Source: Candidatus Babeliales bacterium (GTDB taxonomy: Bacteria > Babelota > Babeliae > Babelales > JANWKD01). From it: 64,000 nucleotides of DNA. The translations under genes were made by a program, and so were the position numbers. Location of the stretch: positions 256,001 through 320,000 of the forward strand of contig CAVRJM010000001.1 of NCBI GenBank assembly GCA_963722075.1, in the 5' to 3' direction. The notes under the pieces are model-generated. The model worked only from the letters and a program-made list of their open reading frames with translations, ran no database searches and was not told the DNA's origin. Every line of letters starts with the position of its first letter. The stretch's first letter is position 1. Below are positions 1 to 64,000 of the stretch, piece by piece.

Positions 1-1048
1 TTCAAAAAAAGTATGTAAGCAATTATCAAGCCAAGGATTTTTGATGGCGGTCTTCTTTCAAGCAGCAGGAGAGCATGCAGTTGAGTGGCGCTTATATGAT
101 ATGGGAACACTTACTATGCAAAGAGGAAAAAAAATAACCGTACAAAATCAACCGGAAATACAAAAGAAAGCACATCACGTCGCCGATACGATATGGGCAT
201 TATTAACAGGACAGCCAGGAATTTTTTCAACCAATATTAGTTACTGCATGGAGCGTAAAGTGAATGGGCATGTACTGAGTGATATTTATTATAAAACGCC
301 CACCAGTATAGAACCGCATTGCTTAGTGAGAGGCGGTAAATTACTTGCTCCTCGCTGGAATAATAATAATCAAAATCCATTATTATTATATTCGGAAGTA
401 ACGCCAACCAATATTCGCTTGATGGCAACCAATTTGGATGGAAAGCGGTATATGGTTTCTAATTTTGATGGGCTTACTATGCTGCCATCAGTATCGAATA
501 ATGGGGAATATATTGCATATTGTGCCACCTATAAAGGAACGAGCCAAATATATTGCAGTATGCGTGATCCTAAAACCAATAGAAAAATCTCATATCGTAA
601 AACGCATAATGCTGGTAATAACACATCACCGACGGTATGTAATAATGGCGATATTATTTTTTGTTCTGATTTTGAGATGAAAACGCCACAAATATATTAT
701 TTGCATGGAGATACCGATGTTCTTGATCGTATTACTAACGGTGGTTATTGTGCATGCCCTCATTTTTGTCAAAAAAATAATAAAATAGTGTATTGCAAAT
801 TAGTAGAAGGGTATATGCAGCTTTTTACTTATGACATGCATAATAAGCACCATACACAGATTACGTTTAGTAAAGAAAATAAAGATGAATGCTGCTGGTC
901 GCCGTGTGGTAATTATGTTATTTGTTCAGTTGATAAACCAAAAGGAAGCCGCATTGCATTACTCAATATGACTACCCAAGAACAGCTTTTAATTACTCCT
1001 GAAGGAAGTTCTTGCTTGTATCCTTCTTGGTCAGGTGTAATAATATAA
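1..1048 (+). CDS. tolB: TolB-like periplasmic beta-propeller protein (5'-truncated by window edge)
   Basis: Reading frame is open from base 2. AHHVADTIW..LTGQPGIFST linker and PD40-type repeats (LAPRW, NTSPT, IIFCSD..TPQIY, WSPCG, PSWS). Confidence 0.85.
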   Translation, partial: SKKVCKQLSSQGFLMAVFFQAAGEHAVEWRLYDMGTLTMQRGKKITVQNQPEIQKKAHHVADTIWALLTGQPGIFSTNISYCMERKVNGHVLSDIYYKTPTSIEPHCLVRGGKLLAPRWNNNNQNPLLLYSEVTPTNIRLMATNLDGKRYMVSNFDGLTMLPSVSNNGEYIAYCATYKGTSQIYCSMRDPKTNRKISYRKTHNAGNNTSPTVCNNGDIIFCSDFEMKTPQIYYLHGDTDVLDRITNGGYCACPHFCQKNNKIVYCKLVEGYMQLFTYDMHNKHHTQITFSKENKDECCWSPCGNYVICSVDKPKGSRIALLNMTTQEQLLITPEGSSCLYPSWSGVII

Positions 1049-1077
1049 ATAATGTTAATAACAATAAGGAGAAGACA

Positions 1078-1743
1078 GTGAAGTTATTATATATATTGAT
1101 AACAAATCTTTTTTTATGTTCTGTTCTAAATGCGAATAATCAAAATGAACTTTTTGACGCCTTATCTACTTTACAACAAAAAATGAGTGCTTTAGGTAAC
1201 ACCTTAATGAAAAAACCGGTTCAGCCTCAAAAAAAATTACCAAAAAAAACAAAAGGATCGCCAGAGCCTACTCAATATCAAAAAGAAATGTCTGAGTGGA
1301 CGAAACAAAGCAAAATAATAAATGATATCGCAGAAGAATTTAATAAAAAGCCGGATGAACTGGGCGCTATCTTAGTAAAAAATATAACCGAAGGTAAAGA
1401 AATTATGGTGGGTAATAAAGTAGTTGATTTAGATGAGTATTTAAGCTATCAAAAGAAATATTTTCAAAATATATTTCCAACGTTAGAAGAAGCATTAAAA
1501 GAATTAAATGCTATAACAATAAAGCCACCTAATTTATCGGTTTTTCCAAATATTGTAGCAATTACCGGTAATTCATCTTATTTGAAGTTATTATTTTCAC
1601 AATTGGGAAGTGCTTATAAAGATGTGCTCGATGAAGAAACACTTAATCTATTACACTCATTAGAGAAATTAGTTGGTGGTTTTAGTGAAAAATGGGAAAA
1701 AATGAAGGTGAAATTCGGTAACAAATTTGCCGCGAAAGTTTAA
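1078..1743 (+). CDS. Secreted hypothetical protein with N-terminal amphipathic helix
   Basis: AAGGAG RBS before GTG at 1078; signal peptide ending VLNA; Lys/Pro-rich linker. Confidence 0.7.
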   Translation: MKLLYILITNLFLCSVLNANNQNELFDALSTLQQKMSALGNTLMKKPVQPQKKLPKKTKGSPEPTQYQKEMSEWTKQSKIINDIAEEFNKKPDELGAILVKNITEGKEIMVGNKVVDLDEYLSYQKKYFQNIFPTLEEALKELNAITIKPPNLSVFPNIVAITGNSSYLKLLFSQLGSAYKDVLDEETLNLLHSLEKLVGGFSEKWEKMKVKFGNKFAAKV

Positions 1744-1827
1744 TACTGATTTTACTGCAAACTACAAAAATATTCTTGCTTGCTATAGGGGGTTTTATTG
1801 TATAATAGTAATAAATTGGAGGTTCTC

Positions 1828-2331
1828 ATGAATAAACTATATATTTTAATAAGTTTATTATTACCCATTTCCGTGGCGAGCTTAGCAATGGAGGCTCCAG
1901 AAAAAGAAAAAGAAACAGAAAAAATAAGAACTAGTCGAACAGTAAGGCTTTCGGCAGAAGAAGCACAAAAATTATATTGGGATACCATTGCTGTCGGTGG
2001 AGTGACCGGAAAGCAATTGCCTTATGAAGAATATCGGGCAAATTTAATGGCAGTGATTCCATTAATGGGCTTTACGCAGAGTCGATTCAGTGATCCATTA
2101 GCAGATGCGGTTCATATGAGAGATACTGAATTTGTAAAATTTTTATTAGAGCATGGTGCTGACCCCGATTTTAGGGGAATGAACAGTTTAAGCGCTCATG
2201 ATTATTTAGATCCTGGTTGTGCAGGTAAAATCCGTCGTGCCAAAAATCCGTATCCAGGTTCAGTTGAAGAAATACAAGCATTGCTTAATAAATATTCGGC
2301 ACAAATAAAATGTACTAAATATCGTCAGTAG
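1828..2331 (+). CDS. Secreted single-ankyrin-repeat protein (paralogue 1 of 3)
   Basis: GGAGG RBS; signal peptide SLA|MEAP; ankyrin motif PLADAV..RDTEFVKFLLEHGADP. Confidence 0.85.
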   Translation: MNKLYILISLLLPISVASLAMEAPEKEKETEKIRTSRTVRLSAEEAQKLYWDTIAVGGVTGKQLPYEEYRANLMAVIPLMGFTQSRFSDPLADAVHMRDTEFVKFLLEHGADPDFRGMNSLSAHDYLDPGCAGKIRRAKNPYPGSVEEIQALLNKYSAQIKCTKYRQ

Positions 2332-2520
2332 AATAATATTCATTAATAGTTATTTAAAGCACTGCATTCTTACTTAAACTGAATTGCTTTTTTTTATTTT
2401 TCTTCTCTTGGTCAGTGGCGTTATCATAGAAAATAATTGAAAAACAGCTACTATTGATAAATACGAAGCTGTTATTGTATACTTATTAACAAATGGGTCT
2501 AATTAGAAAAGGGAGGTTCT

Positions 2521-2994
2521 ATGAAAAAATTACTAATTATCTTATGTTCGTTATTTTTTATTTCTCTTAGTTTGGCAATGAAATGTCCGGTAGGGGAAGG
2601 AATTAGAGAGCTATTAGAACTCTCAAAACAAGAAGCCGAAACTATTTATTGGGATACGGTATTTACTCATTTACCGTATGAAGAATATCGTGCAAATTTA
2701 ATGAAAACTATCCCACTAATTGATTTTATTCGCCCACATTATAAAAGACGTGTATTAGGTTATGGCTATCCTTTATTAATAGCAGTATGGATGAGAGATA
2801 CTGAATTAGTAAGACTTTTATTAGAACATGGCGCAGATCCTCTTTTTAGAGATTTTAGCGACTTGAATGCATATGATCTTCTTGATTATAAAAGCGCTGG
2901 TGTTGATGCACCAGAAAATCCGTACCCAGGGACGTCTGAAGAAATAATAGCATTACTTGATTCTTATTCAAAAAGAAAAAAGAGCTCAATTTAA
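2521..2994 (+). CDS. Secreted single-ankyrin-repeat protein (paralogue 2 of 3)
   Basis: GGAGG RBS; SLA|MKCP; PLLIAVWMRDTELVRLLLEHGADP; shares LPYEEYRANLM and NPYPG motifs. Confidence 0.85.
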   Translation: MKKLLIILCSLFFISLSLAMKCPVGEGIRELLELSKQEAETIYWDTVFTHLPYEEYRANLMKTIPLIDFIRPHYKRRVLGYGYPLLIAVWMRDTELVRLLLEHGADPLFRDFSDLNAYDLLDYKSAGVDAPENPYPGTSEEIIALLDSYSKRKKSSI

Positions 2995-3031
2995 AATTTT
3001 ACAATTTAACGGATTATTCTGAAATGATTTT

Positions 3032-3228
3032 ATTAATGGATCCAGCCTTCGTCCTTCAGACTACGGCGGACACCGTGCCCATGCCTTGTCCGGCATAGCT
3101 TTAGCGACGACGGAGAGCTCGCCGTGACATCATGGCTCCGATTGTCATCCCGAGTTTACGTGGGGACTGCGTCCGCCGTAGCTTGCCAAGCCGGTAGGCG
3201 TGGACAAGCGTAGGCAGGATCCATTAAT
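3032..3228. repeat. Composite palindromic element (REP/RPE/MITE-like) with 12-bp terminal inverted repeats
   Basis: ATTAATGGATCC (3032-3043) and GGATCCATTAAT (3217-3228); GC-rich; contains a GTCATCCCGAG..GGGGA unit and three TCCGCC-GTA-GC..GC-GAA-GGCGGA-type hairpins. Confidence 0.8.
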
Positions 3229-3385
3229 TAATAACTTCTTTATTAGTTCAATGTAATAGATAAGTCTTAGCTAAAATCGCGCTTTTATTTACAGGCTTTT
3301 TGGTGTGTTTGCCCTGTTGAAAAAAGGCGAACTTTTTGAAGGATAGGAATATATTTTTGTATACTAGAAGATAAAGGGGGATCAC

Positions 3386-3892
3386 ATGAAAAAATCATTT
3401 ATTTTAATTTGTTTATTATCTATTGCTTCTGTTTGTTTTGCAATGGAAGCTCCAGAAAAGGAAAAAGAAACAGAAAAAATAAGAACTAAGCCAACAGTAA
3501 GGCTTTCCAGTAAAGAGGCAGAAAGATTATATTGGGCTACTGTAGCTCCTAGTGGAAGGCCCGGACAATCATTGCCTTATGAAAAATATAGAGCAAATTT
3601 AATGGCTGCGATTCCATTTATAGAATATACGCAGAGTTCATTGAGGGATCCATTAGCAGAAGCGGTATGGATGCGAGATACCGAATTTGTGAAGTTTTTA
3701 TTAGAGCATGGTGCAGATCCTAATTTTAGGACAATGACTACTTTAAGCGCGTATGATTATTTAAATTATGGAAACGCGTGTGGGGCTGCTATTCCCGCTC
3801 CTCAAAATCCGTATCCAGGTTCGGTTGAAGAGATACAATCATTGCTTAATAAATATTCAGCACAAATAGAACGTACTAAATTTTCTCAATAG
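3386..3892 (+). CDS. Secreted single-ankyrin-repeat protein (paralogue 3 of 3)
   Basis: CFA|MEAPEKEKETEKIRT has the same mature start as paralogue 1; ankyrin motif present. Confidence 0.85.
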   Translation: MKKSFILICLLSIASVCFAMEAPEKEKETEKIRTKPTVRLSSKEAERLYWATVAPSGRPGQSLPYEKYRANLMAAIPFIEYTQSSLRDPLAEAVWMRDTEFVKFLLEHGADPNFRTMTTLSAYDYLNYGNACGAAIPAPQNPYPGSVEEIQSLLNKYSAQIERTKFSQ

Positions 3893-4098
3893 ATAATACA
3901 TTCATTCGCTATCCAAAAAAGAATAAAGAAAATAGCTGATTTTTCCCATAATCCCCCAGTATAACCCAGGGTATTATTAACAACTTGAAATTAATTTATT
4001 TTCTGATATCCTATAGATATAGGTTTAAACCTATTTATCCAATAATTTAAAGGTAAAAAGCCTTAAAAGAAGAATTTAAGGAATCTATGGAGGTATCA

Positions 4099-5454
4099 GT
4101 GAAACTGTTATATATAAGTTTATTATCATTAGCATTCTTACCATGTGCTGCAATGAACCAATCTTCTTCTCATGATGGTATTTTCTATTTAGTTGAAGCA
4201 TCGGATGGCCAATTGGTAGAACTACCTGAATCAGTAATAAGAAGATTAAAAGTACTCAATGATTGTTTTAAAGATACTGCCGAAGATTATCTACACAATG
4301 CGTATGCTGGTATTAAAGAAAAAGTTACGGGTAAAGCTGATAAAAATATTTTGTTTTTTAGTTTAAAAGATCGAAGCATTCCCCAAGATATTCCCTTAGA
4401 TAAAGATTGGGACATACCCGTAGATAGCACATTATTGCAAGATTTGAGCGATTGTTTAAGAGGCGTTAAAAAGGTTAAACAATTGGATCCAAAAAAACTT
4501 AATGAGCTTTTTGAAGCAGCTGATTGTTTGGGAGCGCCACGAGCATTCTTAAGAAAATTAACCTTATATGCGCGTAAGTGCTTACCAAAAGATGAGCAGC
4601 ATCGATTAATTTGCTGTGGCCATTATTTAAATTCGCTTAATACCTTTATTGATAATGGGTATTTTACCAAAGACAATGAACAAAATTACCTATCAATACA
4701 AAAAGATCAGAATAATAATGATATTATTACATTACAATTATCGGGTTTAGAGCTTGATAATTTACAGGGTATTGATAAAGTTGCCCGCATTGTTGGCACT
4801 GGAGTTCATAAAATTTGTTTAGAAACAAATAAATTAGTAAAAATTAATTTAAGCAAATTTTGGGAATTATTTCCTCATTTGAATGAAATTAGTTTGGCGC
4901 ATAATAAAATTACAAAAGCCTGTTTATCCATTCCCAATCAATCTTATTCAATGCCAGTTGGTGCGATAATAAATTTATCCGATAATCGACTAAAAAAAAT
5001 TAAGGGAAAATTATCTGAAGCAGCAATTTTAGATATTCAAAAGAATACGATAAGTCCCGAGCTTAAAAATTGTTTAGAATTAATTCAAGAGCCCACATTT
5101 TATCAAAATAATCATTATTTTATTAAAGCATTAAAGAGTAATTATTTTTTAAGTAATATGAAAAAAGGTACAGAAATAGGCCTGATGGGCGTAGGTATGC
5201 TTCCGCTGAGTGTTTCTTTGATCTTATATTATAAAAAAGTTCAAAAATTACCGTCAGAAACTATGAATTTAGAATATGCACAAATTTTTTTGAAACAATT
5301 AAAAGATGTCGTTACAGACCCATTGACATATAAAACAGCTCTTAATTATTTTAGTGGGATGTGTTTATGGAATGTAAGTGTTAATCTTATTTGTGATAGG
5401 GACTTTTATAAGCAGCATTATGGTTTTATTTTACCACAAATCATTACTGATTAA
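4099..5454 (+). CDS. Secreted Skp1/BTB-like plus leucine-rich-repeat protein with hydrophobic C-terminal segment
   Basis: GGAGG then GTG at 4099; CAA|MNQ; LVEASDGQLVELP and LNELFEAADCLG resemble Skp1/POZ; LRRs ICLETNKL, ISLAHNKI, INLSDNRL. Confidence 0.7.
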   Translation: MKLLYISLLSLAFLPCAAMNQSSSHDGIFYLVEASDGQLVELPESVIRRLKVLNDCFKDTAEDYLHNAYAGIKEKVTGKADKNILFFSLKDRSIPQDIPLDKDWDIPVDSTLLQDLSDCLRGVKKVKQLDPKKLNELFEAADCLGAPRAFLRKLTLYARKCLPKDEQHRLICCGHYLNSLNTFIDNGYFTKDNEQNYLSIQKDQNNNDIITLQLSGLELDNLQGIDKVARIVGTGVHKICLETNKLVKINLSKFWELFPHLNEISLAHNKITKACLSIPNQSYSMPVGAIINLSDNRLKKIKGKLSEAAILDIQKNTISPELKNCLELIQEPTFYQNNHYFIKALKSNYFLSNMKKGTEIGLMGVGMLPLSVSLILYYKKVQKLPSETMNLEYAQIFLKQLKDVVTDPLTYKTALNYFSGMCLWNVSVNLICDRDFYKQHYGFILPQIITD

Positions 5455-5757
5455 TTAAAGAGCTACAACATCACTGTATGTTAATTTGCTGCATATAAAT
5501 TCAATTTATATTTAAAATATTATAAATAAATTCCATAACCCAATCAAACGCCACGCGTTTTTTTGAACTTTTATACTTCATAAAACATCGACAGTACGCA
5601 CTTCTTTGAGTATAATTATGAATAACTTCTCATTTTTATTATTTTATAGTACAATTAGAATATATACTGCTGGTGAACTCTTTAAATTTTTAAATTGTTA
5701 AATACTGCTTGCAATTATTTAGAAAATAGATCTGTTGAAACTAAATAGGTATCAATT

Positions 5758-8406
5758 ATGAAACACAAATTAAAAAATAACCCCTTTGTACGCGGCCCTA
5801 AGAATCTTATTTTTGCGCTTATTTTTTTTGTAATTTCATTAGCATTGCTAACGAAATTAACCGATTATACCCGCCATGTTAAAAGTATTGCGTATTCTAC
5901 CTTCTTAAAGAATGTGGAACAGGGAACGGTAAAATCAGTCCATATTAGTGGGCAAGATGTGTATGGTATTTTACAAGACGGTACGCGCTTTGAAACGGTA
6001 GTTGCTGAAAGCCCAAGCAATTTAGAACTATTGCGCCAACATAATGTAGAATTTTCAGTAGCACCAACCACTGGCCAATTTAATATATGGCATCTGCTGT
6101 TGTTATTCTCTTTCTTGCTTGTACCCTTAATAGTTTGGTACTTTTTCAAACAATCACGCGGTGGTTCTGGCGGAGGAACTACGCTGTTTAGTATGGGTAA
6201 AAGTAAAGCGAAGATGTTTATGCCATCTACTATTAAAATAAATTTTAAGGCAGTTGCTGGTGCTAAAGATGCCAAAGAAGAGCTTAAAGACGTTGTTGAT
6301 TTTTTGAAAAATCCTGAAAAATACCGTCGATTAGGTGCAAAGATACCGCGCGGTGTTTTACTGGTGGGTGAACCGGGTAATGGTAAAACGCTCCTTGCTA
6401 AAGCGGTAGCAGGGGAAGCAAATTGCCCATTCTTTAGTATTACGGGTTCAGATTTTATTGAAGTTTTTGTTGGTGTGGGCGCAGCGCGTGTTCGCGATCT
6501 GTTTGCGCAAGCGCGTAAAAATGCACCGAGTATTATTTTTATTGATGAAATTGATGCCATTGGCCGTCAACGTGGCAGTGGTTTTGGCGGCGGCCATGAT
6601 GAGCGTGAGCAGACCCTTAATCAACTTCTGACTGAAATGGACGGCTTTGATACGGCAGGTTCTTCGGTGGTGGTGTTAGCTGCTACCAATATGCCAGACG
6701 TGCTTGATAAAGCATTATTGCGTCCAGGGCGTTTTGATCGCCGTGTGGATGTACCGTTTCCTGATGCTGAAAGCCGTGAACAAATTTTACGCATACATGC
6801 GCAACAAATTAAGCTTGATCCTGAAGCTGATCTTAAAAAGATTGCTGAAGTTACTGCCGGGTATAGTGGCGCTGATTTAGCAAATCTTATCAATAAAGCG
6901 GCTATTAATGCCTCTAAAAAGAACCAAGATAAGGTCATGATGGAAGATATCGAAGATGCGCATAAAACAATGCTGCAATCATATAATGGACCAGCATCAA
7001 GTGCTACACAAATGACTAAAGGCAATAGTAGTGCTAAAATGTTTATGCCATCGCAAGTTAAATGTAACTTTGAACACGTAGCGGGCATGCAAGAAGCAAA
7101 AGAAGAGTTGCGGGATGTTGTTGATTTCTTAAAAAATCCTGAAAAATTCAGACGCTTAGGGGCAAAAATTACTAAAGGGGTGCTGTTAATTGGTGAACCA
7201 GGTAATGGTAAAACCTTACTTGCTAAAGCCGTTGCTGGCGAGGCAAATTGCCCATTTTTTAACGTAAGTGCTTCTGAATTTGTAGAAATGTATGTTGGGG
7301 TGGGTGCTTCGCGGGTGCGTGATCTATTTAATCAGGCGCGTAAGCATAATCCAAGCATTATTTTTATTGATGAAATTGATGCGGTTGGCAGACATCGTGG
7401 ATCTGGCATTAATGGCGGCAATGATGAACGTAATCAGACGCTCAATCAATTGCTAACTGAAATGGATGGTTTTGATACATCGTTAAGTTCGGTGATTGTA
7501 ATAGCGGCAACAAACCGACCTGATTCCCTTGATCCAGCATTAATGCGGGCAGGGCGCTTTGATAGAAAGGTAGAAGTTCCGTACCCAGATCTTGCGAGCC
7601 GTGAAAAAATTCTTAATTTACATGCTCAAAAAATTATTATGGATCCAGTAATTGATTTACATAAGGTTGCCCGTGGCACGCCCGGGTTTTCTGGTGCAGA
7701 TTTGGCTCATTTAGTAAATGAATCGGCATTACTAGCTTCGCGAAATGGTGAAAAAACCATGGTTTCAATTCAAGATTTTGAAGAAGCGCGTGATAAAATT
7801 ATGATTGGAAAAGAGTTAAAAACAATCGTGTTATCTGAACAAGAGCGTAAAATAACGGCATTCCATGAATCAGGACATGCGTTAGTGCGCTTATTATTAC
7901 CAGAATATAGCGATCCATTACATAAGGTAACTATCGTACCGCGAGGACGTGCGTTAGGCGTTACCCATTCATTACCAGAACGAGAAAAATATACCCAAAC
8001 CAAGGAAGAGATGCTTACGGTGATTATGGTTTGCTTAGGTGGCCGTGTTGCTGAAGAAATGGTCTTTAATGTACTGGGGACCGGTGCGTATAATGATTTT
8101 GAAAAAGCTACTGAAGTTGCACGCCGCATGGTATGTTCTTATGGTATGTCTTCAGAATTAGGCCCGGTGGTTTATAAGCAACAAGAGGGCGAATATACCT
8201 ACTCTCAAAAAACAGCAGAACGCATTGATGCAGAGGTGCAAAAGCTGTTAGAGCAATCATATCAAAAGGTTAAAGAACTCTTGGGCCAACACAGGGATAA
8301 GCTTGAAAAGCTGGCCAATCATCTCTTTAATAAAGAGACGCTCTTTGCTCATGAAATCTATGAGTTGCTAGGAATTGAAGCGCGCCAAGACTTTAAACTT
8401 TCATAA
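5758..8406 (+). CDS. ftsH: ATP-dependent zinc metalloprotease FtsH with duplicated AAA+ module
   Basis: Two TM helices, two GEPGNGKT/IIFIDEID/SRH modules, HESGH zinc motif and M41 protease domain. Confidence 0.95.
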   Translation: MKHKLKNNPFVRGPKNLIFALIFFVISLALLTKLTDYTRHVKSIAYSTFLKNVEQGTVKSVHISGQDVYGILQDGTRFETVVAESPSNLELLRQHNVEFSVAPTTGQFNIWHLLLLFSFLLVPLIVWYFFKQSRGGSGGGTTLFSMGKSKAKMFMPSTIKINFKAVAGAKDAKEELKDVVDFLKNPEKYRRLGAKIPRGVLLVGEPGNGKTLLAKAVAGEANCPFFSITGSDFIEVFVGVGAARVRDLFAQARKNAPSIIFIDEIDAIGRQRGSGFGGGHDEREQTLNQLLTEMDGFDTAGSSVVVLAATNMPDVLDKALLRPGRFDRRVDVPFPDAESREQILRIHAQQIKLDPEADLKKIAEVTAGYSGADLANLINKAAINASKKNQDKVMMEDIEDAHKTMLQSYNGPASSATQMTKGNSSAKMFMPSQVKCNFEHVAGMQEAKEELRDVVDFLKNPEKFRRLGAKITKGVLLIGEPGNGKTLLAKAVAGEANCPFFNVSASEFVEMYVGVGASRVRDLFNQARKHNPSIIFIDEIDAVGRHRGSGINGGNDERNQTLNQLLTEMDGFDTSLSSVIVIAATNRPDSLDPALMRAGRFDRKVEVPYPDLASREKILNLHAQKIIMDPVIDLHKVARGTPGFSGADLAHLVNESALLASRNGEKTMVSIQDFEEARDKIMIGKELKTIVLSEQERKITAFHESGHALVRLLLPEYSDPLHKVTIVPRGRALGVTHSLPEREKYTQTKEEMLTVIMVCLGGRVAEEMVFNVLGTGAYNDFEKATEVARRMVCSYGMSSELGPVVYKQQEGEYTYSQKTAERIDAEVQKLLEQSYQKVKELLGQHRDKLEKLANHLFNKETLFAHEIYELLGIEARQDFKLS

Positions 8407-8487
8407 TGTTTCATTTTGAAAAAAGAGTTTTTTTAAGATATACTACTAGATTATTATGGTATTAGAGAAAGGATTCTAAGGATACTC

Positions 8488-8691
8488 ATGTCAAGAATTT
8501 GTTATGTTTGTAACAAGCGGCCACAAGTAGGTAACCTGGTAAGCCATGCACGAAACAGGGTTAAACGTTGGATTTACCCAAATGTTCATAAAATGTGCTT
8601 TATTTTGGCTAGCTCAGGTAATCGTAATGTTATACGTGGAGCTGTATGTGCAAAATGTGTTAAATCAGGTAAAGTTGAAAAAGTCGTTTAA
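8488..8691 (+). CDS. rpmB: 50S ribosomal protein L28 (four-cysteine form)
   Basis: MSRICYVC..GNLVSHA..KRW.YPN..VCAKC. Confidence 0.93.
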   Translation: MSRICYVCNKRPQVGNLVSHARNRVKRWIYPNVHKMCFILASSGNRNVIRGAVCAKCVKSGKVEKVV

Positions 8692-8709
8692 AAATAAGGT
8701 TATTATATA

Positions 8710-8988
8710 ATGGCAAATACTAAATCAGCCAAAAGACAAGCAAAAAAGAATATCGTTAAAGCTAAAAAAAATCTTGCTCGCCGTACTGCTATTAAAACGG
8801 CTATGAAAAAAGTATTAGCAGCAGTTGAAGAAGGTCTTGATGCAGCACAGGTAAAAGAGTTATTACGATCAGCTGAATCAAAACTTGCACGTGCTAAAAG
8901 CAAAAACACGTTGCATCCTAAAACAGCATCACGTAAAGTAAGTCGTCTTGCTAAGCGTGTATCATCTGCACAAAGAGCTCAACAATAA
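8710..8988 (+). CDS. rpsT: 30S ribosomal protein S20
   Basis: MANTKSAKR...LHPKTASRKVSRL. Confidence 0.95.
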   Translation: MANTKSAKRQAKKNIVKAKKNLARRTAIKTAMKKVLAAVEEGLDAAQVKELLRSAESKLARAKSKNTLHPKTASRKVSRLAKRVSSAQRAQQ

Positions 8989-9016
8989 AAAAAGGCATTT
9001 TCATAATGCCTTTTTT
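8987..9016. terminator. Bidirectional intrinsic terminator
   Basis: AAAAAAAGGCATT-ttcat-AATGCCTTTTTT between convergent genes. Confidence 0.8.
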
Positions 9017-9734
9017 ATTTTGTTTGATTATTTTTTAGTTCCAATAATCTCTTATAATTTGTTACTAGTTTTCTAACGTTATCTATTTGTTTTTCTAGCT
9101 CTTCAAATTTTTTCCAGATAGTATTAGTTAGTTCATTTCTCGTACTATCTTTATCTTCTAAGTCTTCTATTCGTTCAGCTTGATCATTATTGATTTTTTC
9201 ATATTTAATTAAATAATCTTCTAAAGCATTTGTCTTTTCAATAAGCATTGCAATCTGGCTTGGACGAGTTGCTTTTTGTGGTTTTTCTATATCGCTTTTA
9301 TCGATGCCTATTATTAATTCTATATTAGTAACGCGCCGTGTTAATTGCTTTAATAAATTTTGCGTTTCACTCATTTGCGAGAAGGATGCTCGTGGTGATT
9401 CTGTTAGCTTATTAGGTTGCGATGAAGCAATGTGATCTAATAAGCTTTTATAGTGCTGTCCATTATTATAATACGCATAATAGATGCCCCATCCAAAAGC
9501 GCATAAAATAGGATATTTTATTAAACTGGGAATGGTATGCCAGCAATTCTTTACTAATTCATAGGCATTTAATGTTTCAGTTTTATTAAAATAAGAATAG
9601 ATTCCAAGTCCCATAATACCACCACTTAATAATGAATAAGGATGCGATATGGTATTTTTTAATTTTTGAAAAGGCTTAGTGGAACCTATATGCAGTAATA
9701 AGCACAGTGAGAAAATGATTTGTTTATTGATCAT
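9015..9734 (-). CDS. Hypothetical membrane protein with C-terminal coiled coil
   Basis: Signal-like N-terminus, two short hydrophobic segments, long heptad-rich C-terminus; overlaps the upstream gene stop (ATGA). Confidence 0.65.
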   Translation of the reverse strand: MINKQIIFSLCLLLHIGSTKPFQKLKNTISHPYSLLSGGIMGLGIYSYFNKTETLNAYELVKNCWHTIPSLIKYPILCAFGWGIYYAYYNNGQHYKSLLDHIASSQPNKLTESPRASFSQMSETQNLLKQLTRRVTNIELIIGIDKSDIEKPQKATRPSQIAMLIEKTNALEDYLIKYEKINNDQAERIEDLEDKDSTRNELTNTIWKKFEELEKQIDNVRKLVTNYKRLLELKNNQTK

Positions 9735-10339
9735 TGTTGTGATGATTCGCTGTTCATAATAAAGGAAAGACTCATTCTATCCTGATTTTGATGCTCAGGA
9801 TAGTTTTGTTTATATAGTTGATAATATGTATAAAGTGATTGCTTGATATCAGGAGTTAATGGTGGTTGAGATGGCGTTTTTATTATAGTTAATATGGTAT
9901 TAAAAAGTGAACGAACGGCAAATGGATCCTGAGCATCTAAATGCAGGCTGATTAATTTTAGATAGGTATTAATCTGTAAATTATAAAAATGCGTTTGGTA
10001 TATTTCTCTATAGTGTGCTATTTCATGTGGAGTGGAAAATTCATACGGTATTACTTTGAAAGTAAGTAATCGGTTCAAGTGTTCAATTTCTTCTAATAAC
10101 AAATCCTTAATTCCAGTGAGTTTATTATTGGTTGGATGCAAATTATAACTATGACAGATTTGTAGATATTCCCTTTCAAAATCTCCTATTTTTTGCATAT
10201 GAGGCTTAGCCTGCTTTTTATAATACACTCTTCCGCTATTAGAACCAAATTTATCTTCTTGGTTATCCTCTTGATCAGGATTCATAGCTTGCATCGATAT
10301 CATTGCCGTAATGATTAAAAAAAAAGTAGCATATTTCAT
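9731..10339 (-). CDS. Secreted hypothetical protein
   Basis: GGGG RBS; signal peptide MQA|MNPD. Confidence 0.7.
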   Translation of the reverse strand: MKYATFFLIITAMISMQAMNPDQEDNQEDKFGSNSGRVYYKKQAKPHMQKIGDFEREYLQICHSYNLHPTNNKLTGIKDLLLEEIEHLNRLLTFKVIPYEFSTPHEIAHYREIYQTHFYNLQINTYLKLISLHLDAQDPFAVRSLFNTILTIIKTPSQPPLTPDIKQSLYTYYQLYKQNYPEHQNQDRMSLSFIMNSESSQQ

Positions 10340-10527
10340 GTGATTTCCCCCGGTAAATTAAATACTTATATAATAGTAATAATGGCATAAATTTAGATTA
10401 AAATTCAATTAATTAAATTTTCTTGTAAGATTTATAATGTTATAAACTTTTACAAGAAATTATATTTATTTTACACTAGAAGTAAATACGATTTATTCAA
10501 AAAAATCTTTAAAAAACGAATCAATTA

Positions 10528-12354
10528 ATGGATTTAAAAAAAATAAAACTCAGTGAAATAAAACCTGAACAAATTAGAAATTTCTCAATTATTGCGCATA
10601 TTGATCATGGCAAATCTACCCTTGCGGATCGGTTACTGGAAACTACTGGTACCTTATCAGAGCGAAAACGGCATGAGCAATTTTTAGATAAATTACAAGT
10701 TGAAAAAGAGCGGGGCATAACGGTTAAGGCCCAAACAGCGTCCATGTTTTATGAATATAAAGGCCAATTATACCTGCTTAACTTAATCGATACCCCCGGG
10801 CATGTTGATTTTAGTTACGAAGTTTCTCGCTCATTATATGCATGCCAAGGAGCATTGTTATTAGTTGATGCAGCCCAGGGTGTGCAAGCACAAACTATGG
10901 CCAATTTTTTCCTTGCTTTTGATCAAGATCTCACTATTGTGCCCGTTATTAATAAAATTGATATGGCAGCAGCAAATCCTGCTTTAGTAGCGCAAGAATT
11001 GAAACATCTTTTTGATATAGCTGAGAGCGAAAATATTCTAGCATCTGCTAAAAATGGCATTGGCATCGATGCTATTTTAGAGGCTATTATAACCCGTATT
11101 CCGGGACCGCGTTCAGATACTGAACAACCCCTTAAAGCGCTCTTATTTGATTCGTGGTTCAATGAATATAAGGGGGTTATTTGTTTGATTGCCATAAAAG
11201 ATGGCAGTCTTAAAATAGGAGACTCAATTACGTTAGCGCAAACAGGCCAAACATACGAAGTGCTTGAGATTGGCTTAATGTATCCTGATGAATCACCCAT
11301 GGATGCGCTGTATGCTGGTCAAGTTGGCTATTTAGTTGCCGGTATGAAGACCGTAAAAGAAGCGCGCGTAGGCGATACCATATTCCATACTAAAAAAGAA
11401 GTGGTTCCATTTCCTGGTTTTAAACCATCAAAGCCGATGGTGTTTGCAGCAATTTACCCGGTTGATAGCTCTGAATTTGACTTACTTAAAGATGCAATTG
11501 AGAAATTAACGTTAAATGACGCGAGTGTAACGGTTGAAAAAACAACGTCAGTAGCATTGGGGCTTGGATTTCGATGCGGATTCTTGGGCCTATTGCATAT
11601 GGATGTTTTTAAGCAACGTCTTGAACAAGAATATAATGTTACTGCTATTGTTACTTCCCCTTCGGTGCGTTATAGAGTGAAGTTAAAATACAGTAATGAG
11701 ATTATTGATATTGAAAACCCAACTGATTTTCCTGAGCCGCAAAAAATTGAAGAGATTTTAGAACCGATTATTAATGCCACGATTATTGTTCCTAAAAAAT
11801 ATTTAGGCAATATTATGAACTTATGCCAAGAACGGCGCGGTCAGCAAAAAGATATGACCTATTTGACTGAGGATCGATTAATTCTTAAATATGTATTGCC
11901 ACTTAATGAAGTAGCTACCAATTTTTATGATGAATTAAAATCCTTGAGTTCTGGTTATGCGAGCTTTGACTATGAAGAAGCGGGCTATCAGGTATCTGAT
12001 TTAGTTAAAATGGATATTTTACTTGGTGGCCGTCCGGTGGATGCATTATCAGTAATTGTACATACTGATAATGCTTATTACCTTGGACGCGATATGGTGC
12101 AACGATTGAAAAAAGTTATCCCACGGCAATTATTTGAAGTTATTATTCAAGCAGCTTTAGGTTCTAAAATAATCGCACGAGAATCAATTTCTGCATTACG
12201 AAAAGACGTTATTGCTAAATGTTATGGTGGCGATATTACGCGTAAGAAAAAATTGTTAGAGAAACAAAAAGAAGGTAAAAAGCGCATGAAGCAAGTCGGT
12301 AATGTTGAATTACCCCAAGAAGCCTTTTTAGCTTTTGTAAAACGAACAGAATAG
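10528..12354 (+). CDS. lepA: Elongation factor 4 (LepA)
   Basis: IRNFSIIAHIDHGKSTLADR, DTPGHVDF, GFRCGFLGLLH, KCYGGDITRK. Confidence 0.98.
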   Translation: MDLKKIKLSEIKPEQIRNFSIIAHIDHGKSTLADRLLETTGTLSERKRHEQFLDKLQVEKERGITVKAQTASMFYEYKGQLYLLNLIDTPGHVDFSYEVSRSLYACQGALLLVDAAQGVQAQTMANFFLAFDQDLTIVPVINKIDMAAANPALVAQELKHLFDIAESENILASAKNGIGIDAILEAIITRIPGPRSDTEQPLKALLFDSWFNEYKGVICLIAIKDGSLKIGDSITLAQTGQTYEVLEIGLMYPDESPMDALYAGQVGYLVAGMKTVKEARVGDTIFHTKKEVVPFPGFKPSKPMVFAAIYPVDSSEFDLLKDAIEKLTLNDASVTVEKTTSVALGLGFRCGFLGLLHMDVFKQRLEQEYNVTAIVTSPSVRYRVKLKYSNEIIDIENPTDFPEPQKIEEILEPIINATIIVPKKYLGNIMNLCQERRGQQKDMTYLTEDRLILKYVLPLNEVATNFYDELKSLSSGYASFDYEEAGYQVSDLVKMDILLGGRPVDALSVIVHTDNAYYLGRDMVQRLKKVIPRQLFEVIIQAALGSKIIARESISALRKDVIAKCYGGDITRKKKLLEKQKEGKKRMKQVGNVELPQEAFLAFVKRTE

Positions 12355-12460
12355 TTGATTTCTTATGGTATCTTTTTGATAGTAATAATGAATTCAAGGG
12401 TTGCTGCTTAGATAAAAATTCTTGGATTTATGATAACCGGACATTATAGATAAGGAACAT

Positions 12461-13552
12461 ATGAATAAATCAGAAAATAACAAAGAGCAATCACATCTTT
12501 TTTCTGGCAACATTTTCATTTTTCAGGCATTTGATATTGGGGAAGATATAAACTTAGAGAAAGTTCGTCAATCCGAAAATGTGTTAGTACGGCCATTAAC
12601 CTTATCAAAATATTTTAAAAATTATCATACGCCGCTTCCTATTGATTTACCGCATCCGCATGAAAGCTCTAAATTTATTAGCAGTAATTTACACAGCTTT
12701 GGGGTGATTTCATTAGCCTATAAAGTTCCGTTTCATGATACTCTAGAAAATTTGCGCAAAAAATTAATTACTATTGATGGAGAGTTTCAAGAACAAGGCG
12801 TTATTGATGCTAGTTCTATTTTTAAAGTAATAAAAAAATATGTAAAACATGAACGTTTTTTCCATTTACGCACCTCGTATGTGGTAATTCAAGTTGACCC
12901 GCGTCCGGATGCAATTTCAGTGGTTGGATTTAAAGATAGGTATGGCAGCTTTATTGCCTCACTAGTACGTTTTGAAACTGAAAGTTTAAGTGAATATCAA
13001 AAAGGTGAAATTCTTGATTCGGCATTAGGATATTATCGCGAAGATCTTTTTATCATCGATACCCAAGCAGCATTTGTGTATGATGATGAATATGAAGATA
13101 TTTTAGATCTCTTTGAATTTGCTAATATACAGCAACTAGAATTACAGTATTTTGATCGTATGCTTGATCAGCAACTTAATGTGGTATACCAACGCGAAGT
13201 GCGCACACTGCCGCTCAAAGCATATATTCCATTAATTGGCTCATTGCCGCGTGATTTGATTGGCTCATTGGGCATTTTAAAAGTAGAAATTTCGGTGATT
13301 ATTGAGCGTCTTGAAAGTAGTATTAAAATTGCCGGCGAAGAATTCATTTCAGAATTATACTCGGTATTAGTGGATAAATTAGATTTAAAAAATTGGAAAG
13401 AATCGATTAATACTAAATTAGAAATTATTAAGGATATGAACTCCTTTCACCAAAATAAAGTTGATTCAATTCGTGAAGATTTCTTATCGATTCTGATTAT
13501 TGTGTTAATTTTTATTGAATTAGTGGTTGGTATTTTAAGTTATTTAAAATAA
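12461..13552 (+). CDS. RMD1/DUF155-like protein with C-terminal TM helix
   Basis: AFDIGEDINL, ELQYFDRMLD, W..SI..KL and C-terminal LSILIIVLIFIE pattern typical of the RMD1/YagE-like family. Confidence 0.6.
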   Translation: MNKSENNKEQSHLFSGNIFIFQAFDIGEDINLEKVRQSENVLVRPLTLSKYFKNYHTPLPIDLPHPHESSKFISSNLHSFGVISLAYKVPFHDTLENLRKKLITIDGEFQEQGVIDASSIFKVIKKYVKHERFFHLRTSYVVIQVDPRPDAISVVGFKDRYGSFIASLVRFETESLSEYQKGEILDSALGYYREDLFIIDTQAAFVYDDEYEDILDLFEFANIQQLELQYFDRMLDQQLNVVYQREVRTLPLKAYIPLIGSLPRDLIGSLGILKVEISVIIERLESSIKIAGEEFISELYSVLVDKLDLKNWKESINTKLEIIKDMNSFHQNKVDSIREDFLSILIIVLIFIELVVGILSYLK

Positions 13553-13559
13553 GGGATTT

Positions 13560-13820
13560 ATGAAAAAGTTATTTGCGATGACATTTTTAGCGACGTTTTC
13601 TTTGAGTGCTATGAATAAAAGTGAGGAAAAACAAGTATTAAATGTTGCAGTAGTTGCTGCTCAGAGTAATATTCGACCGGCACAGCATTCATTTCTTCCC
13701 GTTCGGCCACCATTTCAAAAAGCACCTCTTGATGGTGTTAATCCGCGTGAAGATCAATCACATTTGTTTTTATCTAAAAAAACGAAGCAAGAGAATAATC
13801 AAAAAAACACTGATTCGTAA
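13560..13820 (+). CDS. Small secreted hypothetical protein
   Basis: AAGGGA RBS; LSA|MNKS. Confidence 0.65.
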   Translation: MKKLFAMTFLATFSLSAMNKSEEKQVLNVAVVAAQSNIRPAQHSFLPVRPPFQKAPLDGVNPREDQSHLFLSKKTKQENNQKNTDS

Positions 13821-13893
13821 ATTAATTAAGACGGCGATACTTTTAGGGTTTCAAGGTATTTTACTCCAAGCTGAAGAACATTGAAGTTAAGAG

Positions 13894-13925
13894 GTCGTCG
13901 TTGCGAGCCTGCGAAGCAATCCAGG
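13894..13925 (+). repeat. REP-like palindrome (CGTC/TGTC-type, family A variant)
   Basis: GTCGTTGCGAGCCTGCGAAGCAATCCAG; near-identical reverse copy at 45984-46014. Confidence 0.75.
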
Positions 13926-13952
13926 CTATTGAATCTAATCTGAATTCTTCAA

Positions 13953-14545
13953 GTAAGGTATTTTTCTCGCCAAAAATACCTTACCTAAAAAAGCGCCACC
14001 ATGCTGGTGGATCCGTCTACGCTTATCCACGCCTTCCGGCTTGGCATCCAGCCGTCGCTCTTTGAGCTATGGCGGAGTAAACAGCTACGCCGGACAAGTC
14101 TGCACTATCACTCGTGTATGCACCACACGTGATTAATGCTATGCATTAACCCTTCGGGTGCACGACGCATTACCGGACTTTAATTTATTCAACTATTCCA
14201 CTTTTGATCTAATCCATAAAGAAAAAATAGCAATTACGATAATACCGTCATTCCGTTCTATCGTTGCAAGGTGTGGCGGAATAAAGCGCGTTCCTCGTCG
14301 AAAGTAAAGCTTCGACGGATAGGGAACTACTTCAGCCGTAGCTGGTAAAGCGAAGGCTGGAAACAATGGATAAAATCAAATGGCCTTGAAGCAAAACCGT
14401 TGAAGGGTCTGAAGCACATCGTTAGATGTGCGAGGGCCCGCCTTTTTTGCGATAGAGAGATAAATAAGAGACCCTCTCTTATTTGCCCTTGTATTGAAAA
14501 TATTGGGCAAGCAATATTTTCATACCCGGCCGGTATTAGGCCAAT
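13953..14545. ncRNA. Candidate structured non-coding RNA region or palindrome cluster of unknown class
   Basis: At least 10 hairpins in a GC-enriched intergenic region; cUUCGg and GNRA-containing loops; G-U pairs favouring the + strand in 14250-14440. No known family recognised. Confidence 0.4.
14009..14095 (-). repeat. Family B hairpin repeat with a second family B unit nested inside
   Basis: Near reverse complement of 3171-3222, with an extra insert containing TCCAGCCGTCGC..GCTATGGCGGA (14047-14076). Confidence 0.75.
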
Positions 14546-14585
14546 AGAAAAATATGATTTTTTATGTGAATAGTTTAAAAAGCAA

Positions 14586-15068
14586 TTACTGAGCAATGCT
14601 AACGCGCGCGGGGCGTAATAACTGGCCTTTAAATAAATACCCATTTTGCAATACTGCTACAATATGACCAGCAGTAAGAGGCGATTGCACGGTCATTATC
14701 GATTCATGTAATTCCGGATTTAATTCGTCATTTGACGAAACTTTTATCGTTTCAATGCCAACTTTTTCTAGATATTTCTGTAACTCTTTATGAACTAATT
14801 GGAATCCTTTAAACCAAACTGCATCAGATTCATTTTTTGGGGTATGTTGTTCAATAGCACGATTAAAATCATCAACAAAATTAAGAAGCGGCAGCAATAG
14901 TTCCATTTGTGCTACACGCGACCATTGCTGGCGTTCTTTTTCTTGTCTTTTTTTAAAATTATCAAAATCCGCAACAAGATGCGTATATTTTGTTTTTATT
15001 TCCATTAATTGGGTCTGGCACTGATGCAATTCACCAGTATTTTGTTCTTCGTGATGCGCCTTATCCAT
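14586..15068 (-). CDS. grpE: Nucleotide exchange factor GrpE
   Basis: ADFDNFKKR, LL..VDDFNRA, NPELHES, LQNGY..GQLLRPARV; AAGG RBS before ATG 15068. Confidence 0.93.
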   Translation of the reverse strand: MDKAHHEEQNTGELHQCQTQLMEIKTKYTHLVADFDNFKKRQEKERQQWSRVAQMELLLPLLNFVDDFNRAIEQHTPKNESDAVWFKGFQLVHKELQKYLEKVGIETIKVSSNDELNPELHESIMTVQSPLTAGHIVAVLQNGYLFKGQLLRPARVSIAQ

Positions 15069-15195
15069 GATTTTAACCTTTATGAACTTATGGTAATAGT
15101 TTATAGTATAAAACATTATACCATAATGATTATAACTAACAAGACGCATTAATTGACCTACGAGCTTTGAGTGGTAAATTTGAAAATAGGAAATT

Positions 15196-16461
15196 ATGAA
15201 TAGCAATAAATTAAGATGGCTTTTTTTATTATTTTTATCATATACCAGTATTTATACCATTGATAATCCGCATTTTTATCGTGCTAATTTCTTCTGGGGA
15301 GAGCCTCGTTTTGAGGAACCATGGCTCAGCACGTTTGAAATAACCTTTGGCGGGGGCAGTACTAAAAAAGCACGAAATAAAAAAGGCGAAAAAACAGATT
15401 TATTAAATATTTATGGGTTACAAAATATGCAAGCGCTTGCGCAAGGGGTTCCAAACCTTGATAGCAGTAATCCATTGGAGGCCATTCTTATTGATTTGGC
15501 GGCTCTTCCAGCACGCGATAATTTTGGCAAAGTTCGTTTTAAAGGGGAATTTGATATAGAGGAATTGGTATTAAATGGGTTTCAAAATATAAAAAACGGA
15601 TTTTTTTTGCAATGTTACTTACCCATTAGAAGTTTACATATAAATAACATTCATTTTATTGATGAATCTCCTGCTGACGATATTTTTCCTAATCGAAATA
15701 CCCCACAATGGCTTAGCTTTTTGAGTAATGTTACTACTATTTTATCGCAATTTAACCGTTCTATTGATAAAGTGAGTGAGACCGGAATTGGGGATCTTTC
15801 GCTTTTAATTGGATGGGCTCGTAATTATCAAGAGACCTGTTATATAGATTATTGTGATGTTGATGCCAAAATAGGAATATTATTTCCGACCGCAAAAAAA
15901 CAAAGTATTAGAAATCCCTTTAGCATTCCTTTAGGATATAATGGCTTTTATGGATTACCATTTAAATTTGATTGTTCTATTGGTTATTGGGAATGGCTAA
16001 CGGCAGGGTTTCATATCGGTGCACTTTTTTTATTTGAGCGTGAAAAGTTGCTTCCACTTAAAACGGCTCCTGACCAAAATGGTTTCATATTTTTAGCCCA
16101 AGGAAAAGCAAAAGTTGATCCTGGTACCTATTGGGAGTTATCCGGGTACGTTAAGGCGGATCATTTTTTTAAGGGACTTTCGTTGCTCATTGGCTACTGC
16201 TATACGCAAAAAGATGCTGATTGTATTGTACCATTAGATATGGAAGTTTTTAATCCAATTATTGTTAATACTGATCAGCGATTTAAATCATGGAATATGC
16301 AGGTGATCCACTGGATTATTGAATATGATTTTTCAAAGAAGCCTACTGATCTAAAGCCGCGTGTAGGTATTTTTTCTAACGTCTTGGTGGGAGGAAAACG
16401 AGTATTTAATACCAGTATTATTGGGCCATTTTTGGGGTTTGATGTTTCTTGGTGTTTTTAA
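15196..16461 (+). CDS. Putative outer-membrane beta-barrel protein
   Basis: Signal peptide, alternating amphipathic strands, C-terminal aromatic beta-signal-like GFDVSWCF. Confidence 0.55.
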   Translation: MNSNKLRWLFLLFLSYTSIYTIDNPHFYRANFFWGEPRFEEPWLSTFEITFGGGSTKKARNKKGEKTDLLNIYGLQNMQALAQGVPNLDSSNPLEAILIDLAALPARDNFGKVRFKGEFDIEELVLNGFQNIKNGFFLQCYLPIRSLHINNIHFIDESPADDIFPNRNTPQWLSFLSNVTTILSQFNRSIDKVSETGIGDLSLLIGWARNYQETCYIDYCDVDAKIGILFPTAKKQSIRNPFSIPLGYNGFYGLPFKFDCSIGYWEWLTAGFHIGALFLFEREKLLPLKTAPDQNGFIFLAQGKAKVDPGTYWELSGYVKADHFFKGLSLLIGYCYTQKDADCIVPLDMEVFNPIIVNTDQRFKSWNMQVIHWIIEYDFSKKPTDLKPRVGIFSNVLVGGKRVFNTSIIGPFLGFDVSWCF

Positions 16462-16892
16462 CCAATGGTTTCCTGGTTAAAAAGAAATAATTCTTTTAAT
16501 TTATCCTTGCTTTGATTAAGAAGAGATAAAAGTGAGCGGCAAAAAGGATCAGCAAGATATGATTCATAGGTGATTAAATAACTTTGCGATACTTTCTCAA
16601 GGGCATTAAATAAATAGTCAATATCTTCAAGAAGGTATGATTTAGTTTCTTCAGTGTTATTTATTAAGTTAATGATTGAATTATTTAAAATTAAAAACTT
16701 ATTAAAAAGATAATCTACCCAATCATCATGAAGTTGCTTATTAAAATGTATTACTTGTAAATCATTGCACAGTTCTTTGCAAATAATATCAATTTGTTGA
16801 AAATAAGGCGTTGGATACATTGGAATTTCGTTGCAATAAGCCGATGTAATAAAGAATAAAATGCCGAGTTTTATTTTAATATTTATATTCAT
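16458..16892 (-). CDS. Secreted hypothetical protein
   Basis: AAGGGA RBS; signal-like N-terminus. Confidence 0.6.
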   Translation of the reverse strand: MNINIKIKLGILFFITSAYCNEIPMYPTPYFQQIDIICKELCNDLQVIHFNKQLHDDWVDYLFNKFLILNNSIINLINNTEETKSYLLEDIDYLFNALEKVSQSYLITYESYLADPFCRSLLSLLNQSKDKLKELFLFNQETIG

Positions 16893-17010
16893 AGAATATC
16901 CCTTAAAAAATTAATTTTCTTGAAGTATATACTATAACAATGGCATTTTTGAATTCAAATTGTCAATATAATAAATAGTAAAAAAATAAAAAGCGTTCAT
17001 TAGAAACAAA

Positions 17011-17037
17011 TAGAGGCTCCGTTTTTTGGAGCCTCTA
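17011..17037 (-). terminator. Intrinsic terminator-like hairpin
   Basis: TAGAGGCTCC-N7-GGAGCCTCTA downstream of the ssb-hypothetical pair. Confidence 0.65.
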
Positions 17038-17057
17038 TGATGAGAACAAAAGTATTT

Positions 17058-17624
17058 TTAATGTTTTTGTGAATCAAGTAGCTTCAGTTGGTTAAAGATT
17101 GTGTAGCTTAGATGAGCGCCAGATGCACAGCACCCAGCTAATCCGAGGCTCGTAGTGAGGATGCCGTCTATAACATCCATTTTACTAAATTCTTTTTGAC
17201 AAAATTTTTCTATGCCATAACAAAGAGCAATTGCTCCAGTAAAAATACCGAGGACTGACCTACAGAGTTCAGGTGTTATGAATGGGCGATGCCGTTGGTA
17301 GGAGAGTCCTTTAGATGAAAGACTAATATCAAATCCCGATTGATCGTCATCTGAACGCAGTGATACGTTATATGACCGTTGAGGATTGCTTGAAGAAGGT
17401 GCGTCATATGAATAGTGGCGGCTGCTGGATTGAGCAGAGCTATTTGCAGGCCACAAGCCAAAGGTAATAACGTTAAGAAATCTATCAAGTTCTGCATCGT
17501 CTTGCTCTGCTTGTTCGCGTAGATTACGAGCAGATTCATAAAAAGTTTGCGATCTTTTATCTTTTCTCATGCCGTAGCAATTGATGATGCCCATGCAAAA
17601 TAATAAGAACACTATTTTTTTCAT
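17058..17624 (-). CDS. Exported hypothetical protein with two C-terminal hydrophobic segments
   Basis: AAGGA RBS; CYG|MRKD; Ser-rich linker; two TM-like helices. Confidence 0.65.
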   Translation of the reverse strand: MKKIVFLLFCMGIINCYGMRKDKRSQTFYESARNLREQAEQDDAELDRFLNVITFGLWPANSSAQSSSRHYSYDAPSSSNPQRSYNVSLRSDDDQSGFDISLSSKGLSYQRHRPFITPELCRSVLGIFTGAIALCYGIEKFCQKEFSKMDVIDGILTTSLGLAGCCASGAHLSYTIFNQLKLLDSQKH

Positions 17625-17635
17625 GCTATTGTCCT

Positions 17636-18205
17636 TTAGAAAGGAAGGTCATCTTGAAAAGGTGGCTCGTCTTTAAAATCAAATTCGCCAGAAGGTAAAG
17701 CTGCTTGTTCAGATTGATTAGCGGGAAACTGTGTTGAATAAGCACCGGCTTTCTTTTTGGATTGTATGCGCCCTAATTTTTCTTGGGTAGCAATAACGGC
17801 TGGGTCAGAAGATTCAAAGGGCTGACTTTCTGAAGTTTGTTCAGATTCTGATTCAACTGAAGTAGCACCCTGATTGGAGCCTAAGAATACCACGCGATCA
17901 GCTACAATTGAATGCTTGCTGCGTGTTTGACCATCAGGTGTTTGCCACGTATCAAATTTGAGGCGACCTTCAATAAGCACTGAACGGCCTTTTTGTAAAT
18001 ATTGACGGCAACTTTCAGCTTGTGGTCCAAAAACATCAACATCAATGAAGCATACTTCTTGAACCATGGAACCAGTTTGTTTGTTTTTATAACTGCGATT
18101 TGATGCTATGCCTAAACGGGTTACCGGTTGTCCTGATGTTAATTGTTTATAATCTGGGTCACGCGTGAGGTTTCCTGCCATAATAATTCTATTGTAACTA
18201 GCCAC
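17636..18205 (-). CDS. ssb: Single-stranded DNA-binding protein
   Basis: NRIIMAGNLTRDP, KGRSVLIEGRL, C-terminal DDLPF; GTG start. Confidence 0.97.
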   Translation of the reverse strand: MASYNRIIMAGNLTRDPDYKQLTSGQPVTRLGIASNRSYKNKQTGSMVQEVCFIDVDVFGPQAESCRQYLQKGRSVLIEGRLKFDTWQTPDGQTRSKHSIVADRVVFLGSNQGATSVESESEQTSESQPFESSDPAVIATQEKLGRIQSKKKAGAYSTQFPANQSEQAALPSGEFDFKDEPPFQDDLPF

Positions 18206-18295
18206 AAGTATCCTTTCTCTGTAATAATGTTATATTCAATAGTAGGTATTATAACAAAAAAAATAATTATTAAAAATTCATTTTATAAATAAATT

Positions 18296-18694
18296 TTATG
18301 CTGTTTTTATCGATTGATTAACAATTTGCTTAAGTTCTGCAGTATATTTTTTTATTTCATTATAAAAGTTATCTAACGACTTACTTATTTTTTCCTGAAC
18401 TGCTCGATATGCTTGCAATTGTTGGTTATTAGCCATTACAAAAAAGCTATTTTTATCTTGATTCACCAGTATTATTTCATGATCAATAAGCGTTTTTTGA
18501 AGGTCGGCGGTAGCTATATGAAGGTACGCGCTTTTTTTATCATTAGTGAGCATTAAGGAGCCACATGCTTCTTTAATAGCGGTATCGGATTCCTTTTTGA
18601 GTTTTGGTGGTGCTATAAACGATTCGGGTGCTGGTTGATCTGCATGCATTACCGTGGTGAGTACCAGGCAGCTGAGTAATATTTTAGTATTCAT
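18296..18694 (-). CDS. Secreted hypothetical protein
   Basis: Signal peptide MNTKILLSCLVLTTVMHA|DQP. Confidence 0.6.
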   Translation of the reverse strand: MNTKILLSCLVLTTVMHADQPAPESFIAPPKLKKESDTAIKEACGSLMLTNDKKSAYLHIATADLQKTLIDHEIILVNQDKNSFFVMANNQQLQAYRAVQEKISKSLDNFYNEIKKYTAELKQIVNQSIKTA

Positions 18695-18701
18695 GGGTAT
18701 A

Positions 18702-18920
18702 CTAATAGCCATTGTACGTTCCTTTTAGCTTTTTTATTTCTCTTTCTAAGTCTTTATTTTTGCTTTCTACTTCTTTAATATGATTCTCTAAGTTTCTCAC
18801 TTTAGATTCTAAGCTTTGTATCTTACTTTCTAGCTGATTCAATTTATAGGTTGTTGTATAATCAACTCCCTTTAGTGAGAATATACAAAATAATACGGTG
18901 ATACTTATTTTATAAGACAT
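18702..18920 (-). CDS. Small secreted coiled-coil protein
   Basis: AAGGA RBS; signal peptide; heptads LESKIQSLESKVRNLENHIKEVESK. Confidence 0.65.
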   Translation of the reverse strand: MSYKISITVLFCIFSLKGVDYTTTYKLNQLESKIQSLESKVRNLENHIKEVESKNKDLEREIKKLKGTYNGY

Positions 18921-18940
18921 ATGGATCCTTATTGATTTTA

Positions 18941-19026
18941 TGGATCCTCACGTCGCCATGGGCTCCTCAGGATGACAAGGAGTTGTTTTGATGTCATTCT
19001 GAGGCTGTTAGGCCGTAGGAATCCAG
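18941..19026. repeat. Family A REP-like inverted pair
   Basis: TGGATCC..CTCAGGATGACA and TGTCATTCTGAGG..GTAGGAATCCAG; matches 44018-44110. Confidence 0.8.
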
Positions 19027-19141
19027 TTATAGATTAATTCCTTATTTTATATGCATTATAAACCGTTGGGTGCTTATTAACATTAATAGTATACTGCTAA
19101 AAAAGTTAATGAGAAAATTAAATAATCCCTCAGGAGTATAA

Positions 19142-19843
19142 ATGATAATAAATATGCTACTTATAGTATTACTTTCTTCTTCTTATTCATATGCACATGA
19201 AGAAAAGAAAAAAGATACGGCGGTAAAAACTGAAGTTGCAACAAAACTTTTTATAGGAGCATATATTACTGCCCTTGCCTTAGATATTGGCTCCTACCTT
19301 TCAACTACTCTGCAAAATAGTATATGGGGTGCAGGAGAAATAGATGATGCCGTTGCTCAACGTATTGATAAAATTGCGCTTACGTATAATTTCAAAAATA
19401 CTCCTGCTATTAAACAAGCATATTCTGTATGGCATTGGTTAGGAGGTTCATTATTTTCAAACCATTCAATCTTGTTTATTGATAAGGAGCTAGCCCAAAC
19501 GATCAGGAACATCGAGTATGATGATATGGGGTATCATAAAGAGACTGAAAGAAAAGTAATAAATCAACTAGTAGTTATTGAACATAATAGGGATTTGAAT
19601 ATTATTATTGCGGCATTAACGATACCTCTATTAACCTATGGCTTATTAAAGGGGTGTAACGTGCTGCTTAAAAAGATGGGGCAAGCCAATAATGCTCTTG
19701 TAAAGGCGATAAAAAATGGTATCGAGTATTGTTCAAGTAATAGCATAATTATTGGCTTATGTTCATTATCCATGCTGTATGGATTTATTAAAGCGCAAGA
19801 TTGGTATTTGGTAAATCAAGCAGGTGCCATAGTAGGTTACTAA
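19142..19843 (+). CDS. Hypothetical membrane protein
   Basis: AGGAG RBS; signal peptide plus about 3 hydrophobic segments. Confidence 0.6.
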   Translation: MIINMLLIVLLSSSYSYAHEEKKKDTAVKTEVATKLFIGAYITALALDIGSYLSTTLQNSIWGAGEIDDAVAQRIDKIALTYNFKNTPAIKQAYSVWHWLGGSLFSNHSILFIDKELAQTIRNIEYDDMGYHKETERKVINQLVVIEHNRDLNIIIAALTIPLLTYGLLKGCNVLLKKMGQANNALVKAIKNGIEYCSSNSIIIGLCSLSMLYGFIKAQDWYLVNQAGAIVGY

Positions 19844-20406
19844 CCATGTTTTCTTACAATTGAGCGAGTGCCAATCAAGATATATTGCGCTAACGAGGCA
19901 AATACTAAAAGAATGAGTATAATAAGAAAAAAGTTATATGTTTTTATTGGTACCCATTGAAAAAAGTAACAAAAGAAAAACCAGATAATAAAGCATATCT
20001 GCACAAACGTAGTACCTTTACCAAGCATGGTTGGTTGAATTTCAATTGATCCATGCAGGCAATAAATAATAAATGAGCCGCCAATTAAAATTAATTCTTT
20101 GCATAACACTAATAATACAAACCAGCGCGGAATGATAAAAAGTGGCGTTTTGATAAAGGCCAGCGTAGCAAAACAAGAAACTATAAGTAATTTATCAGCG
20201 CATGCATCAAGGCACGCTCCTAAGAAAGTGCGCATATGTAAAAGACGTGCTAAAAAGCCATCGATTACATCAGTTACCGCGGCTAGAACAAATAACCAAA
20301 ACGCTTTTTGCCAACAACTTTGTACCATTGCATACACTATAAATGGGGTAAGAAGAATACGTACTAACGTGAAAAGGGTTGGAATGGTGATATATCGCAT
20401 CATCAT
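19840..20406 (-). CDS. pgsA: CDP-alcohol phosphatidyltransferase (PgsA-like)
   Basis: TIPT.FTLVRI, TDVIDGFLAR...T.LGA.LD..ADKLL, GK..T..Q. Confidence 0.88.
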   Translation of the reverse strand: MMMRYITIPTLFTLVRILLTPFIVYAMVQSCWQKAFWLFVLAAVTDVIDGFLARLLHMRTFLGACLDACADKLLIVSCFATLAFIKTPLFIIPRWFVLLVLCKELILIGGSFIIYCLHGSIEIQPTMLGKGTTFVQICFIIWFFFCYFFQWVPIKTYNFFLIILILLVFASLAQYILIGTRSIVRKHG

Positions 20407-20409
20407 ATG

Positions 20410-21462
20410 TTATTGAATAACCCCTGCTCCTAAGCACTGTGAATTAGCATAAAAAACAGCAAATTGCCCCGATGCAATACCTTGATCATTTTCTGTTAAG
20501 CGTATTTCTGCTTTATGATCATCAATAAATTCGATTGAACAGCTGTGAATTTGTGCACCATGACGTAATTTAACAAGCAATTCACGTTGCATTGGTTTTT
20601 TGCCTGAAATCCAATTAAAATTGCCAACAATACATGATTTGCGCAGTTTTTCTGCCGAGTAATAGTTTCGCGAAATATAAACAGTGTTACTGCTTGGATC
20701 TTTGGCAGTTACATACCAAGGGCCACCACTCAATCCAATGCCCTGACGTTGCCCAATAGTATAAAACCAAAAGCCTTCATGGATACCCATTTCTTTTCCT
20801 GTTTCAATTTCAATTAAAGGTCCTTTGGAAGTACCTAAATGATACTTTAAAAATTCATCAAATTTTAATTTCCCTAAAAAGCAAATTCCTTGGCTATCTT
20901 TGCGCTCTTTATTGGGAAGGTTAAATTGCTGGGCTAATGCGCGTACTTGGGATTTTTTTAACGCACCTAGGGGAAAAAGGGCTTTTTGTAATTGTTCTTG
21001 GGTAAGATACGAAAGAAAATAGGTTTGATCTTTAATAGGATCAGGGGCAGCATGGAGTTCCTTAAGACCATTTTGTTCAAGTACTTGGGCATAATGGCCC
21101 GTAGCAATTGCGTCAAATTGATTGCCAATAGCATCATAAAAACAACCAAATTTGATCTGTTGGTTACAGAGAATATCAGGGTTGGGGGTAAAGCCTGTTT
21201 TTACCTGAGTGATAGTGTAGGCCACTACGCGTTCCCAGTATTCTTTTTGTAGAGAAATAATTTGTAGTGGAATATCCAATTGGGCGCATACGGCTTGAAC
21301 ATAGGTTAAATCTTCTTGCCAAGGGCATTCGCCCAAAAAAGAAAGTTCGTCCTCAAGCCAAATTTTTAAGTAAAACGCCGTAACTGAATGTCCTTGATCT
21401 TTTAGGAGTTTTAAAGCAACTGAGCTATCTACTCCACCAGATACTAAAACTGCTATATTCAT
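20410..21462 (-). CDS. mnmA: tRNA-specific 2-thiouridylase MnmA
   Basis: SGGVDSS, TPNPDILCN, ATGHYA, KDQTYFL, DSQGICF, YTIGQR. Confidence 0.97.
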   Translation of the reverse strand: MNIAVLVSGGVDSSVALKLLKDQGHSVTAFYLKIWLEDELSFLGECPWQEDLTYVQAVCAQLDIPLQIISLQKEYWERVVAYTITQVKTGFTPNPDILCNQQIKFGCFYDAIGNQFDAIATGHYAQVLEQNGLKELHAAPDPIKDQTYFLSYLTQEQLQKALFPLGALKKSQVRALAQQFNLPNKERKDSQGICFLGKLKFDEFLKYHLGTSKGPLIEIETGKEMGIHEGFWFYTIGQRQGIGLSGGPWYVTAKDPSSNTVYISRNYYSAEKLRKSCIVGNFNWISGKKPMQRELLVKLRHGAQIHSCSIEFIDDHKAEIRLTENDQGIASGQFAVFYANSQCLGAGVIQ

Positions 21463-21508
21463 AATGTATAAATATAGCAGTTATTTTTAAGATCGCCTAT
21501 TAGGTTTG

Positions 21509-22291
21509 TTATTTTAAGGCGTTATTAAGATTTTCAAGTCTATTTTTTAAGTTTTTTAGGCTAAATTCTACAGAACGTTCTCCAAGGGAGGTGGCCCATA
21601 CTTCTTCTTCCTCCTCTTCTTCTTCAGGTGTTGTAATGGTACCCCACATAGTAGGCAATTCTTCTTCACTTTCAGATTCTTCCGCGGAAATCCATCCCTC
21701 TTCTTCCGATTCTGCTCCTTCTTGCGCGGGTTGTAAGCCAATAGTTTGTTCAATCATATGGCGCGTTTGATTATCAGTAAAGTAAGGAACAAAATGATGT
21801 CTAAGTTTCATATCGCCAGTTCTGCTTTTATAAATTGCACTATGTCGTCCACTGATTTTCATTATATCTATAAAATGCTTCGCATTAACCCATCTAAAGT
21901 CTTTTTTTTCTTTATCCCGTTGATCAGGCCCTTTTAAAATTTGTTGGGGGGTTTTATAGGGAACTTCTGCTAAAAATAATGAATAATATTTTTTTGGGCC
22001 AGGATTAGTGATCCCATCTTTTGGTTGTAAATCCTTTTCGGTTAGTTTGTAAGTACCTCGAGATTCTTCCCGCAGCTCACGCAAGGCAGTTTGCTGAGCA
22101 GTTTCATTTCTCTTACCGCCACCACCAAAATCAGCCCAGTCATCTTCTAGTGTTCCAAAAGCTTCTTGTCCTAGTAGAAAATATACGTTCCCTTTGTGTT
22201 TAGAATATGGAAGTACGCCCGCATTTTTTGCTTCTAGTGAAAAACTAATGATGCATGATAAAAAAATAATGATTAATGCTTTTTTATTCAT
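21509..22291 (-). CDS. Secreted Nudix hydrolase with acidic tail
   Basis: Signal peptide; AGVLPY..VYFLLGQE..WADFGG; intact Nudix box ETAQQTALRELREES; Glu-rich tail. Confidence 0.85.
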   Translation of the reverse strand: MNKKALIIIFLSCIISFSLEAKNAGVLPYSKHKGNVYFLLGQEAFGTLEDDWADFGGGGKRNETAQQTALRELREESRGTYKLTEKDLQPKDGITNPGPKKYYSLFLAEVPYKTPQQILKGPDQRDKEKKDFRWVNAKHFIDIMKISGRHSAIYKSRTGDMKLRHHFVPYFTDNQTRHMIEQTIGLQPAQEGAESEEEGWISAEESESEEELPTMWGTITTPEEEEEEEEVWATSLGERSVEFSLKNLKNRLENLNNALK

Positions 22292-22442
22292 AGTAACCCT
22301 TTTTTAGTTAGTTTCTTTCATTTTATATAAGATAGTTTTTTCAAAGCAATGATTTGAACACGGTATATTCATTCTAGACTTTTGATTTATTTCGATTTAT
22401 AACTAAAACAGCCAAAAAATATGAAGCATCTGAAAGGAGTAA

Positions 22443-23807
22443 ATGGCTAAAATAGTTATTCTTGGTGCAGGGCTAACTGGGCTTTCAGTAGCCTATCATT
22501 TAGAAAAAAAAGGATATTTTGATTACAAAATAATCGAAAAAGATTCTACGGTAGGGGGGTTATGCCGTTCGGTTCATCAGGATGGCTTTACGTTTGATTA
22601 TACGGGCCATTTATTACATGCCAGTGATCCTTATTTCCAGTCATTTATTGCTCAATTAGTGGGTATGAATACCCTTAATACTATTGTACGGCGTTCTTTT
22701 ATTTATTCTCATGAAGTATTTACCCATTATCCATTTCAAATAAATTTATATGGATTGCCGGTACCAGTGATTGCTGAATGTATCGAGGGTTTTGTAACCA
22801 GAAAAAGAAATAAAAAAATTGACTCGTTTTATGATTGGGCGCTTGCTACTTTTGGACACGGTATTGCCCGCCATTTTTTCTTTCCTTTTCAAAAAAAAAT
22901 ACTTTCTTACAACTTAAAAAAAATTACGGCATCATGGACGGGGCGTTTTGTACCATCCACGTCACTAACTCAAATGATTCAAGGGGCCATTAGCGACCCG
23001 GCACTTGATCAACAGATTGGCTATAATGCTCATTTTTATTATCCCAAAAAAGGAGGAATCTTTTTCTGGGTAGAAAAAATTGCGCAGGCTTTAAAAAATC
23101 ATATTTACACGGGATATGAAGTTAAATCAATTGATATGGAGGCAAAACGGGTTATTTTTGCTAATGGCGATTATGAGCAGTATGATACGCTGATTTCTAC
23201 TATTCCCTTAGATATATTGTTGTTGCGCTTAGAAGACCGTTCAACAACAACCTTTAAGAAAGCCCAAGATCATTTGGTTTGTAATTCAGTGATTAACTTT
23301 AATATAGGAATAAATAGACCAGATCTTTCTGAAAAGCATTGGATCTATTTTCCTGAAAATGAATTTCCTTTTTATCGTATTGGTTTTCCACATAACTTTA
23401 CTTCATATGCGGTGCCAACGGGCTGTAGTTCTTTGTATGGCGAACTTTCTTATGTTAAAAAATCAAAAAAGCGAATTAATGAACAATTGCAAACATCGTT
23501 AGCGATGACAAAAAAATTGTTGGGTATTGCTGATCATGAAATCGTTACTGAAAAAATTATTCCTATTAGCCATGCCTATGTAATTTATGATTTTTGGCGA
23601 GAAAAAAAGTTACCTTCCTTATTAAAAGAACTTCAGCATAATGATATTTACTCAATTGGACGTTATGGGGCATGGAAATATTCAAGCATGCAGGAAGCAG
23701 TATTAGATGGCAAGAAAATTGCTGAAGAATTAGTGGTAATGCCAGCCAAAAAAACATTTTTTGTTACGCCTAAGGAATATGTTGGACAAAAAGAGATAGT
23801 AAATTGA
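22443..23807 (+). CDS. FAD-dependent oxidoreductase (HemY-like or UDP-galactopyranose-mutase-like family)
   Basis: GAGLTGL, GGLCRS..DGFTFDYTGH, FYYPKKGG, GRYGAWKYSSM. Confidence 0.8.
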   Translation: MAKIVILGAGLTGLSVAYHLEKKGYFDYKIIEKDSTVGGLCRSVHQDGFTFDYTGHLLHASDPYFQSFIAQLVGMNTLNTIVRRSFIYSHEVFTHYPFQINLYGLPVPVIAECIEGFVTRKRNKKIDSFYDWALATFGHGIARHFFFPFQKKILSYNLKKITASWTGRFVPSTSLTQMIQGAISDPALDQQIGYNAHFYYPKKGGIFFWVEKIAQALKNHIYTGYEVKSIDMEAKRVIFANGDYEQYDTLISTIPLDILLLRLEDRSTTTFKKAQDHLVCNSVINFNIGINRPDLSEKHWIYFPENEFPFYRIGFPHNFTSYAVPTGCSSLYGELSYVKKSKKRINEQLQTSLAMTKKLLGIADHEIVTEKIIPISHAYVIYDFWREKKLPSLLKELQHNDIYSIGRYGAWKYSSMQEAVLDGKKIAEELVVMPAKKTFFVTPKEYVGQKEIVN

Positions 23808-24709
23808 AGTTTGATTTTTACAAAAATAAAAAAATATTAGTCACTGGTGGAGCAGGCTTTATTGGTTCACATTTAGTGCATCAATTAGTGAGTTTGGGTG
23901 CGCATGTACATGTGCTTGATAATCTAAGTACCGGGACACTTGAAAATATAAAACGCGTGCTGCCATCTATTACTTTTCTTGAAGATTCTATTACCAATAT
24001 AGCTGCCTGTTTAGCAGCCACTGATCAAGTAGATCTTATATTTCATTGCGCGGCACAAACTTCGGTACCCCAATCGATGGAAAATCCGCTCTTTTGTTTT
24101 CAAACAAATATTGAGGGTACGTATAATCTACTAGAAGCAGCGCGAAAAAATAAGGTGCGGCGCGTGGTGTTTTCTTCTTCTTCAGCAGTATATGGTGAGC
24201 GGCAGGAAAAATGTCATGAAGAAATGGTATGTCAACCCAGCTCACCGTACGGTTATTCTAAATATATTGGTGAATCATTATGCAAAACTTACACTACTGC
24301 ATTTAATCTAGAAACGGTGAGTTTGCGTTATTTTAATGTATATGGTGAGCGGCAATTAATTACGGGGCCTTATGCAGCAGCACGTGCAGTGTTTAAAGAA
24401 TGCATGCATCTTAATAAGCCAATTACGTTATATGGTGATGGATCACAGCTGCGTGATTTTGTAAGCGTACAAAAAGTAGTAGAAGCAAATTTGATCATGG
24501 GGATGCTATGCAGTAGTCAGATAAATGGGCAGGTTTTTAATGTAGCTTCAGGTTCTAGCATTAGTTTATTGGAATTAATCGAAGCATTAAAAAAAGAATA
24601 TCCTTCATATAATCAAGGGATATTATTTAAACCGGCACGCGCGGGAGATATTCGCTCTATTGCGGCTGATTGTACTAAATTAAATGGTATAAGAAGTACT
24701 ATTTCTTAA
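23804..24709 (+). CDS. NAD-dependent epimerase/dehydratase (GalE/WbpP-like)
   Basis: TGGAGFIGSH, SSSAVYG, YGYSK, LRYFNVYG, GDGSQLRDF. Confidence 0.9.
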   Translation: MKFDFYKNKKILVTGGAGFIGSHLVHQLVSLGAHVHVLDNLSTGTLENIKRVLPSITFLEDSITNIAACLAATDQVDLIFHCAAQTSVPQSMENPLFCFQTNIEGTYNLLEAARKNKVRRVVFSSSSAVYGERQEKCHEEMVCQPSSPYGYSKYIGESLCKTYTTAFNLETVSLRYFNVYGERQLITGPYAAARAVFKECMHLNKPITLYGDGSQLRDFVSVQKVVEANLIMGMLCSSQINGQVFNVASGSSISLLELIEALKKEYPSYNQGILFKPARAGDIRSIAADCTKLNGIRSTIS

Positions 24710-25101
24710 CGTGATCTGCCGCTAATACCAATATTCCATGTATTACCCGCACCATTAACCCATAAATCATAATGATCTAGATCACCATTAAAGGTGAGGG
24801 CAGGATCGATATTGGCATTATCTACGTTATTATCACCCTTATAAAAAGATGCACTGGTATAAGTACATTCTTTTTCTTTATCGGATAAATTATAAGTTAC
24901 TTTGTGATTGGGGCCAATGTAATTATAATGCAGCGTTGTATTACAGATATCCGGTAGAGAAGGCATGCTTTTGGAATGTATATGAACGCTAATTCCTTCT
25001 TTTTTATTTACGTTATGGATAGTAATACTACCTTCGCCGGCGAAACTATTGCTGAGGTTTGATAAAAATACTAGTAATAAATAGGTAATTTTTTTATTCA
25101 T
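24706..25101 (-). CDS. Small secreted beta-rich protein (paralogue of 25227-25628)
   Basis: GAGG RBS; SFA| signal; shared motifs CTY.sA.FY, LW.N, W.IGI. Confidence 0.7.
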   Translation of the reverse strand: MNKKITYLLLVFLSNLSNSFAGEGSITIHNVNKKEGISVHIHSKSMPSLPDICNTTLHYNYIGPNHKVTYNLSDKEKECTYTSASFYKGDNNVDNANIDPALTFNGDLDHYDLWVNGAGNTWNIGISGRSR

Positions 25102-25226
25102 AAGCCCTCCATTACTATAAAAATAACATAATTTATTTCAGTTTGGCAATAATTATTGCTGTTTTACCTTTAATATTGCTATAATAATTTATGGAGATTT
25201 TATTTGATGAAAATGAGGAGAATTTC

Positions 25227-25628
25227 ATGATTTATGGTAAGAAAATGCTATTTTTAATTTTTATTTTAACATTGAACATGCAAATATATCCAATGATTCC
25301 GGATACTAACGTGACTATAGTGAATAAAAGCAAAGATCCGGTAACGGTGTACTTACATAGTGTGCCCAGGACATGTTATCCTGCTAAAAGAACTATTCGG
25401 TTTGATTTACCCGGGGCAACCATGTACTCTTTAGGTACAGTAACTAAGCCAGTAGGAACTACCTGCACCTATTCTAATGCTGATTTTTATCATAATGAAA
25501 ATCATTGGGGTAGTTCTGACATTCAACCGCGAGCCTATGTTCCGAGTGCTGATGGTGCTGCCAAATTGTGGATAAATAACTCAGAGGGTGGCAAATGGGG
25601 GATAGGAATAACTAAATTGAATCCATAA
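25227..25628 (+). CDS. Small secreted beta-rich protein (paralogue of 24706-25101)
   Basis: GAGGAG RBS before ATG 25227; shared motifs with the divergent neighbour. Confidence 0.7.
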   Translation: MIYGKKMLFLIFILTLNMQIYPMIPDTNVTIVNKSKDPVTVYLHSVPRTCYPAKRTIRFDLPGATMYSLGTVTKPVGTTCTYSNADFYHNENHWGSSDIQPRAYVPSADGAAKLWINNSEGGKWGIGITKLNP

Positions 25629-25722
25629 TTAGTAAATATATTCGCTTCGCCTCTCTTAATTGCTAAAAAAACTGATTTTGGCACACTATATACTATATTA
25701 AAACGTTAATATAGGAGCATAT

Positions 25723-26319
25723 ATGGCCAAAATTACCATGGAACTCATTCAACAGCTGCGTGATAGAACCGGCGTTGGCATGATGGATTGTAAAAAAGCA
25801 TTAACTGAAACTGATGGTGACCTAGAAAAAGCGGTCGAGTTATTGCGTAAAAAAGGTGCAGCTATAGCGGCAAAAAGATCCGCTAATGTAACGGTAGAAG
25901 GATTGGTACATGCGTATATACATCCCGGTAGCCAAGTAGGGGTTTTGCTTGAGATTAATTGCGAAACTGATTTTGTTGCACGTACAGATGCTTTGAAACA
26001 ATTTGCTGCTGATATTTGTTTGCATATTGCTGCAATGAAGCCTTTATATATTTCTCCTGAATCGGTTGATACTACGTTGCTTGAAAAAGAACGCGCTATT
26101 TTTAAAGAACAATTAGCTGCATCAGGTAAACCGGAAAAAATTATAGATCAAATTGTTGAAGGTAAAATTGCTAAATTTTACACCGAAGTCTGTTTATTAC
26201 AACAACCATTTGTAAAAAACGATAAAATTACCGTAGATGATGTTTTGAAGGATATTATTGCAAAATTAGGTGAAAATATAAAAATTAAGAAATTTGCCCG
26301 TTTTGAAATTGGCAACTAA
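25723..26319 (+). CDS. tsf: Elongation factor Ts (short form)
   Basis: LRDRTGVGMMDCKKAL, EINCETDFVA. Confidence 0.97.
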   Translation: MAKITMELIQQLRDRTGVGMMDCKKALTETDGDLEKAVELLRKKGAAIAAKRSANVTVEGLVHAYIHPGSQVGVLLEINCETDFVARTDALKQFAADICLHIAAMKPLYISPESVDTTLLEKERAIFKEQLAASGKPEKIIDQIVEGKIAKFYTEVCLLQQPFVKNDKITVDDVLKDIIAKLGENIKIKKFARFEIGN

Positions 26320-26338
26320 TGGTTGATAGGTCCTTTTA

Positions 26339-27046
26339 ATGAATATAAGAAAAACTATCTTATTAAAATTGACCGGTGAAATTTTACCTGTAAATGCTCA
26401 GCATCAGATTGATGGCGTCTATCTGCGCTCTATAGCACAGCAAATTCAACAACTTAATCAAACGCATTATTTTGGCATTGTTATTGGTGGTGGGAACTTT
26501 TTTCGGGGTAATAAACAAGGCGCTCATTTGGGCTTATCACCCAGCGTTGGTCACCAAATAGGGATGCTTGCAACCATGATGAATGGGTTAATTGTAAAAG
26601 ACATCTTAGAACAAGAAGGTGTTCGATCAACACTTTTTTCGGCAATACCTTCATCTGAAATAGCAGTGCCCATATCACAGCAGGCTATAAAAAATGCTAT
26701 GGGGAATGGTGAATGTGCAATTTTTGCCGGCGGTACCGGAAACCCTTTTTTTACTACTGATACAAATGCTATCTTACGAGCGTTACAAATGCGAGCAGAT
26801 TGTGTGTGGAAAGGAACTAATGTGGATGGTATCTTTTCTGCTGATCCTCGTAAAGATCCTCAAGCGCATTTCTTAAAGCGTGTAACCTATCAAGAAGCCC
26901 TTAATAATAATTTAAAGATTCTTGATGCAACTGCTTTTGTTCTTGCTAAAGAACAAGGATTAAAAATTCGTGTTTTTAATATATTCAAGAAGGATGCGCT
27001 TATTAATGCAGCACACCAACAGGATATGGGAAGTATTGTAGAATGA
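26339..27046 (+). CDS. pyrH: Uridylate kinase
   Basis: ILLKLTGE, VIGGGNFFRG, GTGNPFFTTD, DGIFSADP. Confidence 0.95.
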   Translation: MNIRKTILLKLTGEILPVNAQHQIDGVYLRSIAQQIQQLNQTHYFGIVIGGGNFFRGNKQGAHLGLSPSVGHQIGMLATMMNGLIVKDILEQEGVRSTLFSAIPSSEIAVPISQQAIKNAMGNGECAIFAGGTGNPFFTTDTNAILRALQMRADCVWKGTNVDGIFSADPRKDPQAHFLKRVTYQEALNNNLKILDATAFVLAKEQGLKIRVFNIFKKDALINAAHQQDMGSIVE

Positions 27047-27083
27047 TGGTTATTATGAAATATAAATTAAAGGATTATTAACG

Positions 27084-27668
27084 ATGATTAATTTAAAATT
27101 AACTGATAATAATTTAAAAGAATTTGAACAATCAGTTACCGCCGAAATGGATAAATCACTTAAACATTTTGAGCGAGAATTGATTACTATTCGTACGGGG
27201 CGTGCACATCCTGCTATGGTAGAAGCACTGAAAGTTGCTTGTTATGGCACCGTAAAAAATTTAAAAGAGATAGCACTAATAACAGCGCCAGAACCAAAGA
27301 TGATTGTTATTGAGCCTTGGGATAAAAGTTTAATTCCTGATATTGAAAAAGCGATTGGCAATTCTGATTTAGGAATTACGCCGTTTAATGATGGTAATTT
27401 AATTAGATTACGCTTGCCTGAAATCTCAACTTCACGTCGTGATGAGTTAGTTAAAGTGCTTCATAAAAAGCTCGAAGATGCTCGTATTGCAGTTCGTAAT
27501 GTACGAAAAGATTACCATAATCTCGTAAGAGATACTGAAAAAACTAAAAAGATTTCAGAAGATCATACCCGTAGACTTAATGATACGTTGCAAAAAATAA
27601 CGGATAAGTTTATTGGTATTGTTGAACAGATGGCACAGAAAAAAGAAAACGAGATTAAAACGGTGTAA
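27084..27668 (+). CDS. frr: Ribosome recycling factor
   Basis: IRTGRA, IEPWD, IEKAI..SDLG..P.NDG, RIAVRNVR. Confidence 0.97.
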   Translation: MINLKLTDNNLKEFEQSVTAEMDKSLKHFERELITIRTGRAHPAMVEALKVACYGTVKNLKEIALITAPEPKMIVIEPWDKSLIPDIEKAIGNSDLGITPFNDGNLIRLRLPEISTSRRDELVKVLHKKLEDARIAVRNVRKDYHNLVRDTEKTKKISEDHTRRLNDTLQKITDKFIGIVEQMAQKKENEIKTV

Positions 27669-27719
27669 AACATCTTCCCTTTCTTAATTGTTGTGCTAAA
27701 CTTGCAATAGAATTTGACA

Positions 27720-27795
27720 GGGCCGCTAGCTCAATTGGTAGAGCGACAGACTCTTAATCTGCAGGTTATTGGTTCGATTCCAATGCGGCCCACCA
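27720..27795 (+). tRNA. tRNA-Lys (CTT)
   Basis: GGGCCGC/GCGGCCC acceptor stem, anticodon loop CT-CTT-AA, GTTCGA T-loop, encoded CCA. Confidence 0.95.
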
Positions 27796-27977
27796 GGCAT
27801 TTCTGAAGGAAATGACTGGCAGGCCAGCTTTTTAAATGAAGTTGACATTATTAGTACAATGAAAAGCGCAAGACTATTTGGCATAGCTTGCTGCAACAAA
27901 GAAGTTGATATTTTCAAAATAAAAAATTGAATTATCTTATGAAGCAGAGTAAAATTATACAATTACCAAATTGATAA

Positions 27978-28064
27978 GCAAGAGTGGCGGAATTGGTAGA
28001 CGCGCTGGACTTAGGATCCAGTTCCCGAAAGGGAGTGGGGGTTCGAGTCCCTTCTCTTGCACCA
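27978..28064 (+). tRNA. tRNA-Leu (TAG)
   Basis: GCAAGAG/CTCTTGC acceptor stem, CTGGA-CTTAGGA-TCCAG anticodon arm, long variable arm, encoded CCA. Confidence 0.95.
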
Positions 28065-28193
28065 GTCATTTCCCTCGGAAATGCCTGGCAGGCCAGTTAA
28101 AAGATAATGGCGATGATTGGAAATTGATACACTGAAGCGATACATTCTGCCAGAGCTTGAAAAGCTATGGAGGAATAAAAAAGGAGAGAGTCG

Positions 28194-29498
28194 GTGAGTC
28201 GAAGCAATACGGGTGCAATTCAACTGCATCTCGATCACATCCAACCAAATTATGCAAAAGTAGTAGTAATTGTTCCCAAACACTATGTTTCAACCTTATA
28301 CAAGCGCGCATCGTTAGCGCAAAAAAATGAAATCTTTACGTATGGATTTCCAAAAGGTGCTACGCCGTTATCGTATATTGAACAAAATTACAAAGCGACC
28401 TTACTTGATCATGTAAAAGAATTTCTTTTCAAATATTTTGTTATGAGTTCCCTATACCAAGAGCTATTAACGCAAAAAGTTCGTATTGCAGGAGAACCAC
28501 GATTACATGATATCATTTTAACTGCTGAAGAAGATGCCCAGTATCATTTTGAACTATCGTTGACGGTGCCCATGGATTTAAGCCGATGGAAAATGTTATT
28601 ATTTAAAGCACCAAAGCGCAAAAATTATAAAGATATTGATCGGCAAGTAGAATCATTTATCAAAGAAGAGCAAAATAATTTAAAAAAATATCAAACCGAT
28701 GCGGTAGAAATTGGCGATTGGGTTTGTTTCTTCATCAGTTTAACTGATGAGGAAAACCAAGCTATTTTAGGCGATTATCAGGAGATGTTATGGTTAAAAA
28801 TTGGTAGTGAAGAGGCAGATATTCCATTTCAAGAACTATTTATTGGTAGAAAAAAGGGTGAATCTTTTTATAGCGCTGAAAAATGTTTGCAGGATTATTT
28901 CACCAGTTCACTAAATAGTAATTATCAGTTTCTGATTGAGATTAAAGATATTGTTCATCATGGTTTTTTCTCGATCGATCATTTGAAACATCATTTTAAA
29001 TTGCGCTCTAATAAAGAGGTTCATCAAAAGTTAATTGAAATCTTTTCGTATCGAAATGATCTTTCATTGCGACGAGCAATGGCAGAAGAATCATTAAAAT
29101 TATTAATTTCAAAGCACCCCTTTGATGTACCTAATTATTTAGTGTTACGGCAACAAAAAATAGTTTTAGAAGCAGTAAGCACTAATCCTGATTATCATGT
29201 ATATAAAACGCAACCGAATTTTAAAGAAAATATACGTCAATTAGCAATCAAGCAAGCAAAAGAAATGTTGCTTATTGACCAATTGATTCATGAAGAAAAT
29301 ATTGCTCTTTCGCAAACAGATTTTTTGGGATATCTTAACTTAGTTAAACGCCCGCGCACTAAAGAATTTGTGTACTTTAATTTACCAAATAGTAAGGTTG
29401 ATGGGCAGGAATTTCCGCTTTCATCAGTAATTTTAGGGCAATGCTGTTTACGTGAAAAAACGTTGAATCATATAATTTACGTATTAACAAAAAAATGA
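28194..29498 (+). CDS. tig: Trigger factor (divergent)
   Basis: Follows tRNA-Leu; GFPKGATP variant of the ribosome-binding loop; VEIGDWV...F.ELFIG.KKGE FKBP-like middle; FDVP..LV C-domain; typical length. Confidence 0.75.
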   Translation: MSRSNTGAIQLHLDHIQPNYAKVVVIVPKHYVSTLYKRASLAQKNEIFTYGFPKGATPLSYIEQNYKATLLDHVKEFLFKYFVMSSLYQELLTQKVRIAGEPRLHDIILTAEEDAQYHFELSLTVPMDLSRWKMLLFKAPKRKNYKDIDRQVESFIKEEQNNLKKYQTDAVEIGDWVCFFISLTDEENQAILGDYQEMLWLKIGSEEADIPFQELFIGRKKGESFYSAEKCLQDYFTSSLNSNYQFLIEIKDIVHHGFFSIDHLKHHFKLRSNKEVHQKLIEIFSYRNDLSLRRAMAEESLKLLISKHPFDVPNYLVLRQQKIVLEAVSTNPDYHVYKTQPNFKENIRQLAIKQAKEMLLIDQLIHEENIALSQTDFLGYLNLVKRPRTKEFVYFNLPNSKVDGQEFPLSSVILGQCCLREKTLNHIIYVLTKK

Positions 29499-30430
29499 AT
29501 AAAAATACTATCGCACCATTAATAATAATAGGGTCAGGACCAGCGGGGTTAACAGCGGCTATTTATGCAGCGCGTGCTAATTTAAATCCCATTATTGTTG
29601 AAGGAAAAGATCCAGGTGGCCAATTGATGGGAACTACTTATGTGGAAAATTGGCCTGGGAATCGATCAATTTTAGGCCCGCAACTGATGATGAATATGAG
29701 AGATCATGCCAAAGATTTAGGAACCCAGATTATTTCTGGTATGGTTACTAAAGTAGATTTTTCCCAAAAGCCGTTTACGCTAACGCTTTCCGATGATACC
29801 GTTATGAAAAGCCATTGCGTTATTATTGCCACCGGTGCTACCGCTAAACGATTAGGATGCCCGGGTGAAGATACCTATTGGGGCAAAGGAGTTACTACCT
29901 GTGCTGTTTGCGATGGCGCTTTTTACAAAGATCAGCCCGTAATAATTGTCGGTGGTGGCGATACGGCAATGGAAGATGCTTCTTTTATGACCAATTTTAC
30001 CGATAAAATTACGCTTGTTCATATTCTAGGTACATTAACCGCCTCGGCAGCTATGCAAGAGCGGATAATCAATAATCCTAAAATAAAGATTATATATAAT
30101 AGCACCGTTGTTGAAATGCTGGGGAATAATAAGCATGTGACGGGAGCAATTATTGAAAATCAGCAAACAAAAAAACGTGAGCAGTTTGAAACGAGTGCTG
30201 TTTTTGTTGCCGTTGGCTTAAACCCAAATACACAGCTCTATAAAGGGCAGCTTGAATTAGAAAAGAATGGTTATTTAAAGCTTAGTAATCATACGCATAC
30301 GTCAATACCGGGTGTTTTTGGCGCTGGCGATGTTGCTGATTATCGGTATCGACAAGCAATTACTTCTGCCGGAGCAGGGTGTATGGCTGCATTAGATGCA
30401 GAAAAATATATTAAAGAACAGGTACGCTGA
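29495..30430 (+). CDS. trxB: Thioredoxin-disulfide reductase
   Basis: IIGSGPAG, GGQL, CAVCDG, VGGGDTA, YRQAITSAG.GC.AA. Confidence 0.97.
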   Translation: MNKNTIAPLIIIGSGPAGLTAAIYAARANLNPIIVEGKDPGGQLMGTTYVENWPGNRSILGPQLMMNMRDHAKDLGTQIISGMVTKVDFSQKPFTLTLSDDTVMKSHCVIIATGATAKRLGCPGEDTYWGKGVTTCAVCDGAFYKDQPVIIVGGGDTAMEDASFMTNFTDKITLVHILGTLTASAAMQERIINNPKIKIIYNSTVVEMLGNNKHVTGAIIENQQTKKREQFETSAVFVAVGLNPNTQLYKGQLELEKNGYLKLSNHTHTSIPGVFGAGDVADYRYRQAITSAGAGCMAALDAEKYIKEQVR

Positions 30431-30481
30431 TTATTTTTTATATAAGTAGTTCAAATAATTGCTCAAGCTAGCCAATATCTC

Positions 30482-31069
30482 TTAATTGTTGCTCTTTTTT
30501 TCTTCTAAATGTTGAAGGATTTCTTCTAGGGGTATATTCTTATTATTGAGTGACGTATCATTTTCTTTAGTATTTTCTTCAGTTTCATATAAATAGTAGG
30601 GAAAACCAATTATTTGGTGGTTTCTTTTGCAATAGGGCTTCACCAATTCTATGTTTTCTTGCGTAAAGAGTTCGGCGACTCGCTCTTTTATACGCAACTC
30701 TTGATATGCTATCATCACTTCATACAAAAGCTGGTCAGTAGGTATAGATTGTTTACAATTTTTATATTCTTCTTTTATATATTCGGTGATAGATTTTCCT
30801 CTACCATTTGGAGAATGAGTGGGTAAAGCCCAGTCGGTAATAAGAGTAAAAGCATTTTGGGTTACGGGTAAGCGCAGATAGAGAACTGAAGTAGGATCAT
30901 ATTCTTCAGGAGGAGGTTCTTTAATGTACAGTGCGCTCTTTAATTTATTGAAAGGTAGCGGGTGGGTGTATTCAGCGACAACTTCATCCTCAATATAAAC
31001 ACGATACATACCCTGATTAACTGTTGGGAAAAAGATTATAAAAAATAAAAATAATAAGTATTTATTCAT
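30482..31069 (-). CDS. Secreted hypothetical protein, possible degenerate Skp1/BTB fold
   Basis: NQG|MYRV; LRLPV...F.LITDW and DQLLYEVMIA..L.I resemble Skp1/BTB helices. Confidence 0.55.
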   Translation of the reverse strand: MNKYLLFLFFIIFFPTVNQGMYRVYIEDEVVAEYTHPLPFNKLKSALYIKEPPPEEYDPTSVLYLRLPVTQNAFTLITDWALPTHSPNGRGKSITEYIKEEYKNCKQSIPTDQLLYEVMIAYQELRIKERVAELFTQENIELVKPYCKRNHQIIGFPYYLYETEENTKENDTSLNNKNIPLEEILQHLEEKKSNN

Positions 31070-31170
31070 GTAATTGCTTTTTTAATTATCAAATAATATA
31101 TAATTAATTTTATATAAAATTAACAAATTGTCAAATCAAATATTGCTTGATCGTAATTATTAAAAGTAAG

Positions 31171-31713
31171 TTAAAGTTTGCAATTGAGCCATTTATCAAC
31201 CATGCGTAGTACAGAAGGTCCTTGGGTGGGGAACAGTTCCTTATTATTGCTAAACCATCTTAATTCTTTTGATTCATGATTTTTAATAAATTCTTCTTGA
31301 GGGGTGCGCAGTAAAAATCTAATATCATAATGATAATGTGCAGGCTCATCTTTACGGGCGGGAATCAAATGAATATCGATATCAAATATCTCCATTGAAA
31401 CAGGGATAATGGTAGTTATCCCTGTTTCTTCTTGTACTTCTTTAATGGCAACTTCAAGTGGATTGTTGTTACCATCACAATGACCACCCGGTTGTAGCCA
31501 GCGATTTAATTTTGCATGATGCATTAGAAGCACTTTACTATGATCTTTATTTAATAATAAAGCAGAAGCAGTTAGATGACCAATTGCCAATGAGCGCTCA
31601 AAGCATGACGGATTATTCTCAATAAATTGAATAATACGGTGTTTATATTGTTGCTCTTCTATTGTAGGAGGAATATAGATATTAAGTAGTGATAGTAAAT
31701 GGTTGCGATGCAT
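31171..31713 (-). CDS. Nudix hydrolase (cytoplasmic)
   Basis: GHLTASA, HHAKL.RWLQPGGH, AIKEVQEETG, DIDIH.IP, HYHYD.RF. Confidence 0.9.
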   Translation of the reverse strand: MHRNHLLSLLNIYIPPTIEEQQYKHRIIQFIENNPSCFERSLAIGHLTASALLLNKDHSKVLLMHHAKLNRWLQPGGHCDGNNNPLEVAIKEVQEETGITTIIPVSMEIFDIDIHLIPARKDEPAHYHYDIRFLLRTPQEEFIKNHESKELRWFSNNKELFPTQGPSVLRMVDKWLNCKL

Positions 31714-31729
31714 CGTTAAATCCGTTTTC

Positions 31730-32878
31730 TTATTTTTTTAGTAAACTTTTTATATATGATACAAATTCATATATATCTTCAGCGGTAGTATCAAAAGAGG
31801 TCATCCATCGTACTTGCGATGTCGCCTCATCCCATATATAAAAATTATATTTTTCTTGTAATTGTGCAATAAGTTGTTTATCAAGGCGGGCAAAGACGGC
31901 GTTTGCTTGTACCGGATGCGTTATGGTGATTTCAGGAATATGAGCTAACTCTTTGGCGAGTAATTGTGCCATTGCATTGGCATGCGTTGCATTAGAATAC
32001 CAGAGATCATTTGATAAGAGCGCACTAAATTGTGCCGCAATAAAACGCATTTTTGAAACTAATTGCATTCCCTGTTTGCGGATGTATTTAAAATCATGGC
32101 CCATTTCTTTATTAAAAAAAATAACCGCTTCGCCAAGCATCATACCGTTCTTTGTACCACCAAAAGAAAGGATATCAATGCCAACGTCTCGTGTCAGTGC
32201 CGCTAAAGAAACATTAAGTGCTGCTGCAGCATTGCAAAGACGTGCACCATCCATATGCACCAGCATATTATTTGTATGCGCAAACGTAGTGATTTCTTGT
32301 ATTTCTTGCGGTGTATAGAGCGTTCCTAATTCGGTTGCTTGGGTGATTGAAATGATCGCGGGTTGTACTTTGTGCTGATCGCCGCGATCGATTAATAGTT
32401 TTTGAATATCTGCAACCGTAACTTTACCGTCTGCAGACGGTATAGTGAGTAATTTGCTTCCTAGAAATTGTTCTGGCGCGCCGCATTCGTCAACATTAAT
32501 ATGGGCAGTTTGAGCACAAATAATTGCTTGATACGATTTGAGTACGCTTGCAAGCCCGAGTACATTTGCTGCTGTGCCAGTAAGCACAAAATAGACTTGG
32601 ATATTGTTGCCAAAATGTTTTTTGAATAGTTCTACTGCTTGCTGCGTGTAAGGATCTGAGCCATACGCACCTACGTGATTGGTGTTAGCATCGATGATAG
32701 CTTGTAAACAAGCGGGGTGAATGCCCGCATAATTATCGCTGGCAAAGCTTTTTTTTGCTGGGCTGGCCATGTTAGCCATGTTATTTCCTTTCGAAATAGT
32801 ATGTTTAGTGTACATATCAATGCTTATTACCATAAGCGTAAAAAGTAATAATAAAAGTTGATTTCGAATAATACTCAT
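31730..32878 (-). CDS. ltaE: Low-specificity L-threonine aldolase (alternative internal start at 32779)
   Basis: FASDN, AYG.D, TGTAAN, HINVDECGAPE, TELGT.Y, HMDGAR, SFGGTKNG, SKMRF. Confidence 0.92.
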   Translation of the reverse strand: MSIIRNQLLLLLFTLMVISIDMYTKHTISKGNNMANMASPAKKSFASDNYAGIHPACLQAIIDANTNHVGAYGSDPYTQQAVELFKKHFGNNIQVYFVLTGTAANVLGLASVLKSYQAIICAQTAHINVDECGAPEQFLGSKLLTIPSADGKVTVADIQKLLIDRGDQHKVQPAIISITQATELGTLYTPQEIQEITTFAHTNNMLVHMDGARLCNAAAALNVSLAALTRDVGIDILSFGGTKNGMMLGEAVIFFNKEMGHDFKYIRKQGMQLVSKMRFIAAQFSALLSNDLWYSNATHANAMAQLLAKELAHIPEITITHPVQANAVFARLDKQLIAQLQEKYNFYIWDEATSQVRWMTSFDTTAEDIYEFVSYIKSLLKK

Positions 32879-33363
32879 AGTTTTCCTTCAAGTAAAACCT
32901 GCATAGAATTTGATACAAAATTTGCTTTGAGAGTTGATTCTGGTTTAGATCAAATTCGTAAAAAAAAATTAAGTTTTTTTTAAAAAAATTGATTGGGGAT
33001 TAAAAGATTATTTATTTAGGATAATTATGAGAAGAAGAACGCTTTGAGCGTTTAAGAAAAGGAATAGCCGTTTTTTCAGAAATTTTTGAAAAGAAAATAA
33101 TAGAATTATGTGTGTTGTTGAAGTTGACGTTATTTTGAGAAAAATAAGGCATATAAACTCCGTTTTAGTAATTATAGCTTTATAAGTATTGTACTGCAAT
33201 ATTTCAGATTTGTCAAATTGTATTAAGGATAAAGAAGGGTTTACGGATAAAATAATCTACGAATTTTAAGAGTTTATTTATTGCAATGATATCATTTTGC
33301 AAAGCCTCCAGCAAACCTGAAATCTATCGATTTCAGGGTAGAATTTAGTCATTAATATAAAAT

Positions 33364-33391
33364 TTGACAATTTGTAAATTTTTAATATAAT
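33364..33391 (+). promoter_or_regulatory. Sigma70-type promoter for the WD40 genes
   Basis: TTGACA-16 bp-TATAAT about 40 bp before the ATG at 33431. Confidence 0.7.
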
Positions 33392-33430
33392 AATATATAC
33401 CTGGAAAAAACCTAAAAGTGGAGACTTTTT

Positions 33431-35392
33431 ATGAAATTTATTAAAAAAAGCATAGTGCTACTTATTTTTTCTATTCTGAGTGGCTATAGTTCTATTTATC
33501 CAATGGAAGAAGAGGAAGAAAAAACAAGCGTAGAAATTGCTTATCAATTAGAGCAGGCATTTGTACAGGATCAGAACCAATTTGAAGCTTTAATAGCTTC
33601 TTTATCTCCTGATAATTTTATTGAACATTTAGCTGCTATTGCCGAAATCATACCATTACTTGAAAATTCGGATCTAATTACCCATATATGCTCCACTATT
33701 GTTACTGCAATAACTCAGCAAGAACAAAACAGTGAATTATATAATCAAGCGGTAAAAAATATGGTGCCGGTGGTAGATTTTCTTATTAGAAAAAAAGAGC
33801 TGCCGGGATTATCACAAATTATCGTTTTATATAATATTGATGAGCAATGGGCTGAAGTGTGTAATCGAATTAAAATGTGTATTAATGAATTATTGGCAGA
33901 AAATGCTTCACGTGGCTATGCACTCAAAAGAAAATCAGATACTTCTTTTTATAAAAAACCTGAGACTAAGAAGCAGAAAGCCGAAGCGGATGCGCCACCG
34001 GCTGTAATTCCATCGTTAGTAGCGTTATGTGCCTCTCACGTGGTAAACAATATACGATCAAATAGATATGAAGATAATACTTTTGTTAACAGTTTTGATT
34101 TTGCACAGGAAGCGAAATTATCTGAGATAGAAGATTCATGTCTCGCGCTTCTTTATAAAAAATCGCAAAAGAAAAATAAAAAGGGATTCGGAAAGGTTAT
34201 AAAATGGCTAAATGAGCTTAACTTGTCAGGAACTCAACGAAAAGCATTCAAAAATTATATTGTTAATAATTCAAGATCTATTCAAAGCTTACTTGTAAAG
34301 GCCCAATTACAAACAACATGCAATGAATTAAAATTGCCTTTTGATGTGACCACCATATTTGGTATGGTTCCTTCTTGCTCTGGTAACCTTATAGCGGCAC
34401 AGATTCCCGTAAAAGGAGGCCTGACTTTTTTTAATTGGAAAACAAATACCTCTGTTTTAGCTAAAAAAGAAACCCCTCACATTTTTAAAATGAAATTTAC
34501 TTCTGATGGAAAAAAATTGATTTCTTTTACTTCGTTAACGGGAGAAGCTACTATTTGTGAATGGGATTGCCAAACGGGTGAATGTATTAAAGAAAGAACC
34601 ATAAGCCTACTAGATGGTAATGGTAGATATTTTAATCTGATCGTATTGAATGCTGATAAGAAGCAAGTAATAGTAGGTTTTCCTAATGGTAACATTAAAT
34701 TATACGATATTGAAAATGATACATATGAATCTTTACCGATAACTATAAATGGGTCCATATTACTCCCAAAATTCTCCTCTAATTTATTAGAATTTTCTTC
34801 TAATGGAAAAAAATTAGTTATAAGTACTTATCTTGGCACAAAAATATATGATGTTGAAACATGGGATGAGATCGCACGATTCATCATGCCAATTAATGAA
34901 TGCATACTGAGTGAACACTTCATTGTATTTAAGACTTCTAACAATGCAAATAAAGTGTATAACTTTGAAAGAAAAGAATGTAATGATTTATTTGCAGCAG
35001 TGGATCGTTATTCTAGTAGATTGCTTGCTATTTCTCCCGATGAAACAATAATTGCAACTAATAATCGGCATTCGATATGCTTGTGGGATTGTCAAACAGG
35101 TCAGCTTTTAAAAACAATACAAGGACCAAATGAGAGTATTTATGAAGGTGCTTTTTGCGATGACGGGCAATCATTTATGTGTATATCAGGAACAAATAGC
35201 GTTTATCGTTATAATTTTATTATAAATAAAAAGCTAATGGCTGACTTAGATTTAGAAGCAGTATTATGGATTGAATATATGATACCAGCTGATTTATACG
35301 TTCGTCTTACGGAAATTTATTACAATAATACAAATTTATATGCACAATTGCCGGATGAGCTTAAAAGGCAGTTGAATGTATTGATACGGTAA
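33431..35392 (+). CDS. Secreted WD40-repeat protein with putative bipartite NLS and Elongin BC-box
   Basis: IYP|MEEE; KRKSD..KKPETKKQK; PSLVALCASHV; WD repeats ICEWDCQTGECIK, IKLYD, ICLWDCQTGQLLK. Confidence 0.8.
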   Translation: MKFIKKSIVLLIFSILSGYSSIYPMEEEEEKTSVEIAYQLEQAFVQDQNQFEALIASLSPDNFIEHLAAIAEIIPLLENSDLITHICSTIVTAITQQEQNSELYNQAVKNMVPVVDFLIRKKELPGLSQIIVLYNIDEQWAEVCNRIKMCINELLAENASRGYALKRKSDTSFYKKPETKKQKAEADAPPAVIPSLVALCASHVVNNIRSNRYEDNTFVNSFDFAQEAKLSEIEDSCLALLYKKSQKKNKKGFGKVIKWLNELNLSGTQRKAFKNYIVNNSRSIQSLLVKAQLQTTCNELKLPFDVTTIFGMVPSCSGNLIAAQIPVKGGLTFFNWKTNTSVLAKKETPHIFKMKFTSDGKKLISFTSLTGEATICEWDCQTGECIKERTISLLDGNGRYFNLIVLNADKKQVIVGFPNGNIKLYDIENDTYESLPITINGSILLPKFSSNLLEFSSNGKKLVISTYLGTKIYDVETWDEIARFIMPINECILSEHFIVFKTSNNANKVYNFERKECNDLFAAVDRYSSRLLAISPDETIIATNNRHSICLWDCQTGQLLKTIQGPNESIYEGAFCDDGQSFMCISGTNSVYRYNFIINKKLMADLDLEAVLWIEYMIPADLYVRLTEIYYNNTNLYAQLPDELKRQLNVLIR

Positions 35393-35843
35393 AATTATAA
35401 TAGTTAAATACTTTGAATCTTTACAAATGTTATGGCATTACCTGATACCTGTGGATTACAAACTAAATGGAGATTTTATGAAATTTATTAAAAAAAGCAT
35501 AGTGCTACTTATTTTTTCTATTCTGAGTGGCTATAGTTCTATTTATTCAATGGAAGAAGAGGAAGCAAAAACGAGCGTAGAAATTGCTCAGCAACTTGAA
35601 CAAGCATTTATTCAACAAGATCAAGCGCAATTTGAAGCGATATTGGCTTCAATTACAGCTGTGGATAGTAGCTTTATTGAGCAGCTTGATCGCATTATAG
35701 AAATTATACAATCAGTTGAAAATGGTGATTTAATTACAAATTTGTGTTCAACAATTATTACCGCAATAACGCAACAAGAACAAAATAATGAAATATATCA
35801 GGATGTCTTAAAACGCATGGTGTCCGTTGTTGATTTTCTTATC

Positions 35844-36992
35844 ACAGGACTTACGCAAGAGCATAAGAGTTCTCTTCAAAAGCATAAAATAAACTAGATG
35901 GTGTAGGGGGTTTTGCGACCCGAAAGGATCTGACAGCTTGTTCAGTATTGTCGAAATTATCTTTTACCCGCCTTATGTCGGCTAAAGCATAAGCCCATAA
36001 CACGAAAAGTAAATGCGCACGCTGCATGTTAAAAGAACGCATTTGGCATTCGCTGAATCCAAGAAGTTGTTTGGCAGTTCTATTGAAGCATTCAATTTGC
36101 CAACGAATCTTATATGTAGAAATTAGCTTCTCTTTGCCGAGCTGATGGCTACTGATAAGATACATAATTTTTTCCTTATCAATTTTTAACACATAGAAAT
36201 AACAGGAAAGACCAAAAATAGTGCCGTATCCACAAGCAAATCTGTTATTTTTTTTCAAACGTAAAATTTTTTGCAATTGTCCTGTTTTATTGTTAATAGT
36301 AACAACGCGATTTCTGGGAATTTTCATCAGAAATTTTATTGACCTGTTAAAAAGCTTTGGCAGAAGGTATTCAGTCGCATAATGGGCATCTGCAATTAAC
36401 CAATTAAACCGAATTGATCCTAGAACACGCTCTATAATAATGTAAGCAATTTCACTTTTTGTCTTGTAATTGGTTTCTCCAAATACTTTGCTTATCATAA
36501 TCTCCGCATCAATCGGTATTCTTACTCTGGTATCAGTGATCATGCCAATTACAGACCGTAATCCCAAAGCTGATCTTTTCTCACTACTATCATAAACAAT
36601 TTCTAATCCTTCAATATCGTTAGCATATTGCTTATTTACGGGAGTATCATCGATTATCAAATATCTTTCGCAATTGCTAAGACTTTCTAGAGCAACATTT
36701 TGTAATGAGCTTGTTATTTCTGCTGCATTCTGGGCTGCTTTTTCAACTTCCCTATTGAGCACATCATGCATTATTCCCAGTGTTTCAGAAATATTTGTGC
36801 AAACTTTTCGTGCCGTTGTTTTTAATAAACCCATTACATATTTTGGTGTGCTTGATTCTTCATTTGTATTTGTTATTCTCATTTCGGGTGTCCTTCTTTT
36901 TTGCTTTTGTTGTTTAATTCACAAAATTGAAGCACCCTTTTTTATTTATTTCAAGTCCCAATCAGAACTTTCGACCAATGCGTAAGTCCTGT
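35844..36992 (-). mobile_element. Insertion sequence, IS701-like DDE element, 1149 bp
   Basis: Perfect 14-bp inverted repeats ACAGGACTTACGCA/TGCGTAAGTCCTGT; TATC direct repeat (35840-43 and 36993-96). Can also be read as a 13-bp IR with a TTATCA duplication. Confidence 0.92.
35851..36882 (-). CDS. DDE transposase
   Basis: LIIDDT, IADAHY, YKIRWQIECFNRTAKQLLG..ECQMRS (YREK-type motif); stop codon lies inside the IR. Confidence 0.9.
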   Translation of the reverse strand: MRITNTNEESSTPKYVMGLLKTTARKVCTNISETLGIMHDVLNREVEKAAQNAAEITSSLQNVALESLSNCERYLIIDDTPVNKQYANDIEGLEIVYDSSEKRSALGLRSVIGMITDTRVRIPIDAEIMISKVFGETNYKTKSEIAYIIIERVLGSIRFNWLIADAHYATEYLLPKLFNRSIKFLMKIPRNRVVTINNKTGQLQKILRLKKNNRFACGYGTIFGLSCYFYVLKIDKEKIMYLISSHQLGKEKLISTYKIRWQIECFNRTAKQLLGFSECQMRSFNMQRAHLLFVLWAYALADIRRVKDNFDNTEQAVRSFRVAKPPTPSSLFYAFEENSYALA

Positions 36993-38616
36993 TATCAATA
37001 AAAAGCATCTTCAGGCGTTATCTCAAATTATAATTCTGTATAATACTGATGAACGATGGGTCGAATTATGTGATCGTATCAAAATTCATATTAATGAATT
37101 AGTAGCAGAAAATGCTACGCGTGGGTATGCCCTAAAAAGAAAATCTGATACTTCTTTCTATAAAAAAGCAGAGCCCAAAAAACAAAAAGTGGATGGTGAA
37201 GAAATACCATCGTTAATACAATTGTGTACGTCATGTATTACAAAAAATGTACAATCAGGTTCTTATGATTCGGAGAGTGTTGTTAGGATTTTTGATTTTG
37301 CCCTGGAACCGAGATTACCAACGATAGAAAATTCATGTTTAGGTGTATTATATCAAGAAGCACAAGAACAAAATAAAAAAAGTTTTTTAGCAACAGCTCA
37401 GTGGTTAGAAAATCTTAATTTATCATCAACACAAATGGAAGCATTAAGAAATCATATTGTAAATAATTCAAAAGCACTTCGTGCATTATTGCTAAAACTA
37501 GAAGCTGCTACAAAATTAATTACCCAATTTGAATTATTGGGCCCTAGCTATGAATCTGCTTTATCTTCTGATGGAAATGTTCTTGCATTACAAGAGCGGG
37601 GAAATAATATTATTAAATTATTTAACTGCAAAACAGGTAAATTACTTCAGGAAGTGCAAGGGCTTTCAGGTCCTGTTTTTGTAATGGCTCTTTCATGTGA
37701 TGGAAAAAAATTAATTACTAACTCACTGGTAGCTGGTTCTGCTACGTTTCGTTTATGGGATTGCGATACTGCTACTTGCATTAAAGAATATACTTTTACG
37801 AATAATGATTTACTTTCTGCATTGGCAGTAAATGCTAATAAAAAGATTATGGCGTTAGGTTTTGAAAATGGAACGATACAGCTTTATAACATGGAAACTA
37901 ATGGTATTAAAAATTTAATAAGCAAGGGGACAATTAATTTGCTACAATTTTCCGATGATGGTAAAAGGTTAATATCCAGCGCAACTAATGAAACACGATT
38001 GTGGGATCTTGAAACTGATAAAAGCATTATGCTTTATACAAAAAGAATTGATGGTTGCTTATTAAGTGAAAATTTTGTTGCATATAATAGAGGAAATTCA
38101 GCTAAGCTATTTAATCTTCAAACGAATCAATATTACAATTTACAAAGTCGTGATATTTTAAATTATTTTAAATGTATCAAATTACTTGCATTTTCTCCTG
38201 GTGAAACAATACTTGCAACAACTGGTAATAATTCCGGGGCTATTTGTTTATGGGACTCTCAAACTGGTCAACATATCAAAACAATTCAATGTCCTACTAA
38301 TAGATCTATTAGTTCACTCGTTTTTAATAGCGACGGAGAATCATTCATTTGTCTTCCAAAATGTTTCCTTCTACAAGTTGGTGGAGCTTTCGTTGACTTT
38401 AAAGATGTCATATATATTTATAATTTTATTGATAAACAAATATTAGCTGATTTGGATATAGAAACACTATTATGGCTTGGGTATCTTTTAAGCGCTGATC
38501 CAATAACGGTTCAAATGGAAATTTTCCTTTATAATCGAGATTTGTATGAAAAATTACCTGACGAGATTAAAAGATATTTAGATAGTATTAAGTAATATAA
38601 AATTTGAGTCAGAGAA

Positions 38617-39441
38617 TTATATACTTTGAGTCATAGTAATTGCTGGTAAAGCGGCGTCTATTACTTTATTAAAAAGTGCATTTTCAAATTTAATAGTATT
38701 TAAATAATGTACGCATTCAGTAAATTGACCTTCTTTTGCCTTTTCTATGCCAGAATTGAGTAATTGATCCCATTCGCTTTTTTTTAGGCATACGTTCGTA
38801 GTAAATATAATAATTATTGGATCAATGGTATGATCTTTTATGCAATCCTGCATTAATGTGTATAGAAGCATGATACTCTGATTATTAAAAAGAAATTCAT
38901 CTTGAGCTAAATAGCGAGCTATTTTTAAGCTTCTATTGCAAGCAGCTATATAAAATGCCATCGCTTTAAATTCATTAGAGGATAATGATTGAGAGAGATT
39001 AGTTGGCGGAAAATATTCTTTAGTAAAATTAAGGTTGCCGGAAATAATTGCAGTTTCAATTGAGTATTTACTGCCGTTTCGTATCACATGCTGCTTTCTT
39101 GCTTCTTGCAATGCGTGCTCGCGTTGCTCTTTTTTTTCTTCATTAGGTAATAATAATTTAAGACATTTTGGTGGGCCACCATGCTTAGTGACCCATTCCA
39201 ATACATTATTTTGAGTAGCTTTTAATTGTTTATTTTCAGCTTCTAAAGAATTGATACGATCCTTTAGTACTTTGATAACGCCTAATAAGTTATTAATGGC
39301 TGGCACAGCAGCAGTGGAGTCGTCTTTATTAATAAAGAACCAATCACGCTCACTATCTGATTCATCTTCATGTTCCATGCCTGCAGAATAAGACATATGA
39401 AATACAATAAAAAAAAGTACTATTTTTTTTACGCTATTCAT
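38617..39441 (-). CDS. Secreted protein with coiled coil and degenerate ankyrin-like repeats
   Basis: SAG|MEHE; LKDRINSLEAENKQLK; AIISGNL, AFYIAACNRSLKIARYL, AKEGQFTECVHYL. Confidence 0.6.
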   Translation of the reverse strand: MNSVKKIVLFFIVFHMSYSAGMEHEDESDSERDWFFINKDDSTAAVPAINNLLGVIKVLKDRINSLEAENKQLKATQNNVLEWVTKHGGPPKCLKLLLPNEEKKEQREHALQEARKQHVIRNGSKYSIETAIISGNLNFTKEYFPPTNLSQSLSSNEFKAMAFYIAACNRSLKIARYLAQDEFLFNNQSIMLLYTLMQDCIKDHTIDPIIIIFTTNVCLKKSEWDQLLNSGIEKAKEGQFTECVHYLNTIKFENALFNKVIDAALPAITMTQSI

Positions 39442-39518
39442 ATTACTACCTATTATTTTACCAACTTTTTTTATCGTACCATATTAAAATTAGTAATAAC
39501 AATAGGCAGAATTTTGGT

Positions 39519-40031
39519 CTATTTGGTATCGATTAATTCAACATCAAAAACAAGCGTTGAATTTGCTGGAATAAGATTTCCTCCCACCGCGCGATTGCCA
39601 TAAGCAAGGTCTGCAGGAATAATTAAAAGACGTTTCTCACCAACTTTCATATCCATTACACCTTCATCCCATCCTTTGATTACTTGCCCTACCCCGATAG
39701 TAAATTTGAATGGTTGATTGCGATCGCGGCTGCTATCAAACTTTTTATCTTTTATAGCATTGCCATTCGCATCAGCAAGCCAGCCGGTGTAATGTACCGT
39801 AACGGTGTTCCCTTTAACAGGTTTTTTTGCATTAGTATCGGTTGTTTCTTTTATTACTTCATATTGGAGGCCGCTTGGTAAAGTAATACGTTCTGATTGG
39901 TTCATTGATTTAGTTTCCTGTAATTCTGTTTTTGGTTCTGATGAGGTTTTTTCTTGAGGTTTTTGGTTAGTACATCCTGATTGTATTGGTAGTAATAGCG
40001 CAATGATTACATATGAAATAGTTTTGTTCAT
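39519..40031 (-). CDS. FKBP-type peptidyl-prolyl isomerase, lipoprotein
   Basis: Lipobox-like IQSGC; LPSGLQY, VTVHYTG, FDSS, GQVIKGWDEG, IPANSTLVFDVEL. Confidence 0.93.
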   Translation of the reverse strand: MNKTISYVIIALLLPIQSGCTNQKPQEKTSSEPKTELQETKSMNQSERITLPSGLQYEVIKETTDTNAKKPVKGNTVTVHYTGWLADANGNAIKDKKFDSSRDRNQPFKFTIGVGQVIKGWDEGVMDMKVGEKRLLIIPADLAYGNRAVGGNLIPANSTLVFDVELIDTK

Positions 40032-40112
40032 GATACTTCCTTTGGTAATGTTTTGATTTTCATATACAGAGTAATCAAAACTATAAAGAAATCTAGGCCC
40101 TCATTGCGGGAA

Positions 40113-41174
40113 TCAAATTCTATATAATAAGCGTTCTTGATTTTGCAATTCCTGTACCTTCAAATAAATTTCTTGCTGCTTTAATATATTTTGGCAATTC
40201 ATTGCATGCATTTGTTGTTCCTGTAATCGAGTAATTTCGCGTTGATTTTCCAATTGTTGTTCGAGCAATTTATCACGTTTTCGTTCAAGTAATTCATTAT
40301 GGTAACGAGGGTGATCAATAATTGTTGTATGAATAAATGATAAATCTTCTATCAACGCCGCTGCATTACTAGTAATAAGCGGGTATGTGTATTGAGATGT
40401 TTTTTTTAATAATTTTTGTAGTGAATTTATATGGGAACCAAGAGACTCAATATACGCTATGAACGTATAGGTATTTTTGGCATCACGCATAATAATTTGT
40501 ACGCATGCTTTAGTAAATTTTTTCTTTAGGGCCTTACCGGTGAAGATACTTTTGGAATGGTAGTTAGTGAAAACAAGAGCTAGTTCTTGTTGATATTTTT
40601 TTGAACAGTCTTGAACTTCTTGAGTAAGTAGAAAATATGTTTCATGTTTTGAGAGTGTTTTGTAAATTACCGTAAGTTCGTCGATGAGCAAATCTGCTTC
40701 TTTTTCTATCCCTTTTAATTTTTCAAGAAGGAACCGAGTATGATGATCATAGGTAAAATTAAGGATGCTTTCATATACATATTTTTTTTGTTTCATTAAA
40801 TCAATCAAATCATATTTTAAATCTAATAAAAAACTAGTAAAAGATTTATTATGATCTAAAGAAAGACTCCTTAAAAAATGTTCATAGCTTTGATGAATAA
40901 CTTTGTGATGCCAATGGATAATAAGGTTATTATAATGCTTATGAATGCGTCGATATGTTTGATGCGCTTCTTCATAAATTTGTTCATCTGATTTAGTAAA
41001 AAGCCATTGACCAAATTTATAGATGCCATATCCACATGAAGCTGCAATGGTGGTGAAAACACCTACTTTTGCAATTGTTTCAAGTGGTTTAGAACAATCT
41101 GACTTTGATTTAGGTTTAGTTGCATTAAAAGAGATACAAATAGTAGCTAATAATAATGATTTTCTTATCAACAT
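40113..41174 (-). CDS. Exported helical hypothetical protein (paralogue of 41195-42283)
   Basis: Signal plus second hydrophobic segment; CGY.IYK.G.W.F.K.DE..Y.EA shared with the neighbour. Confidence 0.7.
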   Translation of the reverse strand: MLIRKSLLLATICISFNATKPKSKSDCSKPLETIAKVGVFTTIAASCGYGIYKFGQWLFTKSDEQIYEEAHQTYRRIHKHYNNLIIHWHHKVIHQSYEHFLRSLSLDHNKSFTSFLLDLKYDLIDLMKQKKYVYESILNFTYDHHTRFLLEKLKGIEKEADLLIDELTVIYKTLSKHETYFLLTQEVQDCSKKYQQELALVFTNYHSKSIFTGKALKKKFTKACVQIIMRDAKNTYTFIAYIESLGSHINSLQKLLKKTSQYTYPLITSNAAALIEDLSFIHTTIIDHPRYHNELLERKRDKLLEQQLENQREITRLQEQQMHAMNCQNILKQQEIYLKVQELQNQERLLYRI

Positions 41175-41194
41175 ATGAGGTCCTTTCTGGGGGA

Positions 41195-42283
41195 TTAATA
41201 TTGATATTGATCCATTCTGCGTAACATTAATTCGTGATCTATTTCATTTTTGTTGGTTTCACGTGATGATATTTCTGACTTAATAGCGGGTTTATACGTG
41301 GTTGTCGAGTAACTTGTTATGGTTGTGGGTTGGCTTACGTATACATAATTATTGGTTTTCGAGGTTTTGTAATCATTATAGGAATACGTATTTGACGGTT
41401 TGGTATTGCTATGAGAGCAATAAGAATTATTTTTCTTTTCGTTTGTGTAGTTTTTATTCATTTTTACAATAGCGCGAATTTTTTTAAGATTTTTTATTAA
41501 ATCCGAAACTTTTTGTTCTAAAATGGGATAACCATAAAGGCCTTCCAGAGTTTTTTGTAAATTTTTTATATCTATTCCTAGATGACTTACAAAAATACCA
41601 AAAGGGCGACGATACGAATTTCCATCTTGTATTAAAGGGGTAAACAGTTTATTTAATTTTTTTGTTCTTGCGGAGGAGTCATCTAAATAACAATTTTGAT
41701 AAATATGAATGAATTTTTCGTATTCTTTTAAAGACTTTTTATATAATTGTTTCGCAATAAAATAGGCTTTATTATCTGAAAGCATTTTATAAATAGGATT
41801 AAGCGACTTGATTAAACAGTCGATACGTTTTTGTAACTTGTTCATGGAATTTAAAAGAGGAGTAGTGGCTCTCCATTTTCGACATTCTAATTGATTATTA
41901 TAGTCTTTTAATGTCTCAATTGATGACTGCATCTGATACAAATAACACTCAAATGATAGTTTTTTATCGATGGGAAGTCGTGTTAATAAATGTTCGATGG
42001 TTGGGCAATATATTTCCTGACAATAGGTGGTTATTAATTGGCGATACTTATGTTCTGTTTTACCGTAATAATCACATGCTTCATCATAGAGCTCTTCATC
42101 TGTTTTACTAAAAATCCATTCTCCTACTTTATAAATGCTATATCCGCATGTTGTTACAATAGCGCCAAAGACGGCGGCATGTGCTAAATCAGTTGTGGTG
42201 GATGTATCATACGATTTACATGAGTGTGTTGTGTTGAGACCAAAAAAAATGATAAAAGATAAAAGAAAAGTATTGAGTTTCAT
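41195..42283 (-). CDS. Exported helical hypothetical protein (paralogue of 40113-41174)
   Basis: AAGGAG RBS; same motifs as the neighbour; Ser/Thr/Tyr-rich tail. Confidence 0.7.
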   Translation of the reverse strand: MKLNTFLLSFIIFFGLNTTHSCKSYDTSTTTDLAHAAVFGAIVTTCGYSIYKVGEWIFSKTDEELYDEACDYYGKTEHKYRQLITTYCQEIYCPTIEHLLTRLPIDKKLSFECYLYQMQSSIETLKDYNNQLECRKWRATTPLLNSMNKLQKRIDCLIKSLNPIYKMLSDNKAYFIAKQLYKKSLKEYEKFIHIYQNCYLDDSSARTKKLNKLFTPLIQDGNSYRRPFGIFVSHLGIDIKNLQKTLEGLYGYPILEQKVSDLIKNLKKIRAIVKMNKNYTNEKKNNSYCSHSNTKPSNTYSYNDYKTSKTNNYVYVSQPTTITSYSTTTYKPAIKSEISSRETNKNEIDHELMLRRMDQYQY

Positions 42284-42448
42284 GAAACTCCTTCGTGGGT
42301 TAAAATTTCAAATTGAATTTTAATACAATTTTATATAAGTGTAAGTTAATATTAATTTTATAAGAAAATTGGAAAAAAACAAATTTGGCTCATATACTGT
42401 GAGCGATATAATTTTTATAATTAAAAAAACAGTGTAAAGGAACGATGT

Positions 42449-42787
42449 ATGAAAAAATTAATAGTAACAATTGTTCTTATGCCGGCATTATTGAGTGCGA
42501 TGCAAAAACTGCAAACGCCGCCTGCGAGCCCTAAAAAGAATGTACCTTTAGTAACGATTGGCGAATATCATAATCTTGTTCGAGCTTTTAAAAATGCGCA
42601 GACAATAGATGATATTAATGATGGGATCAATAGACTGAATGCATTAAAAATGGACGCTACAAATCAGGGACGGCAAAAGATCGCATATGATTGTGGAAGA
42701 ATGATTGGAAGATTGCAAAGTAGATCAAACAATGATTTGTTTGTTGATCAATTAAAAATGATATCTCTTCAGGAAAAGAAAAAATAG
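42449..42787 (+). CDS. Small secreted hypothetical protein
   Basis: AAGGA RBS; LSA|MQKL. Confidence 0.7.
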   Translation: MKKLIVTIVLMPALLSAMQKLQTPPASPKKNVPLVTIGEYHNLVRAFKNAQTIDDINDGINRLNALKMDATNQGRQKIAYDCGRMIGRLQSRSNNDLFVDQLKMISLQEKKK

Positions 42788-42808
42788 AAGTAATCATAGA
42801 AAAGAATT

Positions 42809-42837
42809 AAAAAAGCCAGAATTATTCTGGCTTTTTT
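42809..42837. terminator. Bidirectional intrinsic terminator
   Basis: AAAAAAGCCAGAAT-t-ATTCTGGCTTTTTT between convergent genes. Confidence 0.8.
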
Positions 42838-42838
42838 A

Positions 42839-43969
42839 TTACCCTAAAAATTTCTTAAAAAATCCCGCGATCGATCCATTGGTGGAATCACTAATTTGAG
42901 TGCCAATAAGTTCAGAATATTTCTTTAATGTATCTTTGGATTCAGCAGAAAGAGATGTTGGTATATGGCAAAGAATAGTGATAATTAAATCGCCTTTACC
43001 CTTGCTTCTAAGGCGAGCAAATCCTTTACCAGATATAGTAATTTTATGATTTACTGGCGTCCCCTTAGGAATCTTAATGGTTTCTTTGGTGCCATCGATG
43101 CTTTCAATTTCAACTTGGGAACCAAAAACTAACTCAGGATAGGTTACCATCACATTGCATTCTAAATTATCATTAAAGCGTTTAAATTTTTTATCTTCCT
43201 GTACATTGATCCGTACAAATAAGTCACCCGCCGGACCGCCAAATATCCCTGCGTCCCCTTTACCTGCCACACGCAAATCCGCTCCATCAAAAATACCGGC
43301 AGGAATGGTAACCTCAAAAGTATCTAGTTTTTGAATACGCGTTTGGCCCTTGCAATTTGTGCAGGGAGTAGGAATAGTAAATCCTTGGCCGCCACAGGTT
43401 GGACATGTTTGGCTAAAGCTAAAAAAGCCTTGGCGATAAAATTGTTGTCCAGTTCCTTGGCACGTGGTACAGGTTTCTACTGAAGTGCCTGGTTTTGCGC
43501 CTTTACCTGAGCAGACGTCACATACCACAAATCGATAATAACTAACTTCTTTTTTAGTTCCAATAAACGATTCTTTAAAACTGATAGTAATCTCTTTGTG
43601 AAGATCATGCCCGCGACGAGGCGTTGGGCCTGCCTTTTTACTACTTTTTTTTCTGCCGGCGCCGCCCCCAAATAAGGTTTCGAAGATATCGCCAAAATTC
43701 TCAAAGATATCCTCCATATTCATATCTTGGCCAAAGCCGCCCGTGCCGCCCATATCTGCAGTGCCGTATTGATCATACCGTTTACGCTTTTCGGGATCAG
43801 ATAACACGCTGTATGCTTCAGCAGCAGCCTTAAATTTTTCTTCAGCTTCTTTATTATCAGGATTTCTATCTGGATGGTATTTAAGCGCTAATTTTCGATA
43901 AGCGCTTTTTATTTCTTCAGGCGTTGCGCTTTTGGAAACGCCTAGTATTTCATAATAGTCTTGTTTCAT
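42839..43969 (-). CDS. dnaJ: Molecular chaperone DnaJ
   Basis: [17 protein letters not shown] region, four CxxCxGxG repeats, C-terminal domain. Confidence 0.98.
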
Positions 43970-44017
43970 AGTGAGTACAATATTTAATATATTTAAAGGT
44001 GAATTCTATCTAAGATT

Positions 44018-44110
44018 TGTCATTCTGAGGCCTTTAGGCCGTAGGAATCCAGTTATAAAATAAGGCTTTTATTTATTCACTGGATCCTTACGCTGACGCT
44101 CAGGATGACA
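44018..44110. repeat. Family A REP-like inverted pair
   Basis: TGTCATTCTGAGG..GTAGGAATCCAG-AT spacer-CTGGATCC..CTCAGGATGACA. Confidence 0.8.
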
Positions 44111-44196
44111 TTTTGAATAAATGAAAAAGAGTCAAAGGGAATCGGATTCCTATTATTAATTCTAGCAAGAAATACCAAATATGACAAACTGACCAA

Positions 44197-45849
44197 TTAC
44201 ATTTTTTCTGGTTTACTAAGGCCCAGTAAATCAAGGCATAAGCCAAAAGAGTTTTTGAGCAATAATGTATAGGCAAGCCGAGCACGGCTTAATGTTGGCG
44301 CTTCAAGGTTAATAATACGGTTTTTATTATAATAGCGATGAAATGCATGCGCCAAATCCATAACATAATAAGCGAGTAAATGAGTTTGATAGTTATTGCT
44401 GATCGAAATGAGTAATTCTTTAAGCTCGATAATTTTTTTAATTAAGGTAATTTCATCAGTATCAATTAGCGTTAAATCTTCTGCGGTAATGGTGTGTAGT
44501 TCAGGATTAAGGCTTGCTTTTTGTAAAATACTATTAATGCGAACATAGGCATATTGGATATAATAAACGGGATTTTCTTCTGTTTTCTTGAGCGCAAGCT
44601 CAATATCAAAATCTAAATGGGCATCCGCTTTGCGATGCAAATAAAAGAATCGTGCGACATCTTTTCCTACTGTTTCAATAACTTCTGCTAAATCTACTAT
44701 AGTGCCAGCACGTTTGGACATTCGTAATTGTTGGCCACCTTCTTTAATTGAAACCAGTTGATATAAAATAATTGCTAAATTATCGCCTGAATGCCCTAAA
44801 GCATTCATGATTGCTTGCATGCGGTTGCCGTAGCTATGGTGATCCTGCCCGAGTACCATGATAATTTTAGTAAACCCGCGCTGTAATTTATTTTGTAGAT
44901 ATGCAATATCAGCAGCAATATAGGTATATTGGCCATTAGCGCGCTGTAAGACGCGATCTTTATCATCGCCAAACTGCGTGGAAGTAAACCAGATTGCATT
45001 TTCTTGTTTATAGGTGAACTGTTTTTTTTCAAGCGTTTGAACCGCTTGTTCTACCAATTTATCGTCATGCAATGTTTTTTCTGAGAACCATACATCAAAA
45101 TTAATACCGTAATTGGATAATGTTTGTTTTATAGCAGTTAATAAGCGGTTTTGAGCGAATTGCGCAAAAATGATATCCGGTTGCGTAAGACTGTTGGGTC
45201 CAAATTCTTTTATAAAATCGTGCGCGAGCCCTTTTAAATAATCGCCATGATACGCATCTTCGGGTAATTCTATTACATGGCCCAATGCTTGCTGAACGCG
45301 AATTTTTAGTGAAAGACCTAATTTTTCTATTTGAGACCCGGCATCATTAATATAAAATTCTTTTACCGCATTATGCCCCAAGAAGGTTACAACATTGCCT
45401 AATACATCGCCTATTATGCCGCCACGTCCGTGCCCCAAATGCAAGGGTCCGGTGGGATTAGCGCTGACAAATTCTATGGAAATATGTTCTTTTTTATCCT
45501 GATTATCCAATTTAAAATAATTGGTTTTCTTTTCAAAGAGTTCTTGTGCAGTGGTGGTAAAAAATGATGGAAATAAAAACAGATTTAAAAATCCTGGCCC
45601 AGCGCGTTCTATGCGCTCTACTGCAGGGCTATTAAACTGTCCAATAATTTGTTGAGCAATGGCTACGGGATTGCTTTTAGCTGCTTTTGCTATTACTAAA
45701 GCCGCATTAGAACTTATATCACCAAAGGCCTGCTTTTCCGGGTCACTATTGAGGGTAAAGGTTATGGTATTTAACTGCGGGGCAGTAAGGTTAAATGTGG
45801 TACTTAAAAAATGGTAGAAGGAGTTTTTTAATTGTTCAAAGGTATTCAT
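44197..45849 (-). CDS. argS: Arginine--tRNA ligase
   Basis: EFVSANPTGPLHLGHGRG, FGDDKDRV, MSKRAG, NPVYYIQYA. Confidence 0.97.
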   Translation of the reverse strand: MNTFEQLKNSFYHFLSTTFNLTAPQLNTITFTLNSDPEKQAFGDISSNAALVIAKAAKSNPVAIAQQIIGQFNSPAVERIERAGPGFLNLFLFPSFFTTTAQELFEKKTNYFKLDNQDKKEHISIEFVSANPTGPLHLGHGRGGIIGDVLGNVVTFLGHNAVKEFYINDAGSQIEKLGLSLKIRVQQALGHVIELPEDAYHGDYLKGLAHDFIKEFGPNSLTQPDIIFAQFAQNRLLTAIKQTLSNYGINFDVWFSEKTLHDDKLVEQAVQTLEKKQFTYKQENAIWFTSTQFGDDKDRVLQRANGQYTYIAADIAYLQNKLQRGFTKIIMVLGQDHHSYGNRMQAIMNALGHSGDNLAIILYQLVSIKEGGQQLRMSKRAGTIVDLAEVIETVGKDVARFFYLHRKADAHLDFDIELALKKTEENPVYYIQYAYVRINSILQKASLNPELHTITAEDLTLIDTDEITLIKKIIELKELLISISNNYQTHLLAYYVMDLAHAFHRYYNKNRIINLEAPTLSRARLAYTLLLKNSFGLCLDLLGLSKPEKM

Positions 45850-45930
45850 ATTTTTATTACTTTATGAAATTTTACATTTTTCTCAGACATAAACGATAAT
45901 CTTGAGAAGATGTACTATTCTGAAAAAATA

Positions 45931-46014
45931 TGTCATCCCGAGCTTGCGTGGGGATCCAGGCTAATATTAAATCATTATTTAATCTGGATTGCTTCGGCAG
46001 GCTCGCAACGACGG
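45931..46014. repeat. Family A REP-like inverted pair
   Basis: TGTCATCCCGAGCTTGCGTGGGGATCCAG-AT spacer-CTGGATTGCTTCGGCAGGCTCGCAACGAC. Confidence 0.8.
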
Positions 46015-46135
46015 CTATCTAAATTCTATATTTTATAAGCTAAAGTTTAGCATATCATATTCAGCGAAATTTAATAAAATTTATATTTTAATGATATCGG
46101 ATTATACATGGTTCAATATTTATTTATTATTACTA

Positions 46136-46960
46136 TTACATAATACCAAGCAAGTGTAAATCCGCTATGGTTTGTGGTACTGATTTAAATTGAATACCAA
46201 TAAGTCCTTTTTTTGCGGCATTAATAATATTTTTGTATTTATCATCAATAAAAACTAAATGGTTTGCATGGTATCCTTTTTTATTAAGATCTTCTTTAAA
46301 TCGTTTGAAATATTTTTTCTTTGGCTTTTTTATCAGTGATTGGGGGGGAACTGCCGTTTCATCAACCCCATAATCGCTGGTGTACACAAAAATATATGTT
46401 GAAAAATCAGGTATTATATGCTGTTTTACAAACCGGTTAAAAGAAACACTGGATTGATTAGTAGCTATGGCGATCGAATACCCTTGTTGGTGTAATTTTT
46501 TTAATAAAGCAATGGTATCTTGTTTTGGTGTGGCATCATAGATCATTACTTTTAGCTGCTCAGCAATGCTCACCCCTGACTTTGTTTGTTGTTGTAAATC
46601 AGGATAATGATTCACTAACCAATCAATAAAGCGCTCACCATTGTATATTTTGAGTTGTTTTTTTAAAAGTGAACGGTCATAAAGCACGCGGGCTGCAATT
46701 TTGAAGAGTGCTAATTTATGAGTTGCATCACAAAATATTGATAATAAATGGTTGCTCATTTTGTATATGCTATTTAAATGAGTTAATGATGCAATAGGGC
46801 GGTCAAGTAAAACGCCGTCAACATCAAAAACAATAATGGTGTTGTGTGGATTAAATGAATGGTTGCTATCTATTTTTTTATCGGTAGGCCACTGTATGGC
46901 AGCTTGCAGTGCATACATAATTATAAAGCAAAAATAGAATATAAAATATTGTTGTCTCAT
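46136..46960 (-). CDS. Secreted HAD-superfamily hydrolase
   Basis: Signal peptide; FDVDGVL motif I, ATN, KKP, FIDD..N. Confidence 0.85.
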   Translation of the reverse strand: MRQQYFIFYFCFIIMYALQAAIQWPTDKKIDSNHSFNPHNTIIVFDVDGVLLDRPIASLTHLNSIYKMSNHLLSIFCDATHKLALFKIAARVLYDRSLLKKQLKIYNGERFIDWLVNHYPDLQQQTKSGVSIAEQLKVMIYDATPKQDTIALLKKLHQQGYSIAIATNQSSVSFNRFVKQHIIPDFSTYIFVYTSDYGVDETAVPPQSLIKKPKKKYFKRFKEDLNKKGYHANHLVFIDDKYKNIINAAKKGLIGIQFKSVPQTIADLHLLGIM

Positions 46961-46969
46961 ATATTCCTT

Positions 46970-47950
46970 TTAAAATGATAATCGTAATTGCCCTGGTGGC
47001 TGAGATCGATAATAGTTGCCTACGTGTTTTATACCAAATTCTGCCGTAAAAATATCTTTTTTAAAATGTGCAGGTAATGGCGGGTATGGGCTTGCTGCTC
47101 GAATTCCTTGTATGATTGCTTCATCAATCTGATTATTGCCACAGCTTTGTATGATTGAAGCTTGTTGTACAACGCCATCTTTATTAATGGTTACAGAAAC
47201 CCCGGTAATAACCAGCGGCGGCACTTGTGAGTTCATTAAGGTTTGATTACGTCGCCATTCATTTTGCATATACCAAATAATTTTATGCATATAGCTTAAA
47301 TAGCGCATCTCTTCAAAATCTGGACGAATATTTTCATTGCCTTTGCGCTCCATGAGATCATTGCCCCCCTCATTAAGCGAATTTAAAAATCCGCGGGCTA
47401 AATCATTAAACTGTAGCTCTTTTTGTATTGGCCCTTTTGTTTTTTTAGGAGAATCGCTTTGTTGGGTTGGCGGTTGTTCTTGTTTTGCTTGTTTAGAGAA
47501 TGAAGCTTCTACTTGTTTGATGGTAATAGGGTCTGTTATTGGTTTTTGAATGGATTGTTCAGCTTGTACGCTGGTATTCATAATCGGTGTTTCTTGTGGG
47601 GGTGGAGCTTGTTGCATTGGTTCTTCTGATGGTGCATCTTGCGGATCTGGTGGAATGGCTGCTTCAAAATAATCTTCTTCTTTAAAATCCTCTGGGATGC
47701 CCAATTGAGAAGCTCCCGGCTTTAAGGCGGCAACTTCGTGGGGATCAGGTGGCGGCGGGGGAGGGGGTTTTGGCATTTCTTCAAAAACCACGGGGGCACT
47801 GGCCGAATCAGTGAGAGTATGCCAAGGGCGATAATCAGTAGTGATTAAAAAAAGGATAACCAGGAAAAGCAGATTAACGCATAGAGCTATAAGTAAAAAT
47901 AGCCATAAATAGCGGTTTTTTTGGTCAATTTCTGACTTATAACTGCTCAT
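46970..47950 (-). CDS. TonB/TolA-family energy transducer
   Basis: N-terminal TM, Pro-rich linker, C-terminal INKDG.V...I.QSCG...D.A...IR.ASPYPPLP. Confidence 0.8.
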   Translation of the reverse strand: MSSYKSEIDQKNRYLWLFLLIALCVNLLFLVILFLITTDYRPWHTLTDSASAPVVFEEMPKPPPPPPPDPHEVAALKPGASQLGIPEDFKEEDYFEAAIPPDPQDAPSEEPMQQAPPPQETPIMNTSVQAEQSIQKPITDPITIKQVEASFSKQAKQEQPPTQQSDSPKKTKGPIQKELQFNDLARGFLNSLNEGGNDLMERKGNENIRPDFEEMRYLSYMHKIIWYMQNEWRRNQTLMNSQVPPLVITGVSVTINKDGVVQQASIIQSCGNNQIDEAIIQGIRAASPYPPLPAHFKKDIFTAEFGIKHVGNYYRSQPPGQLRLSF

Positions 47951-48046
47951 ATATAATCCTTCTTTTTAACGCTCTTTATAGGATACCTAATAATATAAAT
48001 AAGAGTAAATAAGCTGAAATAATCTCTTTTGAACCTGTAGATTTAA

Positions 48047-48074
48047 TTGACAAATACGAAATTTTATTTATACT
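48047..48074 (+). promoter_or_regulatory. Sigma70-type promoter for the J-domain array
   Basis: TTGACA-16 bp-TATACT. Confidence 0.6.
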
Positions 48075-48119
48075 AATAAGTAACTATAAATGATCTCAGA
48101 TATTTTAGGGAATAATTAT

Positions 48120-50105
48120 ATGAAAATTAAACTATTATTAGGTATCGCCTTGATGACATTGTCATTGAAGGGGATGCAAGAATCGGATAGAAGTCTTTAT
48201 TTCTATTTTGGATCAAATCCATCAGTTAAAACTGACGATATAAAAACTATCTATGAAAGTATGGCTGCTGTTTATAATCCAGCTAATTATGAGCAAAGTC
48301 CCATAAAGGCGTCAATGCATAAAGAACAAGCAGCAGAATACTTCAGTAAAATGAGCGAAGCATATGAAATCTTATCAGATGTAACAGCTCGCGCCATGTA
48401 TGATGTTTTTGGATTGGAGCGTGCGAAAGCATTTTTAATCAGAAGAGAAGGTTTATTAGCTGGTATTAAAGAAGGAACTGAAGCGTTAAAAGGTCTTATT
48501 ACTCATTGTCATATCCCACAATACTATGAACAATTAAGGACATATCATGAAAAATTATGCACGTTTTGGATTACTGAAATGGCGGGTAGCGATATTGCAA
48601 CTGAGCTCAAACGGGCTGTAGTTAATGCAACATATATGGTTATTCAATTTTTTCATACCAATTATGCACAAAATAAAAATGGTGCTGAAATAATTAAATA
48701 TATCGATCTAGCATTAAATTATGCGAATGATCTTCCTTTAAATGATGCACAGGATCTTACTATTGCTGAAGAGCTTATTCAATTAAGAAATCAGTATCTC
48801 GCTATAGAGCGTGGATCTGGAAGCAATGTAAGTGCTGCGTCTTCTTCATTACCATCAGTAATGGTTGTAAAAAGACCTTTAATAGATAAAAAAAATAAAA
48901 ACAATGCAGTAAAGCGTCTCAAAGGGGCTGATAAATCGCCTCAAAGAAATCCACCAGCTTCTAAAGAAAATGAAGAATTTGAAAGACAAGTTGAGCAGGT
49001 AGGGGAATATCTAAAGGGAAAATCTTTTTTTACTACTACTGGCACTGATGGTCTTACGGTAGAAGAATTTTATACCGAAATTAGTAAGAGATTAGTATTT
49101 ATAAATGATTTACCAAAGAGTATTTCATTAGATAATAAAAAAAAATGTGAGGATTTATTTTTAGACCTTATTAAACGAGCGTTAGATCTGTTGCGATATC
49201 AGTATCGTGAATTTAGATCAGATGCCCATAATCAAGAGGATGCTTATAAATTAGGCATAACATTATGTGAATTTGGTGCAAGGATGGTAAATCATGCAGA
49301 CTTACAATGTTATACTGATTTTTTTAAGGTACGAGAAAAAAACAAAAACGAGCGGGAAGCGGCGATAGAGAAATTTGATAAAGACCTAAAAGCTAATCAA
49401 AAATCTAGCCGAGAATTAACTAGATATATGGGATTAGAGTATTTAAATGATTTATATATTGATGCTATTTCTCCACAGTACCAGAATAAAGCATTAAAAC
49501 ATTTTTATAAGGTCATTAATCGACTATTAAAAGAAAAAAAACCGAAATGGGTAGCCAAAAGGATTTTCCAAAGAGCTCTCATGTTCAAATGGACCGATTG
49601 TTCAAAACATATAGCTGAAAGCGGTATTTTTAGAAAATTTAATAAAATTATTGCTCTTGCTGATAAATTATTTGTTTCAGATTCTGATTTGTTGCGAGAT
49701 TTTTGCAAAGGAATGAAAGAAGAATTAGATGCAGATATACCAGAATCTATTCGGAATGTTAAACAACGTATTATTAATTCTTCCAAAAAAATAAAAAAAT
49801 GGATGACAGATCCTCGGGGTCGCGTCTGCATAAAAACTGCGCAAGGCATACACTCCATTAGTGCTTCTTTAAGTATTAATAGAGATGAAAATAATGAAGA
49901 ACAAGTTTCAATTTTTATAGAATTAATTATTACCTGCATTAATAAGTTAAATAATCTATACCAACAAAATGATGCAATAGAATTGATTGATCATCTATTA
50001 ACAAATTCCATCTTTGCATCTGGCATAGTTATTAGACAATCGATTATAGACACATTTATTGATTTGAAAAAACAAATTATGGAGGAAAAGAAAAATGAAA
50101 ATTAA
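48120..50105 (+). CDS. Secreted protein with degenerate J-domain (NPA for HPD) and putative NLS (paralogue 1 of 4)
   Basis: LKG|MQES; IK..Y....VYNPANY...AEYFSKMSEAYEILSD..R.MYD; KRPLIDKK..VKRLK. Confidence 0.75.
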   Translation: MKIKLLLGIALMTLSLKGMQESDRSLYFYFGSNPSVKTDDIKTIYESMAAVYNPANYEQSPIKASMHKEQAAEYFSKMSEAYEILSDVTARAMYDVFGLERAKAFLIRREGLLAGIKEGTEALKGLITHCHIPQYYEQLRTYHEKLCTFWITEMAGSDIATELKRAVVNATYMVIQFFHTNYAQNKNGAEIIKYIDLALNYANDLPLNDAQDLTIAEELIQLRNQYLAIERGSGSNVSAASSSLPSVMVVKRPLIDKKNKNNAVKRLKGADKSPQRNPPASKENEEFERQVEQVGEYLKGKSFFTTTGTDGLTVEEFYTEISKRLVFINDLPKSISLDNKKKCEDLFLDLIKRALDLLRYQYREFRSDAHNQEDAYKLGITLCEFGARMVNHADLQCYTDFFKVREKNKNEREAAIEKFDKDLKANQKSSRELTRYMGLEYLNDLYIDAISPQYQNKALKHFYKVINRLLKEKKPKWVAKRIFQRALMFKWTDCSKHIAESGIFRKFNKIIALADKLFVSDSDLLRDFCKGMKEELDADIPESIRNVKQRIINSSKKIKKWMTDPRGRVCIKTAQGIHSISASLSINRDENNEEQVSIFIELIITCINKLNNLYQQNDAIELIDHLLTNSIFASGIVIRQSIIDTFIDLKKQIMEEKKNEN

Positions 50106-52110
50106 ACTATTATTATCAATTCCGTTTATAGTTCTTTCTTTAAAGGGGATGCAACCATCGGATATAAGTCTTTATTTCTACTTTGGATCAAATCCAACAA
50201 TAAGCACTGACGATATAAAAACTATCTATGAAACTATGGCTCCTGTTTATAATCCGGCTAATTATGAGCAAAGTCCGGTAAAAGCTTTAATGCATAAAGA
50301 ACAAGCAGCAGAATACTTCAGTAAAATGAGCGAAGCATACGAAATTTTAAGAGATCAAACCCTGCGTCCAATGTACGATATTTTTGGGTTAAGTCGGGTG
50401 AGGGATTTTTTAAATAGAAAAAAAGATTTATTAGATGGTATAAAAAAAGGAACTGAAGCGTTAAATGGGTTTATTACTTATTGTCATATGCCACAATATC
50501 GTGAACAAATAAAACCGTATCATGAAAAATTATGCGTATATTGGATCCAACAATTAAATGATTGGTTAAATACTGATGTTGTACCCGAGCTACAGCGGGC
50601 CGTTGTCACTACAACATATAACGTTATTCAATTTCTTCACAGCAATAATCAGGTGCAAAATAGTGCTGAAATAATTAAATATATTGATCTAGCATTAAAT
50701 TATGTGAGAGAACTTCTTCCTTTAAATGATGCGCAAGATTCTATTATAGCCCAAGAGCTTACCCAATTAAGAAATCAGTATCAATCTACCCAAAGTTCGG
50801 GATCTGGTTCTGGGTGCCAAGAAAATATAGAAGCGGGAACAATTGGAACAAAAAGACCTTTTGTGTCAATAGATGACAAACATAGAGTAAATAATGCAGT
50901 AAAGCGACTAAGGGAGTCTTCTAACGAATTACGCAACGAAAGGGAAGCAGCTTATAGAAGAGCAAAGGAAATTGAAAAAGAAGTTGAGCAGATCCGAAAA
51001 TATGTGGAAGAAAAATCTTATTTTACTACAGATGGAACCAATGGGCTTACCGTAGAAGAATTTTACACTGAAATTACTAAGCGGTTAACCTTTATGAGAG
51101 ACTTTCCAGAAGGTATGAGTCAGTATATTAGATCAAAATGCGATAAGTTATTTTCAGGGCTTATTATTCAAGTCGTTGATTTGTTGAGAGATCAGTTTCA
51201 TTTATTTAAATCTGATGCACAAAATCAAGATAATGCTTATACATTGGGTGCGGCATTATACCATTTTGGTAAAGATCAGGTAACATATGATTCTTATGAA
51301 TTTCACGATTTAAGACGTGCTCTTTATTCATTTAATTATAACTACTCGCAACAAGCACGAAGATCGCTGGGAGAGCAAATAGAGAAACTTGATAAGGCTT
51401 TAAAAGATAAAGAAAAATCTGCCCTAGAATTAGCTAAGATACTTATAAATAGGTGTAAGTATGTTCATACCCTTGCTCCTCACTATCAAAATAAAGCATT
51501 AAAACAATTTTATAAGATTGCTAAACGAATGCTCGATGAAAATGAATCAGAGTATTCTGTATTGGTAGCAAAACAACTGATGTATATGGCAGCAGCTAAA
51601 TTGAAATGGGTTGATTGTTCACAAAATATAACGTTGAGTGGTATTTATAGGAAATTTAAAAAAATTAATTCTCTTTTTGAAAAATCATTTATTCCTGACA
51701 TGCGAGAAATGCGTGAATTTTGTAATGCAATGAAAGAGAAATTAAATACAGATGATGCAGAATCTATAACTACGGTTAAACAAACTATTATTAGCTCTTC
51801 GGTTAAATTTAAAAAACTAACAAATATTTTTAGTAGTAATCTAAAAATTCAACGAGGTTTACATACCCTTCGCGGTTATATGGGGCCATCTGAAAGGGCT
51901 CAATCGCAAACACCTTTTACTACTTTTATCGCATTGCTTTCTAATTGTGTTCAAAAGTTAATTAAGTCTGATCAACAAAATGACGCTTTGGAATTGATTG
52001 AGAACATATTAAAATACCCAGTATTACAATACTCAATTAGCCAACCGACTAAAGAACAATTCCTTGATTTAAAAAAACAAATTATGGGGGAAAAGAAAAA
52101 TGAAAATTAA
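50095..52110 (+). CDS. Secreted protein with degenerate J-domain and putative NLS (paralogue 2 of 4)
   Basis: Overlaps the previous gene by 11 nt; similar throughout; QNKALKQFYK. Confidence 0.75.
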   Translation: MKIKLLLSIPFIVLSLKGMQPSDISLYFYFGSNPTISTDDIKTIYETMAPVYNPANYEQSPVKALMHKEQAAEYFSKMSEAYEILRDQTLRPMYDIFGLSRVRDFLNRKKDLLDGIKKGTEALNGFITYCHMPQYREQIKPYHEKLCVYWIQQLNDWLNTDVVPELQRAVVTTTYNVIQFLHSNNQVQNSAEIIKYIDLALNYVRELLPLNDAQDSIIAQELTQLRNQYQSTQSSGSGSGCQENIEAGTIGTKRPFVSIDDKHRVNNAVKRLRESSNELRNEREAAYRRAKEIEKEVEQIRKYVEEKSYFTTDGTNGLTVEEFYTEITKRLTFMRDFPEGMSQYIRSKCDKLFSGLIIQVVDLLRDQFHLFKSDAQNQDNAYTLGAALYHFGKDQVTYDSYEFHDLRRALYSFNYNYSQQARRSLGEQIEKLDKALKDKEKSALELAKILINRCKYVHTLAPHYQNKALKQFYKIAKRMLDENESEYSVLVAKQLMYMAAAKLKWVDCSQNITLSGIYRKFKKINSLFEKSFIPDMREMREFCNAMKEKLNTDDAESITTVKQTIISSSVKFKKLTNIFSSNLKIQRGLHTLRGYMGPSERAQSQTPFTTFIALLSNCVQKLIKSDQQNDALELIENILKYPVLQYSISQPTKEQFLDLKKQIMGEKKNEN

Positions 52111-54160
52111 ACTATTATTAGTAATTCCACTTATAATTCTTTCTTTAAAGGGGATGCAAGAATCTGATATAAGTCTATATTCCTATTTAAATGTTCAAAA
52201 TAATGCAACTAGAGAAGAAATAAAAAAAGCATATAAAGATTGTTCTCTTATTTATCATCCAGATAAATATGAACAAAGCTCTATACGCAATCGTATGTCA
52301 AAGCAAGAAGCTGAAGAGCATTTCAAAAAAATTAAAGAAGTATATGAAATTTTAAGTAATAATAAAACACGAAAGATGTATGATGATTTTGGTTTAAAAT
52401 ACGTCCGAAGTTATATTGCTCAGGAAGAAAAGAACCGGCGTGCTGCTGAAGAACCCATGGCCCAGCAACAATCTACCCAAACAGCGTTCACCGCAAAAAG
52501 GTCATCACAAACTCCTAAACAAGACGAAGCCAAGTCAAAATCGGAAGAAGATATAAAGAATGTTCTTGAAGATCTTGAGGCGGGAACTAAGATCATTAAT
52601 AACTTAATTACTGAATTTTATACCTATAGTTTCAGGTTATCAGAATTAGAAGGATATTATAACGAAAAAATTCAAGAATGTATTTCATTATTAAAAATGC
52701 CCAAATACTCAATTATTAGAGACGATATTAAGAAAACAATAATAGATGTATCACAATTATTCATTGGTGTATTACTATTAAAAATGAAAGAAGATCAAAA
52801 TTTGGCTCGTAATGTACTACTCCATGCAGAAGAAATTATGCAGTCTTTATACTTAGGAGTAAATGATTACAGGTTTTTTGCAGATGCTGTAACGCGCGCC
52901 CGAGAAAAATTGGCACCCAGATCGCAACCATATACTCAACAACATACTGCTTTTCAAACAAAACGACCGTCACCACAGGGTCCTAAACAAGCTGATCCTA
53001 AGCGCGTAAAAACAACTGAACCTACTGTTGATTCGAAGTTTAAACAAAGAATCGAATTTATAATTGAAGAACATAAACGTTTTAGCGATTATTTAGCGCA
53101 AGCAAGTTTTTTGAAAGAAAACGTTTTAACCTATCAAGAATTTTCCAATATGGTACAGAAAAAAATTGATTTTATTAAACCATATATAACAGGAATTCCA
53201 GAAAATTTAATTTTAGGATATAAGTTGCGTAATAGCATGTTGAGACATATTTTCCAGGCCATTTTATTATTAAAAGAAAGATACACTGAATTTAAAGAAG
53301 TTGATTGGATCATGGCCTGTGGATGGGGTAAAAATTTATGTAGTTCAGCGTTTTTTATTTATTCAATTTCAGATGATGAAGACAAAGCGGTTGTTAAGGA
53401 GCTTTCTTTGTTAAATTCTTATTTTGATAAAGAGATATTGCATTCAAAAATTAGGAATATAGATTATCACCTTCGTTCAAAAAGCTCGAATATAATTGAA
53501 GATGCGCGATTTGTACTTCACGATTATGAAAACAAAATAATTTCAGCAGATCCTATAATGCAAGATAAAGCCGCAAAGCATTTTTATAAATTTGCCAAGA
53601 AGTTATTAAAGCAATCAGAACGAGCTCTAGCAGTTGAGTTGTTAAATAGGGCACTATACTTGAGATGGTCAAATATAGATGGTATTTACCAAACAATTGA
53701 GAAAATAAAAAATCTACTTACAAAGCTAAATTATTATTCGATTATTGTAACGAATTTTTGTCAAAGTAATAGAAAAAAATTGGAAGAAAATTCGCCAGAT
53801 GCAGCGCTTGCTGTTCAACAAAATATTATTAATAATAATGATCGATTGAAAAATTCGCTTTCATGCTGTGTTATTCATCGATTTCAGAATTTCATATATA
53901 GTACTTTTACAACCACAAACCCTGATTTACTGAACCTTTATTATGATTGTATTCAGTTGTTAATTAATTCTCATTTTTTAAATGAAGCTTTAGAGCTCAT
54001 TAATATCGTAATTTGTCAATACGATCTGGATAAAGAAACACAGGATCGCTTTAAAGAACAATTTGATTTAATTAATCAAATGCAAGAATTAGATAAACAA
54101 CTTGAAAGTCAGCCACCAATGGATTTCAATGATATTAAAGATTTTTTAAGTAAAGAATAA
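52100..54160 (+). CDS. Secreted J-domain protein with intact HPD and putative NLS (paralogue 3 of 4)
   Basis: LYSYLNV..NATREEIKKAYK...YHPDK...F..IKEVYEILS..R.MYD; KRPSP..PKRVK; QDKAAKHFYK. Confidence 0.85.
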   Translation: MKIKLLLVIPLIILSLKGMQESDISLYSYLNVQNNATREEIKKAYKDCSLIYHPDKYEQSSIRNRMSKQEAEEHFKKIKEVYEILSNNKTRKMYDDFGLKYVRSYIAQEEKNRRAAEEPMAQQQSTQTAFTAKRSSQTPKQDEAKSKSEEDIKNVLEDLEAGTKIINNLITEFYTYSFRLSELEGYYNEKIQECISLLKMPKYSIIRDDIKKTIIDVSQLFIGVLLLKMKEDQNLARNVLLHAEEIMQSLYLGVNDYRFFADAVTRAREKLAPRSQPYTQQHTAFQTKRPSPQGPKQADPKRVKTTEPTVDSKFKQRIEFIIEEHKRFSDYLAQASFLKENVLTYQEFSNMVQKKIDFIKPYITGIPENLILGYKLRNSMLRHIFQAILLLKERYTEFKEVDWIMACGWGKNLCSSAFFIYSISDDEDKAVVKELSLLNSYFDKEILHSKIRNIDYHLRSKSSNIIEDARFVLHDYENKIISADPIMQDKAAKHFYKFAKKLLKQSERALAVELLNRALYLRWSNIDGIYQTIEKIKNLLTKLNYYSIIVTNFCQSNRKKLEENSPDAALAVQQNIINNNDRLKNSLSCCVIHRFQNFIYSTFTTTNPDLLNLYYDCIQLLINSHFLNEALELINIVICQYDLDKETQDRFKEQFDLINQMQELDKQLESQPPMDFNDIKDFLSKE

Positions 54161-54189
54161 AAAGATTTTCTGATAATGGAGAAACATAG

Positions 54190-55845
54190 ATGCGAAGGTT
54201 ATTTATTCTCGTATTACTGCACATTACCTGTTATGCCATGGAAGATCCTTTTCATAATTATACATTAGAAGAGCAATCCAAAAAAGAATTAATTATTACC
54301 ATGGAAATGTATGCTAATAATTTAAAGCATTATATTTCCCTTTATTATGATAATCAGCTCAGTTGTACACAACTTGAAGATTATTATAAGTCGCTACACG
54401 AATGGTTATATAAACAAGGTGAGTTATGCAGAGGTACGCAAATTGCGCCTATTTGTGCAGAGGAAATAATCAAAAATGGTTTTAGCATCATTAAGCTATT
54501 TGCATCACATAAAGAAGCGGAAATGCTTGAAAAAGCGGTTTACTATATTGATTCTCTAGTAAAATATATACGCCAAGGAGATTTGCGATTACATGAATTG
54601 GATCAATTAAAAAACAAGCTCAGTCAAAAATTAAAGGCATCAGTTCAAAAAGGATTGTTAAAAAGAAAAGCTACGCAAAGTCCTTGCTTATCTGTTAAAA
54701 AAAATAAAGTTGATGATGTAAATTTTTTGAAGGAAAAAAATGCTGCATTAAAGAATTACTTAAAAAGAACCTCTTATAATTTGAATGAATTTTGTAGTAC
54801 GGTTACCATATCATTAGATACTATTATCGATTTATTTGATGATCTTCCTGAGCAAAAAGAAAAAGAAGAAAAGGGTTTAAGAGCACAAATACTCGCTAGT
54901 ATTTGTAGAGCAATTTCTTTATTTGAATATCAATTAGAAAAATTTACTCATTATAATAGTAAAACTGCATTTCAATGCATTATTTATATATGTCAACGTG
55001 GATTACCATTTAACTCGATATGGACGCAACTGCAAGAAACGCAAGAAATTTATAAATATAAATTACAATGTATTGAAATAAAAGAACAACAAAGAAAAAA
55101 AGTAGAAGATCTAATAGATGCAATGGGCCAACAATTTCCAATCAGCAAAACGAGCCCGGATCTTAAGAATATTGCAGATGTTTTAATGGCGGAGTGCGGA
55201 AATAATGATGATCTTTCCTTGGATTATCAACAAAAAGCTCTAAAGCATTTTTATAAAGTAACAAAAAAGTTATTCCAACAAAATGATATTGAACGATTTA
55301 CAACGCTGATTAATTGTGTTCTTTCTCAGGCATGGATGGAGGATCTTCATATCATTGATCGTTTTACAAAGATTTGTGATTTAAAAAATAAAAATGACGA
55401 AGCATATCAATGGGTACTAAAATTCAATGCAATTATAAAAGAACATTTTAAGAATGCGCAGGATATTGAATCTTTAAAAAATGCTTTAAACACATTACTT
55501 AATTATCAATCAGATGCTTTTCAGGTAATCAGTCGAATTTCTACCATGATTATCGTTCCTGAAGTGCTTAATGGAAGTGTTACCATAGGCATTAAAGAGG
55601 ATGATCAGCAAAAAAATGATGCAAAATCAATGATTCTTAATCTCTATTATGATGGGGTACAAAAATTAATGGAAGCAGGCTTGTTTGAAGAGGCCGGAAT
55701 TCTTATTAATAGTATAGCAGCTCAGGGTGATGAACTAAAAATAAATGAATTAAGAAACCAACTTGGTGATTGTATTATGGCATCATATGAAGCTACGCTT
55801 TATTTAAATTTACCTGATGATGATGCCGATACTATTATTTTGTAA
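54190..55845 (+). CDS. Secreted paralogue 4 of 4, lacking the J-domain
   Basis: GGAG RBS; CYA|MEDP; KRKATQSPCLSVKKNK; QQKALKHFYK; LNLYYD..Q.L. Confidence 0.7.
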   Translation: MRRLFILVLLHITCYAMEDPFHNYTLEEQSKKELIITMEMYANNLKHYISLYYDNQLSCTQLEDYYKSLHEWLYKQGELCRGTQIAPICAEEIIKNGFSIIKLFASHKEAEMLEKAVYYIDSLVKYIRQGDLRLHELDQLKNKLSQKLKASVQKGLLKRKATQSPCLSVKKNKVDDVNFLKEKNAALKNYLKRTSYNLNEFCSTVTISLDTIIDLFDDLPEQKEKEEKGLRAQILASICRAISLFEYQLEKFTHYNSKTAFQCIIYICQRGLPFNSIWTQLQETQEIYKYKLQCIEIKEQQRKKVEDLIDAMGQQFPISKTSPDLKNIADVLMAECGNNDDLSLDYQQKALKHFYKVTKKLFQQNDIERFTTLINCVLSQAWMEDLHIIDRFTKICDLKNKNDEAYQWVLKFNAIIKEHFKNAQDIESLKNALNTLLNYQSDAFQVISRISTMIIVPEVLNGSVTIGIKEDDQQKNDAKSMILNLYYDGVQKLMEAGLFEEAGILINSIAAQGDELKINELRNQLGDCIMASYEATLYLNLPDDDADTIIL

Positions 55846-56464
55846 ATAGCACATTTCCCCATGCAGAACCATCAAACGCTTCAAGCGCGACATGAAACCC
55901 TTGGGTATTAAGCCATTCTTTAACTTCACCATATAATGGTGCATTTTTGTATCGTTGTACCAAATTAATTTCAATGTATAGTGCTGTGGTCTTTCTAATG
56001 AGATCAATGCCGCCCTGTAATGCACTAAGCTCGCCGCCTTGCATATCCAGCCATAAAAAATCTATTTTATCAATTTTGTAACGTTGTGCCCATTGATCGA
56101 GCGTAATAGTAGTTACTTCAATGGGGGTGAAAACTATTTCAGGAGAAAGAAGATCTGTAGGTTCCAGTAAGGAGCTTGTTGCGGTCGATCTGCCGCTGCT
56201 CATGAAAAAATTACGTATACCTGATGTATTGGAAAGGGCTAATTGATAACAATAAATATTGGAATAAGATGCTGATTTTGTCGCTAATTGTGTAAAAAGG
56301 GCTGGGACTGGTTCAAAGGCATGAATAGTGCTTGTGGGCCATATCTGCACCATTTTTATGGAATCACGGCCTATATGAGCACCTGCTTCAACAATGATGG
56401 GATTGGCAGGCATATAGCGGGCGAGTATATTTTTGGGAATATTTTTAGTATTCATATTATTCAT
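55835..56464 (-). CDS. FkbM-family SAM-dependent methyltransferase
   Basis: EAGAHIG, HAFEP, ITLD, IDFLWLDMQGGE, YIE. Confidence 0.9.
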   Translation of the reverse strand: MNNMNTKNIPKNILARYMPANPIIVEAGAHIGRDSIKMVQIWPTSTIHAFEPVPALFTQLATKSASYSNIYCYQLALSNTSGIRNFFMSSGRSTATSSLLEPTDLLSPEIVFTPIEVTTITLDQWAQRYKIDKIDFLWLDMQGGELSALQGGIDLIRKTTALYIEINLVQRYKNAPLYGEVKEWLNTQGFHVALEAFDGSAWGNVLFTK

Positions 56465-56524
56465 TGACTTTACTAATGGCCGTTACTATCGTAGATACTA
56501 AAAGTAAAAAAGTAGAAGGATACA

Positions 56525-57397
56525 ATGAAAAAGACCCTCACAATAGCTATTTTTATAATTTATTTACAGTTTATCGCATATGGTAATGCCTGGCAATTGC
56601 GGCTTATTCCCCTTACCAAAGATACTATGACAGGGGAGTGGAGTGCTTTATTATGTCATGATCTTCGTTATGGCTGTATGGAATTAAGTAAGCCAATGGT
56701 ATTGGAGGCTGTAAACAGTTCCGAAATTAGTACTTTTTTTTCTGTTGCTACCAATGGATCATATGCCTATAGCGCGCAAGATTTAGAAAAAAAATGCTGC
56801 TCTTTTCGTTTATCTAATGGAGATCTTATTTGCTATATTCCAGTACCGTATATTTCAGCAGGATTAATTAATAAAAAGGCACATGAATCATCTGATCTAA
56901 CTGTTACTAAAAATAATTTTGTCTGGTTGCCTATACATGAGATATTACAGCGGCGCACTATAGTAAAATCGGCTCATGGTCGATCGATAGCATATATGTT
57001 GGAATTGGATATAAAAAAATATTTTAAAGAACATTGGTATACTACCGTATTACCAAAAATGGCTACCGCTCCTATGGCGCCTTTAAAAGATCAACCTATG
57101 AATCTAGCTGCTAAAAATGTTCAAAGACGTTATGAAGTGAGTAAAAAAATGAGTAGCACCAACAGTGTGCCGCACAAAAAACCGGTAGCTTCACCGGTTA
57201 AGGAACCAAAGCAACCACAGCAAAAATCTCAAGTAGCTATCAAAAAAAATATTCCAACTCAAAAAAAGAATCAGTTAGTTATGATCAAAGGGAAAGTCCC
57301 TAATGAAAAACGCGAATTAGTTATGATTAAAGGAGAAATTCCTCCAAATGAAAAAAAGAATCAAATAATTATGATTAAGGGGAACGTTTCTACATAA
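56525..57397 (+). CDS. Secreted degenerate Nudix-fold protein with C-terminal peptide repeats
   Basis: GNA|WQLRLIP..GEW.ALL.HD; IPVPYI; FVWLP; tail repeats (L/I)(V/I)MIKG. Confidence 0.55.
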   Translation: MKKTLTIAIFIIYLQFIAYGNAWQLRLIPLTKDTMTGEWSALLCHDLRYGCMELSKPMVLEAVNSSEISTFFSVATNGSYAYSAQDLEKKCCSFRLSNGDLICYIPVPYISAGLINKKAHESSDLTVTKNNFVWLPIHEILQRRTIVKSAHGRSIAYMLELDIKKYFKEHWYTTVLPKMATAPMAPLKDQPMNLAAKNVQRRYEVSKKMSSTNSVPHKKPVASPVKEPKQPQQKSQVAIKKNIPTQKKNQLVMIKGKVPNEKRELVMIKGEIPPNEKKNQIIMIKGNVST

Positions 57398-57430
57398 GTC
57401 GGCATTACCATATAAAAAAAAGGAAGTATT

Positions 57431-58687
57431 GTGAAAAAAATGACATATCAGTTATTGCTGTTTGTTATGGTGTGGTTTCCTCTTACTTATAGTTGGCAAG
57501 GACATGTAATACCTATTGCTTTTGATAATGGTCTATGGAAAATTTTATTAGTGCATGATAGAAATGTGCTTCTTTGGAGTGATTTCAGAAAGGATGGTAC
57601 TGGCTCTCGTAAAAAAGGAAATGTAATTGCGGCTCAAGCATTAGCAGTGCAAACCAATAATATGTATCATGTTAACCCGGCAGATTTAAAATATTTTCCG
57701 ATAATAGAAGAAAAGCGTGGACGGGTTTATTTTGTTAAAGTTCCATTTATCAGAGGTAAAGAACTTTATGAAAATGCCCGCACAGCGGCTAAAGATGATT
57801 TTGCATGGGTGGCTATAGCAGATATTGTTGCTGGTAAGTTACTACAAACACCGCGCGGTAAGCCAATACAAGTAGGTAAAACAACTAAAGAAATTTTACA
57901 ATTTATCAAAAATTATTATGAAGCTATATTAGCAGCATTAACGGAGCCAATTGAAGCAATGCCTTCTGCTAAAAATTGCTGGCTTAATATTCCCGGTGCT
58001 ATTTATTTTTATGAAAGTGGTAAACCGTATTTTGAGTTTACTAATTTTGCGCGCTATCCAGTAGTACTTGATGGTGAGCAGTGGCCTACCACTGAACATT
58101 ATTATCAAGCTCAAAAATTTATTCATCATCCGGATTTGCAAAACAAAATAAGAAACTTAAAAACGCCACGAGAAGCATTAGATTTTGCACGTAGGCATAA
58201 AAATGAAATTGACCCCGATTGGCATGATCGCAGTATTTCTGTAATGCTAACCGCAGTACGTGCTAAATTTAATCAACATGCTACGTTACAGAAACTATTA
58301 GTAGATACGGGGAACGTTACTATAGTAGAAAATGCCGGCCAACATGATAATTTTTATGGTGCCGGTGCTGATGGCAAAGGAAGAAATGTATTGGGTCAGA
58401 TATTGATGCGCGTGCGTGCTGAATTACAAGGTGTTGTTGATCCAGGAGATGATTTTATATGTTACCCAAATGCAGCAGATTATTTTGCTGGTAGTAATGG
58501 TGAGGTATGTACTGCGGGTATTGTAACGAGGCCGCAAACAGAGCAGCGGATGCAGCCTCAAGAAAGTGAACTTGAAAAAAAATTAACAACTCTTAAATCG
58601 GCACTCAATAATCTGCTAGCTTTATTAACAGGATCTAGTTCATCAAGTCGTGGGCATTATTCATTATGGCGAGTTACTAGAAGTTAA
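57431..58687 (+). CDS. Secreted pseudo-Nudix plus NADAR (YbiA-like) fusion protein
   Basis: GTG start; WSDF Nudix-like N-domain; NADAR motifs FTNF, WPTTEHYYQAQKF, AKFNQH, LVDTG, IVE...D.FYG.G.DG.GRN.LG.ILMRVR. Confidence 0.85.
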   Translation: MKKMTYQLLLFVMVWFPLTYSWQGHVIPIAFDNGLWKILLVHDRNVLLWSDFRKDGTGSRKKGNVIAAQALAVQTNNMYHVNPADLKYFPIIEEKRGRVYFVKVPFIRGKELYENARTAAKDDFAWVAIADIVAGKLLQTPRGKPIQVGKTTKEILQFIKNYYEAILAALTEPIEAMPSAKNCWLNIPGAIYFYESGKPYFEFTNFARYPVVLDGEQWPTTEHYYQAQKFIHHPDLQNKIRNLKTPREALDFARRHKNEIDPDWHDRSISVMLTAVRAKFNQHATLQKLLVDTGNVTIVENAGQHDNFYGAGADGKGRNVLGQILMRVRAELQGVVDPGDDFICYPNAADYFAGSNGEVCTAGIVTRPQTEQRMQPQESELEKKLTTLKSALNNLLALLTGSSSSSRGHYSLWRVTRS

Positions 58688-58698
58688 AAGGATATCGT

Positions 58699-59556
58699 AT
58701 GAATAGTAAATTATTAATAATATGTTCATTGCTCATTAATTGTTCAATGCACGCGGCAATGATACGCGTTTTACCGGTGACGCTGTTTCAAGGGGAATGG
58801 TATGGACTATTTGCTCATGAATCAAAAGAGCCTGATTTAAATAAAGGATGGACCGACTTTAAGGGATTAAAAGATGATACTCGCAACAATGAAGAACAGG
58901 CCATTGATATTGTTAATAAGCAAACGAATTATACTTTGGCCATAACGCAAGAATATTTTCAGAAATGGGTTGTTGGCGTGGAGCTAGAAAAAAGTTTGTT
59001 ATATGTGATTAAATTCCAGCTGCCAAAAGATTATACATTAGACAAAATACAAGAAACATTAATTCTACTTACACCTAAACAATTCCAATATGATCTATAT
59101 GCATTTATCCCTATTAACAAAATTATTAACAATAAAAAAATATCCCTCTCACTACGAAGAAAAGAAGATATTATTGCTGGAAGAGAAATTGCCTTAATGA
59201 TTAATAATGCACAAATTAATGACGATATCAAAAATATTTTGCAACTTAATTGGTCCAAAATACGTCCAGAGATTATAAAATTAGATTGGAAAAATAAAGG
59301 AATTAGTAGTGAACTCCCCATTGAGGCTAAAAAACCAACCAGCACAAAACCAATGGTGAAAAGCCCAATAGAACGAGAATTGATGAGACTTAAATCAAGC
59401 TTAAATGATTTATATAATGCATTACCCACGCTATCCTATCCTGAGTATGAACCAGAAATATATAAGAAAAAAGAAATGAAAGAACTGGAAGAGCCTGAAG
59501 AAGAAGAAAGCAGAGGTTGGCTCAGTTTGTTCCAGTGGGCTGGGCAATTTCAATAA
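58699..59556 (+). CDS. Secreted degenerate Nudix-fold protein
   Basis: IRVLPV...GEWYGLFAHE..GWTDF..VNKQT; acidic tail. Confidence 0.6.
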   Translation: MNSKLLIICSLLINCSMHAAMIRVLPVTLFQGEWYGLFAHESKEPDLNKGWTDFKGLKDDTRNNEEQAIDIVNKQTNYTLAITQEYFQKWVVGVELEKSLLYVIKFQLPKDYTLDKIQETLILLTPKQFQYDLYAFIPINKIINNKKISLSLRRKEDIIAGREIALMINNAQINDDIKNILQLNWSKIRPEIIKLDWKNKGISSELPIEAKKPTSTKPMVKSPIERELMRLKSSLNDLYNALPTLSYPEYEPEIYKKKEMKELEEPEEEESRGWLSLFQWAGQFQ

Positions 59557-59568
59557 AAAAGGATACTA

Positions 59569-60318
59569 ATGAAGAAGCAAATACTGGTATTTTTAACATT
59601 AATTTTTTTTAGCCATCATATGAATGCATGGCAGGTACGCTTATTGCCGGTTACGTATTATGAAGGCGTATGGTATGGATTATTTGGCCATGAAAAGGGA
59701 AGTGCTGATTGGCAAACAGGGTGGACGGATTTTTACGCGCACGGTTTGTTGTGGCAGGATGCGGTAAAGCTTATTATTGGCGAATATAATAAACAAACGC
59801 TTGATTTAACCAATATGACCAAAGAGTATTTAGAGAAATGGGGAGTACCCATCAAATTGAAGTCAGATGTAATGTATTTTGTATATTTTCAATTGGCAAC
59901 ATTACCTGAAAATTTTCAAAATAATCTAACGCAAGCGCTTTATGAAGGTGGAAATATAATTAACGCAGCTGCCCTTATACCAATTGATAATATTATTAAT
60001 AATGAACCTATCAAGATTGAAGATCTTGTATTGAAGGGGGTAGGCCGAGAAATAAGTATGATTACTCTTGATAATATTCAAGTTAATGATGATATAAAAG
60101 AAATTTTACAAAATAATTGGCAACAAGCGCATAAAGAACTTCGTAAAAAACTTTATGAAATAGCTGTCGGAGAACCCGGTTTGGCTATTCCTGAAGAACC
60201 TAGACGCGCTCATGTAGTAAGAAGAAAATTAGGTACTGAACAGAAAACATTGCCATTTACGGCGCTATTAGATTCTTTGCGTACGAAATTACAATCTTTG
60301 CGGCAAGCATTACGTTAA
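59569..60318 (+). CDS. Secreted degenerate Nudix-fold protein
   Basis: WQVRLLPV..GVWYGLFGHE..GWTDF..YNKQT; close paralogue of 58699-59556. Confidence 0.6.
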   Translation: MKKQILVFLTLIFFSHHMNAWQVRLLPVTYYEGVWYGLFGHEKGSADWQTGWTDFYAHGLLWQDAVKLIIGEYNKQTLDLTNMTKEYLEKWGVPIKLKSDVMYFVYFQLATLPENFQNNLTQALYEGGNIINAAALIPIDNIINNEPIKIEDLVLKGVGREISMITLDNIQVNDDIKEILQNNWQQAHKELRKKLYEIAVGEPGLAIPEEPRRAHVVRRKLGTEQKTLPFTALLDSLRTKLQSLRQALR

Positions 60319-60328
60319 ATATAGAAAA

Positions 60329-60490
60329 TGTCATCATGAGGAACTTGCGTCCGACTTCGCCAAGGCTACGACGGATTTCTTAATAGCAAGTGCGTGTCCG
60401 GCGGAGTTTTAACGGAGACGGAACGTAATGATCCAGTGAATAAAATTAAAACATTATAACTGGATTCTTACGCTAACGCTCAGAATGAGA
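60329..60490. repeat. Family A REP-like pair with two family B hairpins inserted
   Basis: TGTCATCATGAGG..[60350-60375; 60397-60422]..ACGTAATGATCCAG-AT spacer-CTGGATTCTTACGCTAACGCTCAGAATGA. Confidence 0.8.
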
Positions 60491-60502
60491 GGCGTTAGCG
60501 CA

Positions 60503-62746
60503 TTATGTTGATTTTTTAGTGCTATAACCACATTCTTTATTAGGACATTGCAAGGTAATTGAACCGTCCTTTTCATATTTTTTAAGTAAATAAGGACTTT
60601 TGCATTGTGGGCACTCTATTTCTTCAATATCATCAAAAATAACAAATTTACATTTAGGGTAATTTTTACAGCCCCAAAATGGTTTGCCTTTCCATTGCTT
60701 TTTGATTATTTCGCCACCATCAAGTGGGCAAGGAAATGATGCTTTAACTTGTTGTATGTACTTACAATCGGGATATCCTGAACAAGCTACAAAAGGACCA
60801 TATTTTCCAACCACCGTGCGCAATGGTTTTCCGCATTGGGGACATTTTTCTTCTAATAATTTAGGTGCTTCCATTGCTACCAATTCTATTGAGCCATCTT
60901 CTTTGCGTTTAAAATTACTCGTGAAAGTACATTCAGGATAATTAAGACACCCAATAAAATGGCCTGCTTTACCAACACGAATAGCCAGGTCCCCCGTTTT
61001 ACATTTAGGACACTTCATGCCAATAGGTTCAGCTGGACGTCTAGCTTCACCACGGAAGGTATCAAGATCTTTTTCAAAAGCATCATAAAATTCTTTTAAT
61101 AAAGTATCACGCTCCAGCGTACCATGGGCAATTTTATCTAAATCACCTTCCATAATCGCGGTAAATTTATAATCCATTATTTTAGGTAAATTTTCGGTGA
61201 GCATTTTAACCACGGTCATACCAAGTTCGGTGGGACTAAACCTTTTTTTACTATCAAGCGTAGTATATTCGCGTGTTCTAATAGTGTTTAAAATAGTCGC
61301 ATAGGTACTTGGGCGCCCAATACCTTCTTTTTCAAGCTCTTTAACTAAGGAAGCTTCTGTAAAGCGTGGCGGTGGTTGGGTAAAATGCTGCTTTGGGGTA
61401 ATTTTTTTCAAATCAAGCGGCGCTTTTGCTTTAATATCTTTTGGTATCACCACTTTTTGTTCTTCTTCATCTTCATCAAGCCCATATACCTTTAAAAAAC
61501 CATCAAATAAAAGGGTAGAACCAGTAATTTTAAAGGTAAATTTATCACCAATTATAGTGACCGTTCGTTGTGCGTATAATGCAGGTTTCATTTGACAAGC
61601 AACAAACCGTTGCCAAATTAGTTCATATAATTTTGCCGCATCAGAAGAAAGATATTTTTTTGCGTATTCGGGTGTAATTGCAATATTAATTGGACGAATT
61701 GCTTCGTGTGCATCTTGTGCTTTACCACCCTTAACATATACGTGCGCTTTAGGGGGTAAATAATTCTTGCCAAATTGTTTATCAATAAAGGTGCGCGCTT
61801 CTTTAAGAGCGACCTCTGAAATGCGCAATGAGTCGGTTCGCATATAGGTGATGAGCGCTACAGGAGTAGTTTCATCCTCAAGCGGAATACCTTCATATAA
61901 ATTTTGGGCAACTTGCATGGTCCTCTTTACCGCAAAACCCAAGCGGTTATAGGCAGCTTGTTGCAAGGTACTGGTCATAAAAGGAGCATTAGGATTTTTA
62001 AGCCGCTGTTTGTCTTCAACACTATCAACGATAAAAGACGTTTTTTTGAGTTGATCTTGAATTTTTTTTGCTTCTGTTTCAGAGGGTATCTCGGCCTTTT
62101 TCTTATTGATATGGGTTAGCGCGGCTGAAAACGTTTCTTTTTCATAACCAAATAACCCGGTAATTGACCAATATTCTTCGGGTTTAAAAGCGCGAATGGC
62201 TTCTTCGCGATCGCAAATTATTTTAAGAGCAACCGATTGAACGCGTCCTGCTGAGAGCCCTTTGGTTATTTTTCTCCATAAAATTGGCGATACTTCGTAG
62301 CCTACCCAGCGATCAAGAACGCGTCGTGCCTGTTGCGCGGCTACCTTTTGCATGTCAATATCATAAGGATGTTCAATAGCCTCGATAATGGCAGGCTTGG
62401 TTATTTCGTTAAAAGTGATTCTATGGATTTTATTCTTATTCTTTATAACCTTTTTAATTTCCTGTGCAATATGCCAGGCAATAATTTCACCTTCTCTATC
62501 AGGATCGGGGGCTAAAAAAACCTCATCAGCACTTTGAGCAGCTTTACAGATATCGTTAATGACTTTTTGCTTATTCTCTAAAACCACATAATCTATGGTA
62601 ATGCCATCGTTCATATCAATACCCAGCTCTTTTGAGGGTAGATCCTTGATATGCCCTATAGTAGACATTACCTTGAAGTCTTTATCCAGAAATTTAGAGA
62701 TGGTCTTAATTTTTGCTGGTGATTCTACAATTAATAATTTTTTCAT
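60503..62746 (-). CDS. topA: DNA topoisomerase I
   Basis: LIVESPAK, DPDREGE, SAGRVQS, ITYMRTDS, QDAHEAIRP, GIGRPSTY, C-terminal zinc ribbons. Confidence 0.98.
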   Translation of the reverse strand: MKKLLIVESPAKIKTISKFLDKDFKVMSTIGHIKDLPSKELGIDMNDGITIDYVVLENKQKVINDICKAAQSADEVFLAPDPDREGEIIAWHIAQEIKKVIKNKNKIHRITFNEITKPAIIEAIEHPYDIDMQKVAAQQARRVLDRWVGYEVSPILWRKITKGLSAGRVQSVALKIICDREEAIRAFKPEEYWSITGLFGYEKETFSAALTHINKKKAEIPSETEAKKIQDQLKKTSFIVDSVEDKQRLKNPNAPFMTSTLQQAAYNRLGFAVKRTMQVAQNLYEGIPLEDETTPVALITYMRTDSLRISEVALKEARTFIDKQFGKNYLPPKAHVYVKGGKAQDAHEAIRPINIAITPEYAKKYLSSDAAKLYELIWQRFVACQMKPALYAQRTVTIIGDKFTFKITGSTLLFDGFLKVYGLDEDEEEQKVVIPKDIKAKAPLDLKKITPKQHFTQPPPRFTEASLVKELEKEGIGRPSTYATILNTIRTREYTTLDSKKRFSPTELGMTVVKMLTENLPKIMDYKFTAIMEGDLDKIAHGTLERDTLLKEFYDAFEKDLDTFRGEARRPAEPIGMKCPKCKTGDLAIRVGKAGHFIGCLNYPECTFTSNFKRKEDGSIELVAMEAPKLLEEKCPQCGKPLRTVVGKYGPFVACSGYPDCKYIQQVKASFPCPLDGGEIIKKQWKGKPFWGCKNYPKCKFVIFDDIEEIECPQCKSPYLLKKYEKDGSITLQCPNKECGYSTKKST

Positions 62747-62907
62747 AGGCCTCTTTTTTTAAGAGCTCAAAATAATTTATATATAATAATAGATTTAGCG
62801 TATTAAACAATATTGTAATTTTTTTTCAATCAATATAGGCTCTTTTTACTTAATAATAAATTAATTATTTTCAAAATGTCAAATATTTGTAAAAAACAAA
62901 GAGGGAA

Positions 62908-63720
62908 ATGCTAATGTTAACTGCAAATGGAAATTCAGGTAATAATGTTTCTAATATTACTAGTAATATTAGGGAATTGCTGGGTATATGGAAAGAGACC
63001 TTTTTTTACCTATTTAATAAGAAGCTTTGGTTGGTAAGCTTAAAAACGGCTTTGGGGACCTACCAGGTGCTTTTTTACCAATTCTGGTGGCTTATAGCGT
63101 TATGCTTGGGTATTCAGCTTCTGGTTTGGAACTACCTGTTTTTAAATCTGACCAGTTATTTATGGCTCTTATCCTGGACTTTTATGGCTCTTATTATTTT
63201 TCTTTTAATACGCGCTTCATTATGTAAAAAGGACTACAATTATTTTCGTAGTTTTATTAAAGCTAATTATATTTTTTTTATTATTATAACCACAGGATTT
63301 TTAACCTGTTGGGAATTTTTGTGGTTAAGCTATATGGAAGGTAGTTATTGGGCAATACTATTGTTATATTTTTTGGTGGTGCCATTATTTTGCATCTACA
63401 CTTTTTTTTATCTTGATACAATTTCCATTAGATTAAAGATAAAAAGAATGGGGAGTGCATTACTATTTCTTTTTTATACATTTCCCTATGTAATGATCAT
63501 TGTATTAGCGACAATTATTCTTTATCTTATTTCAATATTTATGCTGGTACTATGTATGTATGCTTCAAAATACTTTGAAATAATATGGTGGTTTTATCCG
63601 CTGATGTCCAGCCTATTTACACTTGCTGATGCTTTTTTTGCACCAATTTTTTTATCTTTCATTAATACCATTTATACTAAGCAAGTGCATGATCATTATG
63701 ACTTATATGCATTACAGTAA
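62908..63720 (+). CDS. Polytopic membrane hypothetical protein
   Basis: About 6 hydrophobic segments; GAGGG RBS. Confidence 0.7.
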   Translation: MLMLTANGNSGNNVSNITSNIRELLGIWKETFFYLFNKKLWLVSLKTALGTYQVLFYQFWWLIALCLGIQLLVWNYLFLNLTSYLWLLSWTFMALIIFLLIRASLCKKDYNYFRSFIKANYIFFIIITTGFLTCWEFLWLSYMEGSYWAILLLYFLVVPLFCIYTFFYLDTISIRLKIKRMGSALLFLFYTFPYVMIIVLATIILYLISIFMLVLCMYASKYFEIIWWFYPLMSSLFTLADAFFAPIFLSFINTIYTKQVHDHYDLYALQ

Positions 63721-63729
63721 GGTAGGTAT

Positions 63730-64000
63730 ATGACTATAATAAGAACATTATTTTTCTATTTCTGTTTTATTATTGCGGTGGTAGTGGCATTGATCCCCTG
63801 CTTTTTCTTATCATTATTGCCTGCTTCAAAGCGGTATGATAATAAAGTATATTTTTTCTTCATGCATCTTTTTTATCGCCTCTGTTTATTTGGTACCTGG
63901 TTACCAATAACGGTAATCGGCAAAGAAAATATGCCTGTTGATGGTTCCATTATAATTGCTAATCATCAATCAGCTTTAGATGTTGTGTTAATCGGTGCTC
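63730..64000 (+). CDS. plsC: 1-acyl-sn-glycerol-3-phosphate acyltransferase (3'-truncated by window edge; absent from the ORF track)
   Basis: ATG 63730 frame reads MTIIRTLFF...V.GKENMP..GSIIIANHQSALDVV, containing the NHxSxxD motif. Confidence 0.85.
   Translation, partial: MTIIRTLFFYFCFIIAVVVALIPCFFLSLLPASKRYDNKVYFFFMHLFYRLCLFGTWLPITVIGKENMPVDGSIIIANHQSALDVVLIGA

Follow-up and report, generated by a model that had tools for sequence, protein, structure and literature searches.

According to the available sections of PMC5837995 and PMC10653852, the Q-rule of the Bacteroidetes consists of a Gln residue located at position +1 of the signal peptidase I substrates and cyclised to pyroglutamate, with a glutaminyl cyclase as the reader enzyme; Gln amounts to at least 48% in each compartment (PMC5837995, same sections). 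Other residues exposed by cleavage, i.e., the +1 Phe of complex-plastid transit peptides and the N-terminus left by the Plasmodium PEXEL, decide the transport of the protein across a further membrane, as described in the available portions of PMC3774753 and PMC10653839.

The DNA under study, hereafter the window, is a stretch of 64,000 nucleotides in which an initial annotation had listed 17 ORFs with a Sec-like signal peptide directly followed by a Met residue. The source genome belongs to the Dependentiae (TM6, Babeliales), and the bacterium is a parasite of protists. The Met rule resembles the Q-rule in that a lineage-specific residue preference occurs right after the predicted signal peptidase I site, affects much of the secretome and is absent from related lineages. 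However, the residue is a Met, which is unable to cyclise, the rule is class-specific whereas the Q-rule extends to all compartments, and the Met seems to be of historical origin, as an initiator codon. The Met rule is an analogue of the Q-rule and no member of it. No earlier published description of a Met-first rule after Dependentiae signal peptides was found, and no mention of such a Met occurs in the available parts of the literature searched, including those of PMC6561590, PMC4378268 and PMC5837995.

The seventeen sites of the window

All 17 sites are present, at coordinates that correspond to the ORF start codons; 4099 begins with GTG and the other 16 with ATG. Most of these start codons are preceded by a GGAG-like Shine-Dalgarno sequence 6-10 nt on their 5' side, and each opens a K/R-containing n-region, after which come a hydrophobic core, a small residue (A/G/S) and a Met located 16-24 residues downstream of the start; at sites 25227 and 33431, the residue preceding Met is P instead of A/G/S.

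Three small ankyrin-like paralogues occur on the + strand, namely 1828..2331 (signal MNKLYILISLLLPISVASLA, Met codon at 1888, then EAPEKEKE; Ank E 7e-4), 2521..2994 (signal ending in ISLSLA, Met codon at 2578, then K) and 3386..3892 (ASVCFA, Met codon at 3443, then E), the signal of the latter lying within the public gene call. A 653-aa WD40/beta-propeller protein (33431..35392, +; GYSSIYP, Met codon at 33503, then EEEEE) is accompanied by a truncated paralogue of 139 aa (35478..35897, +; GYSSIYS, Met codon at 35550, then EEEE). Three J-domain proteins are arranged in tandem on the + strand: 48120..50105 (signal MKIKLLLGIALMTLSLKG, Met codon at 48174, then Q; DnaJ 2.7e-8), whose J domain begins some 7-10 residues past the Met, 50095..52110 (IVLSLKG, Met codon at 50149, then Q), and 52100..54160 (IILSLKG, Met codon at 52154, then Q; DnaJ 2.5e-18), in which positions 2-63 of the DnaJ profile match residues 26-95. 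The 551-aa ORF at 54190..55845 (+; HITCYA, Met codon at 54238, then E) displays a C-terminus similar to that of the J-domain proteins. A 451-aa ORF with the GTG start (4099..5454, +; FLPCAA, Met codon at 4153, then N) belongs to no Pfam family, and a 274-aa ORF (38617..39441, -; HMSYSAG, Met codon at 39378-39376, then E) is weakly ankyrin-like (Ank_2 E 0.0018). The other sites are orphans of 202 aa (9731..10339, -; AMISMQA, Met codon at 10285-10283, then N), 86 aa (13560..13820, +; TFSLSA, Met codon at 13611, then N), 188 aa (17058..17624, -; IINCYG, Met codon at 17570-17568, then R), 133 aa (25227..25628, +; NMQIYP with an atypical Pro at -1, Met codon at 25293, then I), 195 aa (30482..31069, -; PTVNQG, Met codon at 31009-31007, then Y) and 112 aa (42449..42787, +; PALLSA, Met codon at 42500, then Q).

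In keeping with the initial annotation, Met is followed by E, N or Q at 13 of the 17 sites, by K, R, I or Y at the other four, and never by a small residue. The estimate of about 12 unrelated families given there also agrees with BLAST clustering, which places 8 of the 17 ORFs in three families (three small ankyrin, two WD40-related and three J-domain proteins) and leaves nine devoid of any paralogue among the 17, hence some 12 groups. The statement that ankyrin, LRR, WD40 and J-domain proteins all possess the Met is not fully confirmed: the LRR family gave no match in any of the 17 ORFs (Pfam, E<=0.01) and, genome-wide, only 20 of 40 ankyrin ORFs by filter, or 25 of 40 by eye, carry the residue, and 9 of the 40 are without it. 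The FKBP-type lipoprotein (39519..40031, -; FKBP_C E 2e-35), with the lipobox-like IQSGC, was correctly reported as lacking a Met junction.

Extent of the rule among genomes

For the genome-wide counts, our own heuristic defined as Met-type any signal-peptide-like ORF without further membrane segments that exhibits a junction resembling [L/I]-x-[A/S/G]-Met-[E/Q/N/D]. The signal-peptide filter, which asks for a positively charged n-region ahead of a hydrophobic core of some 10-15 residues, is home-made and loose, and lets in some membrane anchors, some lipoproteins and at least one probable artefact; only 8 ORFs with a lipobox passed it in the source genome and were kept as a separate class. 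With this filter, 212 of 521 signal-peptide-like ORFs of the source genome are Met-type, so that about four out of ten exported proteins are Met-first, most of them fast-evolving and presumed to be host-directed. In the window, 17 of 34 such ORFs are Met-type, a set which differs from the 17 sites above: 4099 is assigned to the membrane proteins due to a later hydrophobic stretch, 13560 falls under the hydropathy cut-off, and two weaker sites are added, at 16458-16892 (-) and 58699-59556 (+).

The identical script yields 185/429 (43%) in G003, a family-level relative, and 51/159 (32%) in G020, from one other Dependentiae family, as compared with 28/151 (19%) in G051 and 7/121 (6%) in G016, which represent further families, the latter serving as the negative control, and 0/23 in 200 kb of E. 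coli. Measured against the 6% of G016, the 17 out of 34 of the window correspond to a binomial p of about 1e-12. The refuting outcome, a Met no more frequent than background, is far from what was found. In 118 of 641 cases, the first charged residue comes directly after a Met, for a Met background of 1.8%, Met is enriched 3.2-fold at +3 to +9 past the hydrophobic core, and the 212 Met-type ORFs fall into at least 170 BLAST groups, which speaks for their independence. The rule is limited to one Dependentiae clade, families f1 and f17 in the numbering of the tool used. G016 and G051 contain numerous orphan signal-peptide proteins with no Met excess, and the secretomes of these two Met-poor lineages are equally large and include signal-bearing ankyrin and zinc-finger proteins.

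Signal peptides and predicted cleavage site

The Sec-type signals announced by the initial annotation are real, and the Met stands where P1' of signal peptidase I would be expected. Like classical substrates of this pathway, the Met-type signals comprise about 21 residues, with a charged, K-rich n-region (median of 2 K/R residues over the 212 ORFs, for totals of 330 K and 58 R), a hydrophobic core (hydropathy 2.9) and some six residues of c-region, in which -1 and -3 are small or neutral. The distance of Met past the core peaks at 4-8 residues. Counted as if the cut occurred just before Met, position -1 is A, S or G in 180/212 and position -3 is L, I, S, A or V in 150/212. In addition, the source genome encodes SecY (E 2e-103) and two Peptidase_S26 proteins with intact GSME(T/S)T, KR..G.PGD and GDNR..S.DSR boxes. 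The signals are of the Sec type and most likely substrates of signal peptidase I. They depart from the lipoprotein (signal peptidase II) class by a predicted +1 residue which is Met and not Cys, from type IV prepilins by a hydrophobic segment that precedes the Met and a polar, acidic sequence that follows it, and from Tat signals by the scarcity of RR-x-hydrophobic (2/212).

As against 0/23 in the E. coli sample and 6% in G016, about 40% of the predicted substrates have Met at +1; unlike in classical Sec signals, -3 is mostly L/I and not A, and Pro occupies -1 in 16/212. A Pro at -1 is not known to be accepted by the signal peptidase I of E. coli. In length, n-region charge, hydropathy and c-region length, the Met-type signals equal those Met-less signals of the same genome that end with a small residue followed by D/E, and the Met site coincides with the predicted beginning of the mature protein in the Met-less signal peptides. 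The two differ in the c-region, with L/I instead of A at -3 and a commoner G at -1 in the Met-type. A crude -3/-1 site predictor applied to the Met-less signals gave a noisy +1 (L being the commonest), and the results rest on the other counts. Most likely, signal peptidase I cuts between the small residue and the Met, so that the exported protein would begin with Met-Glu, Met-Gln, Met-Asn or Met-Asp, the exact bond being deduced from these sequence patterns.

The residue after Met is D, E, N or Q in 153/212, a resemblance, in sequence only, to the NatB class of eukaryotic N-termini, and is small in 18/212, as compared with some 35% expected from composition. Since D is preferred over E in G020, the class of the residue is kept rather than the residue itself. 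Since 60 of 301 Met-less signals of the source genome also end with a small residue followed by D/E, an acidic residue beside the cleavage site is a general feature here. A nucleotide motif or cassette at the junction was considered and discarded: codon usage at -1 and +2 equals that of the genome, with no extra base conservation.

The methionine and the start codon

An in-frame ATG ahead of a good protein can mislead gene callers on the start. The Met might be a true or alternative start, the upstream signal being either untranslated AT-rich sequence or part of an exported isoform coexisting with a cytoplasmic one. The Shine-Dalgarno score reaches 3.5 or more at 118/212 annotated starts and in front of the Met in 4/212, which is under the 5.4% of control internal ATGs; because about half of the genes here begin without a strong Shine-Dalgarno sequence, its lack does not exclude initiation at Met. 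The upstream start is an ATG followed by a K/N-rich n-region in 193/212, the upstream signal-like part stays in frame in homologues (31 pairs, a rough count because ungapped extrapolation of the homologue alignments misplaces the Met at indels), and the residue after Met (E 39%, K 7%) departs from that found in second position at real starts (K 13%, E 4%). Public gene calls adopt the signal-including form in 5/5 cases tested and the Met-start form in 0/5, although one near-identical relative on a 1992-bp contig is called from the Met and a toxin-like ORF on C4, Met-type by filter, looks artefactual, its real start being probably the Met. G016, which is more AT-rich, gives only its 6% with the identical script. 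For the class as a whole, the Met is not the start codon, contrary to the possibility that could have overturned the initial annotation, and a general role of the Met in initiation appears highly improbable.

Proteins that carry the methionine

Among 75 Met-type ORFs occur Ank (10), DnaJ (3), WD40 (2) and C2H2 (4), i.e., 19 in total, as against a single DnaJ domain, internal, among the 87 other signal-peptide ORFs, which include PBP, M23, rotamase, SBP, TonB, FKBP and thioredoxins. A reciprocal best match in G003 is found for 25 of the 212 Met-type ORFs (12%) versus 114 of the 301 others (38%). The Met marks lineage-specific accessory proteins (ankyrin, J-domain, WD40, C2H2 zinc-finger and orphans) and not envelope housekeeping, in line with the association first noticed in the window. 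Some effector-like enzymes, namely DOT1, Macro, NADAR and PLA2_B, possess a signal without the Met.

Conservation and origin of the methionine

In paralogue pairs of 50% identity or less, the Met is identical in 31/42, with flanking positions identical in about 33%. In G003 pairs, it is identical in 10/17, with flanks again at about 33%, which alone is not significant (p 0.07). Across the N-termini of the diverged paralogues, conservation is highest at the Met and its two neighbours, which suggests selection on the Met. A broad homologue search with the 52100 J-domain protein gave 8 matches, the query included, which carry no information on Met conservation; the seven others all have the DnaJ Pfam domain, six with the full DnaJ chaperone set, and one is named as a Buchnera DnaJ. 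A first scan of the genome contigs with the same protein gave no match.

The likely origin of the Met, overlooked by the initial annotation, is the retained initiator of a signal-less ancestor. When a J-domain protein, made of its signal peptide and MEQEEPTYYDILGV, is compared with the cytosolic J-domain homologue of the same genome, the Met coincides with the initiator of the signal-less protein. Similarly, the first residues of 1fjj_A and 3n08_A pair with Met27 of a PEBP-like ORF, and a LigD phosphoesterase ORF has its Met25-Pro26 opposite residues 1-2 of 2lj6_A. Because the Met matches the initiator of signal-less homologues in these J-domain, PEBP and LigD proteins, the signal was probably added in front of an already complete ORF; this origin concerns the three families whose signal-less homologues are known, the majority of Met-type proteins being orphans, and would hold as a general rule only by extension.

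Read in its simplest form, grafting would leave the Met as a functionless leftover of recently recruited genes, still to mutate away. The low proportion of reciprocal best matches in G003 fits such young, fast-evolving genes, as do the native starts aligned in three families and some orthologues in which Met is replaced by Ile, Lys, Asn or Gly. Yet the Met is kept in most paralogue pairs while its flanks have diverged, the following residue has come to differ from what real starts have in second position, and G016 and G051, rich in orphan signal-peptide proteins, show no Met excess, unlike what grafting alone would produce, so that a clade-specific factor is needed besides it. A purely passive Met is, on balance, quite unlikely.

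The explanation that we favour, with fair though far from complete confidence, is that of Sec signals cut before a retained initiator Met, kept by selection in one clade and marking an accessory secretome. A formerly signal-less protein, of the cytoplasmic type or eukaryote-like, would gain a signal by extension upstream of its old start codon; the old initiator Met would be retained at the junction and exposed by signal peptidase I; the f1/f17 clade would then keep it under purifying selection in the cleavage-site context [L/I]-x-[A/S/G]-M-[E/D/Q/N], a context which would mark the fast-evolving accessory secretome, presumed host-directed, and not envelope housekeeping.

Possible roles of the exposed N-terminus

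Concerning the reason for which the Met is kept, a Met-acidic N-terminus might be read by a clade-specific second step that distinguishes host-destined from resident periplasmic proteins, and which could consist of outer-membrane export, vesicle loading or a dedicated processing enzyme. Such sorting would account for a Met present on accessory and eukaryote-like proteins and missing from envelope housekeeping ones, for the conservation of the Met and its two neighbours, for a c-region unlike that of the Met-less signals, and for a clade-limited rule, as expected from a co-evolved machine. Type I and type IV systems are absent from the genomes examined, a profile search having detected OEP/TolC and VirB4 in none of five genomes. 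The Phe of complex plastids and the PEXEL offer precedents (PMC3774753 and PMC10653839, available portions) and are analogues of the Met rule only if sorting is the right reading; they differ by being eukaryotic and by relying on other residues and other machinery.

However, no candidate reader was found among the signal peptidase I copies, the secretins or shared motifs. Signal peptidase I occurs in two copies in the genomes that follow the rule (G000, G001, G003, G004 and G020) and in one copy in both Met-poor genomes, but a Met-specific paralogue was rejected: the two copies are 68% identical, keep their catalytic boxes and result from separate lineage-specific duplications (g1, g3, G020), which excludes an old Met-specific lineage. 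The five genomes each possess two secretins, irrespective of whether they follow the rule. Apart from the junction, the Met-type proteins have no N-terminal motif in common, nor any C-terminal one; a common C-terminal secretion domain was discarded, a comparison of 157 proteins having given no more than 20 pairs across families, mostly of proteins named as ankyrin, one such pair uniting the 52100 J-domain protein and the 54190 ORF. In addition, some likely effectors do without the Met, e.g., DOT1, Macro, NADAR, PLA2_B and the nine ankyrin ORFs mentioned above. Taken together, a sorting tag is an unlikely, albeit conceivable, reason for the retention of the Met.

Mimicry of the host, as initially proposed, would instead provide delivered proteins with the native N-terminus of a eukaryotic cytosolic protein. 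Methionine aminopeptidase leaves a Met in place ahead of E, D, N or Q, and N-termini of this kind count among the substrates of NatB and are no N-degrons. The predominance of Met-[D/E/N/Q] and the shortage of small residues after Met agree with this proposal, as do the residue class kept in G020 in spite of the change from E to D and the eukaryote-like domains of the carriers. Against it, the acidic residue is general in the cleavage region of this genome, two Dependentiae lineages with equally large secretomes and signal-bearing ankyrin and zinc-finger proteins manage without the Met, and the entry of the Met-type proteins into the host cytosol is presumed. Moreover, the classical Arg/N-degron rule also counts the usual +1 residues A, S, G and T as stabilising, and the action of NatB is co-translational. 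Mimicry is accordingly a doubtful explanation, with a rather slim chance of being right.

Significance for the Dependentiae

The Dependentiae export about 40% of their proteins and, to our knowledge, no effector-delivery system has been recognised in these bacteria. With the Met mark, candidate effectors can be listed by computation (about 14% of the ORFs here), and sorting or stability gains a testable handle. The mark also records the recruitment of cytoplasmic and eukaryote-like proteins into the secretome, a signal having been added before an intact start codon. It is possible, if somewhat improbable, that the Met-acidic N-terminus has become a clade-specific address label for proteins on their way from the periplasm to the host, co-opted from the leftover initiator Met; if so, a single residue would define the effector repertoire of a whole Dependentiae branch, and an undescribed second export step would be indicated.

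The methionine junction in the window

All 17 open reading frames (ORFs) for which the initial annotation had reported a signal directly ahead of a methionine were found upon inspection of the window, and they share a common layout, in which a K/R-containing n-region is followed by a hydrophobic core, a small residue and the methionine. The sites were right but the positions assigned to them are those of the start codons (16 ATG, and one GTG at 4099), the methionine being located 16–24 codons further on. Most of these ORFs possess a GGAG-like motif 6–10 nt 5' of the start codon. The methionine is followed by E, N or Q at 13 of the 17 sites and never by a small residue, as had been stated. BLAST clustering distributes the carriers into three small families, and nine further ORFs have no paralogue in the set. 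Pfam searches of the 17 ORFs identified ankyrin (weak matches) in three small ORFs at 1828–3892 and at 38617–39441, DnaJ in three tandem genes (48120–54160) and WD40-type propellers at 33431–35392; the remaining sites lack any Pfam match, and the LRR proteins previously named among the carriers were not recovered.

The tandem J-domain paralogues occur in a stretch (48120–55845, forward strand) where each next gene opens with a start codon (ATGAAAATTAAA) 11 nt before the preceding one ends, with J-domain gene overlaps at 50095–50105 and 52100–52110. The ORF at 54190–55845 resembles the three J-domain proteins in its C-terminal part but is devoid of a J domain.

Excess of methionine in the genome

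The genome (Candidatus Babeliales, phylum Dependentiae) consists of 1.47 Mb in 4 contigs, with 35% G+C. All genome counts come from a home-made ORF caller followed by a signal-peptide filter that was kept simple on purpose and asks for a net positive charge ahead of 10 or more consecutive uncharged residues, among them a 9-residue window of mean hydropathy at least 2.2; ORFs with [AGSCTP]-Met 1–10 residues past the hydrophobic core are termed Met-type. Judged by eye, this loose filter overlooks further unambiguous cases and also passes a few membrane anchors, lipoproteins and artefacts. A 63-aa signal-like ORF at 27726–27962 (reverse strand) of the window, located between and over tRNA-Lys (27720–27795) and tRNA-Leu (27978–28064), is almost certainly spurious and exemplifies such false positives.

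Among 1533 ORFs, 641 (42%) are signal-peptide-like, a share matching the 44% given for another Dependentiae in PMC6561590. Methionine is the last residue ahead of the first charged one in 118 of these 641, against a background of 1.8%, and its frequency is highest at residues 19–22. Once 120 ORFs with further hydrophobic segments had been removed, 212 of 521 were Met-type, the methionine most often occurring 4–8 residues past the core. The excess of methionine directly after the signal, proposed for the window, is thus confirmed and extends to the whole genome. The junction, referred to here as the rule, reads [L/I]-x-[A/S/G], Met, then E/Q/N/D: in the 212 Met-type ORFs, position -1 is occupied by A (87), S (47), G (46), P (16), T (10) or C (6), position -3 mainly by L (62), I (30), S (27), A (18) and V (13), and the methionine is most often followed by E (82), Q (31), N (22), D (18) or K (14), and in only 18 cases by a small residue. 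The 212 ORFs represent at least 170 BLAST groups, so the junction does not reflect one expanded family.

Start codon or internal methionine

That the methionine might be the true translation start, a reading already envisaged in the initial annotation, was rejected for nearly all Met-type ORFs on the basis of Shine-Dalgarno motifs, second residues, public records and homologues. A Shine-Dalgarno-like motif (score at least 3.5) precedes the annotated start in 118/212 ORFs but the methionine in only 4/212, a rate below the 5.4% of control internal ATGs, and the annotated start is ATG in 193/212. The junction methionine is followed by E in 39% and K in 7%, against K 13%, I 10%, A 9% and E 4% at the second residue of signal-less ORFs. 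Public records include five proteins of the window in the form with the signal and not in the Met-start form, and in 31 pairs a signal-like upstream part stays in frame in homologues. The public record of a near-identical relative of the ankyrin ORF at 3386–3892 (P0002, 149 aa, from a 1992-bp contig) begins at the internal methionine (MEAPEK...), due either to a truncated contig or to a gene call attracted by the second ATG.

Probable position of the cut

The residues at -3 and -1 fit the pattern of signal peptidase I, which would cut just before the methionine. The genome also encodes 60 Met-less signals ending with a small residue followed by D or E, and the Met-type signals are like them in length (median 21), c-region (median 6), n-region charge and hydropathy. 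By this equal geometry, the methionine occupies the very position of the first mature residue in the Met-less signals, and it looks like one additional residue ahead of the usual acidic mature start. The genome encodes SecY as well as two copies of signal peptidase I, both with intact catalytic boxes. The Met-type signals are of neither the Tat (2/212), the lipoprotein nor the prepilin type. Judged from their sequence, Met-type signals are ordinary Sec/signal peptidase I signals in build.

Distribution among the Dependentiae

The same script was applied to a family-level relative (G003, 1.2 Mb), to 400 kb each of G020, from another family of the order, and of the Met-poor Dependentiae G051 and G016, and to 200 kb of E. 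coli K-12. Met-type ORFs amount to 185/429 (43%) in G003 and 51/159 (32%) in G020, where D replaces E after the methionine, to 28/151 (19%) in G051, mostly from one paralogous family and with last-residue Met at background, to 7/121 (6%) in G016 (31% G+C), and to 0/23 in E. coli. In a filter-light count, the enrichment of methionine at +3 to +9 after the core reaches 3.2x in the genome under study, 3.5x in G003, 2.8x in G020 and 1.4x in G051, the lowest value among these genomes being that of G016 (under 1.2x). Taken together, these counts and enrichments indicate that the rule is an artefact neither of AT-richness nor of the filter. It is not phylum-wide but a property of one part of the Dependentiae.

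The signals of the G051 paralogous family (G051:C1:1-400000) end in S↓MYA(A/M)QES (↓, inferred cut); this Met-Tyr junction is a local feature of G051, from which the rule is otherwise absent. G016 contains many orphan signal-peptide ORFs with Met-less junctions such as VFA↓NE and LYA↓SD, and a Pfam search of 80 of its 114 signal-peptide ORFs identified one ankyrin and one C2H2 protein, both without the Met junction.

Proteins carrying the methionine

Protein classes were surveyed with Pfam in a 460-kb sample comprising 75 Met-type and 87 other signal-peptide ORFs, the latter also containing cytoplasmic false positives (Rossmann-fold N-termini). The Met-type group consists of 10 ankyrin, 3 DnaJ, 2 WD40 and 4 C2H2 zinc-finger proteins, one Metallophos, one LigD phosphoesterase, two weak matches and 52 ORFs without family. 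Eukaryote-like domains thus occur in 19/75 Met-type ORFs versus 1/87 others (Fisher p 3e-6). In agreement with the suggestion that envelope proteins are free of the junction, none was recognisable among the 75, whereas the other 87 include PBP, M23 peptidase, rotamase, solute-binding protein, TonB, FKBP and thioredoxins, together with Met-less effector-like enzymes (DOT1, Macro, NADAR, PLA2_B, beta-helix); no ankyrin was found among these 87. Genome-wide, 69 Ank_2 matches occur in 40 ORFs (2 matches unmapped), and the view that ankyrin proteins all carry the methionine holds for 20/40 by the filter and 25/40 by eye, but 9/40 have a signal without it. A reciprocal best match in G003 exists for 25/212 Met-type ORFs, 114/301 other signal-peptide ORFs and 482/892 signal-less ORFs; Met-type proteins are lineage-specific.

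Several signal-bearing proteins with eukaryotic-type C2H2 zinc fingers form a cluster at C1:220290-225340 and 216260-217102, both on the reverse strand, with Met at all junctions (RA↓MEDPNPP and QP↓MEHDQ). Other proteins, normally cytoplasmic or nuclear-type, are signal-bearing here, either with the Met junction, e.g., a PEBP/YbhB-like protein (C1:554618-555142, reverse strand) and a LigD 3'-phosphoesterase domain (C1:455340-456053, reverse strand), or without it, e.g., a DOT1-like methyltransferase (C1:434868-435530, reverse strand) and a Macro-domain protein (C1:422612-423451, forward strand). In the window, a conserved 882-aa ORF (5758–8406, forward strand) is matched in many order-level relatives, as two separate halves (about residues 1–400 and 430–880); its shorter paralogues at C1:517474-521508 have Met-type signals.

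Conservation and origin of the methionine

Conservation was assessed in pairs with one Met-type partner, the other being unrestricted. The methionine is identical in 31/42 best paralogue pairs of at most 50% identity (74%, p 3e-7) and in 10/17 G003 pairs (59%), the latter not significant alone (p 0.07). Flanking positions average about 33% identity, the -1 and post-Met residues coming next after the methionine with 52–59%. Four tandem paralogues (C1:791672-800974) have unrelated signals and early mature parts, all with x-A/G↓ME; in some homologues the methionine is replaced by Ile, Lys, Asn or Gly.

Signal-less relatives are known for three of the families, and in each of these the methionine is aligned with the native initiator. 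A secreted J-domain protein, compared with the N-terminus of the organism's own cytosolic DnaJ, reads as a signal followed by MEQEEPTYYDILGV, and in the three window J-domain proteins the DnaJ profile begins 7–10 residues past the methionine. The PEBP-like ORF reads as a signal followed by MKLISSVFNDGDRLP, its Met27 being aligned to the first residues of 1fjj_A (MKLISNDLRDGDKLP), the E. coli YbhB chain, and of 3n08_A, while Met25-Pro26 of the LigD 3'-phosphoesterase ORF are aligned to residues 1-2 of 2lj6_A. In the simplest reading, a signal peptide would have been gained upstream of a complete ORF, with retention of the old initiator; where AT content is high, an ATG in frame further upstream would easily provide K-rich, then hydrophobic codons. 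From these alignments, the methionine probably derives from retained initiator codons. Grafting alone explains neither the clade-limited retention of the methionine nor the E/D/Q/N reshaping of the next residue.

Possible readers of the methionine

A dedicated signal peptidase I paralogue was considered and rejected: the two copies (C1:326730-327443 and 1297849-1298550) are 68% identical and the duplications are separate, which leaves no place for an old Met-specific lineage. Genomes with the rule possess two copies and each of two Met-poor genomes one. Three lineages (genus g1, genus g3 and G020) duplicated the gene independently, the copies being tandem in the genomes G003 and G004, and these duplications may reflect a very large secretory load.

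The mimicry of host N-termini by an exposed methionine, proposed in the initial annotation, fits the sequence class, Met-[D/E/N/Q] occurring in 153/212 Met-type ORFs. It loses its main support since acidic residues occur past the cut of Met-less signals as well and sister lineages do without the methionine. A role as sorting tag agrees with both the protein-class association and the clade limit but lacks candidate machinery. Two tandem secretin genes about 5 kb apart occur in 5/5 Dependentiae genomes (C1:1152861-1160265, and matching places in G003, G020, G016 and G051); with no TolC-type (OEP) or VirB4-type system found in any of the five, secretins are their only recognisable outer-membrane conduit. 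Neither a common C-terminal domain in Met-type proteins nor a nucleotide motif at the junction was found, and E, P, Q, K and S are only slightly over-represented in the early mature sequence.

Relation to known systems

Among ankyrin proteins, signal peptides occur on 78% in Chromulinavorax (PMC6561590) and on 79/126 in Babela, where they were termed 'somewhat atypical' (PMC4378268). The signal-peptide passages of both papers make no mention of methionine, and no description of methionine after Dependentiae signal peptides was found in the literature searched. The closest named phenomenon is the Q-rule of Bacteroidetes (PMC5837995), likewise a lineage-specific +1 residue; it differs from the Met rule in concerning all compartments and in having a known enzyme, glutaminyl cyclase. 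The Met junction can best be regarded as the cleavage context of signal peptidase I in a new form that is limited to one clade.

Follow-up and report, generated by a model that had tools for sequence, protein, structure and literature searches.

Domain organization of the tandem FtsH

The window, a 64,000-nucleotide stretch of contig CAVRJM010000001.1 from a Dependentiae (Babeliales) genome, carries an ftsH gene whose 882-residue product is built in the order transmembrane segment, periplasmic domain, transmembrane segment, AAA module D1, AAA module D2 and M41 protease (Table 1). Pfam detected AAA twice, AAA_lid_3 twice, Peptidase_M41 once and FtsH_ext at residues 18-103. The promoter match upstream of the gene is weak, because shuffled sequence would give 11.9 promoter-type sites and the region has 10, and it represents a consensus match only.

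Table 1 Features of the ftsH locus (positions within the window).
Feature	Positions	Strand	Evidence or remark
Sigma-70-like promoter match, TCGACA-17-TATAAT	5588..5616	+	11/12; ~140 nt upstream of the ftsH start codon
ftsH gene, 882 aa	5758..8406	+	Open ORF; encodes D1, D2 and a single M41 protease
First hydrophobic (transmembrane) segment, aa 16-33	5803..5856	+	Aligned to the N-terminus of 7vhp_A (E. coli FtsH)
FtsH_ext periplasmic domain, aa 18-103	5809..6066	+	PF06480, 41.2 bits (cut-off 25.5)
Second hydrophobic (transmembrane) segment, aa 108-130	6079..6147	+	Followed by a Gly-rich linker
AAA module D1, aa 146-417	6193..7008	+	Module HMM
D1 Walker A	6367-6390	+
D1 pore loop, FVG	6466-6474	+
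D1 Walker B	6532-6555	+
D1 arginine fingers, RPGRFDR	6721-6741	+
Inter-module linker, aa 406-425, LQSYNGPASSATQMTKGNSS	6973..7032	+	Variable sequence, conserved length
AAA module D2, aa 421-696	7018..7845	+	Module HMM
D2 Walker A	7192-7215	+
D2 pore loop, YVG	7291-7299	+
D2 Walker B	7357-7380	+
D2 arginine fingers, RAGRFDR	7546-7566	+
Peptidase_M41, aa 691-870	7828..8367	+	PF01434, 217 bits; HESGH at 7864-7878; conserved Asp-780

A sequence-only reading of this DNA had proposed two full AAA modules and a single HESGH protease, and both were confirmed by Pfam and by re-reading the motifs at their coordinates. The module starts MGKSKAKMFMPS and KGNSSAKMFMPS, the two copies each of GEPGNGKT and IIFIDEID, the FVG and YVG pore loops, RPGRFDR and RAGRFDR, and the one HESGH were all found in place. 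The same reading had called the Walker A sequence atypical. It is indeed present twice, but its N in place of T before GKT is not peculiar to the tandem form: 24 of the 30 canonical single-module Dependentiae FtsH proteins examined have it too, and it is a trait of the phylum.

The NCBIfam FtsH model TIGR01241 matched the protein in two stretches with 1200.5 bits (cut-off 600), and the narrower, E. coli-type model NF008004 gave 946 bits, below its cut-off of 1008. As in FtsH, two hydrophobic helices surround FtsH_ext, and this anchor runs colinear with residues 3-130 of E. coli FtsH. The protease contains HESGH together with Asp-780, which pairs with Asp-492 of 7vhp_A and which we take to be the downstream acidic (zinc) ligand of M41. 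The hallmarks of a classic-clade AAA module (Walker A and B, an aromatic pore loop, sensor-1 and two arginine fingers) occur twice per chain. Since canonical FtsH has one AAA module per chain and this protein has two, we classed it as an FtsH variant.

Age and conservation of the two AAA modules

D1 and D2 share 68% protein identity (179/262). Their DNA is 66.5% identical over 272 codons, with pS of 0.63 and pN of 0.25, so the duplication must be old; synonymous sites are saturated and amino-acid change is low, which bears out the earlier suggestion of an old, retained duplication. Comparison of G000 with a congener gave pN values of 0.081 (D1) and 0.092 (D2) at pS of 0.65-0.72, showing that both modules are under purifying selection.

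An assembly artefact, or a recent duplication without functional consequence, is suggested by the repeat itself and by nothing else, and we give this explanation practically no weight. At the DNA identity given above synonymous differences are near saturation, and the identical layout is shared by at least 51 genome assemblies that are independent of one another, and by 101 protein clusters from several sources. In addition, a 459-nt soil-metagenome contig, from a run that may be the window's own source, covers positions 6965-7423 across the D1-D2 junction with 0 differences. The read evidence comprises low-depth contigs from four metagenome runs, of which one bridges the junction and none spans the whole gene. 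The conservation data uphold the earlier judgement that the repeat is not an artefact of assembly.

The Walker A Lys, Walker B Asp-Glu, sensor-1 Asn and arginine fingers are invariant in 94/94 aligned homologues, both in D1 (K210, D263, E264, N311, R322 and R325) and in D2 (K485, D538, E539, N586, R597 and R600), and the same holds for the protease residues H703, E704, H707 and D780. The pore-loop aromatic is F in 92 and Y in 2 homologues for D1, and Y in 80 and F in 14 for D2. Both modules thus keep their motor motifs, as had been read from the window, and both look catalytically competent.

D1 may work not exactly like a canonical module, because the Arg that follows the sensor-1 Asn is mostly missing from it. 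The change is lineage-specific: this Arg was found in 0/94 close homologues, which have M or I instead, and in 5/38 genome-derived D1 modules, compared with 38/38 D2 and 27/28 canonical modules. The DFEEARDK motif of the C-terminal helix is lost in D1 and kept in D2 and the canonical modules. Both features would suit a protein with two tiers and one motor, in which one of the rings, probably D1 rather than D2, would chiefly bind nucleotide and take part in assembly, gating or substrate selection; p97 D1 and NSF D2 are precedents for such a ring. In two-copy FtsH-type proteins already published the first copy is inactive (PMC7159879), and in Orf2971 one copy is reported to hydrolyse ATP much less (PMC9421593). 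We consider a single working motor rather improbable. The Walker B Glu, sensor-1 Asn, arginine fingers and pore aromatic, retained in every D1 and D2 aligned, argue against it, as does the slower evolution of D1 relative to D2 in 4/4 ortholog comparisons and overall (mean identity 67.3 versus 63.6%).

Distribution, origin and genomic context

The architecture search proposed in the sequence-only reading revealed that the tandem form is widespread in Dependentiae, with at least 51 of 261 species genomes, from 8 of 21 families, encoding it. Among the best 120 protein clusters, 101 were 830-943 residues long and 58-94% identical. The related loci found were all in MAG records.

The phylogeny of D1 versus D2, likewise proposed there, points to one internal duplication. 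In the careful tree the D1 clade had support of 100/99 and the D2 clade 83/90, and the likelihood improved on that of the free quick tree when D1 and D2 were constrained to group together (p-AU 0.72). The M41-only tree was poorly resolved, and the M41 data were compatible with a single tandem clade (p-AU 0.535). These trees indicate that the tandem layout arose from one ancient in-frame duplication of a whole AAA module of ~275 residues. The tandem clade was nested beside the canonical modules of family f2 (88/94), and an arrangement with all crown canonical modules as one clade was not rejected by the AU test (p 0.22). The form is patchy across Dependentiae families, which may reflect either transfer within the phylum or old paralogy with loss.

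The host's genome is 99.2% complete and contains one Peptidase_M41 match; the tandem protein is its only intact FtsH. The best explanation is that it serves as the housekeeping FtsH of an uncultured, parasite-like Dependentiae bacterium. The sole other FtsH-like gene in the genome encodes HQAGH where HExxH is expected. We considered this protease-dead paralog as a partner of the tandem FtsH and rejected the idea: such paralogs occur in 130/191 genomes, are also common in the canonical-FtsH-only families f3 (13/13) and f21 (62/63), and thus are not tandem-specific.

The genome also encodes two Lon proteins, one ClpB-like protein and one Band_7 protein, and no ClpP was found in it. Among 191 Dependentiae genomes at least 90% complete there were 3 strong ClpP matches, and 31 further genomes gave weak partial ones (E 9e-9 to 9e-4), so that ClpP is essentially absent from the phylum. 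Because nearly the whole phylum lacks ClpP, its absence does not track the tandem form, and compensation for ClpP by the tandem FtsH was rejected.

FtsH chains with additional modules

FtsH chains with three, four and six AAA modules were found in Muribaculaceae, Actinomycetota and Omnitrophota; Sodaliphilus pleomorphus is a cultured example among the sources of such chains. Four-module chains made up 16 of the 103 proteins examined, in addition to Muribaculaceae clusters of 1047 and 171 members. In the independent multi-module lineages the modules at the two ends of the series are conserved by position, and the extra copies are duplicated middle modules; the step from three to four occurred at least three times and that from four to six once. 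The six-module protein P0170 keeps Walker A, Walker B and arginine-finger motifs in every one of its six modules, with one HEAGH and one N-terminal anchor.

We judge it slightly better than an even bet that the number of modules in FtsH, of which 1, 2, 3, 4 and 6 have been seen, is evolvable and that whole-module duplication increased it in at least four or five bacterial lineages independently of one another. These proteins would then form an unrecognised class of multi-tier membrane AAA proteases, with the two-tier form as the sole housekeeping FtsH of a Dependentiae clade. On this reading, its replacement of canonical FtsH in that clade would imply that a double-ring FtsH can carry out essential housekeeping.

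Proposed ring geometry

We favour a stacked double ring as the probable arrangement of the tandem FtsH. As in canonical FtsH, the M41 disc and the membrane part would hold six chains together. The D2 modules would form the usual ring atop the protease, with D1 as a second, coaxial ring between the membrane and D2. Each ring would bind ATP, hydrolyse it and hold the substrate by its aromatic pore loops, and a substrate from the membrane or the cytosol would pass through two serial motors before reaching the zinc sites. What we infer from sequence is that hexamers form, that the rings stack, that both are active and that grip or processivity may gain. The sequence-only reading had likewise proposed a double ring, with possibly greater pulling power, and had taken it as established that FtsH is a weak unfoldase. 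This premise is disputed, and it is still debated whether the unfolding power of FtsH limits the substrates that it can degrade (PMC9601784).

Mean pairwise identity of M41 is 54.1% in tandem and 56.2% in canonical proteins, and that of the N-terminal part 36.7% and 34.9%, respectively. Because these parts are as conserved as in canonical FtsH, the six-fold contacts are probably kept. D1-D2 aligned with Cdc48 residues 212-709 in one end-to-end stretch (389 bits), the two differing in net length by ~2 residues. The spacing between the Walker A lysines is 268-279 residues, with a mode of 275 in 20/37. Colinearity with Cdc48, this module spacing, the conservation of M41 and the N-terminal part, and the duplications of middle modules in longer chains, which fit stacked rings better than a planar one, all support stacking. 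The ESM Atlas held no model of the 882-residue protein, and its feature matches were ordinary FtsH clusters.

Three chains could instead, as the sequence-only reading also allowed, form one planar ring of six modules, with D1 and D2 alternating and with three anchors and three proteases. Copy numbers 2, 3 and 6 among FtsH-type chains all divide six, which agrees with such a pseudo-hexamer and counts against stacking. P0170, with six intact modules on one protease and one anchor, suggests a single-chain ring; six tiers on its one protease are hard to picture. The free inter-module linker of ~14-20 residues is probably long enough for side-by-side modules as well, so its length does not discriminate between the geometries. 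Against the planar ring, four modules cannot close a planar hexamer, and frequent four-module chains, derived from three-module ones by duplication of a middle module, are what a closed planar ring should not tolerate. M41 and the periplasmic and transmembrane part show no loss of conservation, whereas a loss would be expected had six-fold contacts been abandoned. Moreover, to our knowledge all natural two-module classic-clade AAA proteins with a solved structure are stacked. The planar ring is less likely than the stacked one, and we regard it as unlikely.

Significance and comparison with known systems

The two-module FtsH is an old, widespread and apparently undescribed variant. The sequence-only reading had allowed that the architecture might be both widespread and characterised; the first proved true, and no characterisation was found. 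In the literature searched, outside subscription journals and supplements, we found no description of an FtsH that joins M41 to at least two intact AAA modules. Databases label the multi-module forms just 'FtsH' or 'AAA family ATPase', which makes them invisible there. The natural series of 1, 2, 3, 4 and 6 canonical-type motor modules on one protease offers a ready-made experiment on how added rings change grip, processivity and substrate range, and on how double-ring machines such as p97 and ClpA could arise from single-ring ancestors.

In the nearest precedents either the first copy is inactive or the protease is missing. In the MoxR-vWA 'FtsH ternary systems', one bacterial protein likewise combines two tandem FtsH-type AAA domains; its N-terminal copy is inactive (Kaur et al., 2020; PMC7159879), whereas both copies of the tandem FtsH are intact. 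No MoxR or vWA gene was found among the ORFs of positions 1-13552, which were PD40-like, ankyrin-repeat, L28, S20, LepA or of no family. Plastid Ycf2 and Chlamydomonas Orf2971 are FtsH-derived and have two AAA domains in some green algae but have lost M41, carry a huge N-terminal extension and act in protein import (PMC9421593).

With canonical FtsH (TIGR01241; MEROPS M41; E. coli 7vhp, T. thermophilus 2dhr, T. maritima 2ce7/3kds) the tandem protein shares the transmembrane-periplasmic-transmembrane anchor, classic-clade AAA and C-terminal HExxH M41. Its residues 15-360 align with residues 3-347 of E. coli FtsH and its residues 578-872 with 290-594. It differs by a complete AAA module of ~275 residues inserted between the first module and the protease, and by N for T before GKT in Walker A.

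The type II double-ring proteins Cdc48/p97, archaeal VAT and NSF also have two classic-clade AAA modules per chain, with the same spacing and a short linker. The likeness to them is one of sequence, and stacking of the tandem FtsH is putative. The tandem protein gave 457 bits with the CDC48 family model TIGR01243, below the cut-off of 803. Unlike these proteins, the tandem FtsH yielded no Pfam match to an N-terminal double-psi-barrel domain, is membrane-anchored and has its own protease domain. ClpA, ClpB and ClpC, whose two AAA+ rings act in series and deliver, or could deliver, substrate to a protease, offer a functional analogy for grip and processivity. They differ in belonging to another AAA+ clade, in having modules of different origin and in relying on a separate protease protein, ClpP.

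Domain architecture of the two-module FtsH

Judged from its sequence and those of its relatives, the two-motor FtsH is real, ancient and under selection, and both of its motors are intact. The protein scored 1200.5 bits against the curated FtsH equivalog TIGR01241 (cut-off 600), with the match split in two stretches. The sequence-only reading had described two AAA modules with their motor motifs ahead of a single protease domain; all of the listed motifs were present when re-read at their nucleotide coordinates, and Pfam returned the same domains. The limits of the first and second module (D1 and D2) were taken from a module HMM built from canonical, single-module relatives. In the alignment with the E. 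coli FtsH chain 7vhp_A, query residues 15-360 corresponded to residues 3-347 and query residues 578-872 to residues 290-594, and these two blocks indicate a normal FtsH with one extra central motor module.

Positions of the two-module ftsH, its domains and surroundings, and related genes in this and other Dependentiae genomes (G, genome; C, contig; L, locus)
Feature	Position	Strand	Evidence
ftsH ORF, open, 882 residues	5758..8406	+	translation
FtsH_ext	aa 18-103	+	Pfam
AAA, two stretches, each with its own AAA_lid_3	in 5758..8406	+	Pfam
Module D1	aa 146-417	+	module HMM
Module D2	aa 421-696	+	module HMM
Peptidase_M41, single	aa 691-870	+	Pfam
Three small ankyrin-repeat ORFs and a 455-aa ORF, directly upstream of ftsH	1798-3892 and 4087-5454
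Two more ORFs without family	9015-10339	-
FtsH-like paralog, 988-aa frame, same genome, outside the window	L077:328-3291 = G000:C1:473127-476090
Single-module FtsH of G011	L038 = G011:C11:14000-16700
Second tandem FtsH of a congener genome, 764-aa frame	L060 (G108:C1:208500-211700)
Divergent two-module FtsH-like protein, family f5 genus g34	L061 (G061:C1:831000-834500)

Ankyrin-repeat genes and ORFs without family lie 5' of ftsH, and rpmB, rpsT and lepA lie 3' of it; no adaptor or conflict-system genes were found close to the gene. The 455-aa ORF matched no Pfam family and has a hydrophobic segment at its N-terminus.

Distribution and age of the tandem form

A large minority of Dependentiae genomes, but not the whole phylum, has the tandem form. 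The query search found it in at least 51 of 261 species-level genomes, comprising 46 full-length two-module frames (one with in-frame stops), three cut by contig ends, and two in two pieces. It was present in eight families (f1, 5/5; f2, 21/41; f8, 2/4; f9, 1/8; f12, 9/10; f16, 2/2; f19, 6/8; and f21, 5/80) and in none of the other 13; the rest of the 261 genomes carry an ordinary FtsH, 605-650 aa long. Of the best 120 clusters in the protein collection, 101 had lengths of 830-943 aa and 58-94% identity, and the named relatives were MAGs of Candidatus Babeliales/Dependentiae. One metagenome contig bridged the D1-D2 junction with 0 differences, from a run that may be the window's own source. 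This recurrence of the layout and the bridged junction uphold the earlier view that the duplication is not an assembly artefact, and its proposed antiquity agrees with the divergence of D1 from D2, which are 68% identical in protein and 66.5% identical in DNA, with 63% of synonymous sites changed.

Origin of the duplication

In a careful maximum-likelihood tree of 66 modules, D1 formed one clade (100/99) and D2 another (83/90); together with one canonical sequence, placed beside D1 and derived from genome G011, they made a group (83/88) adjoining the canonical modules of family f2. Constraining D1 and D2 together in a 108-row set gave a likelihood above that of the quick free tree (p-AU 0.72), and the protease domain was compatible with a single tandem clade (p-AU 0.535). 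These clades and constraint tests point to one internal duplication. Five of the eight families also contain canonical-only genera, and the canonical modules of these families fell outside the D1 and D2 clades. The patchy spread reflects either gene transfer between Dependentiae lineages or early coexistence of both forms followed by reciprocal loss, and an AU test, in which a single clade of all crown canonical modules was not rejected (p 0.22), did not separate the two. No second intact full-length canonical single-module gene was found in the 10 tandem genomes checked. Two of the 10 had extra intact single-module FtsH proteins (G016, 562 and 569 aa; G120, 537 aa), which are shorter frames starting nearer the AAA module, with HEAGH kept in both of those read. 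The single module of G011 branched next to the D1 clade (95/83) and has Ile after sensor-1, a D1 signature; this gene may be a tandem collapsed to one module.

Further two-module proteins were also seen. At its N-terminus, the second tandem FtsH of the congener genome (69% identical) has just a short hydrophobic segment; it lacks a periplasmic domain, and its HEAGH is intact. The divergent protein of genus g34 (41% identity) has YRKAGR instead of the zinc motif, and the 7-8 Peptidase_M41 matches in genomes of that genus suggest a local expansion of FtsH paralogs.

Conservation of the two modules

Across 94 full-length homologues, the Walker A Lys, the Walker B Asp and Glu, the sensor-1 Asn, and both arginine fingers were invariant in D1 and in D2, as were the protease HExxH and Asp-780, so that the proposed retention of motor motifs in both modules held throughout. 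The pore-loop aromatic was F in 92 and Y in two for D1, and Y in 80 and F in 14 for D2. Between the window's genome and its congener, pN was 0.081 for D1 and 0.092 for D2, with pS of 0.65-0.72, and D1 was the slower-evolving module in all four comparisons. On these residues, both modules look active. A two-tier enzyme with one ring largely passive appears improbable; the modules do differ in that the residue after sensor-1 in the 94-homologue alignment is M or I, never Arg, in D1, whereas D2 keeps Arg (found in 27/28 canonical modules and 5/38 genome-derived D1), and the last helix of D1 lacks DFEEARDK, the motif leading into the protease. The N-for-T Walker A, previously regarded as atypical, is no tandem peculiarity but a trait of the phylum, present in 24/30 canonical forms as well.

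Protease complement of the genome

The window's genome (1.47 Mb, 4 contigs, 99.2% complete) gave one Peptidase_M41 match, the tandem ftsH. In the 988-aa paralog, HQAGH replaces HExxH and the M41 match is a weak remnant; a long N-terminal extension precedes one divergent AAA with GPPRTGKT and an arginine-finger motif changed to EPGRFGK. By these motifs the gene is a protease-dead paralog, which leaves the tandem protein as the sole proteolytically competent FtsH in the cell. Relatives of the paralog occurred in 130/191 Dependentiae genomes, in the same "crown" families with tandem and canonical FtsH alike, and were absent from f4, f6, f13-f18, and f20; it was rejected as the reason for the tandem form since it accompanies both. 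ClpP was absent from the window's genome, and 191 Dependentiae genomes at least 90% complete gave three strong matches and 31 more that were weak and partial (E 9e-9 to 9e-4). ClpXP/ClpAP thus seems to be lost phylum-wide, and for that reason ClpP loss was also rejected as an explanation. Two Lon genes and one ClpB-like gene are encoded in the window's genome.

FtsH chains with additional modules

FtsH-type chains with three and four AAA modules and one M41 were found in Muribaculaceae (clusters with 1047 and 171 members, including one from cultured Sodaliphilus pleomorphus, WP_423828368.1), where the four-module form has lost the pore loop in its third module, and in Actinomycetota (Acidimicrobiales/Thermoleophilia/Solirubrobacterales); Omnitrophota and Melainabacteria had three, four, and, in a single case, six modules. 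Three- and four-module examples are proteins P0090, P0112, P0010, P0088, P0073, P0091, P0292, P0304, and P0378. Among 103 multi-module proteins, 61 had three modules, 16 had four, and one had six; the remaining 25 had two modules with a second M41-like stretch between them, as observed in the two examined. The six-module protein, P0170 (1861 aa; one cluster, one member seen), carries a hydrophobic anchor at its N-terminus and a single M41 domain with HEAGH, keeps the Walker A, Walker B and arginine-finger motifs in all six modules, and is 56-65% identical to the Omnitrophota three-/four-module forms. In the module tree, these lineages were separate from the Dependentiae duplication; their first and last modules grouped by position, and the extra copies were sister middle modules.

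Proteins P0345, P0333, P0171, and P0260 showed other unusual FtsH architectures: AAA-M41-like-AAA-M41 in Omnitrophota chains of ~1025 aa, a fusion of two whole FtsH units (1666 aa), and an RNase H1 N-terminal domain with AAA_2, two AAA and M41 (~1605 aa). P0186 and ~25 similar "AAA family ATPase" chains (1.7-2.2 kaa; e.g. Steroidobacteraceae) have six AAA modules of the classic clade but lack a protease, and may be single-chain rings.

Arrangement of the modules and comparison with known systems

FtsH makes its six-fold contacts through the protease and N-terminal part, and both were equally conserved in tandem and canonical proteins. D1-D2 was colinear with Cdc48 D1-D2 within ~2 residues, and module spacing was kept within 268-279 residues despite free linker sequence. 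We counted all three observations for stacking, and the middle-module duplication in other lineages points the same way: a stack could readily take in extra middle tiers, whereas a closed planar hexamer could not. A stacked double ring is therefore the arrangement we consider probable from the sequences. However, six is a multiple of the module numbers 2, 3 and 6, the six-module chain resembles a single-chain ring, and the linker length would also reach an in-plane neighbour; a planar trimer is nevertheless unlikely. As a reason for the tandem form, the analogy with ClpA makes stronger grip or processivity plausible; that FtsH is a weak unfoldase, the premise of this idea, is itself contested (PMC9601784).

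In the full-text literature that was searched, we found no description of an FtsH with at least two intact AAA modules and a protease, and no paper pairing FtsH with any Dependentiae name. The two-motor FtsH belongs to a known enzyme family as an apparently undescribed variant; it is of interest mainly because it forms part of a broader, unrecognised series of FtsH proteases with several modules. Two partial precedents are the MoxR-vWA conflict systems, with a two-copy FtsH-type ATPase whose first copy is inactive (PMC7159879), and algal Orf2971/Ycf2, with two AAA domains and the M41 lost (PMC9421593).

Follow-up and report, generated by a model that had tools for sequence, protein, structure and literature searches.

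A hairpin-dense spacer in a Babeliales genome as a probable nested repeat element with a conserved, pseudoknotted end module

Introduction

Several kinds of small repeats and element-borne RNAs resemble the locus described here. MITEs occur in intracellular bacteria, the Rickettsia palindromic elements being an example, and the Correia elements of Neisseria are of the same kind. In the REP doublet/RAYT and IS200/IS605 systems, hairpins are recognised as single strands and inverted doublets are found. Pseudoknotted scaffolds are known from the omega-RNAs of TnpB/IscB elements, which include the Rfam family HEARO.

A further described family is that of the CGTC-tagged REPs (Di Nocera, De Gregorio and Rocco 2013, PMC3733652). 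According to the available part of that article, these begin with CGTC (or TGTC/CCTC) and end in CCA, and their stem of 8-9 bp starts with two A-T pairs and closes a loop of 4-5 nt. As for larger elements, the one proposed here resembles the Rickettsia palindromic elements, the Correia elements and the QMITEs of Coxiella (PMC5896051) in being non-autonomous, a few hundred nucleotides long and bounded by inverted repeats, dispersed in spacers, mutually nested and able to carry terminators. It differs from such MITEs in two respects: neither a target-site duplication nor a parent insertion sequence turned up, and in place of plain terminal inverted repeats it has end modules that fold locally, covary and are strand-specific.

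The Dependentiae are uncultured or poorly studied intracellular bacteria. Our literature searches on repeats or MITEs of Dependentiae or Babeliales, and on MITEs with pseudoknots, returned nothing relevant. Here, we analyse a long, hairpin-rich spacer from a member of this group and propose, with fair confidence and from sequence comparison, that it is a single composite, non-autonomous and partly decayed element of the MITE/REP type, in which repeats are nested within repeats.

Results

A structured spacer without a known RNA family

The source genome measures 1.47 Mb, has a GC content of 34.7% and belongs to an amoeba-associated bacterium of the Babeliales (Dependentiae). The window, a stretch of 64,000 nucleotides of this genome, contains a spacer between two convergent genes, an 86-aa ORF on the plus strand (13560-13820) and grpE on the minus strand (14586-15206). 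An earlier note, made from the sequence alone, had described a hairpin-dense non-coding island in this spacer, and all the stems that it listed are present where it had placed them. These are a perfect 13-bp stem (13953-13965/13972-13984), the pair CCACCA/TGGTGG (13995-14010), the pair TGCAC/GTGCA (14101-05/14158-62), two long-range arms (14203-16 and 14367-80), a nested hairpin (14405-14439) followed by a T6 run (14443-48), and two further stems at 14462-71/14475-84 and 14495-14505/14512-22. The note had also seen no credible ORF in the spacer; indeed, none of the spacer ORFs matched a Pfam family. A check of coding potential gave the same picture, with no Pfam match for the island ORFs and with indels between island copies that are not multiples of three. 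Upstream of the spacer, the 363-aa ORF (12461-13552) adjoins lepA in relatives too, at 73-74% identity, and has no Pfam family, and the 86-aa ORF that lies 3' of it belongs to no family and was not found in the spacers of relatives.

The hairpin density of the island is above chance. On the plus strand, 13890-14550 folds at -220.2 kcal/mol, against -173.4 +/- 7.4 kcal/mol for dinucleotide shuffles (z -6.36), and on the minus strand at -224.3 against -182.1 +/- 7.5 (z -5.63); none of the 20 shuffles equalled the native folding on either strand. The mismatches in the right half had been read as G-U pairs on the plus strand, and the folding energies agree: the segment 14225-14365 reaches -44.7 kcal/mol on the plus strand and -36.5 on the minus strand, about 8 kcal/mol better on plus, and the hairpin at 14400-14450 likewise gains 8 kcal/mol on plus (-23.0 versus -15.0). 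No family of Rfam 15, with 6S, tmRNA, RNase P, OLE, ROOL, GOLLD and HEARO among those covered, reached its gathering threshold in the region, and when matches with E-values up to 10 were admitted, the sole match was P26, which at 13.5 bits against a gathering score of 36 bits (E 8.3) is noise. A search for sigma-70-like promoters in 13500-14700 found none, compared with 2.9 expected from shuffled sequences.

The island is built from dispersed repeats

A BLAST search of the island and its surroundings (13821-14585) against its own genome returned 89 HSPs, and when 13866-14555 was divided into 15-nt bins, every bin recurred at least once elsewhere in the genome. The earlier statement that repeat families explain only part of the island is thus wrong. 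All of the hairpins belong to dispersed multi-copy repeats, an outcome that the earlier note had itself named as refuting its reading. Genome-wide, 16.5% of spacer bases have two or more other copies, compared with 3.9% of bases in crudely called ORFs.

From left to right, the element would consist of a solitary repeat termed REP_A (13896..13925, plus strand; about 30 nt), a decayed inverted copy of a longer module, R1' (13929..14020, minus strand), an 88-nt insertion (14012..14099, plus strand), a second module, R2 (14108..14184, plus strand), an interior (14185..14362, plus strand) with an AT-rich stretch and three hairpins, two of which start with CGTC, a right subterminal block (14363..14451, plus strand) that holds the nested hairpin and its T6 run, and the intact module R1 (14452..14554, plus strand; 106.8 bits). 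Further copies lie elsewhere in the genome. Copy 2 is 86% identical and covers 13907-14011 and 14100-14578 (the latter at contig C1:1365348-1365831), copy 3 (contig C1:209687-210047) is 84% identical and covers 14213-14559, and a fourth, partial copy lies at contig C1:1036248-1036518. The sequences flanking these copies are unrelated and the ends of the copies are sharp. The composite as a whole is present in its own genome in only two full and two partial copies, a number that counts against reading it as an element.

The block 13944-14011, which contains the 13-bp stem and CCACCA/TGGTGG, has four other copies with compensatory changes in the stem. In copy 2, position 14011 directly abuts 14100; the 88 nt between them are missing, and 14012-14099 is therefore a later insertion in the window copy. 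The insertion comprises two CGTC-headed units, C1 (14012-14046) and C2 (14046-14099), which have about 8 and about 15 other copies in the genome, respectively, and the same unit recurs in reversed orientation and at another point in the fourth copy. Between genera, C1 is 94-100% identical over 26-36 nt, while the GrpE proteins of the same genera are only about 50% identical. The interior has only three copies, at 84-86% identity, and could not be aligned with the copies in a related genome, G004; across the three sequences, 7 of the 70 predicted pairs are compensatory. The long-range stem that was described as enclosing the interior hairpins has both of its arms in the window, but conservation across copies was not borne out: in copy 2 it is disturbed by a mismatch and a 5-nt insertion, the 5' arm is missing from copy 3, and no partner is seen in any of the three G004 copies.

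Copies 2 and 3 retain the hairpin at 14405-14439 (-23.0 kcal/mol, z -4.5) and the T6 directly after it, and one outer pair of the hairpin shows a compensatory change. A GC-rich hairpin followed by a T-run looks like an intrinsic terminator on the plus strand, and as a predicted terminator it would probably end transcription of the upstream lepA-orf363-orf86 genes. It was missing from the output of a simple terminator scan. All three copies in the genome have a co-oriented gene upstream, and the G004 copies carry a different hairpin and T-run at the same position.

With inverted repeats at both ends (R1' and R1), a span of about 630 nt and no transposase ORF, the island has the makings of a MITE. 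It is solely from the dispersal of the copies that we infer mobility; the copy ends show no target-site duplication, and neither an empty site nor a strain polymorphism came to light. Contigs from four DNA runs were short fragments broken at repeats, or other copies. The element in the window is probably immobile, because its left R1 is decayed and its right-hand REP_A is missing.

REP_A and the CGTC-tagged units

An inverted REP_A lies just beyond the far end of composite copies 2, 3 and 4. Genome-wide, REP_A has 74 copies, all of which begin with CGTC or TGTC and end in CCAG (rarely CTAG or CAAG), and 42 of them form 21 inverted pairs that are 137-359 bp apart. These pairs share AT-rich inner flanks and make up a second MITE-like family with REP_A ends.

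Several features are shared with CGTC-tagged REPs as described in the available part of PMC3733652. REP_A, C1, C2 and two interior hairpins start with CGTC or TGTC, and REP_A ends in CCA(G). Like those repeats, the units are short, GC-rich, intergenic and present in high copy number, they often form head-to-head inverted pairs, they lie mostly in 3' or convergent spacers, and no dedicated transposase is known for them. Unlike those repeats, REP_A lacks a stem of 8-9 bp that begins with A-T pairs, and inspection of the alignment revealed only about 4-5 contiguous pairs. R1 (104 nt) and R2 (77 nt) are far longer than the repeats in that part of the article and have multiple hairpins, with a pseudoknot in R1; neither of them meets the definition of a REP.

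The modules R1 and R2 are conserved as folds

The R1 model, derived from a 20-copy alignment (A2), has three hairpins: H6 (14462-71/14475-84), H7 (14496-14505/14512-21) and H8 (14522-26/14532-36). In those 20 copies, RNAalifold found compensatory changes at 6 of the 11 pairs of H7. A count over 59 distinct copies found pairing in 92.1% of 1371 cells, covariation at 24 of the 25 stem pairs and double changes in 285 cells (80.8 +/- 6.5 in shuffles, with 0 of 500 reaching the observed value), counts that lean towards structure because the underlying alignment (A3) is fitted to the model and 20 of its 65 rows also built it. In slid controls, only 37-56% of the cells were paired.

A pseudoknot, which is absent from the model, joins the five bases just 5' of H7 (14484-88) to the H7 loop (14505-09). 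It is paired in 94.3% of 283 cells, and 4 of its 5 pairs covary, with 12 double-change cells compared with 1.0 +/- 0.9 in shuffles. A second sample, of metagenome copies that had not been selected by pattern, supplied further variants. Because differing variants occur within one genome, the pseudoknot argues for direct base pairing rather than for a protein half-site.

Wobble pairs in R1 are strongly strand-biased. When the strand of each copy was set by asymmetric conserved bases, and not by wobble, G-U pairs outnumbered A-C mismatches by 54 to 7, and in the second (metagenome) sample by 76 to 16. R2 served as an internal control for this bias and gave 14 to 17. The excess of G-U over A-C in R1 means, therefore, that selection acts on R1 as a folded single strand with one fixed polarity, which reads outward at both ends of the element.

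The left end was recognisable as R1 by its parts. The 13-bp stem (13953-13984) aligns to H7 and CCACCA/TGGTGG (13995-14010) to H6, with a T6 run at 13987-92; the match of R1' to the R1 model on the minus strand is weak (15.9 bits, E 8.7e-4; cmsearch with filters off). The stretch 13929-14020 folds at -31.2 kcal/mol on the minus strand and -23.8 on the plus strand. With an inverted R1' at the left and R1 at the right, the two outer stems, which the earlier note had described as having their loops on opposite strands, can therefore be read as the two ends of one element.

What had been called a multibranch domain is R2 (84.4 bits at 14108-14184), a hairpin of four tiers whose flanks are highly conserved and whose inner stem (14133-39/14143-49) varies. 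Of its 20 pairs, 16 covary; 90.7% of 680 cells are paired and 81 show double changes, against 19.6 +/- 3.3 in shuffles (reached by 0 of 500). The cUUCGg loop proposed within this domain did not survive, since covariation assigns its bases to an internal loop and to the 3' arm of a 6-bp helix that is conserved. R2 matches 5 of 151 genomes, essentially only the family to which the window belongs, with 4 copies in this genome and 14, 6 and 16 copies in three relatives, and its exact pattern among 185,579 species genomes recovered only six G004 copies. In at least 11 places in G001, G003 and G004, R2 directly abuts an inverted R1; inverted R1 plus R2 therefore make up a fixed left end.

The earlier proposal that the structure is under selection thus gains strong support from covariation in two modules. 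Strand specificity applies to part of the structure, namely R1 and the segments that fold better on one strand, and does not extend to R2, which has no strand bias. R1 and R2 are absent from Rfam and from the literature searched, and the conserved, knotted fold of the end modules has apparently not been described before.

R1 as a possible element end or functional RNA

Of 151 Babeliales genomes, 22 have a match to R1, with 1-26 copies each, and these represent 8 of 21 families; in a second sample of the phylum, R1 matches 23 of 151. Its exact core pattern occurs in at least 118 metagenome stretches. Many copies are paired. Genome G148 has 26 hits, of which 22 make up 11 pairs arranged as (-)...(+) at distances of 320-420 nt; five inverted pairs occur in G003, others are found in G001, G004 and G037, and metagenome loci add about 20 more. 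Inverted pairs are often 230-420 nt apart, and both R1 copies of a pair have their 3' ends directed outward.

These folds may also be explained in another way, by which the main role of R1, and perhaps of R2, would be that of a functional RNA motif that binds a protein, processes itself or protects a 3' end, and which the repeats carry along. A pseudoknot combined with strand-specific wobble is commoner in functional RNA than in transposon ends, which counts against the mobile-end reading, and the covarying pseudoknot, the conserved unpaired bases and the tolerance of G-U on one strand only are what a functional RNA would show. G-T is, however, also the best-tolerated mismatch in single-stranded DNA. 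The position of R1 in G148 suits an RNA motif as well, as it is subterminal rather than terminal there, with conserved sequence running 60-70 nt further to a short inverted repeat. Set against this is the usual arrangement of R1 as inverted pairs around a variable interior, which constraints of transposition would produce.

Gene context points both ways. The neighbours of R1 are housekeeping genes, and in a small sample the gene on its 5' side was co-oriented in 14 of 21 cases, placing R1 downstream of a gene in the sense direction, as expected of an RNA motif. A larger sample, drawn from exact-pattern classes in which paired and single copies are mixed since many "single" copies have a partner, gave 23 co-oriented and 21 opposed genes on the 5' side, while the gene on the 3' side faced R1 in 37 cases versus 15. 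In the window, moreover, the hairpin and T6 run end 4 nt before R1, and the absence of a promoter-like site likewise speaks against a functional transcript. We draw no conclusion from the orientation of R1 relative to genes. On balance, we consider it rather unlikely that R1 is first of all a functional RNA, and favour the composite repeat element.

The composite in related genomes

BLAST matches to the island were found in 6 of 41 relatives, and the modules are present in four of the five genomes of the family, the four being at least 90% complete. The three copies in G004 have the same module order as the window, with an H2-like stem, R2, an interior, a hairpin with a T-run and H6-H7-H8. The order of inverted R1, R2, hairpin with T-run and R1 thus recurs in another genus.

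This recurrence bears on a second rival, namely that the spacer was copied by segmental duplication or gene conversion, without transposition, and that its modules are ordinary REP clusters that recombine in a BIME-like manner. The modules do occur in many different combinations in relatives, and neither target duplications nor a transposase were found, as such recombination would have it. Unrelated flanks and sharp ends of the copies argue against it, however, as do the same ordered composite in another genus and the inverted R1 pairs in many families, and we judge this course of events improbable.

The orthologous locus is recognisable in two relatives. In G003 and G004, grpE has kept lepA-orf363 (73-82% protein identity) as its neighbour; nothing in the intervening DNA resembles 13821-14585, and other CGTC- or TGTC-headed palindromes and small ORFs lie there instead. 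The homologue search beside grpE that the earlier note had suggested therefore came out negative for the island in both genomes. In G001, grpE has other neighbours. The stretches from orf363 to grpE in G004 and G003 (loci L041 and L042) contain extra minus-strand ORFs of 73-160 aa before grpE that are lacking in the window genome, and the neighbourhood has therefore been rearranged.

That the island is a large structured ncRNA specific to this locus, or two divergent RNAs of 200-300 nt from the AT-rich centre, as first proposed, is very improbable, for although T6 runs follow hairpins outward on both strands, the interior folds better on plus and the left block on minus, and Rfam offers no match, every part belongs to a dispersed repeat, comparison with copy 2 shows the island to be interrupted by the 88-nt repeat insertion, the long-range closing stem is not conserved, the centre has no promoter-like site, the interior pairs show so few compensatory changes across three copies, and the orthologous spacers of relatives lack the island, leaving no conservation at the locus that an RNA gene would show.

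Search for a mobilising enzyme

A composite repeat element of this kind would depend on an enzyme supplied in trans. We propose that R1 would act in cis as an end signal, recognised as a folded single-stranded nucleic acid, and that the enzyme acting on it may be absent from these genomes or present in unrecognised form. Given a composite element, and by analogy with REP doublets/RAYT and the ends of IS200/IS605, we put this role for R1 at slightly below an even chance.

No transposase family was found among 50 ORFs flanking R1 at 21 loci, one of which had a Phage_integrase domain, and the 228 ORFs in 79 metagenome loci yielded only ankyrin, epimerase, Mrr-like and Rho proteins as recurrent neighbours. 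Between or beside R1 pairs, too, the search for a transposase found none. Wider R1 pairs were considered as autonomous elements and rejected: a 4.3-kb pair in G078 encloses a transketolase gene and a 2-kb pair at locus L119 an RNase T-like gene. The IS110 and Tn5-like genes of G004 belong to separate insertion sequences with their own ends (the search for Tn5 domains was run without a positive control). One of them, a 313-aa IS110-family transposase ORF with the domains DEDD_Tnp_IS110 and Transposase_20 (L016:471-1412, minus strand), lies inside another G004 composite copy; the window's own genome has no IS110 and no homologue of this ORF.

The resemblance to REP doublets/RAYT and to IS200/IS605 ends lies in the conserved unpaired bases beside covarying stems, in the inverted doublets, and in an insertion that apparently took place without target duplication (one case, 14012-14099). 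Unlike in those systems, the R1-rich genomes G148 and G094 have no Y1 transposase (Y1_Tnp), for which reason we rejected a link between the two, and the IS200 ends of the family exclude R1. The family's IS200 is a 571-bp unit with its own ends that stops 154 nt short of the one nearby R1. The window's own genome has a single IS200-type Y1 transposase gene, outside the window (G000:C1:156495-156854), which has hairpins of its own on its flanks rather than the dispersed repeats. Relatives have 5-11 IS200-type Y1 copies, three of them in tandem in G003 (G003:C1:1253004-1254495).

R1 also has something in common with omega-RNA, a pseudoknotted scaffold at the end of an element that reads outward into flanking DNA. 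It differs in having no Rfam match and in lying at both ends of the element, and there is no TnpB domain in five genomes. The zinc ribbon of TnpB (PF07282) had hits in none of these five, compared with 8 of 14 control genomes, and a TnpB/omega-RNA link was dropped.

Discussion

The covariation, pseudoknot and strand-specific wobble of R1 are unusually clear, and make it a good candidate either for a new RNA motif or for a transposon end of a new kind. We suggest tentatively, and as a possibility rather than an expectation, that R1 represents a new, Babeliales-specific class of motif of about 100 nt, built as hairpin, pseudoknotted hairpin and hairpin with fixed polarity, which would be either a functional RNA or the folded single-strand end signal of a family of mobile elements whose enzyme lies outside the recognised transposase families. 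The motif is abundant in genomes and metagenomes alike. If R1 does function as RNA, it could be, for example, a self-processing or protein-recruiting element. For annotation, the spacer is better labelled as nested repeats than as a novel RNA gene, as are many other long spacers in these genomes.

In a relative, the modules are themselves targets for insertion sequences. A 1.48-kb IS4/Tn5-like insertion sequence, with a 462-aa ORF that has a hit to the Tn5 dimerisation domain, is found in G004 at loci L030 (G004:C6:393000-396000), L031, L032 and L033. At these four loci it occupies the same 10-bp site at the 5' edge of R2, in both orientations and with the site duplicated, and insertion into this repeat appears to be site-specific. 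The genomes of the relatives measure 0.8-1.9 Mb, and such nesting bears on how small intracellular genomes tolerate mobile DNA.

Follow-up and report, generated by a model that had tools for sequence, protein, structure and literature searches.

In a 1.47-Mb genome of the Dependentiae (Babeliales), whose bearer is an obligate parasite of protists, open reading frame (ORF) calls place four tandem paralogous genes, c1 to c4, on the + strand at 48120-55845. All coordinates refer to the window, by which we mean the whole stretch of 64,000 nt that was analysed. The features of the array are as follows.

48047-48074, +, candidate promoter: best sigma-70-like match, TTGACA-16-TATACT, 11/12, ~45 nt upstream of the c1 start
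48120-50105, +, c1: 661 aa when started at MKIK; the frame also stays open from an ATG further upstream, at 48090
48120-48173, +, c1 signal-like peptide
48204-48404, +, c1 J-like domain, NPA at 48276-48284
48870-48923, +, c1 basic motif: KRPLIDKKNKNNAVKRLK, KRP..KRLK, spacer of 12
50095-50105, +, c1/c2 overlap: 11 nt, ATGAAAATTAA, c1 stop region and c2 start
50095-52110, +, c2: 671 aa
50095-50148, +, c2 signal-like peptide
50173-50379, +, c2 J-like domain, NPA at 50251-50259
50851-50913, +, c2 basic motif: KRPFVSIDDKHRVNNAVKRLR, KRP..KRLR, spacer of 15
52100-52110, +, c2/c3 overlap: 11 nt, junction sequence as at c1/c2
52100-54160, +, c3: 686 aa
52100-52153, +, c3 signal-like peptide
52175-52384, +, c3 J-domain, HPD at 52256-52264
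52487-52579, +, extra insert of c3, ~45 aa, repeating the linker theme
52961-53011, +, c3 basic motif: KRPSPQGPKQADPKRVK, KRP..KRVK, spacer of 11
53561-53590, +, Q.KA.KHFYK motif in c3
54083-54157, +, acidic-hydrophobic tail of c3: QELDKQLESQPPMDFNDIKDFLSKE
54190-55845, +, c4: 551 aa
54190-54237, +, c4 signal-like peptide, ..CYA then MED
54661-54708, +, c4 basic motif: KRKATQSPCLSVKKNK, KRK..KKNK, spacer of 10

The four genes would form one operon. The c1/c2 and c2/c3 junctions are identical 11-nt overlaps via ..GAAAAGAAAAATGAAAATTAA, with GGAGG 9 nt upstream of the c2 ATG (within c1) and GGGGG 9 nt upstream of the c3 ATG (within c2); c4 follows after a gap of 29 nt, with GGAG upstream of its start. 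The site at 48047-48074 is a candidate single promoter for all four genes, singled out only by its top score and position, since promoter-like sites in the region are not above shuffles (37 vs 46.9). Among the listed sequencing runs, none of RNA contains the stretch, and four DNA runs contain part of it, with a best share of 0.48. Identity to c1 is 52% for c2, 29% for c3 and 23% for c4, and the columns invariant across the paralogues include Q.KA.K.FYK, W and A..LI. In tblastn searches of the whole genome, the non-J regions matched these four genes only. Thus, the original prediction of four tandem paralogues sharing a helical C-terminal region and a basic motif, with the same 11-nt overlap at two junctions, a ribosome-binding site inside each upstream gene and an acidic-hydrophobic tail on copy 3, is borne out by the ORFs, the alignment and the tblastn searches. 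An ArgRS gene adjoins the array, and those of its homologues that carry names come from Candidatus Dependentiae/Babeliales (56-60% identity). The array is distinct from the canonical dnaJ of the genome, which lies only 4 kb upstream (42839-43969).

The J-domains were assessed with Pfam DnaJ (PF00226, cut-off 27.8 bits). Scores of 34.2, 33.4 and 66.4 bits place c1, c2 and c3 above the cut-off; c4 has no PF00226 match and is not a J-domain protein. The J-domain occupies residues 26-95, directly behind an uncharged N-terminal stretch. Residues 53-55 are HPD in c3 and NPA in both c1 and c2, just as had been predicted, together with the absence of a J-domain from copy 4. Helix II is basic in c3, and its lysines are lost in c1 and c2. 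Because NPA replaces HPD, we regard the c1 and c2 domains as J-like, not as functional J-domains. Of the features of a canonical type I/II DnaJ (G/F-rich region, zinc finger PF00684 and C-terminal domain PF01556), the two Pfam domains are absent, PF00226 being the only match at E<=0.01. The closest sequence relatives of the J-domain are ordinary bacterial DnaJ proteins, and no sequence feature indicates that the c3 J-domain prefers eukaryotic Hsp70.

An "active-to-dead gradient" had been proposed for the array. The motif states do follow such a series (HPD, NPA, none), but the idea of decay is not supported. Between c1 and c2, the J-like region has pN 0.11, pS 0.47 and dN/dS ~0.15, against 0.52 for the whole gene, and is the best conserved part of the two proteins. 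Judged by these ratios, the HPD-less J-like domains are under strong purifying selection and thus appear retooled rather than decaying. Gene conversion as the cause of their high identity was rejected, as pS there (0.47) is as high as elsewhere. The first 50 codons of c1 and c2 have a lower pS (0.29), where some 5′ homogenisation or a coupling constraint is possible. A complex prediction for c3 residues 20-290 with c2 residues 20-235, following the idea of a Pam16/Pam18-like pairing, scored 0.00; run without controls, it is uninformative either way.

Domain order in c1 is signal-like peptide, J-like domain, N-terminal helical domain, disordered basic linker and C-terminal helical-repeat domain. 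The C-terminal helical domain is common to all four copies, c4 retaining its helical domains and ending in an acidic tail of its own (..PDDDADTIIL). Each protein contains 8-14 cysteines. Pfam TPR families gave no match at E<=0.01. The best VIA-align matches were 4i17 for the N-terminal helical domain (Z 10.8, rmsd 2.5, 105 aligned) and 7ue2 for the C-terminal domain (Z 10.4, rmsd 2.7, 114 aligned). Foldseek, which had been suggested as a check on the C-terminal domain, did return TPR and helical-repeat folds, with KLC1 TPR best (E 2.1e-3) and P58IPK (2y4t) among the weak matches of that domain (E 1.5e-2), but no specific fold. All of these scores fall within the range common for helical repeats. 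ESM Atlas features of c3 residues 320-686 reached 0.89 at best, in unnamed or TPR clusters and below the lead threshold. Since only generic TPR/helical-repeat folds match, no target can be named for the helical domains. A PDB sequence search with A3, the profile of the non-J regions, gave only GGA3 at E 0.11, rejected as noise.

By sequence searches, the C-terminal domain family is rare: it comprises the four copies described here, one J-less copy in a sister species and five metagenomic proteins. Profile A2 had no match outside G000 in 40 relatives, and its scan of genome contigs gave 122 pattern hits, 0 of them confirmed. Across 261 genomes of the phylum, A3 found only G001 (E 1.1e-5) and, marginally, G167 (E 0.0066). 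A word-indexed protein search was uninformative on family size: with full-length c3, canonical DnaJ hits swamped the result and the paralogues were missed, and A3 as query returned c3 only. The N-terminal part has a wider distribution. Signal-like N-termini by a crude rule are present on six of the seven J-proteins of this genome and on all 17 J-ORFs at eight hand-picked loci of sister genomes, among them a four-gene array in G003 (HPD, HPD, no HPD, no HPD). An hmmsearch with A3 against the ORFs of those eight loci gave no match, so these relatives share only the signal-plus-J head. As far as these loci indicate, that head has expanded across the bacterial family in tandem arrays mixing HPD and non-HPD copies.

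The N-termini themselves are of a signal type. A Sec signal has a basic n-region, a hydrophobic core of about 7-15 residues and small residues at -1/-3. In c1-c4, K/R stands before an uncharged stretch of 11-14 residues, and a small residue and then M-E or M-Q come after it: MKIK, 12 hydrophobic residues and ..LKG before MQ in c1-c3, and MRR, 13 residues and ..CYA before ME in c4. These are predicted cleavable Sec-type signals, by eye and by a crude hydrophobicity rule rather than a trained predictor such as SignalP. Because 555 of the 1259 ORFs of the genome (44%) are signal-like by this rule, such an N-terminus alone discriminates poorly. Excerpts of a published analysis give signal peptides on 44% of CDS, putative effectors included (PMC6561590). 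A junction of a small residue with Met and an acidic or amide residue ([AGSC]-M[EQDN]) is present in 141 of the 555 signal-like ORFs versus 35 of the 704 others. Since the J-domain lies directly behind the signal, it is predicted to be outside the bacterial cytoplasm.

The genome encodes parts of a type II secretion system (two secretins and two T2SSE ATPases) and two signal peptidases I; two gspD copies are reported for all TM6 genomes studied, according to excerpts of PMC4776705. Its DnaK is single-copy and lacks a signal, and hence there is no Hsp70 partner outside the bacterial cytoplasm. The reading that we favor, tentatively and somewhat short of an even chance, is that c1-c4 belong to a lineage-specific family of host-directed J-proteins that are exported by the Sec and type II routes and probably enter the nucleus; we infer export, Hsp70 use and nuclear import. 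The Sec signal would carry the proteins across the inner membrane, with cleavage after the small residue leaving a mature Met-Glu or Met-Gln end, and exit to the host cell would most likely be via the type II system or vesicles. Type II secretion delivers its substrates to the exterior of the bacterium; arrival in host cytosol depends on whether the lifestyle is free cytoplasmic or vacuolar. There, the intact HPD J-domain of c3 would switch on host Hsp70, and its two TPR-like helical domains would choose the client or site. Having kept the J-fold but lost HPD and the basic helix II face, c1 and c2 would not stimulate Hsp70 and may work on related targets as non-stimulating adaptors or competitors; c4 would be the J-less form. 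Finally, the KR(P)-x10-15-K(K/R)x(K/R) motif of the disordered linker would most likely be a bipartite nuclear localisation signal (NLS).

This last step is where the nearest alternative enters. A classical bipartite NLS consists of KR, a spacer of 10-12 residues and K(K/R)x(K/R) in an exposed segment. The motif was found in all four copies, as had been claimed, within a linker predicted to be disordered (pLDDT 28-39). Classical spacing occurs in c1, c3, c4 and the homologue P0053, but c2 and the G001 protein have spacers of 15, outside the classical range. The proteome is lysine-rich, and a relaxed bipartite pattern is fairly common: it appears in 43 of 299 ORFs of 400-900 aa (14%) and in 10-28% of composition-preserving shuffles per paralogue, so that a single match is weak evidence. 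Even the strict form (KR-x10-12-K[KR]x[KR]) occurs in 13 of 1259 ORFs. It is unlikely, but consistent with these frequencies and with the long spacers, that the proteins are exported and host-acting without being nuclear, the basic linker serving as a membrane-lipid, nucleic-acid or organelle-binding patch or as a lysine-rich flexible spacer. Their targets would then, with the same low probability, be Hsp70 clients in the cytosol or on organelles such as mitochondria, which the cultured relative Chromulinavorax remodels according to excerpts of PMC6561590. Against this stands the distribution of the motif. It is present at the same linker position in all nine family members that include the linker, within what is otherwise the most variable part of the proteins (dN/dS ~0.95, columns 301-350); a G004 relative has the motif as well (KRLIEEAMKKHAPPVKKRK). 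Its KRP form (KRP.{5,16}K[KR].[KR]) is found in three of the 1259 ORFs, which are c1-c3. In our alignment, then, the evidential weight of the motif lies in its recurrence at one position.

Export beyond the envelope can also be questioned. Many of the 555 signal-like ORFs must encode envelope residents, no outer-membrane-crossing signal is readable from the sequence, and the helical-repeat matches include the envelope TPR proteins BamD and PilF, at generic scores. The four proteins might accordingly reside in the periplasm or on the outer membrane surface, their J-fold and helical repeats being structural or protein-binding and working without Hsp70. We consider this rather improbable. In c3, HPD is intact and helix II still basic, features for which we know of no use without Hsp70, and the only Hsp70 of the genome is signal-less. 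Moreover, the [AGSC]-M[EQDN] junction is found in 0 of 10 housekeeping envelope proteins (BamA, TamA-like, OmpA, two S41 proteases, two secretins, TonB, HAD and FKBP) and in 11 of 39 ankyrin-repeat ORFs. The 8-14 cysteines per protein likewise argue against envelope residence.

A cytoplasmic or inner-membrane-anchored family working with the bacterium's own DnaK, through an uncleaved DjlA-like anchor or a start at the conserved internal Met, is very improbable: that Met does come straight after the hydrophobic stretch of c1-c4 and of most relatives, where a canonical DnaJ would begin, and the canonical dnaJ is close by, but the stretch is too short to span a membrane, its basic residues before and acidic residues after place the J-domain outside by the well-established positive-inside rule, DjlA carries its J-domain C-terminally, and 99 of 141 junction genes have a Shine-Dalgarno-like site 4-18 nt before the Met that precedes the hydrophobic core, whereas only 3 of 141 have one before the internal Met (113 of 1117 for internal Met codons chosen at random). 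In c1-c3, no purine run precedes the internal ATG except one that touches it directly. On sequence, these N-termini look like cleavable Sec signals rather than anchors, and the DjlA arrangement of N-terminal anchor and C-terminal cytoplasmic J-domain is not seen in them. This agrees with the original view of secreted rather than DjlA-like proteins.

Returning to exported, host-directed J-proteins, we can extend that reading to a wider and decidedly speculative scheme, an "exported chaperone-adaptor" programme like that of Plasmodium, built on a dedicated export class. Eukaryotic NatB acetylates Met-Glu/Asp/Asn/Gln N-termini. If about a tenth of the proteome, including the J-array and many ankyrin-repeat proteins, were cleaved to such ends, the mature proteins would therefore resemble native host cytosolic proteins. 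Within this scheme, for which we hold out little expectation, co-translated HPD and HPD-less J-proteins would enter the nucleus via the bipartite NLS and reprogram nuclear Hsp70 clients, with the active copy tuned or blocked by those that lack HPD.

The favored reading, if true, has several consequences. First, in the Dependentiae, a widespread phylum of protist parasites with almost no cultured members, host-manipulation tools are, to our knowledge, essentially unknown beyond ankyrin-repeat counts; these proteins would be the first candidate nucleus-directed effectors of the phylum. Second, a bacterial lineage would have arrived independently at the malaria-parasite strategy of commandeering host Hsp70 with expanded exported J-proteins, many of them HPD-disabled. 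Third, the array would offer a natural, closely related trio (HPD, non-HPD and J-less) for probing HPD-less J-like function. Finally, a small residue followed by Met-Glu could serve as a marker predicting the host-directed secretome in these genomes.

It is useful to compare the array with known J-proteins. SV40 large T, which had been named as a model, combines an N-terminal HPD J-domain with a basic NLS and uses host Hsc70 in the nucleus; its NLS is monopartite, and it carries an LxCxE Rb-binding motif and a helicase/origin-binding body. The J-domain and basic motif are alike, but c1-c3 contain no LxCxE (c4 has one LQCIE) and no helicase family of Pfam matches the array proteins, so "T-antigen-like" should be understood as a functional analogy only. 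P58IPK/DNAJC3 also joins TPR-like helical repeats to a J-domain, in reversed domain order, and the array lacks Pfam TPR matches at E<=0.01. DjlA, too, is a bacterial J-protein with an N-terminal hydrophobic segment, but in DjlA this is a true transmembrane anchor and the J-domain is C-terminal and cytoplasmic; in the array, a short segment of signal type leads straight into the J-domain. Excerpts of PMC6802931, which also mention DjlA, describe predicted secreted DnaJ proteins of Meloidogyne arenaria with signal peptide, J-domain and NLS, likewise only predicted and proposed as effector candidates, which differ in coming from a nematode plant parasite, in their serine-rich repeats and in being unrelated outside the J-domain (PMC6802931).

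The closest analogues are HopI1 and the exported Hsp40s of Plasmodium. HopI1, an effector of the bacterium Pseudomonas syringae, depends on its J-domain to engage host Hsp70; it differs, as far as the excerpted source goes, in type III delivery, a C-terminal J-domain and a chloroplast target, and in lacking a Sec signal, a tandem paralogue array and HPD-less partners (PMC6802931). The exported Hsp40s of Plasmodium falciparum include type IV members, among them RESA, in which HPD is corrupted (PMC6681276, PMC8544838). Plasmodium is a eukaryote using the PEXEL/PTEX route toward erythrocyte targets, and ours is a bacterium with a Sec signal; the two groups of proteins are related in sequence only through the J-domain and not through their C-terminal domains, and the bipartite NLS-like motif is a feature of the array. 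Nevertheless, in what these excerpts cover, both are lineage-specific parasite expansions of J-proteins with an export signal (here a predicted one), and both mix HPD members, thought to use host Hsp70, with HPD-less J-like proteins that in Plasmodium are nevertheless functional.

The array occupies four tandem genes, with a promoter-like site in front of them:

48047-48074, TTGACA-16-TATACT, top promoter-like site of the region in a promoter-pattern scan, just upstream of c1
48120-50105, forward strand, c1 (ORF call)
50095-52110, forward strand, c2 (ORF call)
52100-54160, forward strand, c3 (ORF call)
54190-55845, forward strand, c4 (ORF call)

The 11-nt overlaps claimed in the original prediction, with a ribosome-binding site inside the upstream gene, were recovered: the c1/c2 and c2/c3 junctions have GAAAAGAAAAATGAAAATTAA in common, and within the upstream gene, 9 nt ahead of the ATG of the next one, stands GGAGG (c1/c2) or GGGGG (c2/c3). 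A gap of 29 nt separates c3 from c4, and GGAG precedes the c4 start. Because of the overlap junctions, the Shine-Dalgarno (SD)-like runs and the promoter-like site before c1, one operon with translational coupling is a reasonable reading, although the total count of promoter-like sites in the region is not above that in shuffles. The claim of paralogy also stands, since the four proteins align end to end, with identities to c1 of 52% (c2), 29% (c3) and 23% (c4); in a tblastn search of the whole 1.47-Mb genome, their non-J parts matched c1-c4 only. Likewise, motif position and Pfam agree with the predicted distribution of J-domains. Residues 53-55 are HPD in c3 and NPA in c1 and c2, where the helix II lysines are also gone, and the Pfam DnaJ scores of c1-c3 are 34.2, 33.4 and 66.4 bits (cut-off 27.8). 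Pfam returned no further family in c1-c3 and none in c4. Compared with the genome's own DnaJ, c1-c3 all have 8 extra residues inserted beyond the HPD position.

HPD is essential for Hsp70 stimulation, and the NPA copies had been taken as the dead end of an active-to-dead gradient. Decay is not what we observe. When c1 is compared with c2, pN is 0.11, pS 0.47 and dN/dS ~0.15 across the J-like block (alignment columns 51-100); dN/dS is 0.52 for the gene as a whole and ~1 for the linker and for one alignment window in the mid-region. Judged by these substitution rates, selection maintains the NPA domain for a function other than Hsp70 stimulation. Gene conversion was ruled out as the source of this conservation because synonymous divergence is not lowered in the block.

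Outside the J-domain, the AlphaFold model of c1 is all-helical (mean pLDDT 65.2). Its basic motif falls in a disordered stretch, 234-280 (pLDDT 28-39), between a helical domain at ~103-232 and another helical region that continues to the C-terminus. The C-terminal 267 residues of c3, modeled from nine sequences, form 11 helices (pLDDT 78.7). Fold searches of the helical domains, including the Foldseek check proposed for the C-terminal one, gave generic TPR/helical-repeat matches and no specific fold; the best values (4i17, Z 10.8; 7ue2, Z 10.4; Foldseek KLC1 TPR, E 2.1e-3) are common for helical repeats. We describe both domains as TPR-like scaffolds and claim no more.

The mechanism we favor, tentatively and with somewhat less than even confidence, is one of Sec-exported, host-acting J-proteins with HPD-dependent Hsp70 recruitment and nuclear entry. 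The array proteins would pass the inner membrane via Sec, be cleaved, leave the cell by the type II system or in vesicles, and then work in the host. There, c3 would recruit and activate host Hsp70 at targets held by the TPR-like domains, c1 and c2 would bind related targets without Hsp70 activation, as adaptors or antagonists, and c4 would be a J-less version. The linker motif would carry these proteins into the nucleus.

The bipartite basic motif said to be common to the four copies is present in all of them, but its spacer varies: it is 10-12 residues in c1, c3, c4 and the database protein P0053, and 15 in c2 and a protein of the sister species G001. The KRP-type motif occurs in 3 of 1259 ORFs of the window's genome, exactly c1-c3, and a strict classical bipartite pattern in 13 of 1259. 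A relaxed pattern is found in 100 of 1255 ORFs, in 43 of the 299 ORFs of 400-900 aa and in 10-28% of shuffles. The evidence for the motif is thus positional, because a pattern so common by chance nevertheless recurs as a basic cluster in 9/9 members containing the linker (the region is absent from P0055). Around this cluster, the linker shows less constraint and less structure than any other part of the proteins. For a protein from a parasite of eukaryotes, the motif is most simply read as a bipartite NLS, with import predicted; host-directed proteins that stay out of the nucleus, given how often the relaxed pattern arises by chance, are an unlikely alternative. Separately, c3 carries an extra insert of ~45 residues after its J-domain (residues 130-160, window 52487-52579). 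Its sequence ..TAFTAKRSSQTPKQDEAKSK.. resembles the later linker ..TAFQTKRPSPQGPKQADPKRVK.., and this echo suggests that the linker theme was duplicated internally.

For export itself, we examined a junction, [AGSC]/M[EQDN] (slash, predicted cleavage), after the hydrophobic core. By our own crude rules for signals and junctions, used in place of a trained predictor, it occurs in 141 of 555 signal-like ORFs vs 35 of the 704 remaining ORFs when equivalent positions are read. Met reaches a frequency of 0.09-0.10 at offsets 5-6 past the core vs 0.022 overall (4-5-fold enriched), and the next residue is Glu in 81/208 cases. The junction is on 11 of 39 located ankyrin-repeat ORFs, with near-variants on several others, and on none of ten housekeeping envelope proteins checked (BamA, a second Omp85, OmpA, two S41 proteases, two secretins, TonB, an HAD hydrolase and an FKBP). 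Other carriers in the window, weak ankyrin-repeat matches and proteins without a Pfam family, include:

1798-2331
3386-3892
4087-5454
9731-10339, reverse strand
38617-39441, reverse strand
42449-42784

This contrast fits a host-directed export class that includes the J-array, and the small/Met-Glu/Gln/Asp/Asn junction may be its mark; residence of the array proteins in the envelope, with no use of Hsp70, is quite unlikely beside it. Mature Met-Glu/Asp/Asn/Gln ends are the substrate class of eukaryotic NatB.

The remaining alternative places the proteins in the cytoplasm or on an anchor. The N-termini of c1-c3 read MKIK, 12 hydrophobic residues and ..LKG/MQ, and that of c4 reads MRR, 13 hydrophobic residues and ..CYA/ME. 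At 11-14 residues, the uncharged run is too short to cross a membrane, and with positive charge N-terminal of the core, the J-domain is predicted to face outwards. In all four genes and most relatives, the residue right after the predicted cleavage point is a Met that could itself be the true start, hence our comparison of SD-like sites. Among the 141 same-junction genes, an SD-like element lies 4-18 nt before the Met preceding the core in 99 and before the internal Met in 3 (random internal Met codons, 113/1117). By this measure the signal is translated, and an internal start or the uncleaved DjlA-like anchor that the original prediction had set against export is unlikely. Cytoplasmic or anchored proteins partnering the bacterium's own DnaK are accordingly very improbable.

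The favored export route can be set beside the organism's known parts. Named homologues of the ArgRS gene 2 kb upstream of the array belong to Candidatus Dependentiae/Babeliales (56-60% identity), whose cultured members are described as living parasitically inside amoebae and flagellates. Published accounts report signal peptides on 44% of Chromulinavorax CDS, putative effectors included (PMC6561590), type II as the sole secretion system detected in Babela (PMC4378268), and two gspD copies in every TM6 genome studied (PMC4776705). The window's genome has two secretins, two T2SSE ATPases, two type I signal peptidases, and a single DnaK, starting MGKIIGIDLG, without a signal:

G000:C1:326730-327443, type I signal peptidase gene
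G000:C1:1297849-1298550, type I signal peptidase gene
G000:C1:329938-331083, T2SSE-type ATPase gene, ~2.5 kb from one type I signal peptidase gene

It is conceivable that the second signal peptidase is specialized for the Met-Glu junction class.

Run in full with HMMER against 1.84 billion representatives, a profile of the array proteins' non-J regions gave eight matches: three window proteins, one chimeric-looking c2 fragment and, from metagenomes, four distant proteins (P0052-P0055). A separate protein search with full-length c3 added P0002. The fragment, P0051 (307 aa), has 48 unrelated, GC-rich-looking, Ala/Arg-rich residues before a remainder that matches the C-terminal part of c2 exactly, and is probably the product of a chimeric contig in a public assembly. 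The distant proteins follow one plan: a signal ending small/ME, J-domain, helical domain, basic linker and Q..ALKH[FY]YK domain. HPD is present in P0052, P0053 and P0002; the J-domain is degenerate in P0054, as is the second one of P0052. In 261 phylum genomes, the profile found only a 422-aa G001 protein (E 1.1e-5), J-less like c4, with signal ..CVQA/ME and KRPVESPISSSNLTHPSKKQR, and a marginal match in G167. The C-terminal family, as these searches sample it, is thus rare and patchy. The acidic-hydrophobic tail of c3 recurs on P0052 and P0055; such tails also end c4 and ORFs of sister loci from G003/G004 (L048 2208-4766 and 4804-7740; L051 2389-4731 and 1776-2318). Their sequences include ..MDFNDIKDFL, ..DEIDTQLLDIDL, ..DTQDILGDVIDLSL and ..FDEDELLKELFEQHN, and some match leucine-rich nuclear-export-signal spacing by eye.

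The head of these proteins is more widespread. Among 61 genomes of the order, PF00226 matches number 8, 6, 13 and 8 for the family that includes the window's genome and five or fewer in 54 of the 57 others; matches are not gene counts, the 8 in the window's genome being 7 proteins, six with signal-like N-termini. Eight loci were taken from G001, G003, G004 and G070 for long or clustered non-canonical matches, and in this non-random sample all 17 J-ORFs have a signal-like start and 11 a small/M[EQN] junction. A four-gene G003 array reads HPD, HPD, no HPD, no HPD; a three-gene G004 array reads HPS, none, none, with a 780-aa member carrying KRLIEEAMKKHAPPVKKRK. By BLAST, the similarity of these proteins to c1-c3 is confined to the head. 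The recurring design, at sequence level, is thus a common J or J-like head that is predicted to be exported and is combined with interchangeable helical bodies, active copies having HPD-less ones as neighbors. The window's genome encodes three more signal-bearing J-proteins at other loci; one has ..NWA/MEQEE, an HPD J-domain and two degenerate J-like repeats, one a mid-protein J-like domain with TDPD, and one a C-terminal HPD J-domain:

G000:C1:1064193-1065518, reverse strand
G000:C1:444420-446564, forward strand
G000:C1:1340330-1341535, reverse strand

Directly downstream of the array, four more signal-bearing paralogues in tandem make up a second family with a common N-terminal module, W-Q-x-R-L-[IL]-P-[VL]-T..W..L..H[DE], which in G003 (L054 569-2542, 657 aa) is fused to an HPD J-domain. 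Elsewhere in the window, a DDE transposase gene has a WD40 beta-propeller protein encoded on either side of it:

56525-57397, forward strand, second-family paralogue
57431-58687, forward strand, second-family paralogue, NADAR domain (Pfam 113.7 bits)
58699-59556, forward strand, second-family paralogue
59569-60318, forward strand, second-family paralogue
33431-35392, forward strand, WD40 protein
35851-36882, reverse strand, DDE transposase
37189-38595, forward strand, WD40 protein

The original prediction called these proteins T-antigen-like; the likeness to SV40 large T is an analogy only, and in function the nearest counterpart is the expanded set of exported Hsp40s in Plasmodium. In the literature consulted, this family and exported Dependentiae J-proteins are undescribed apart from a sentence mentioning three lineage-specific DnaJ-domain proteins in Babela, with no further analysis in the text (PMC4378268), though supplementary gene lists may name some. 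HopI1 is a known bacterial J-domain effector, and nematode DnaJ effector candidates with a signal and NLS have been predicted (PMC6802931). In the Plasmodium expansion, HPD is reported to be corrupted in most members, and some act with host Hsp70 (PMC6681276).
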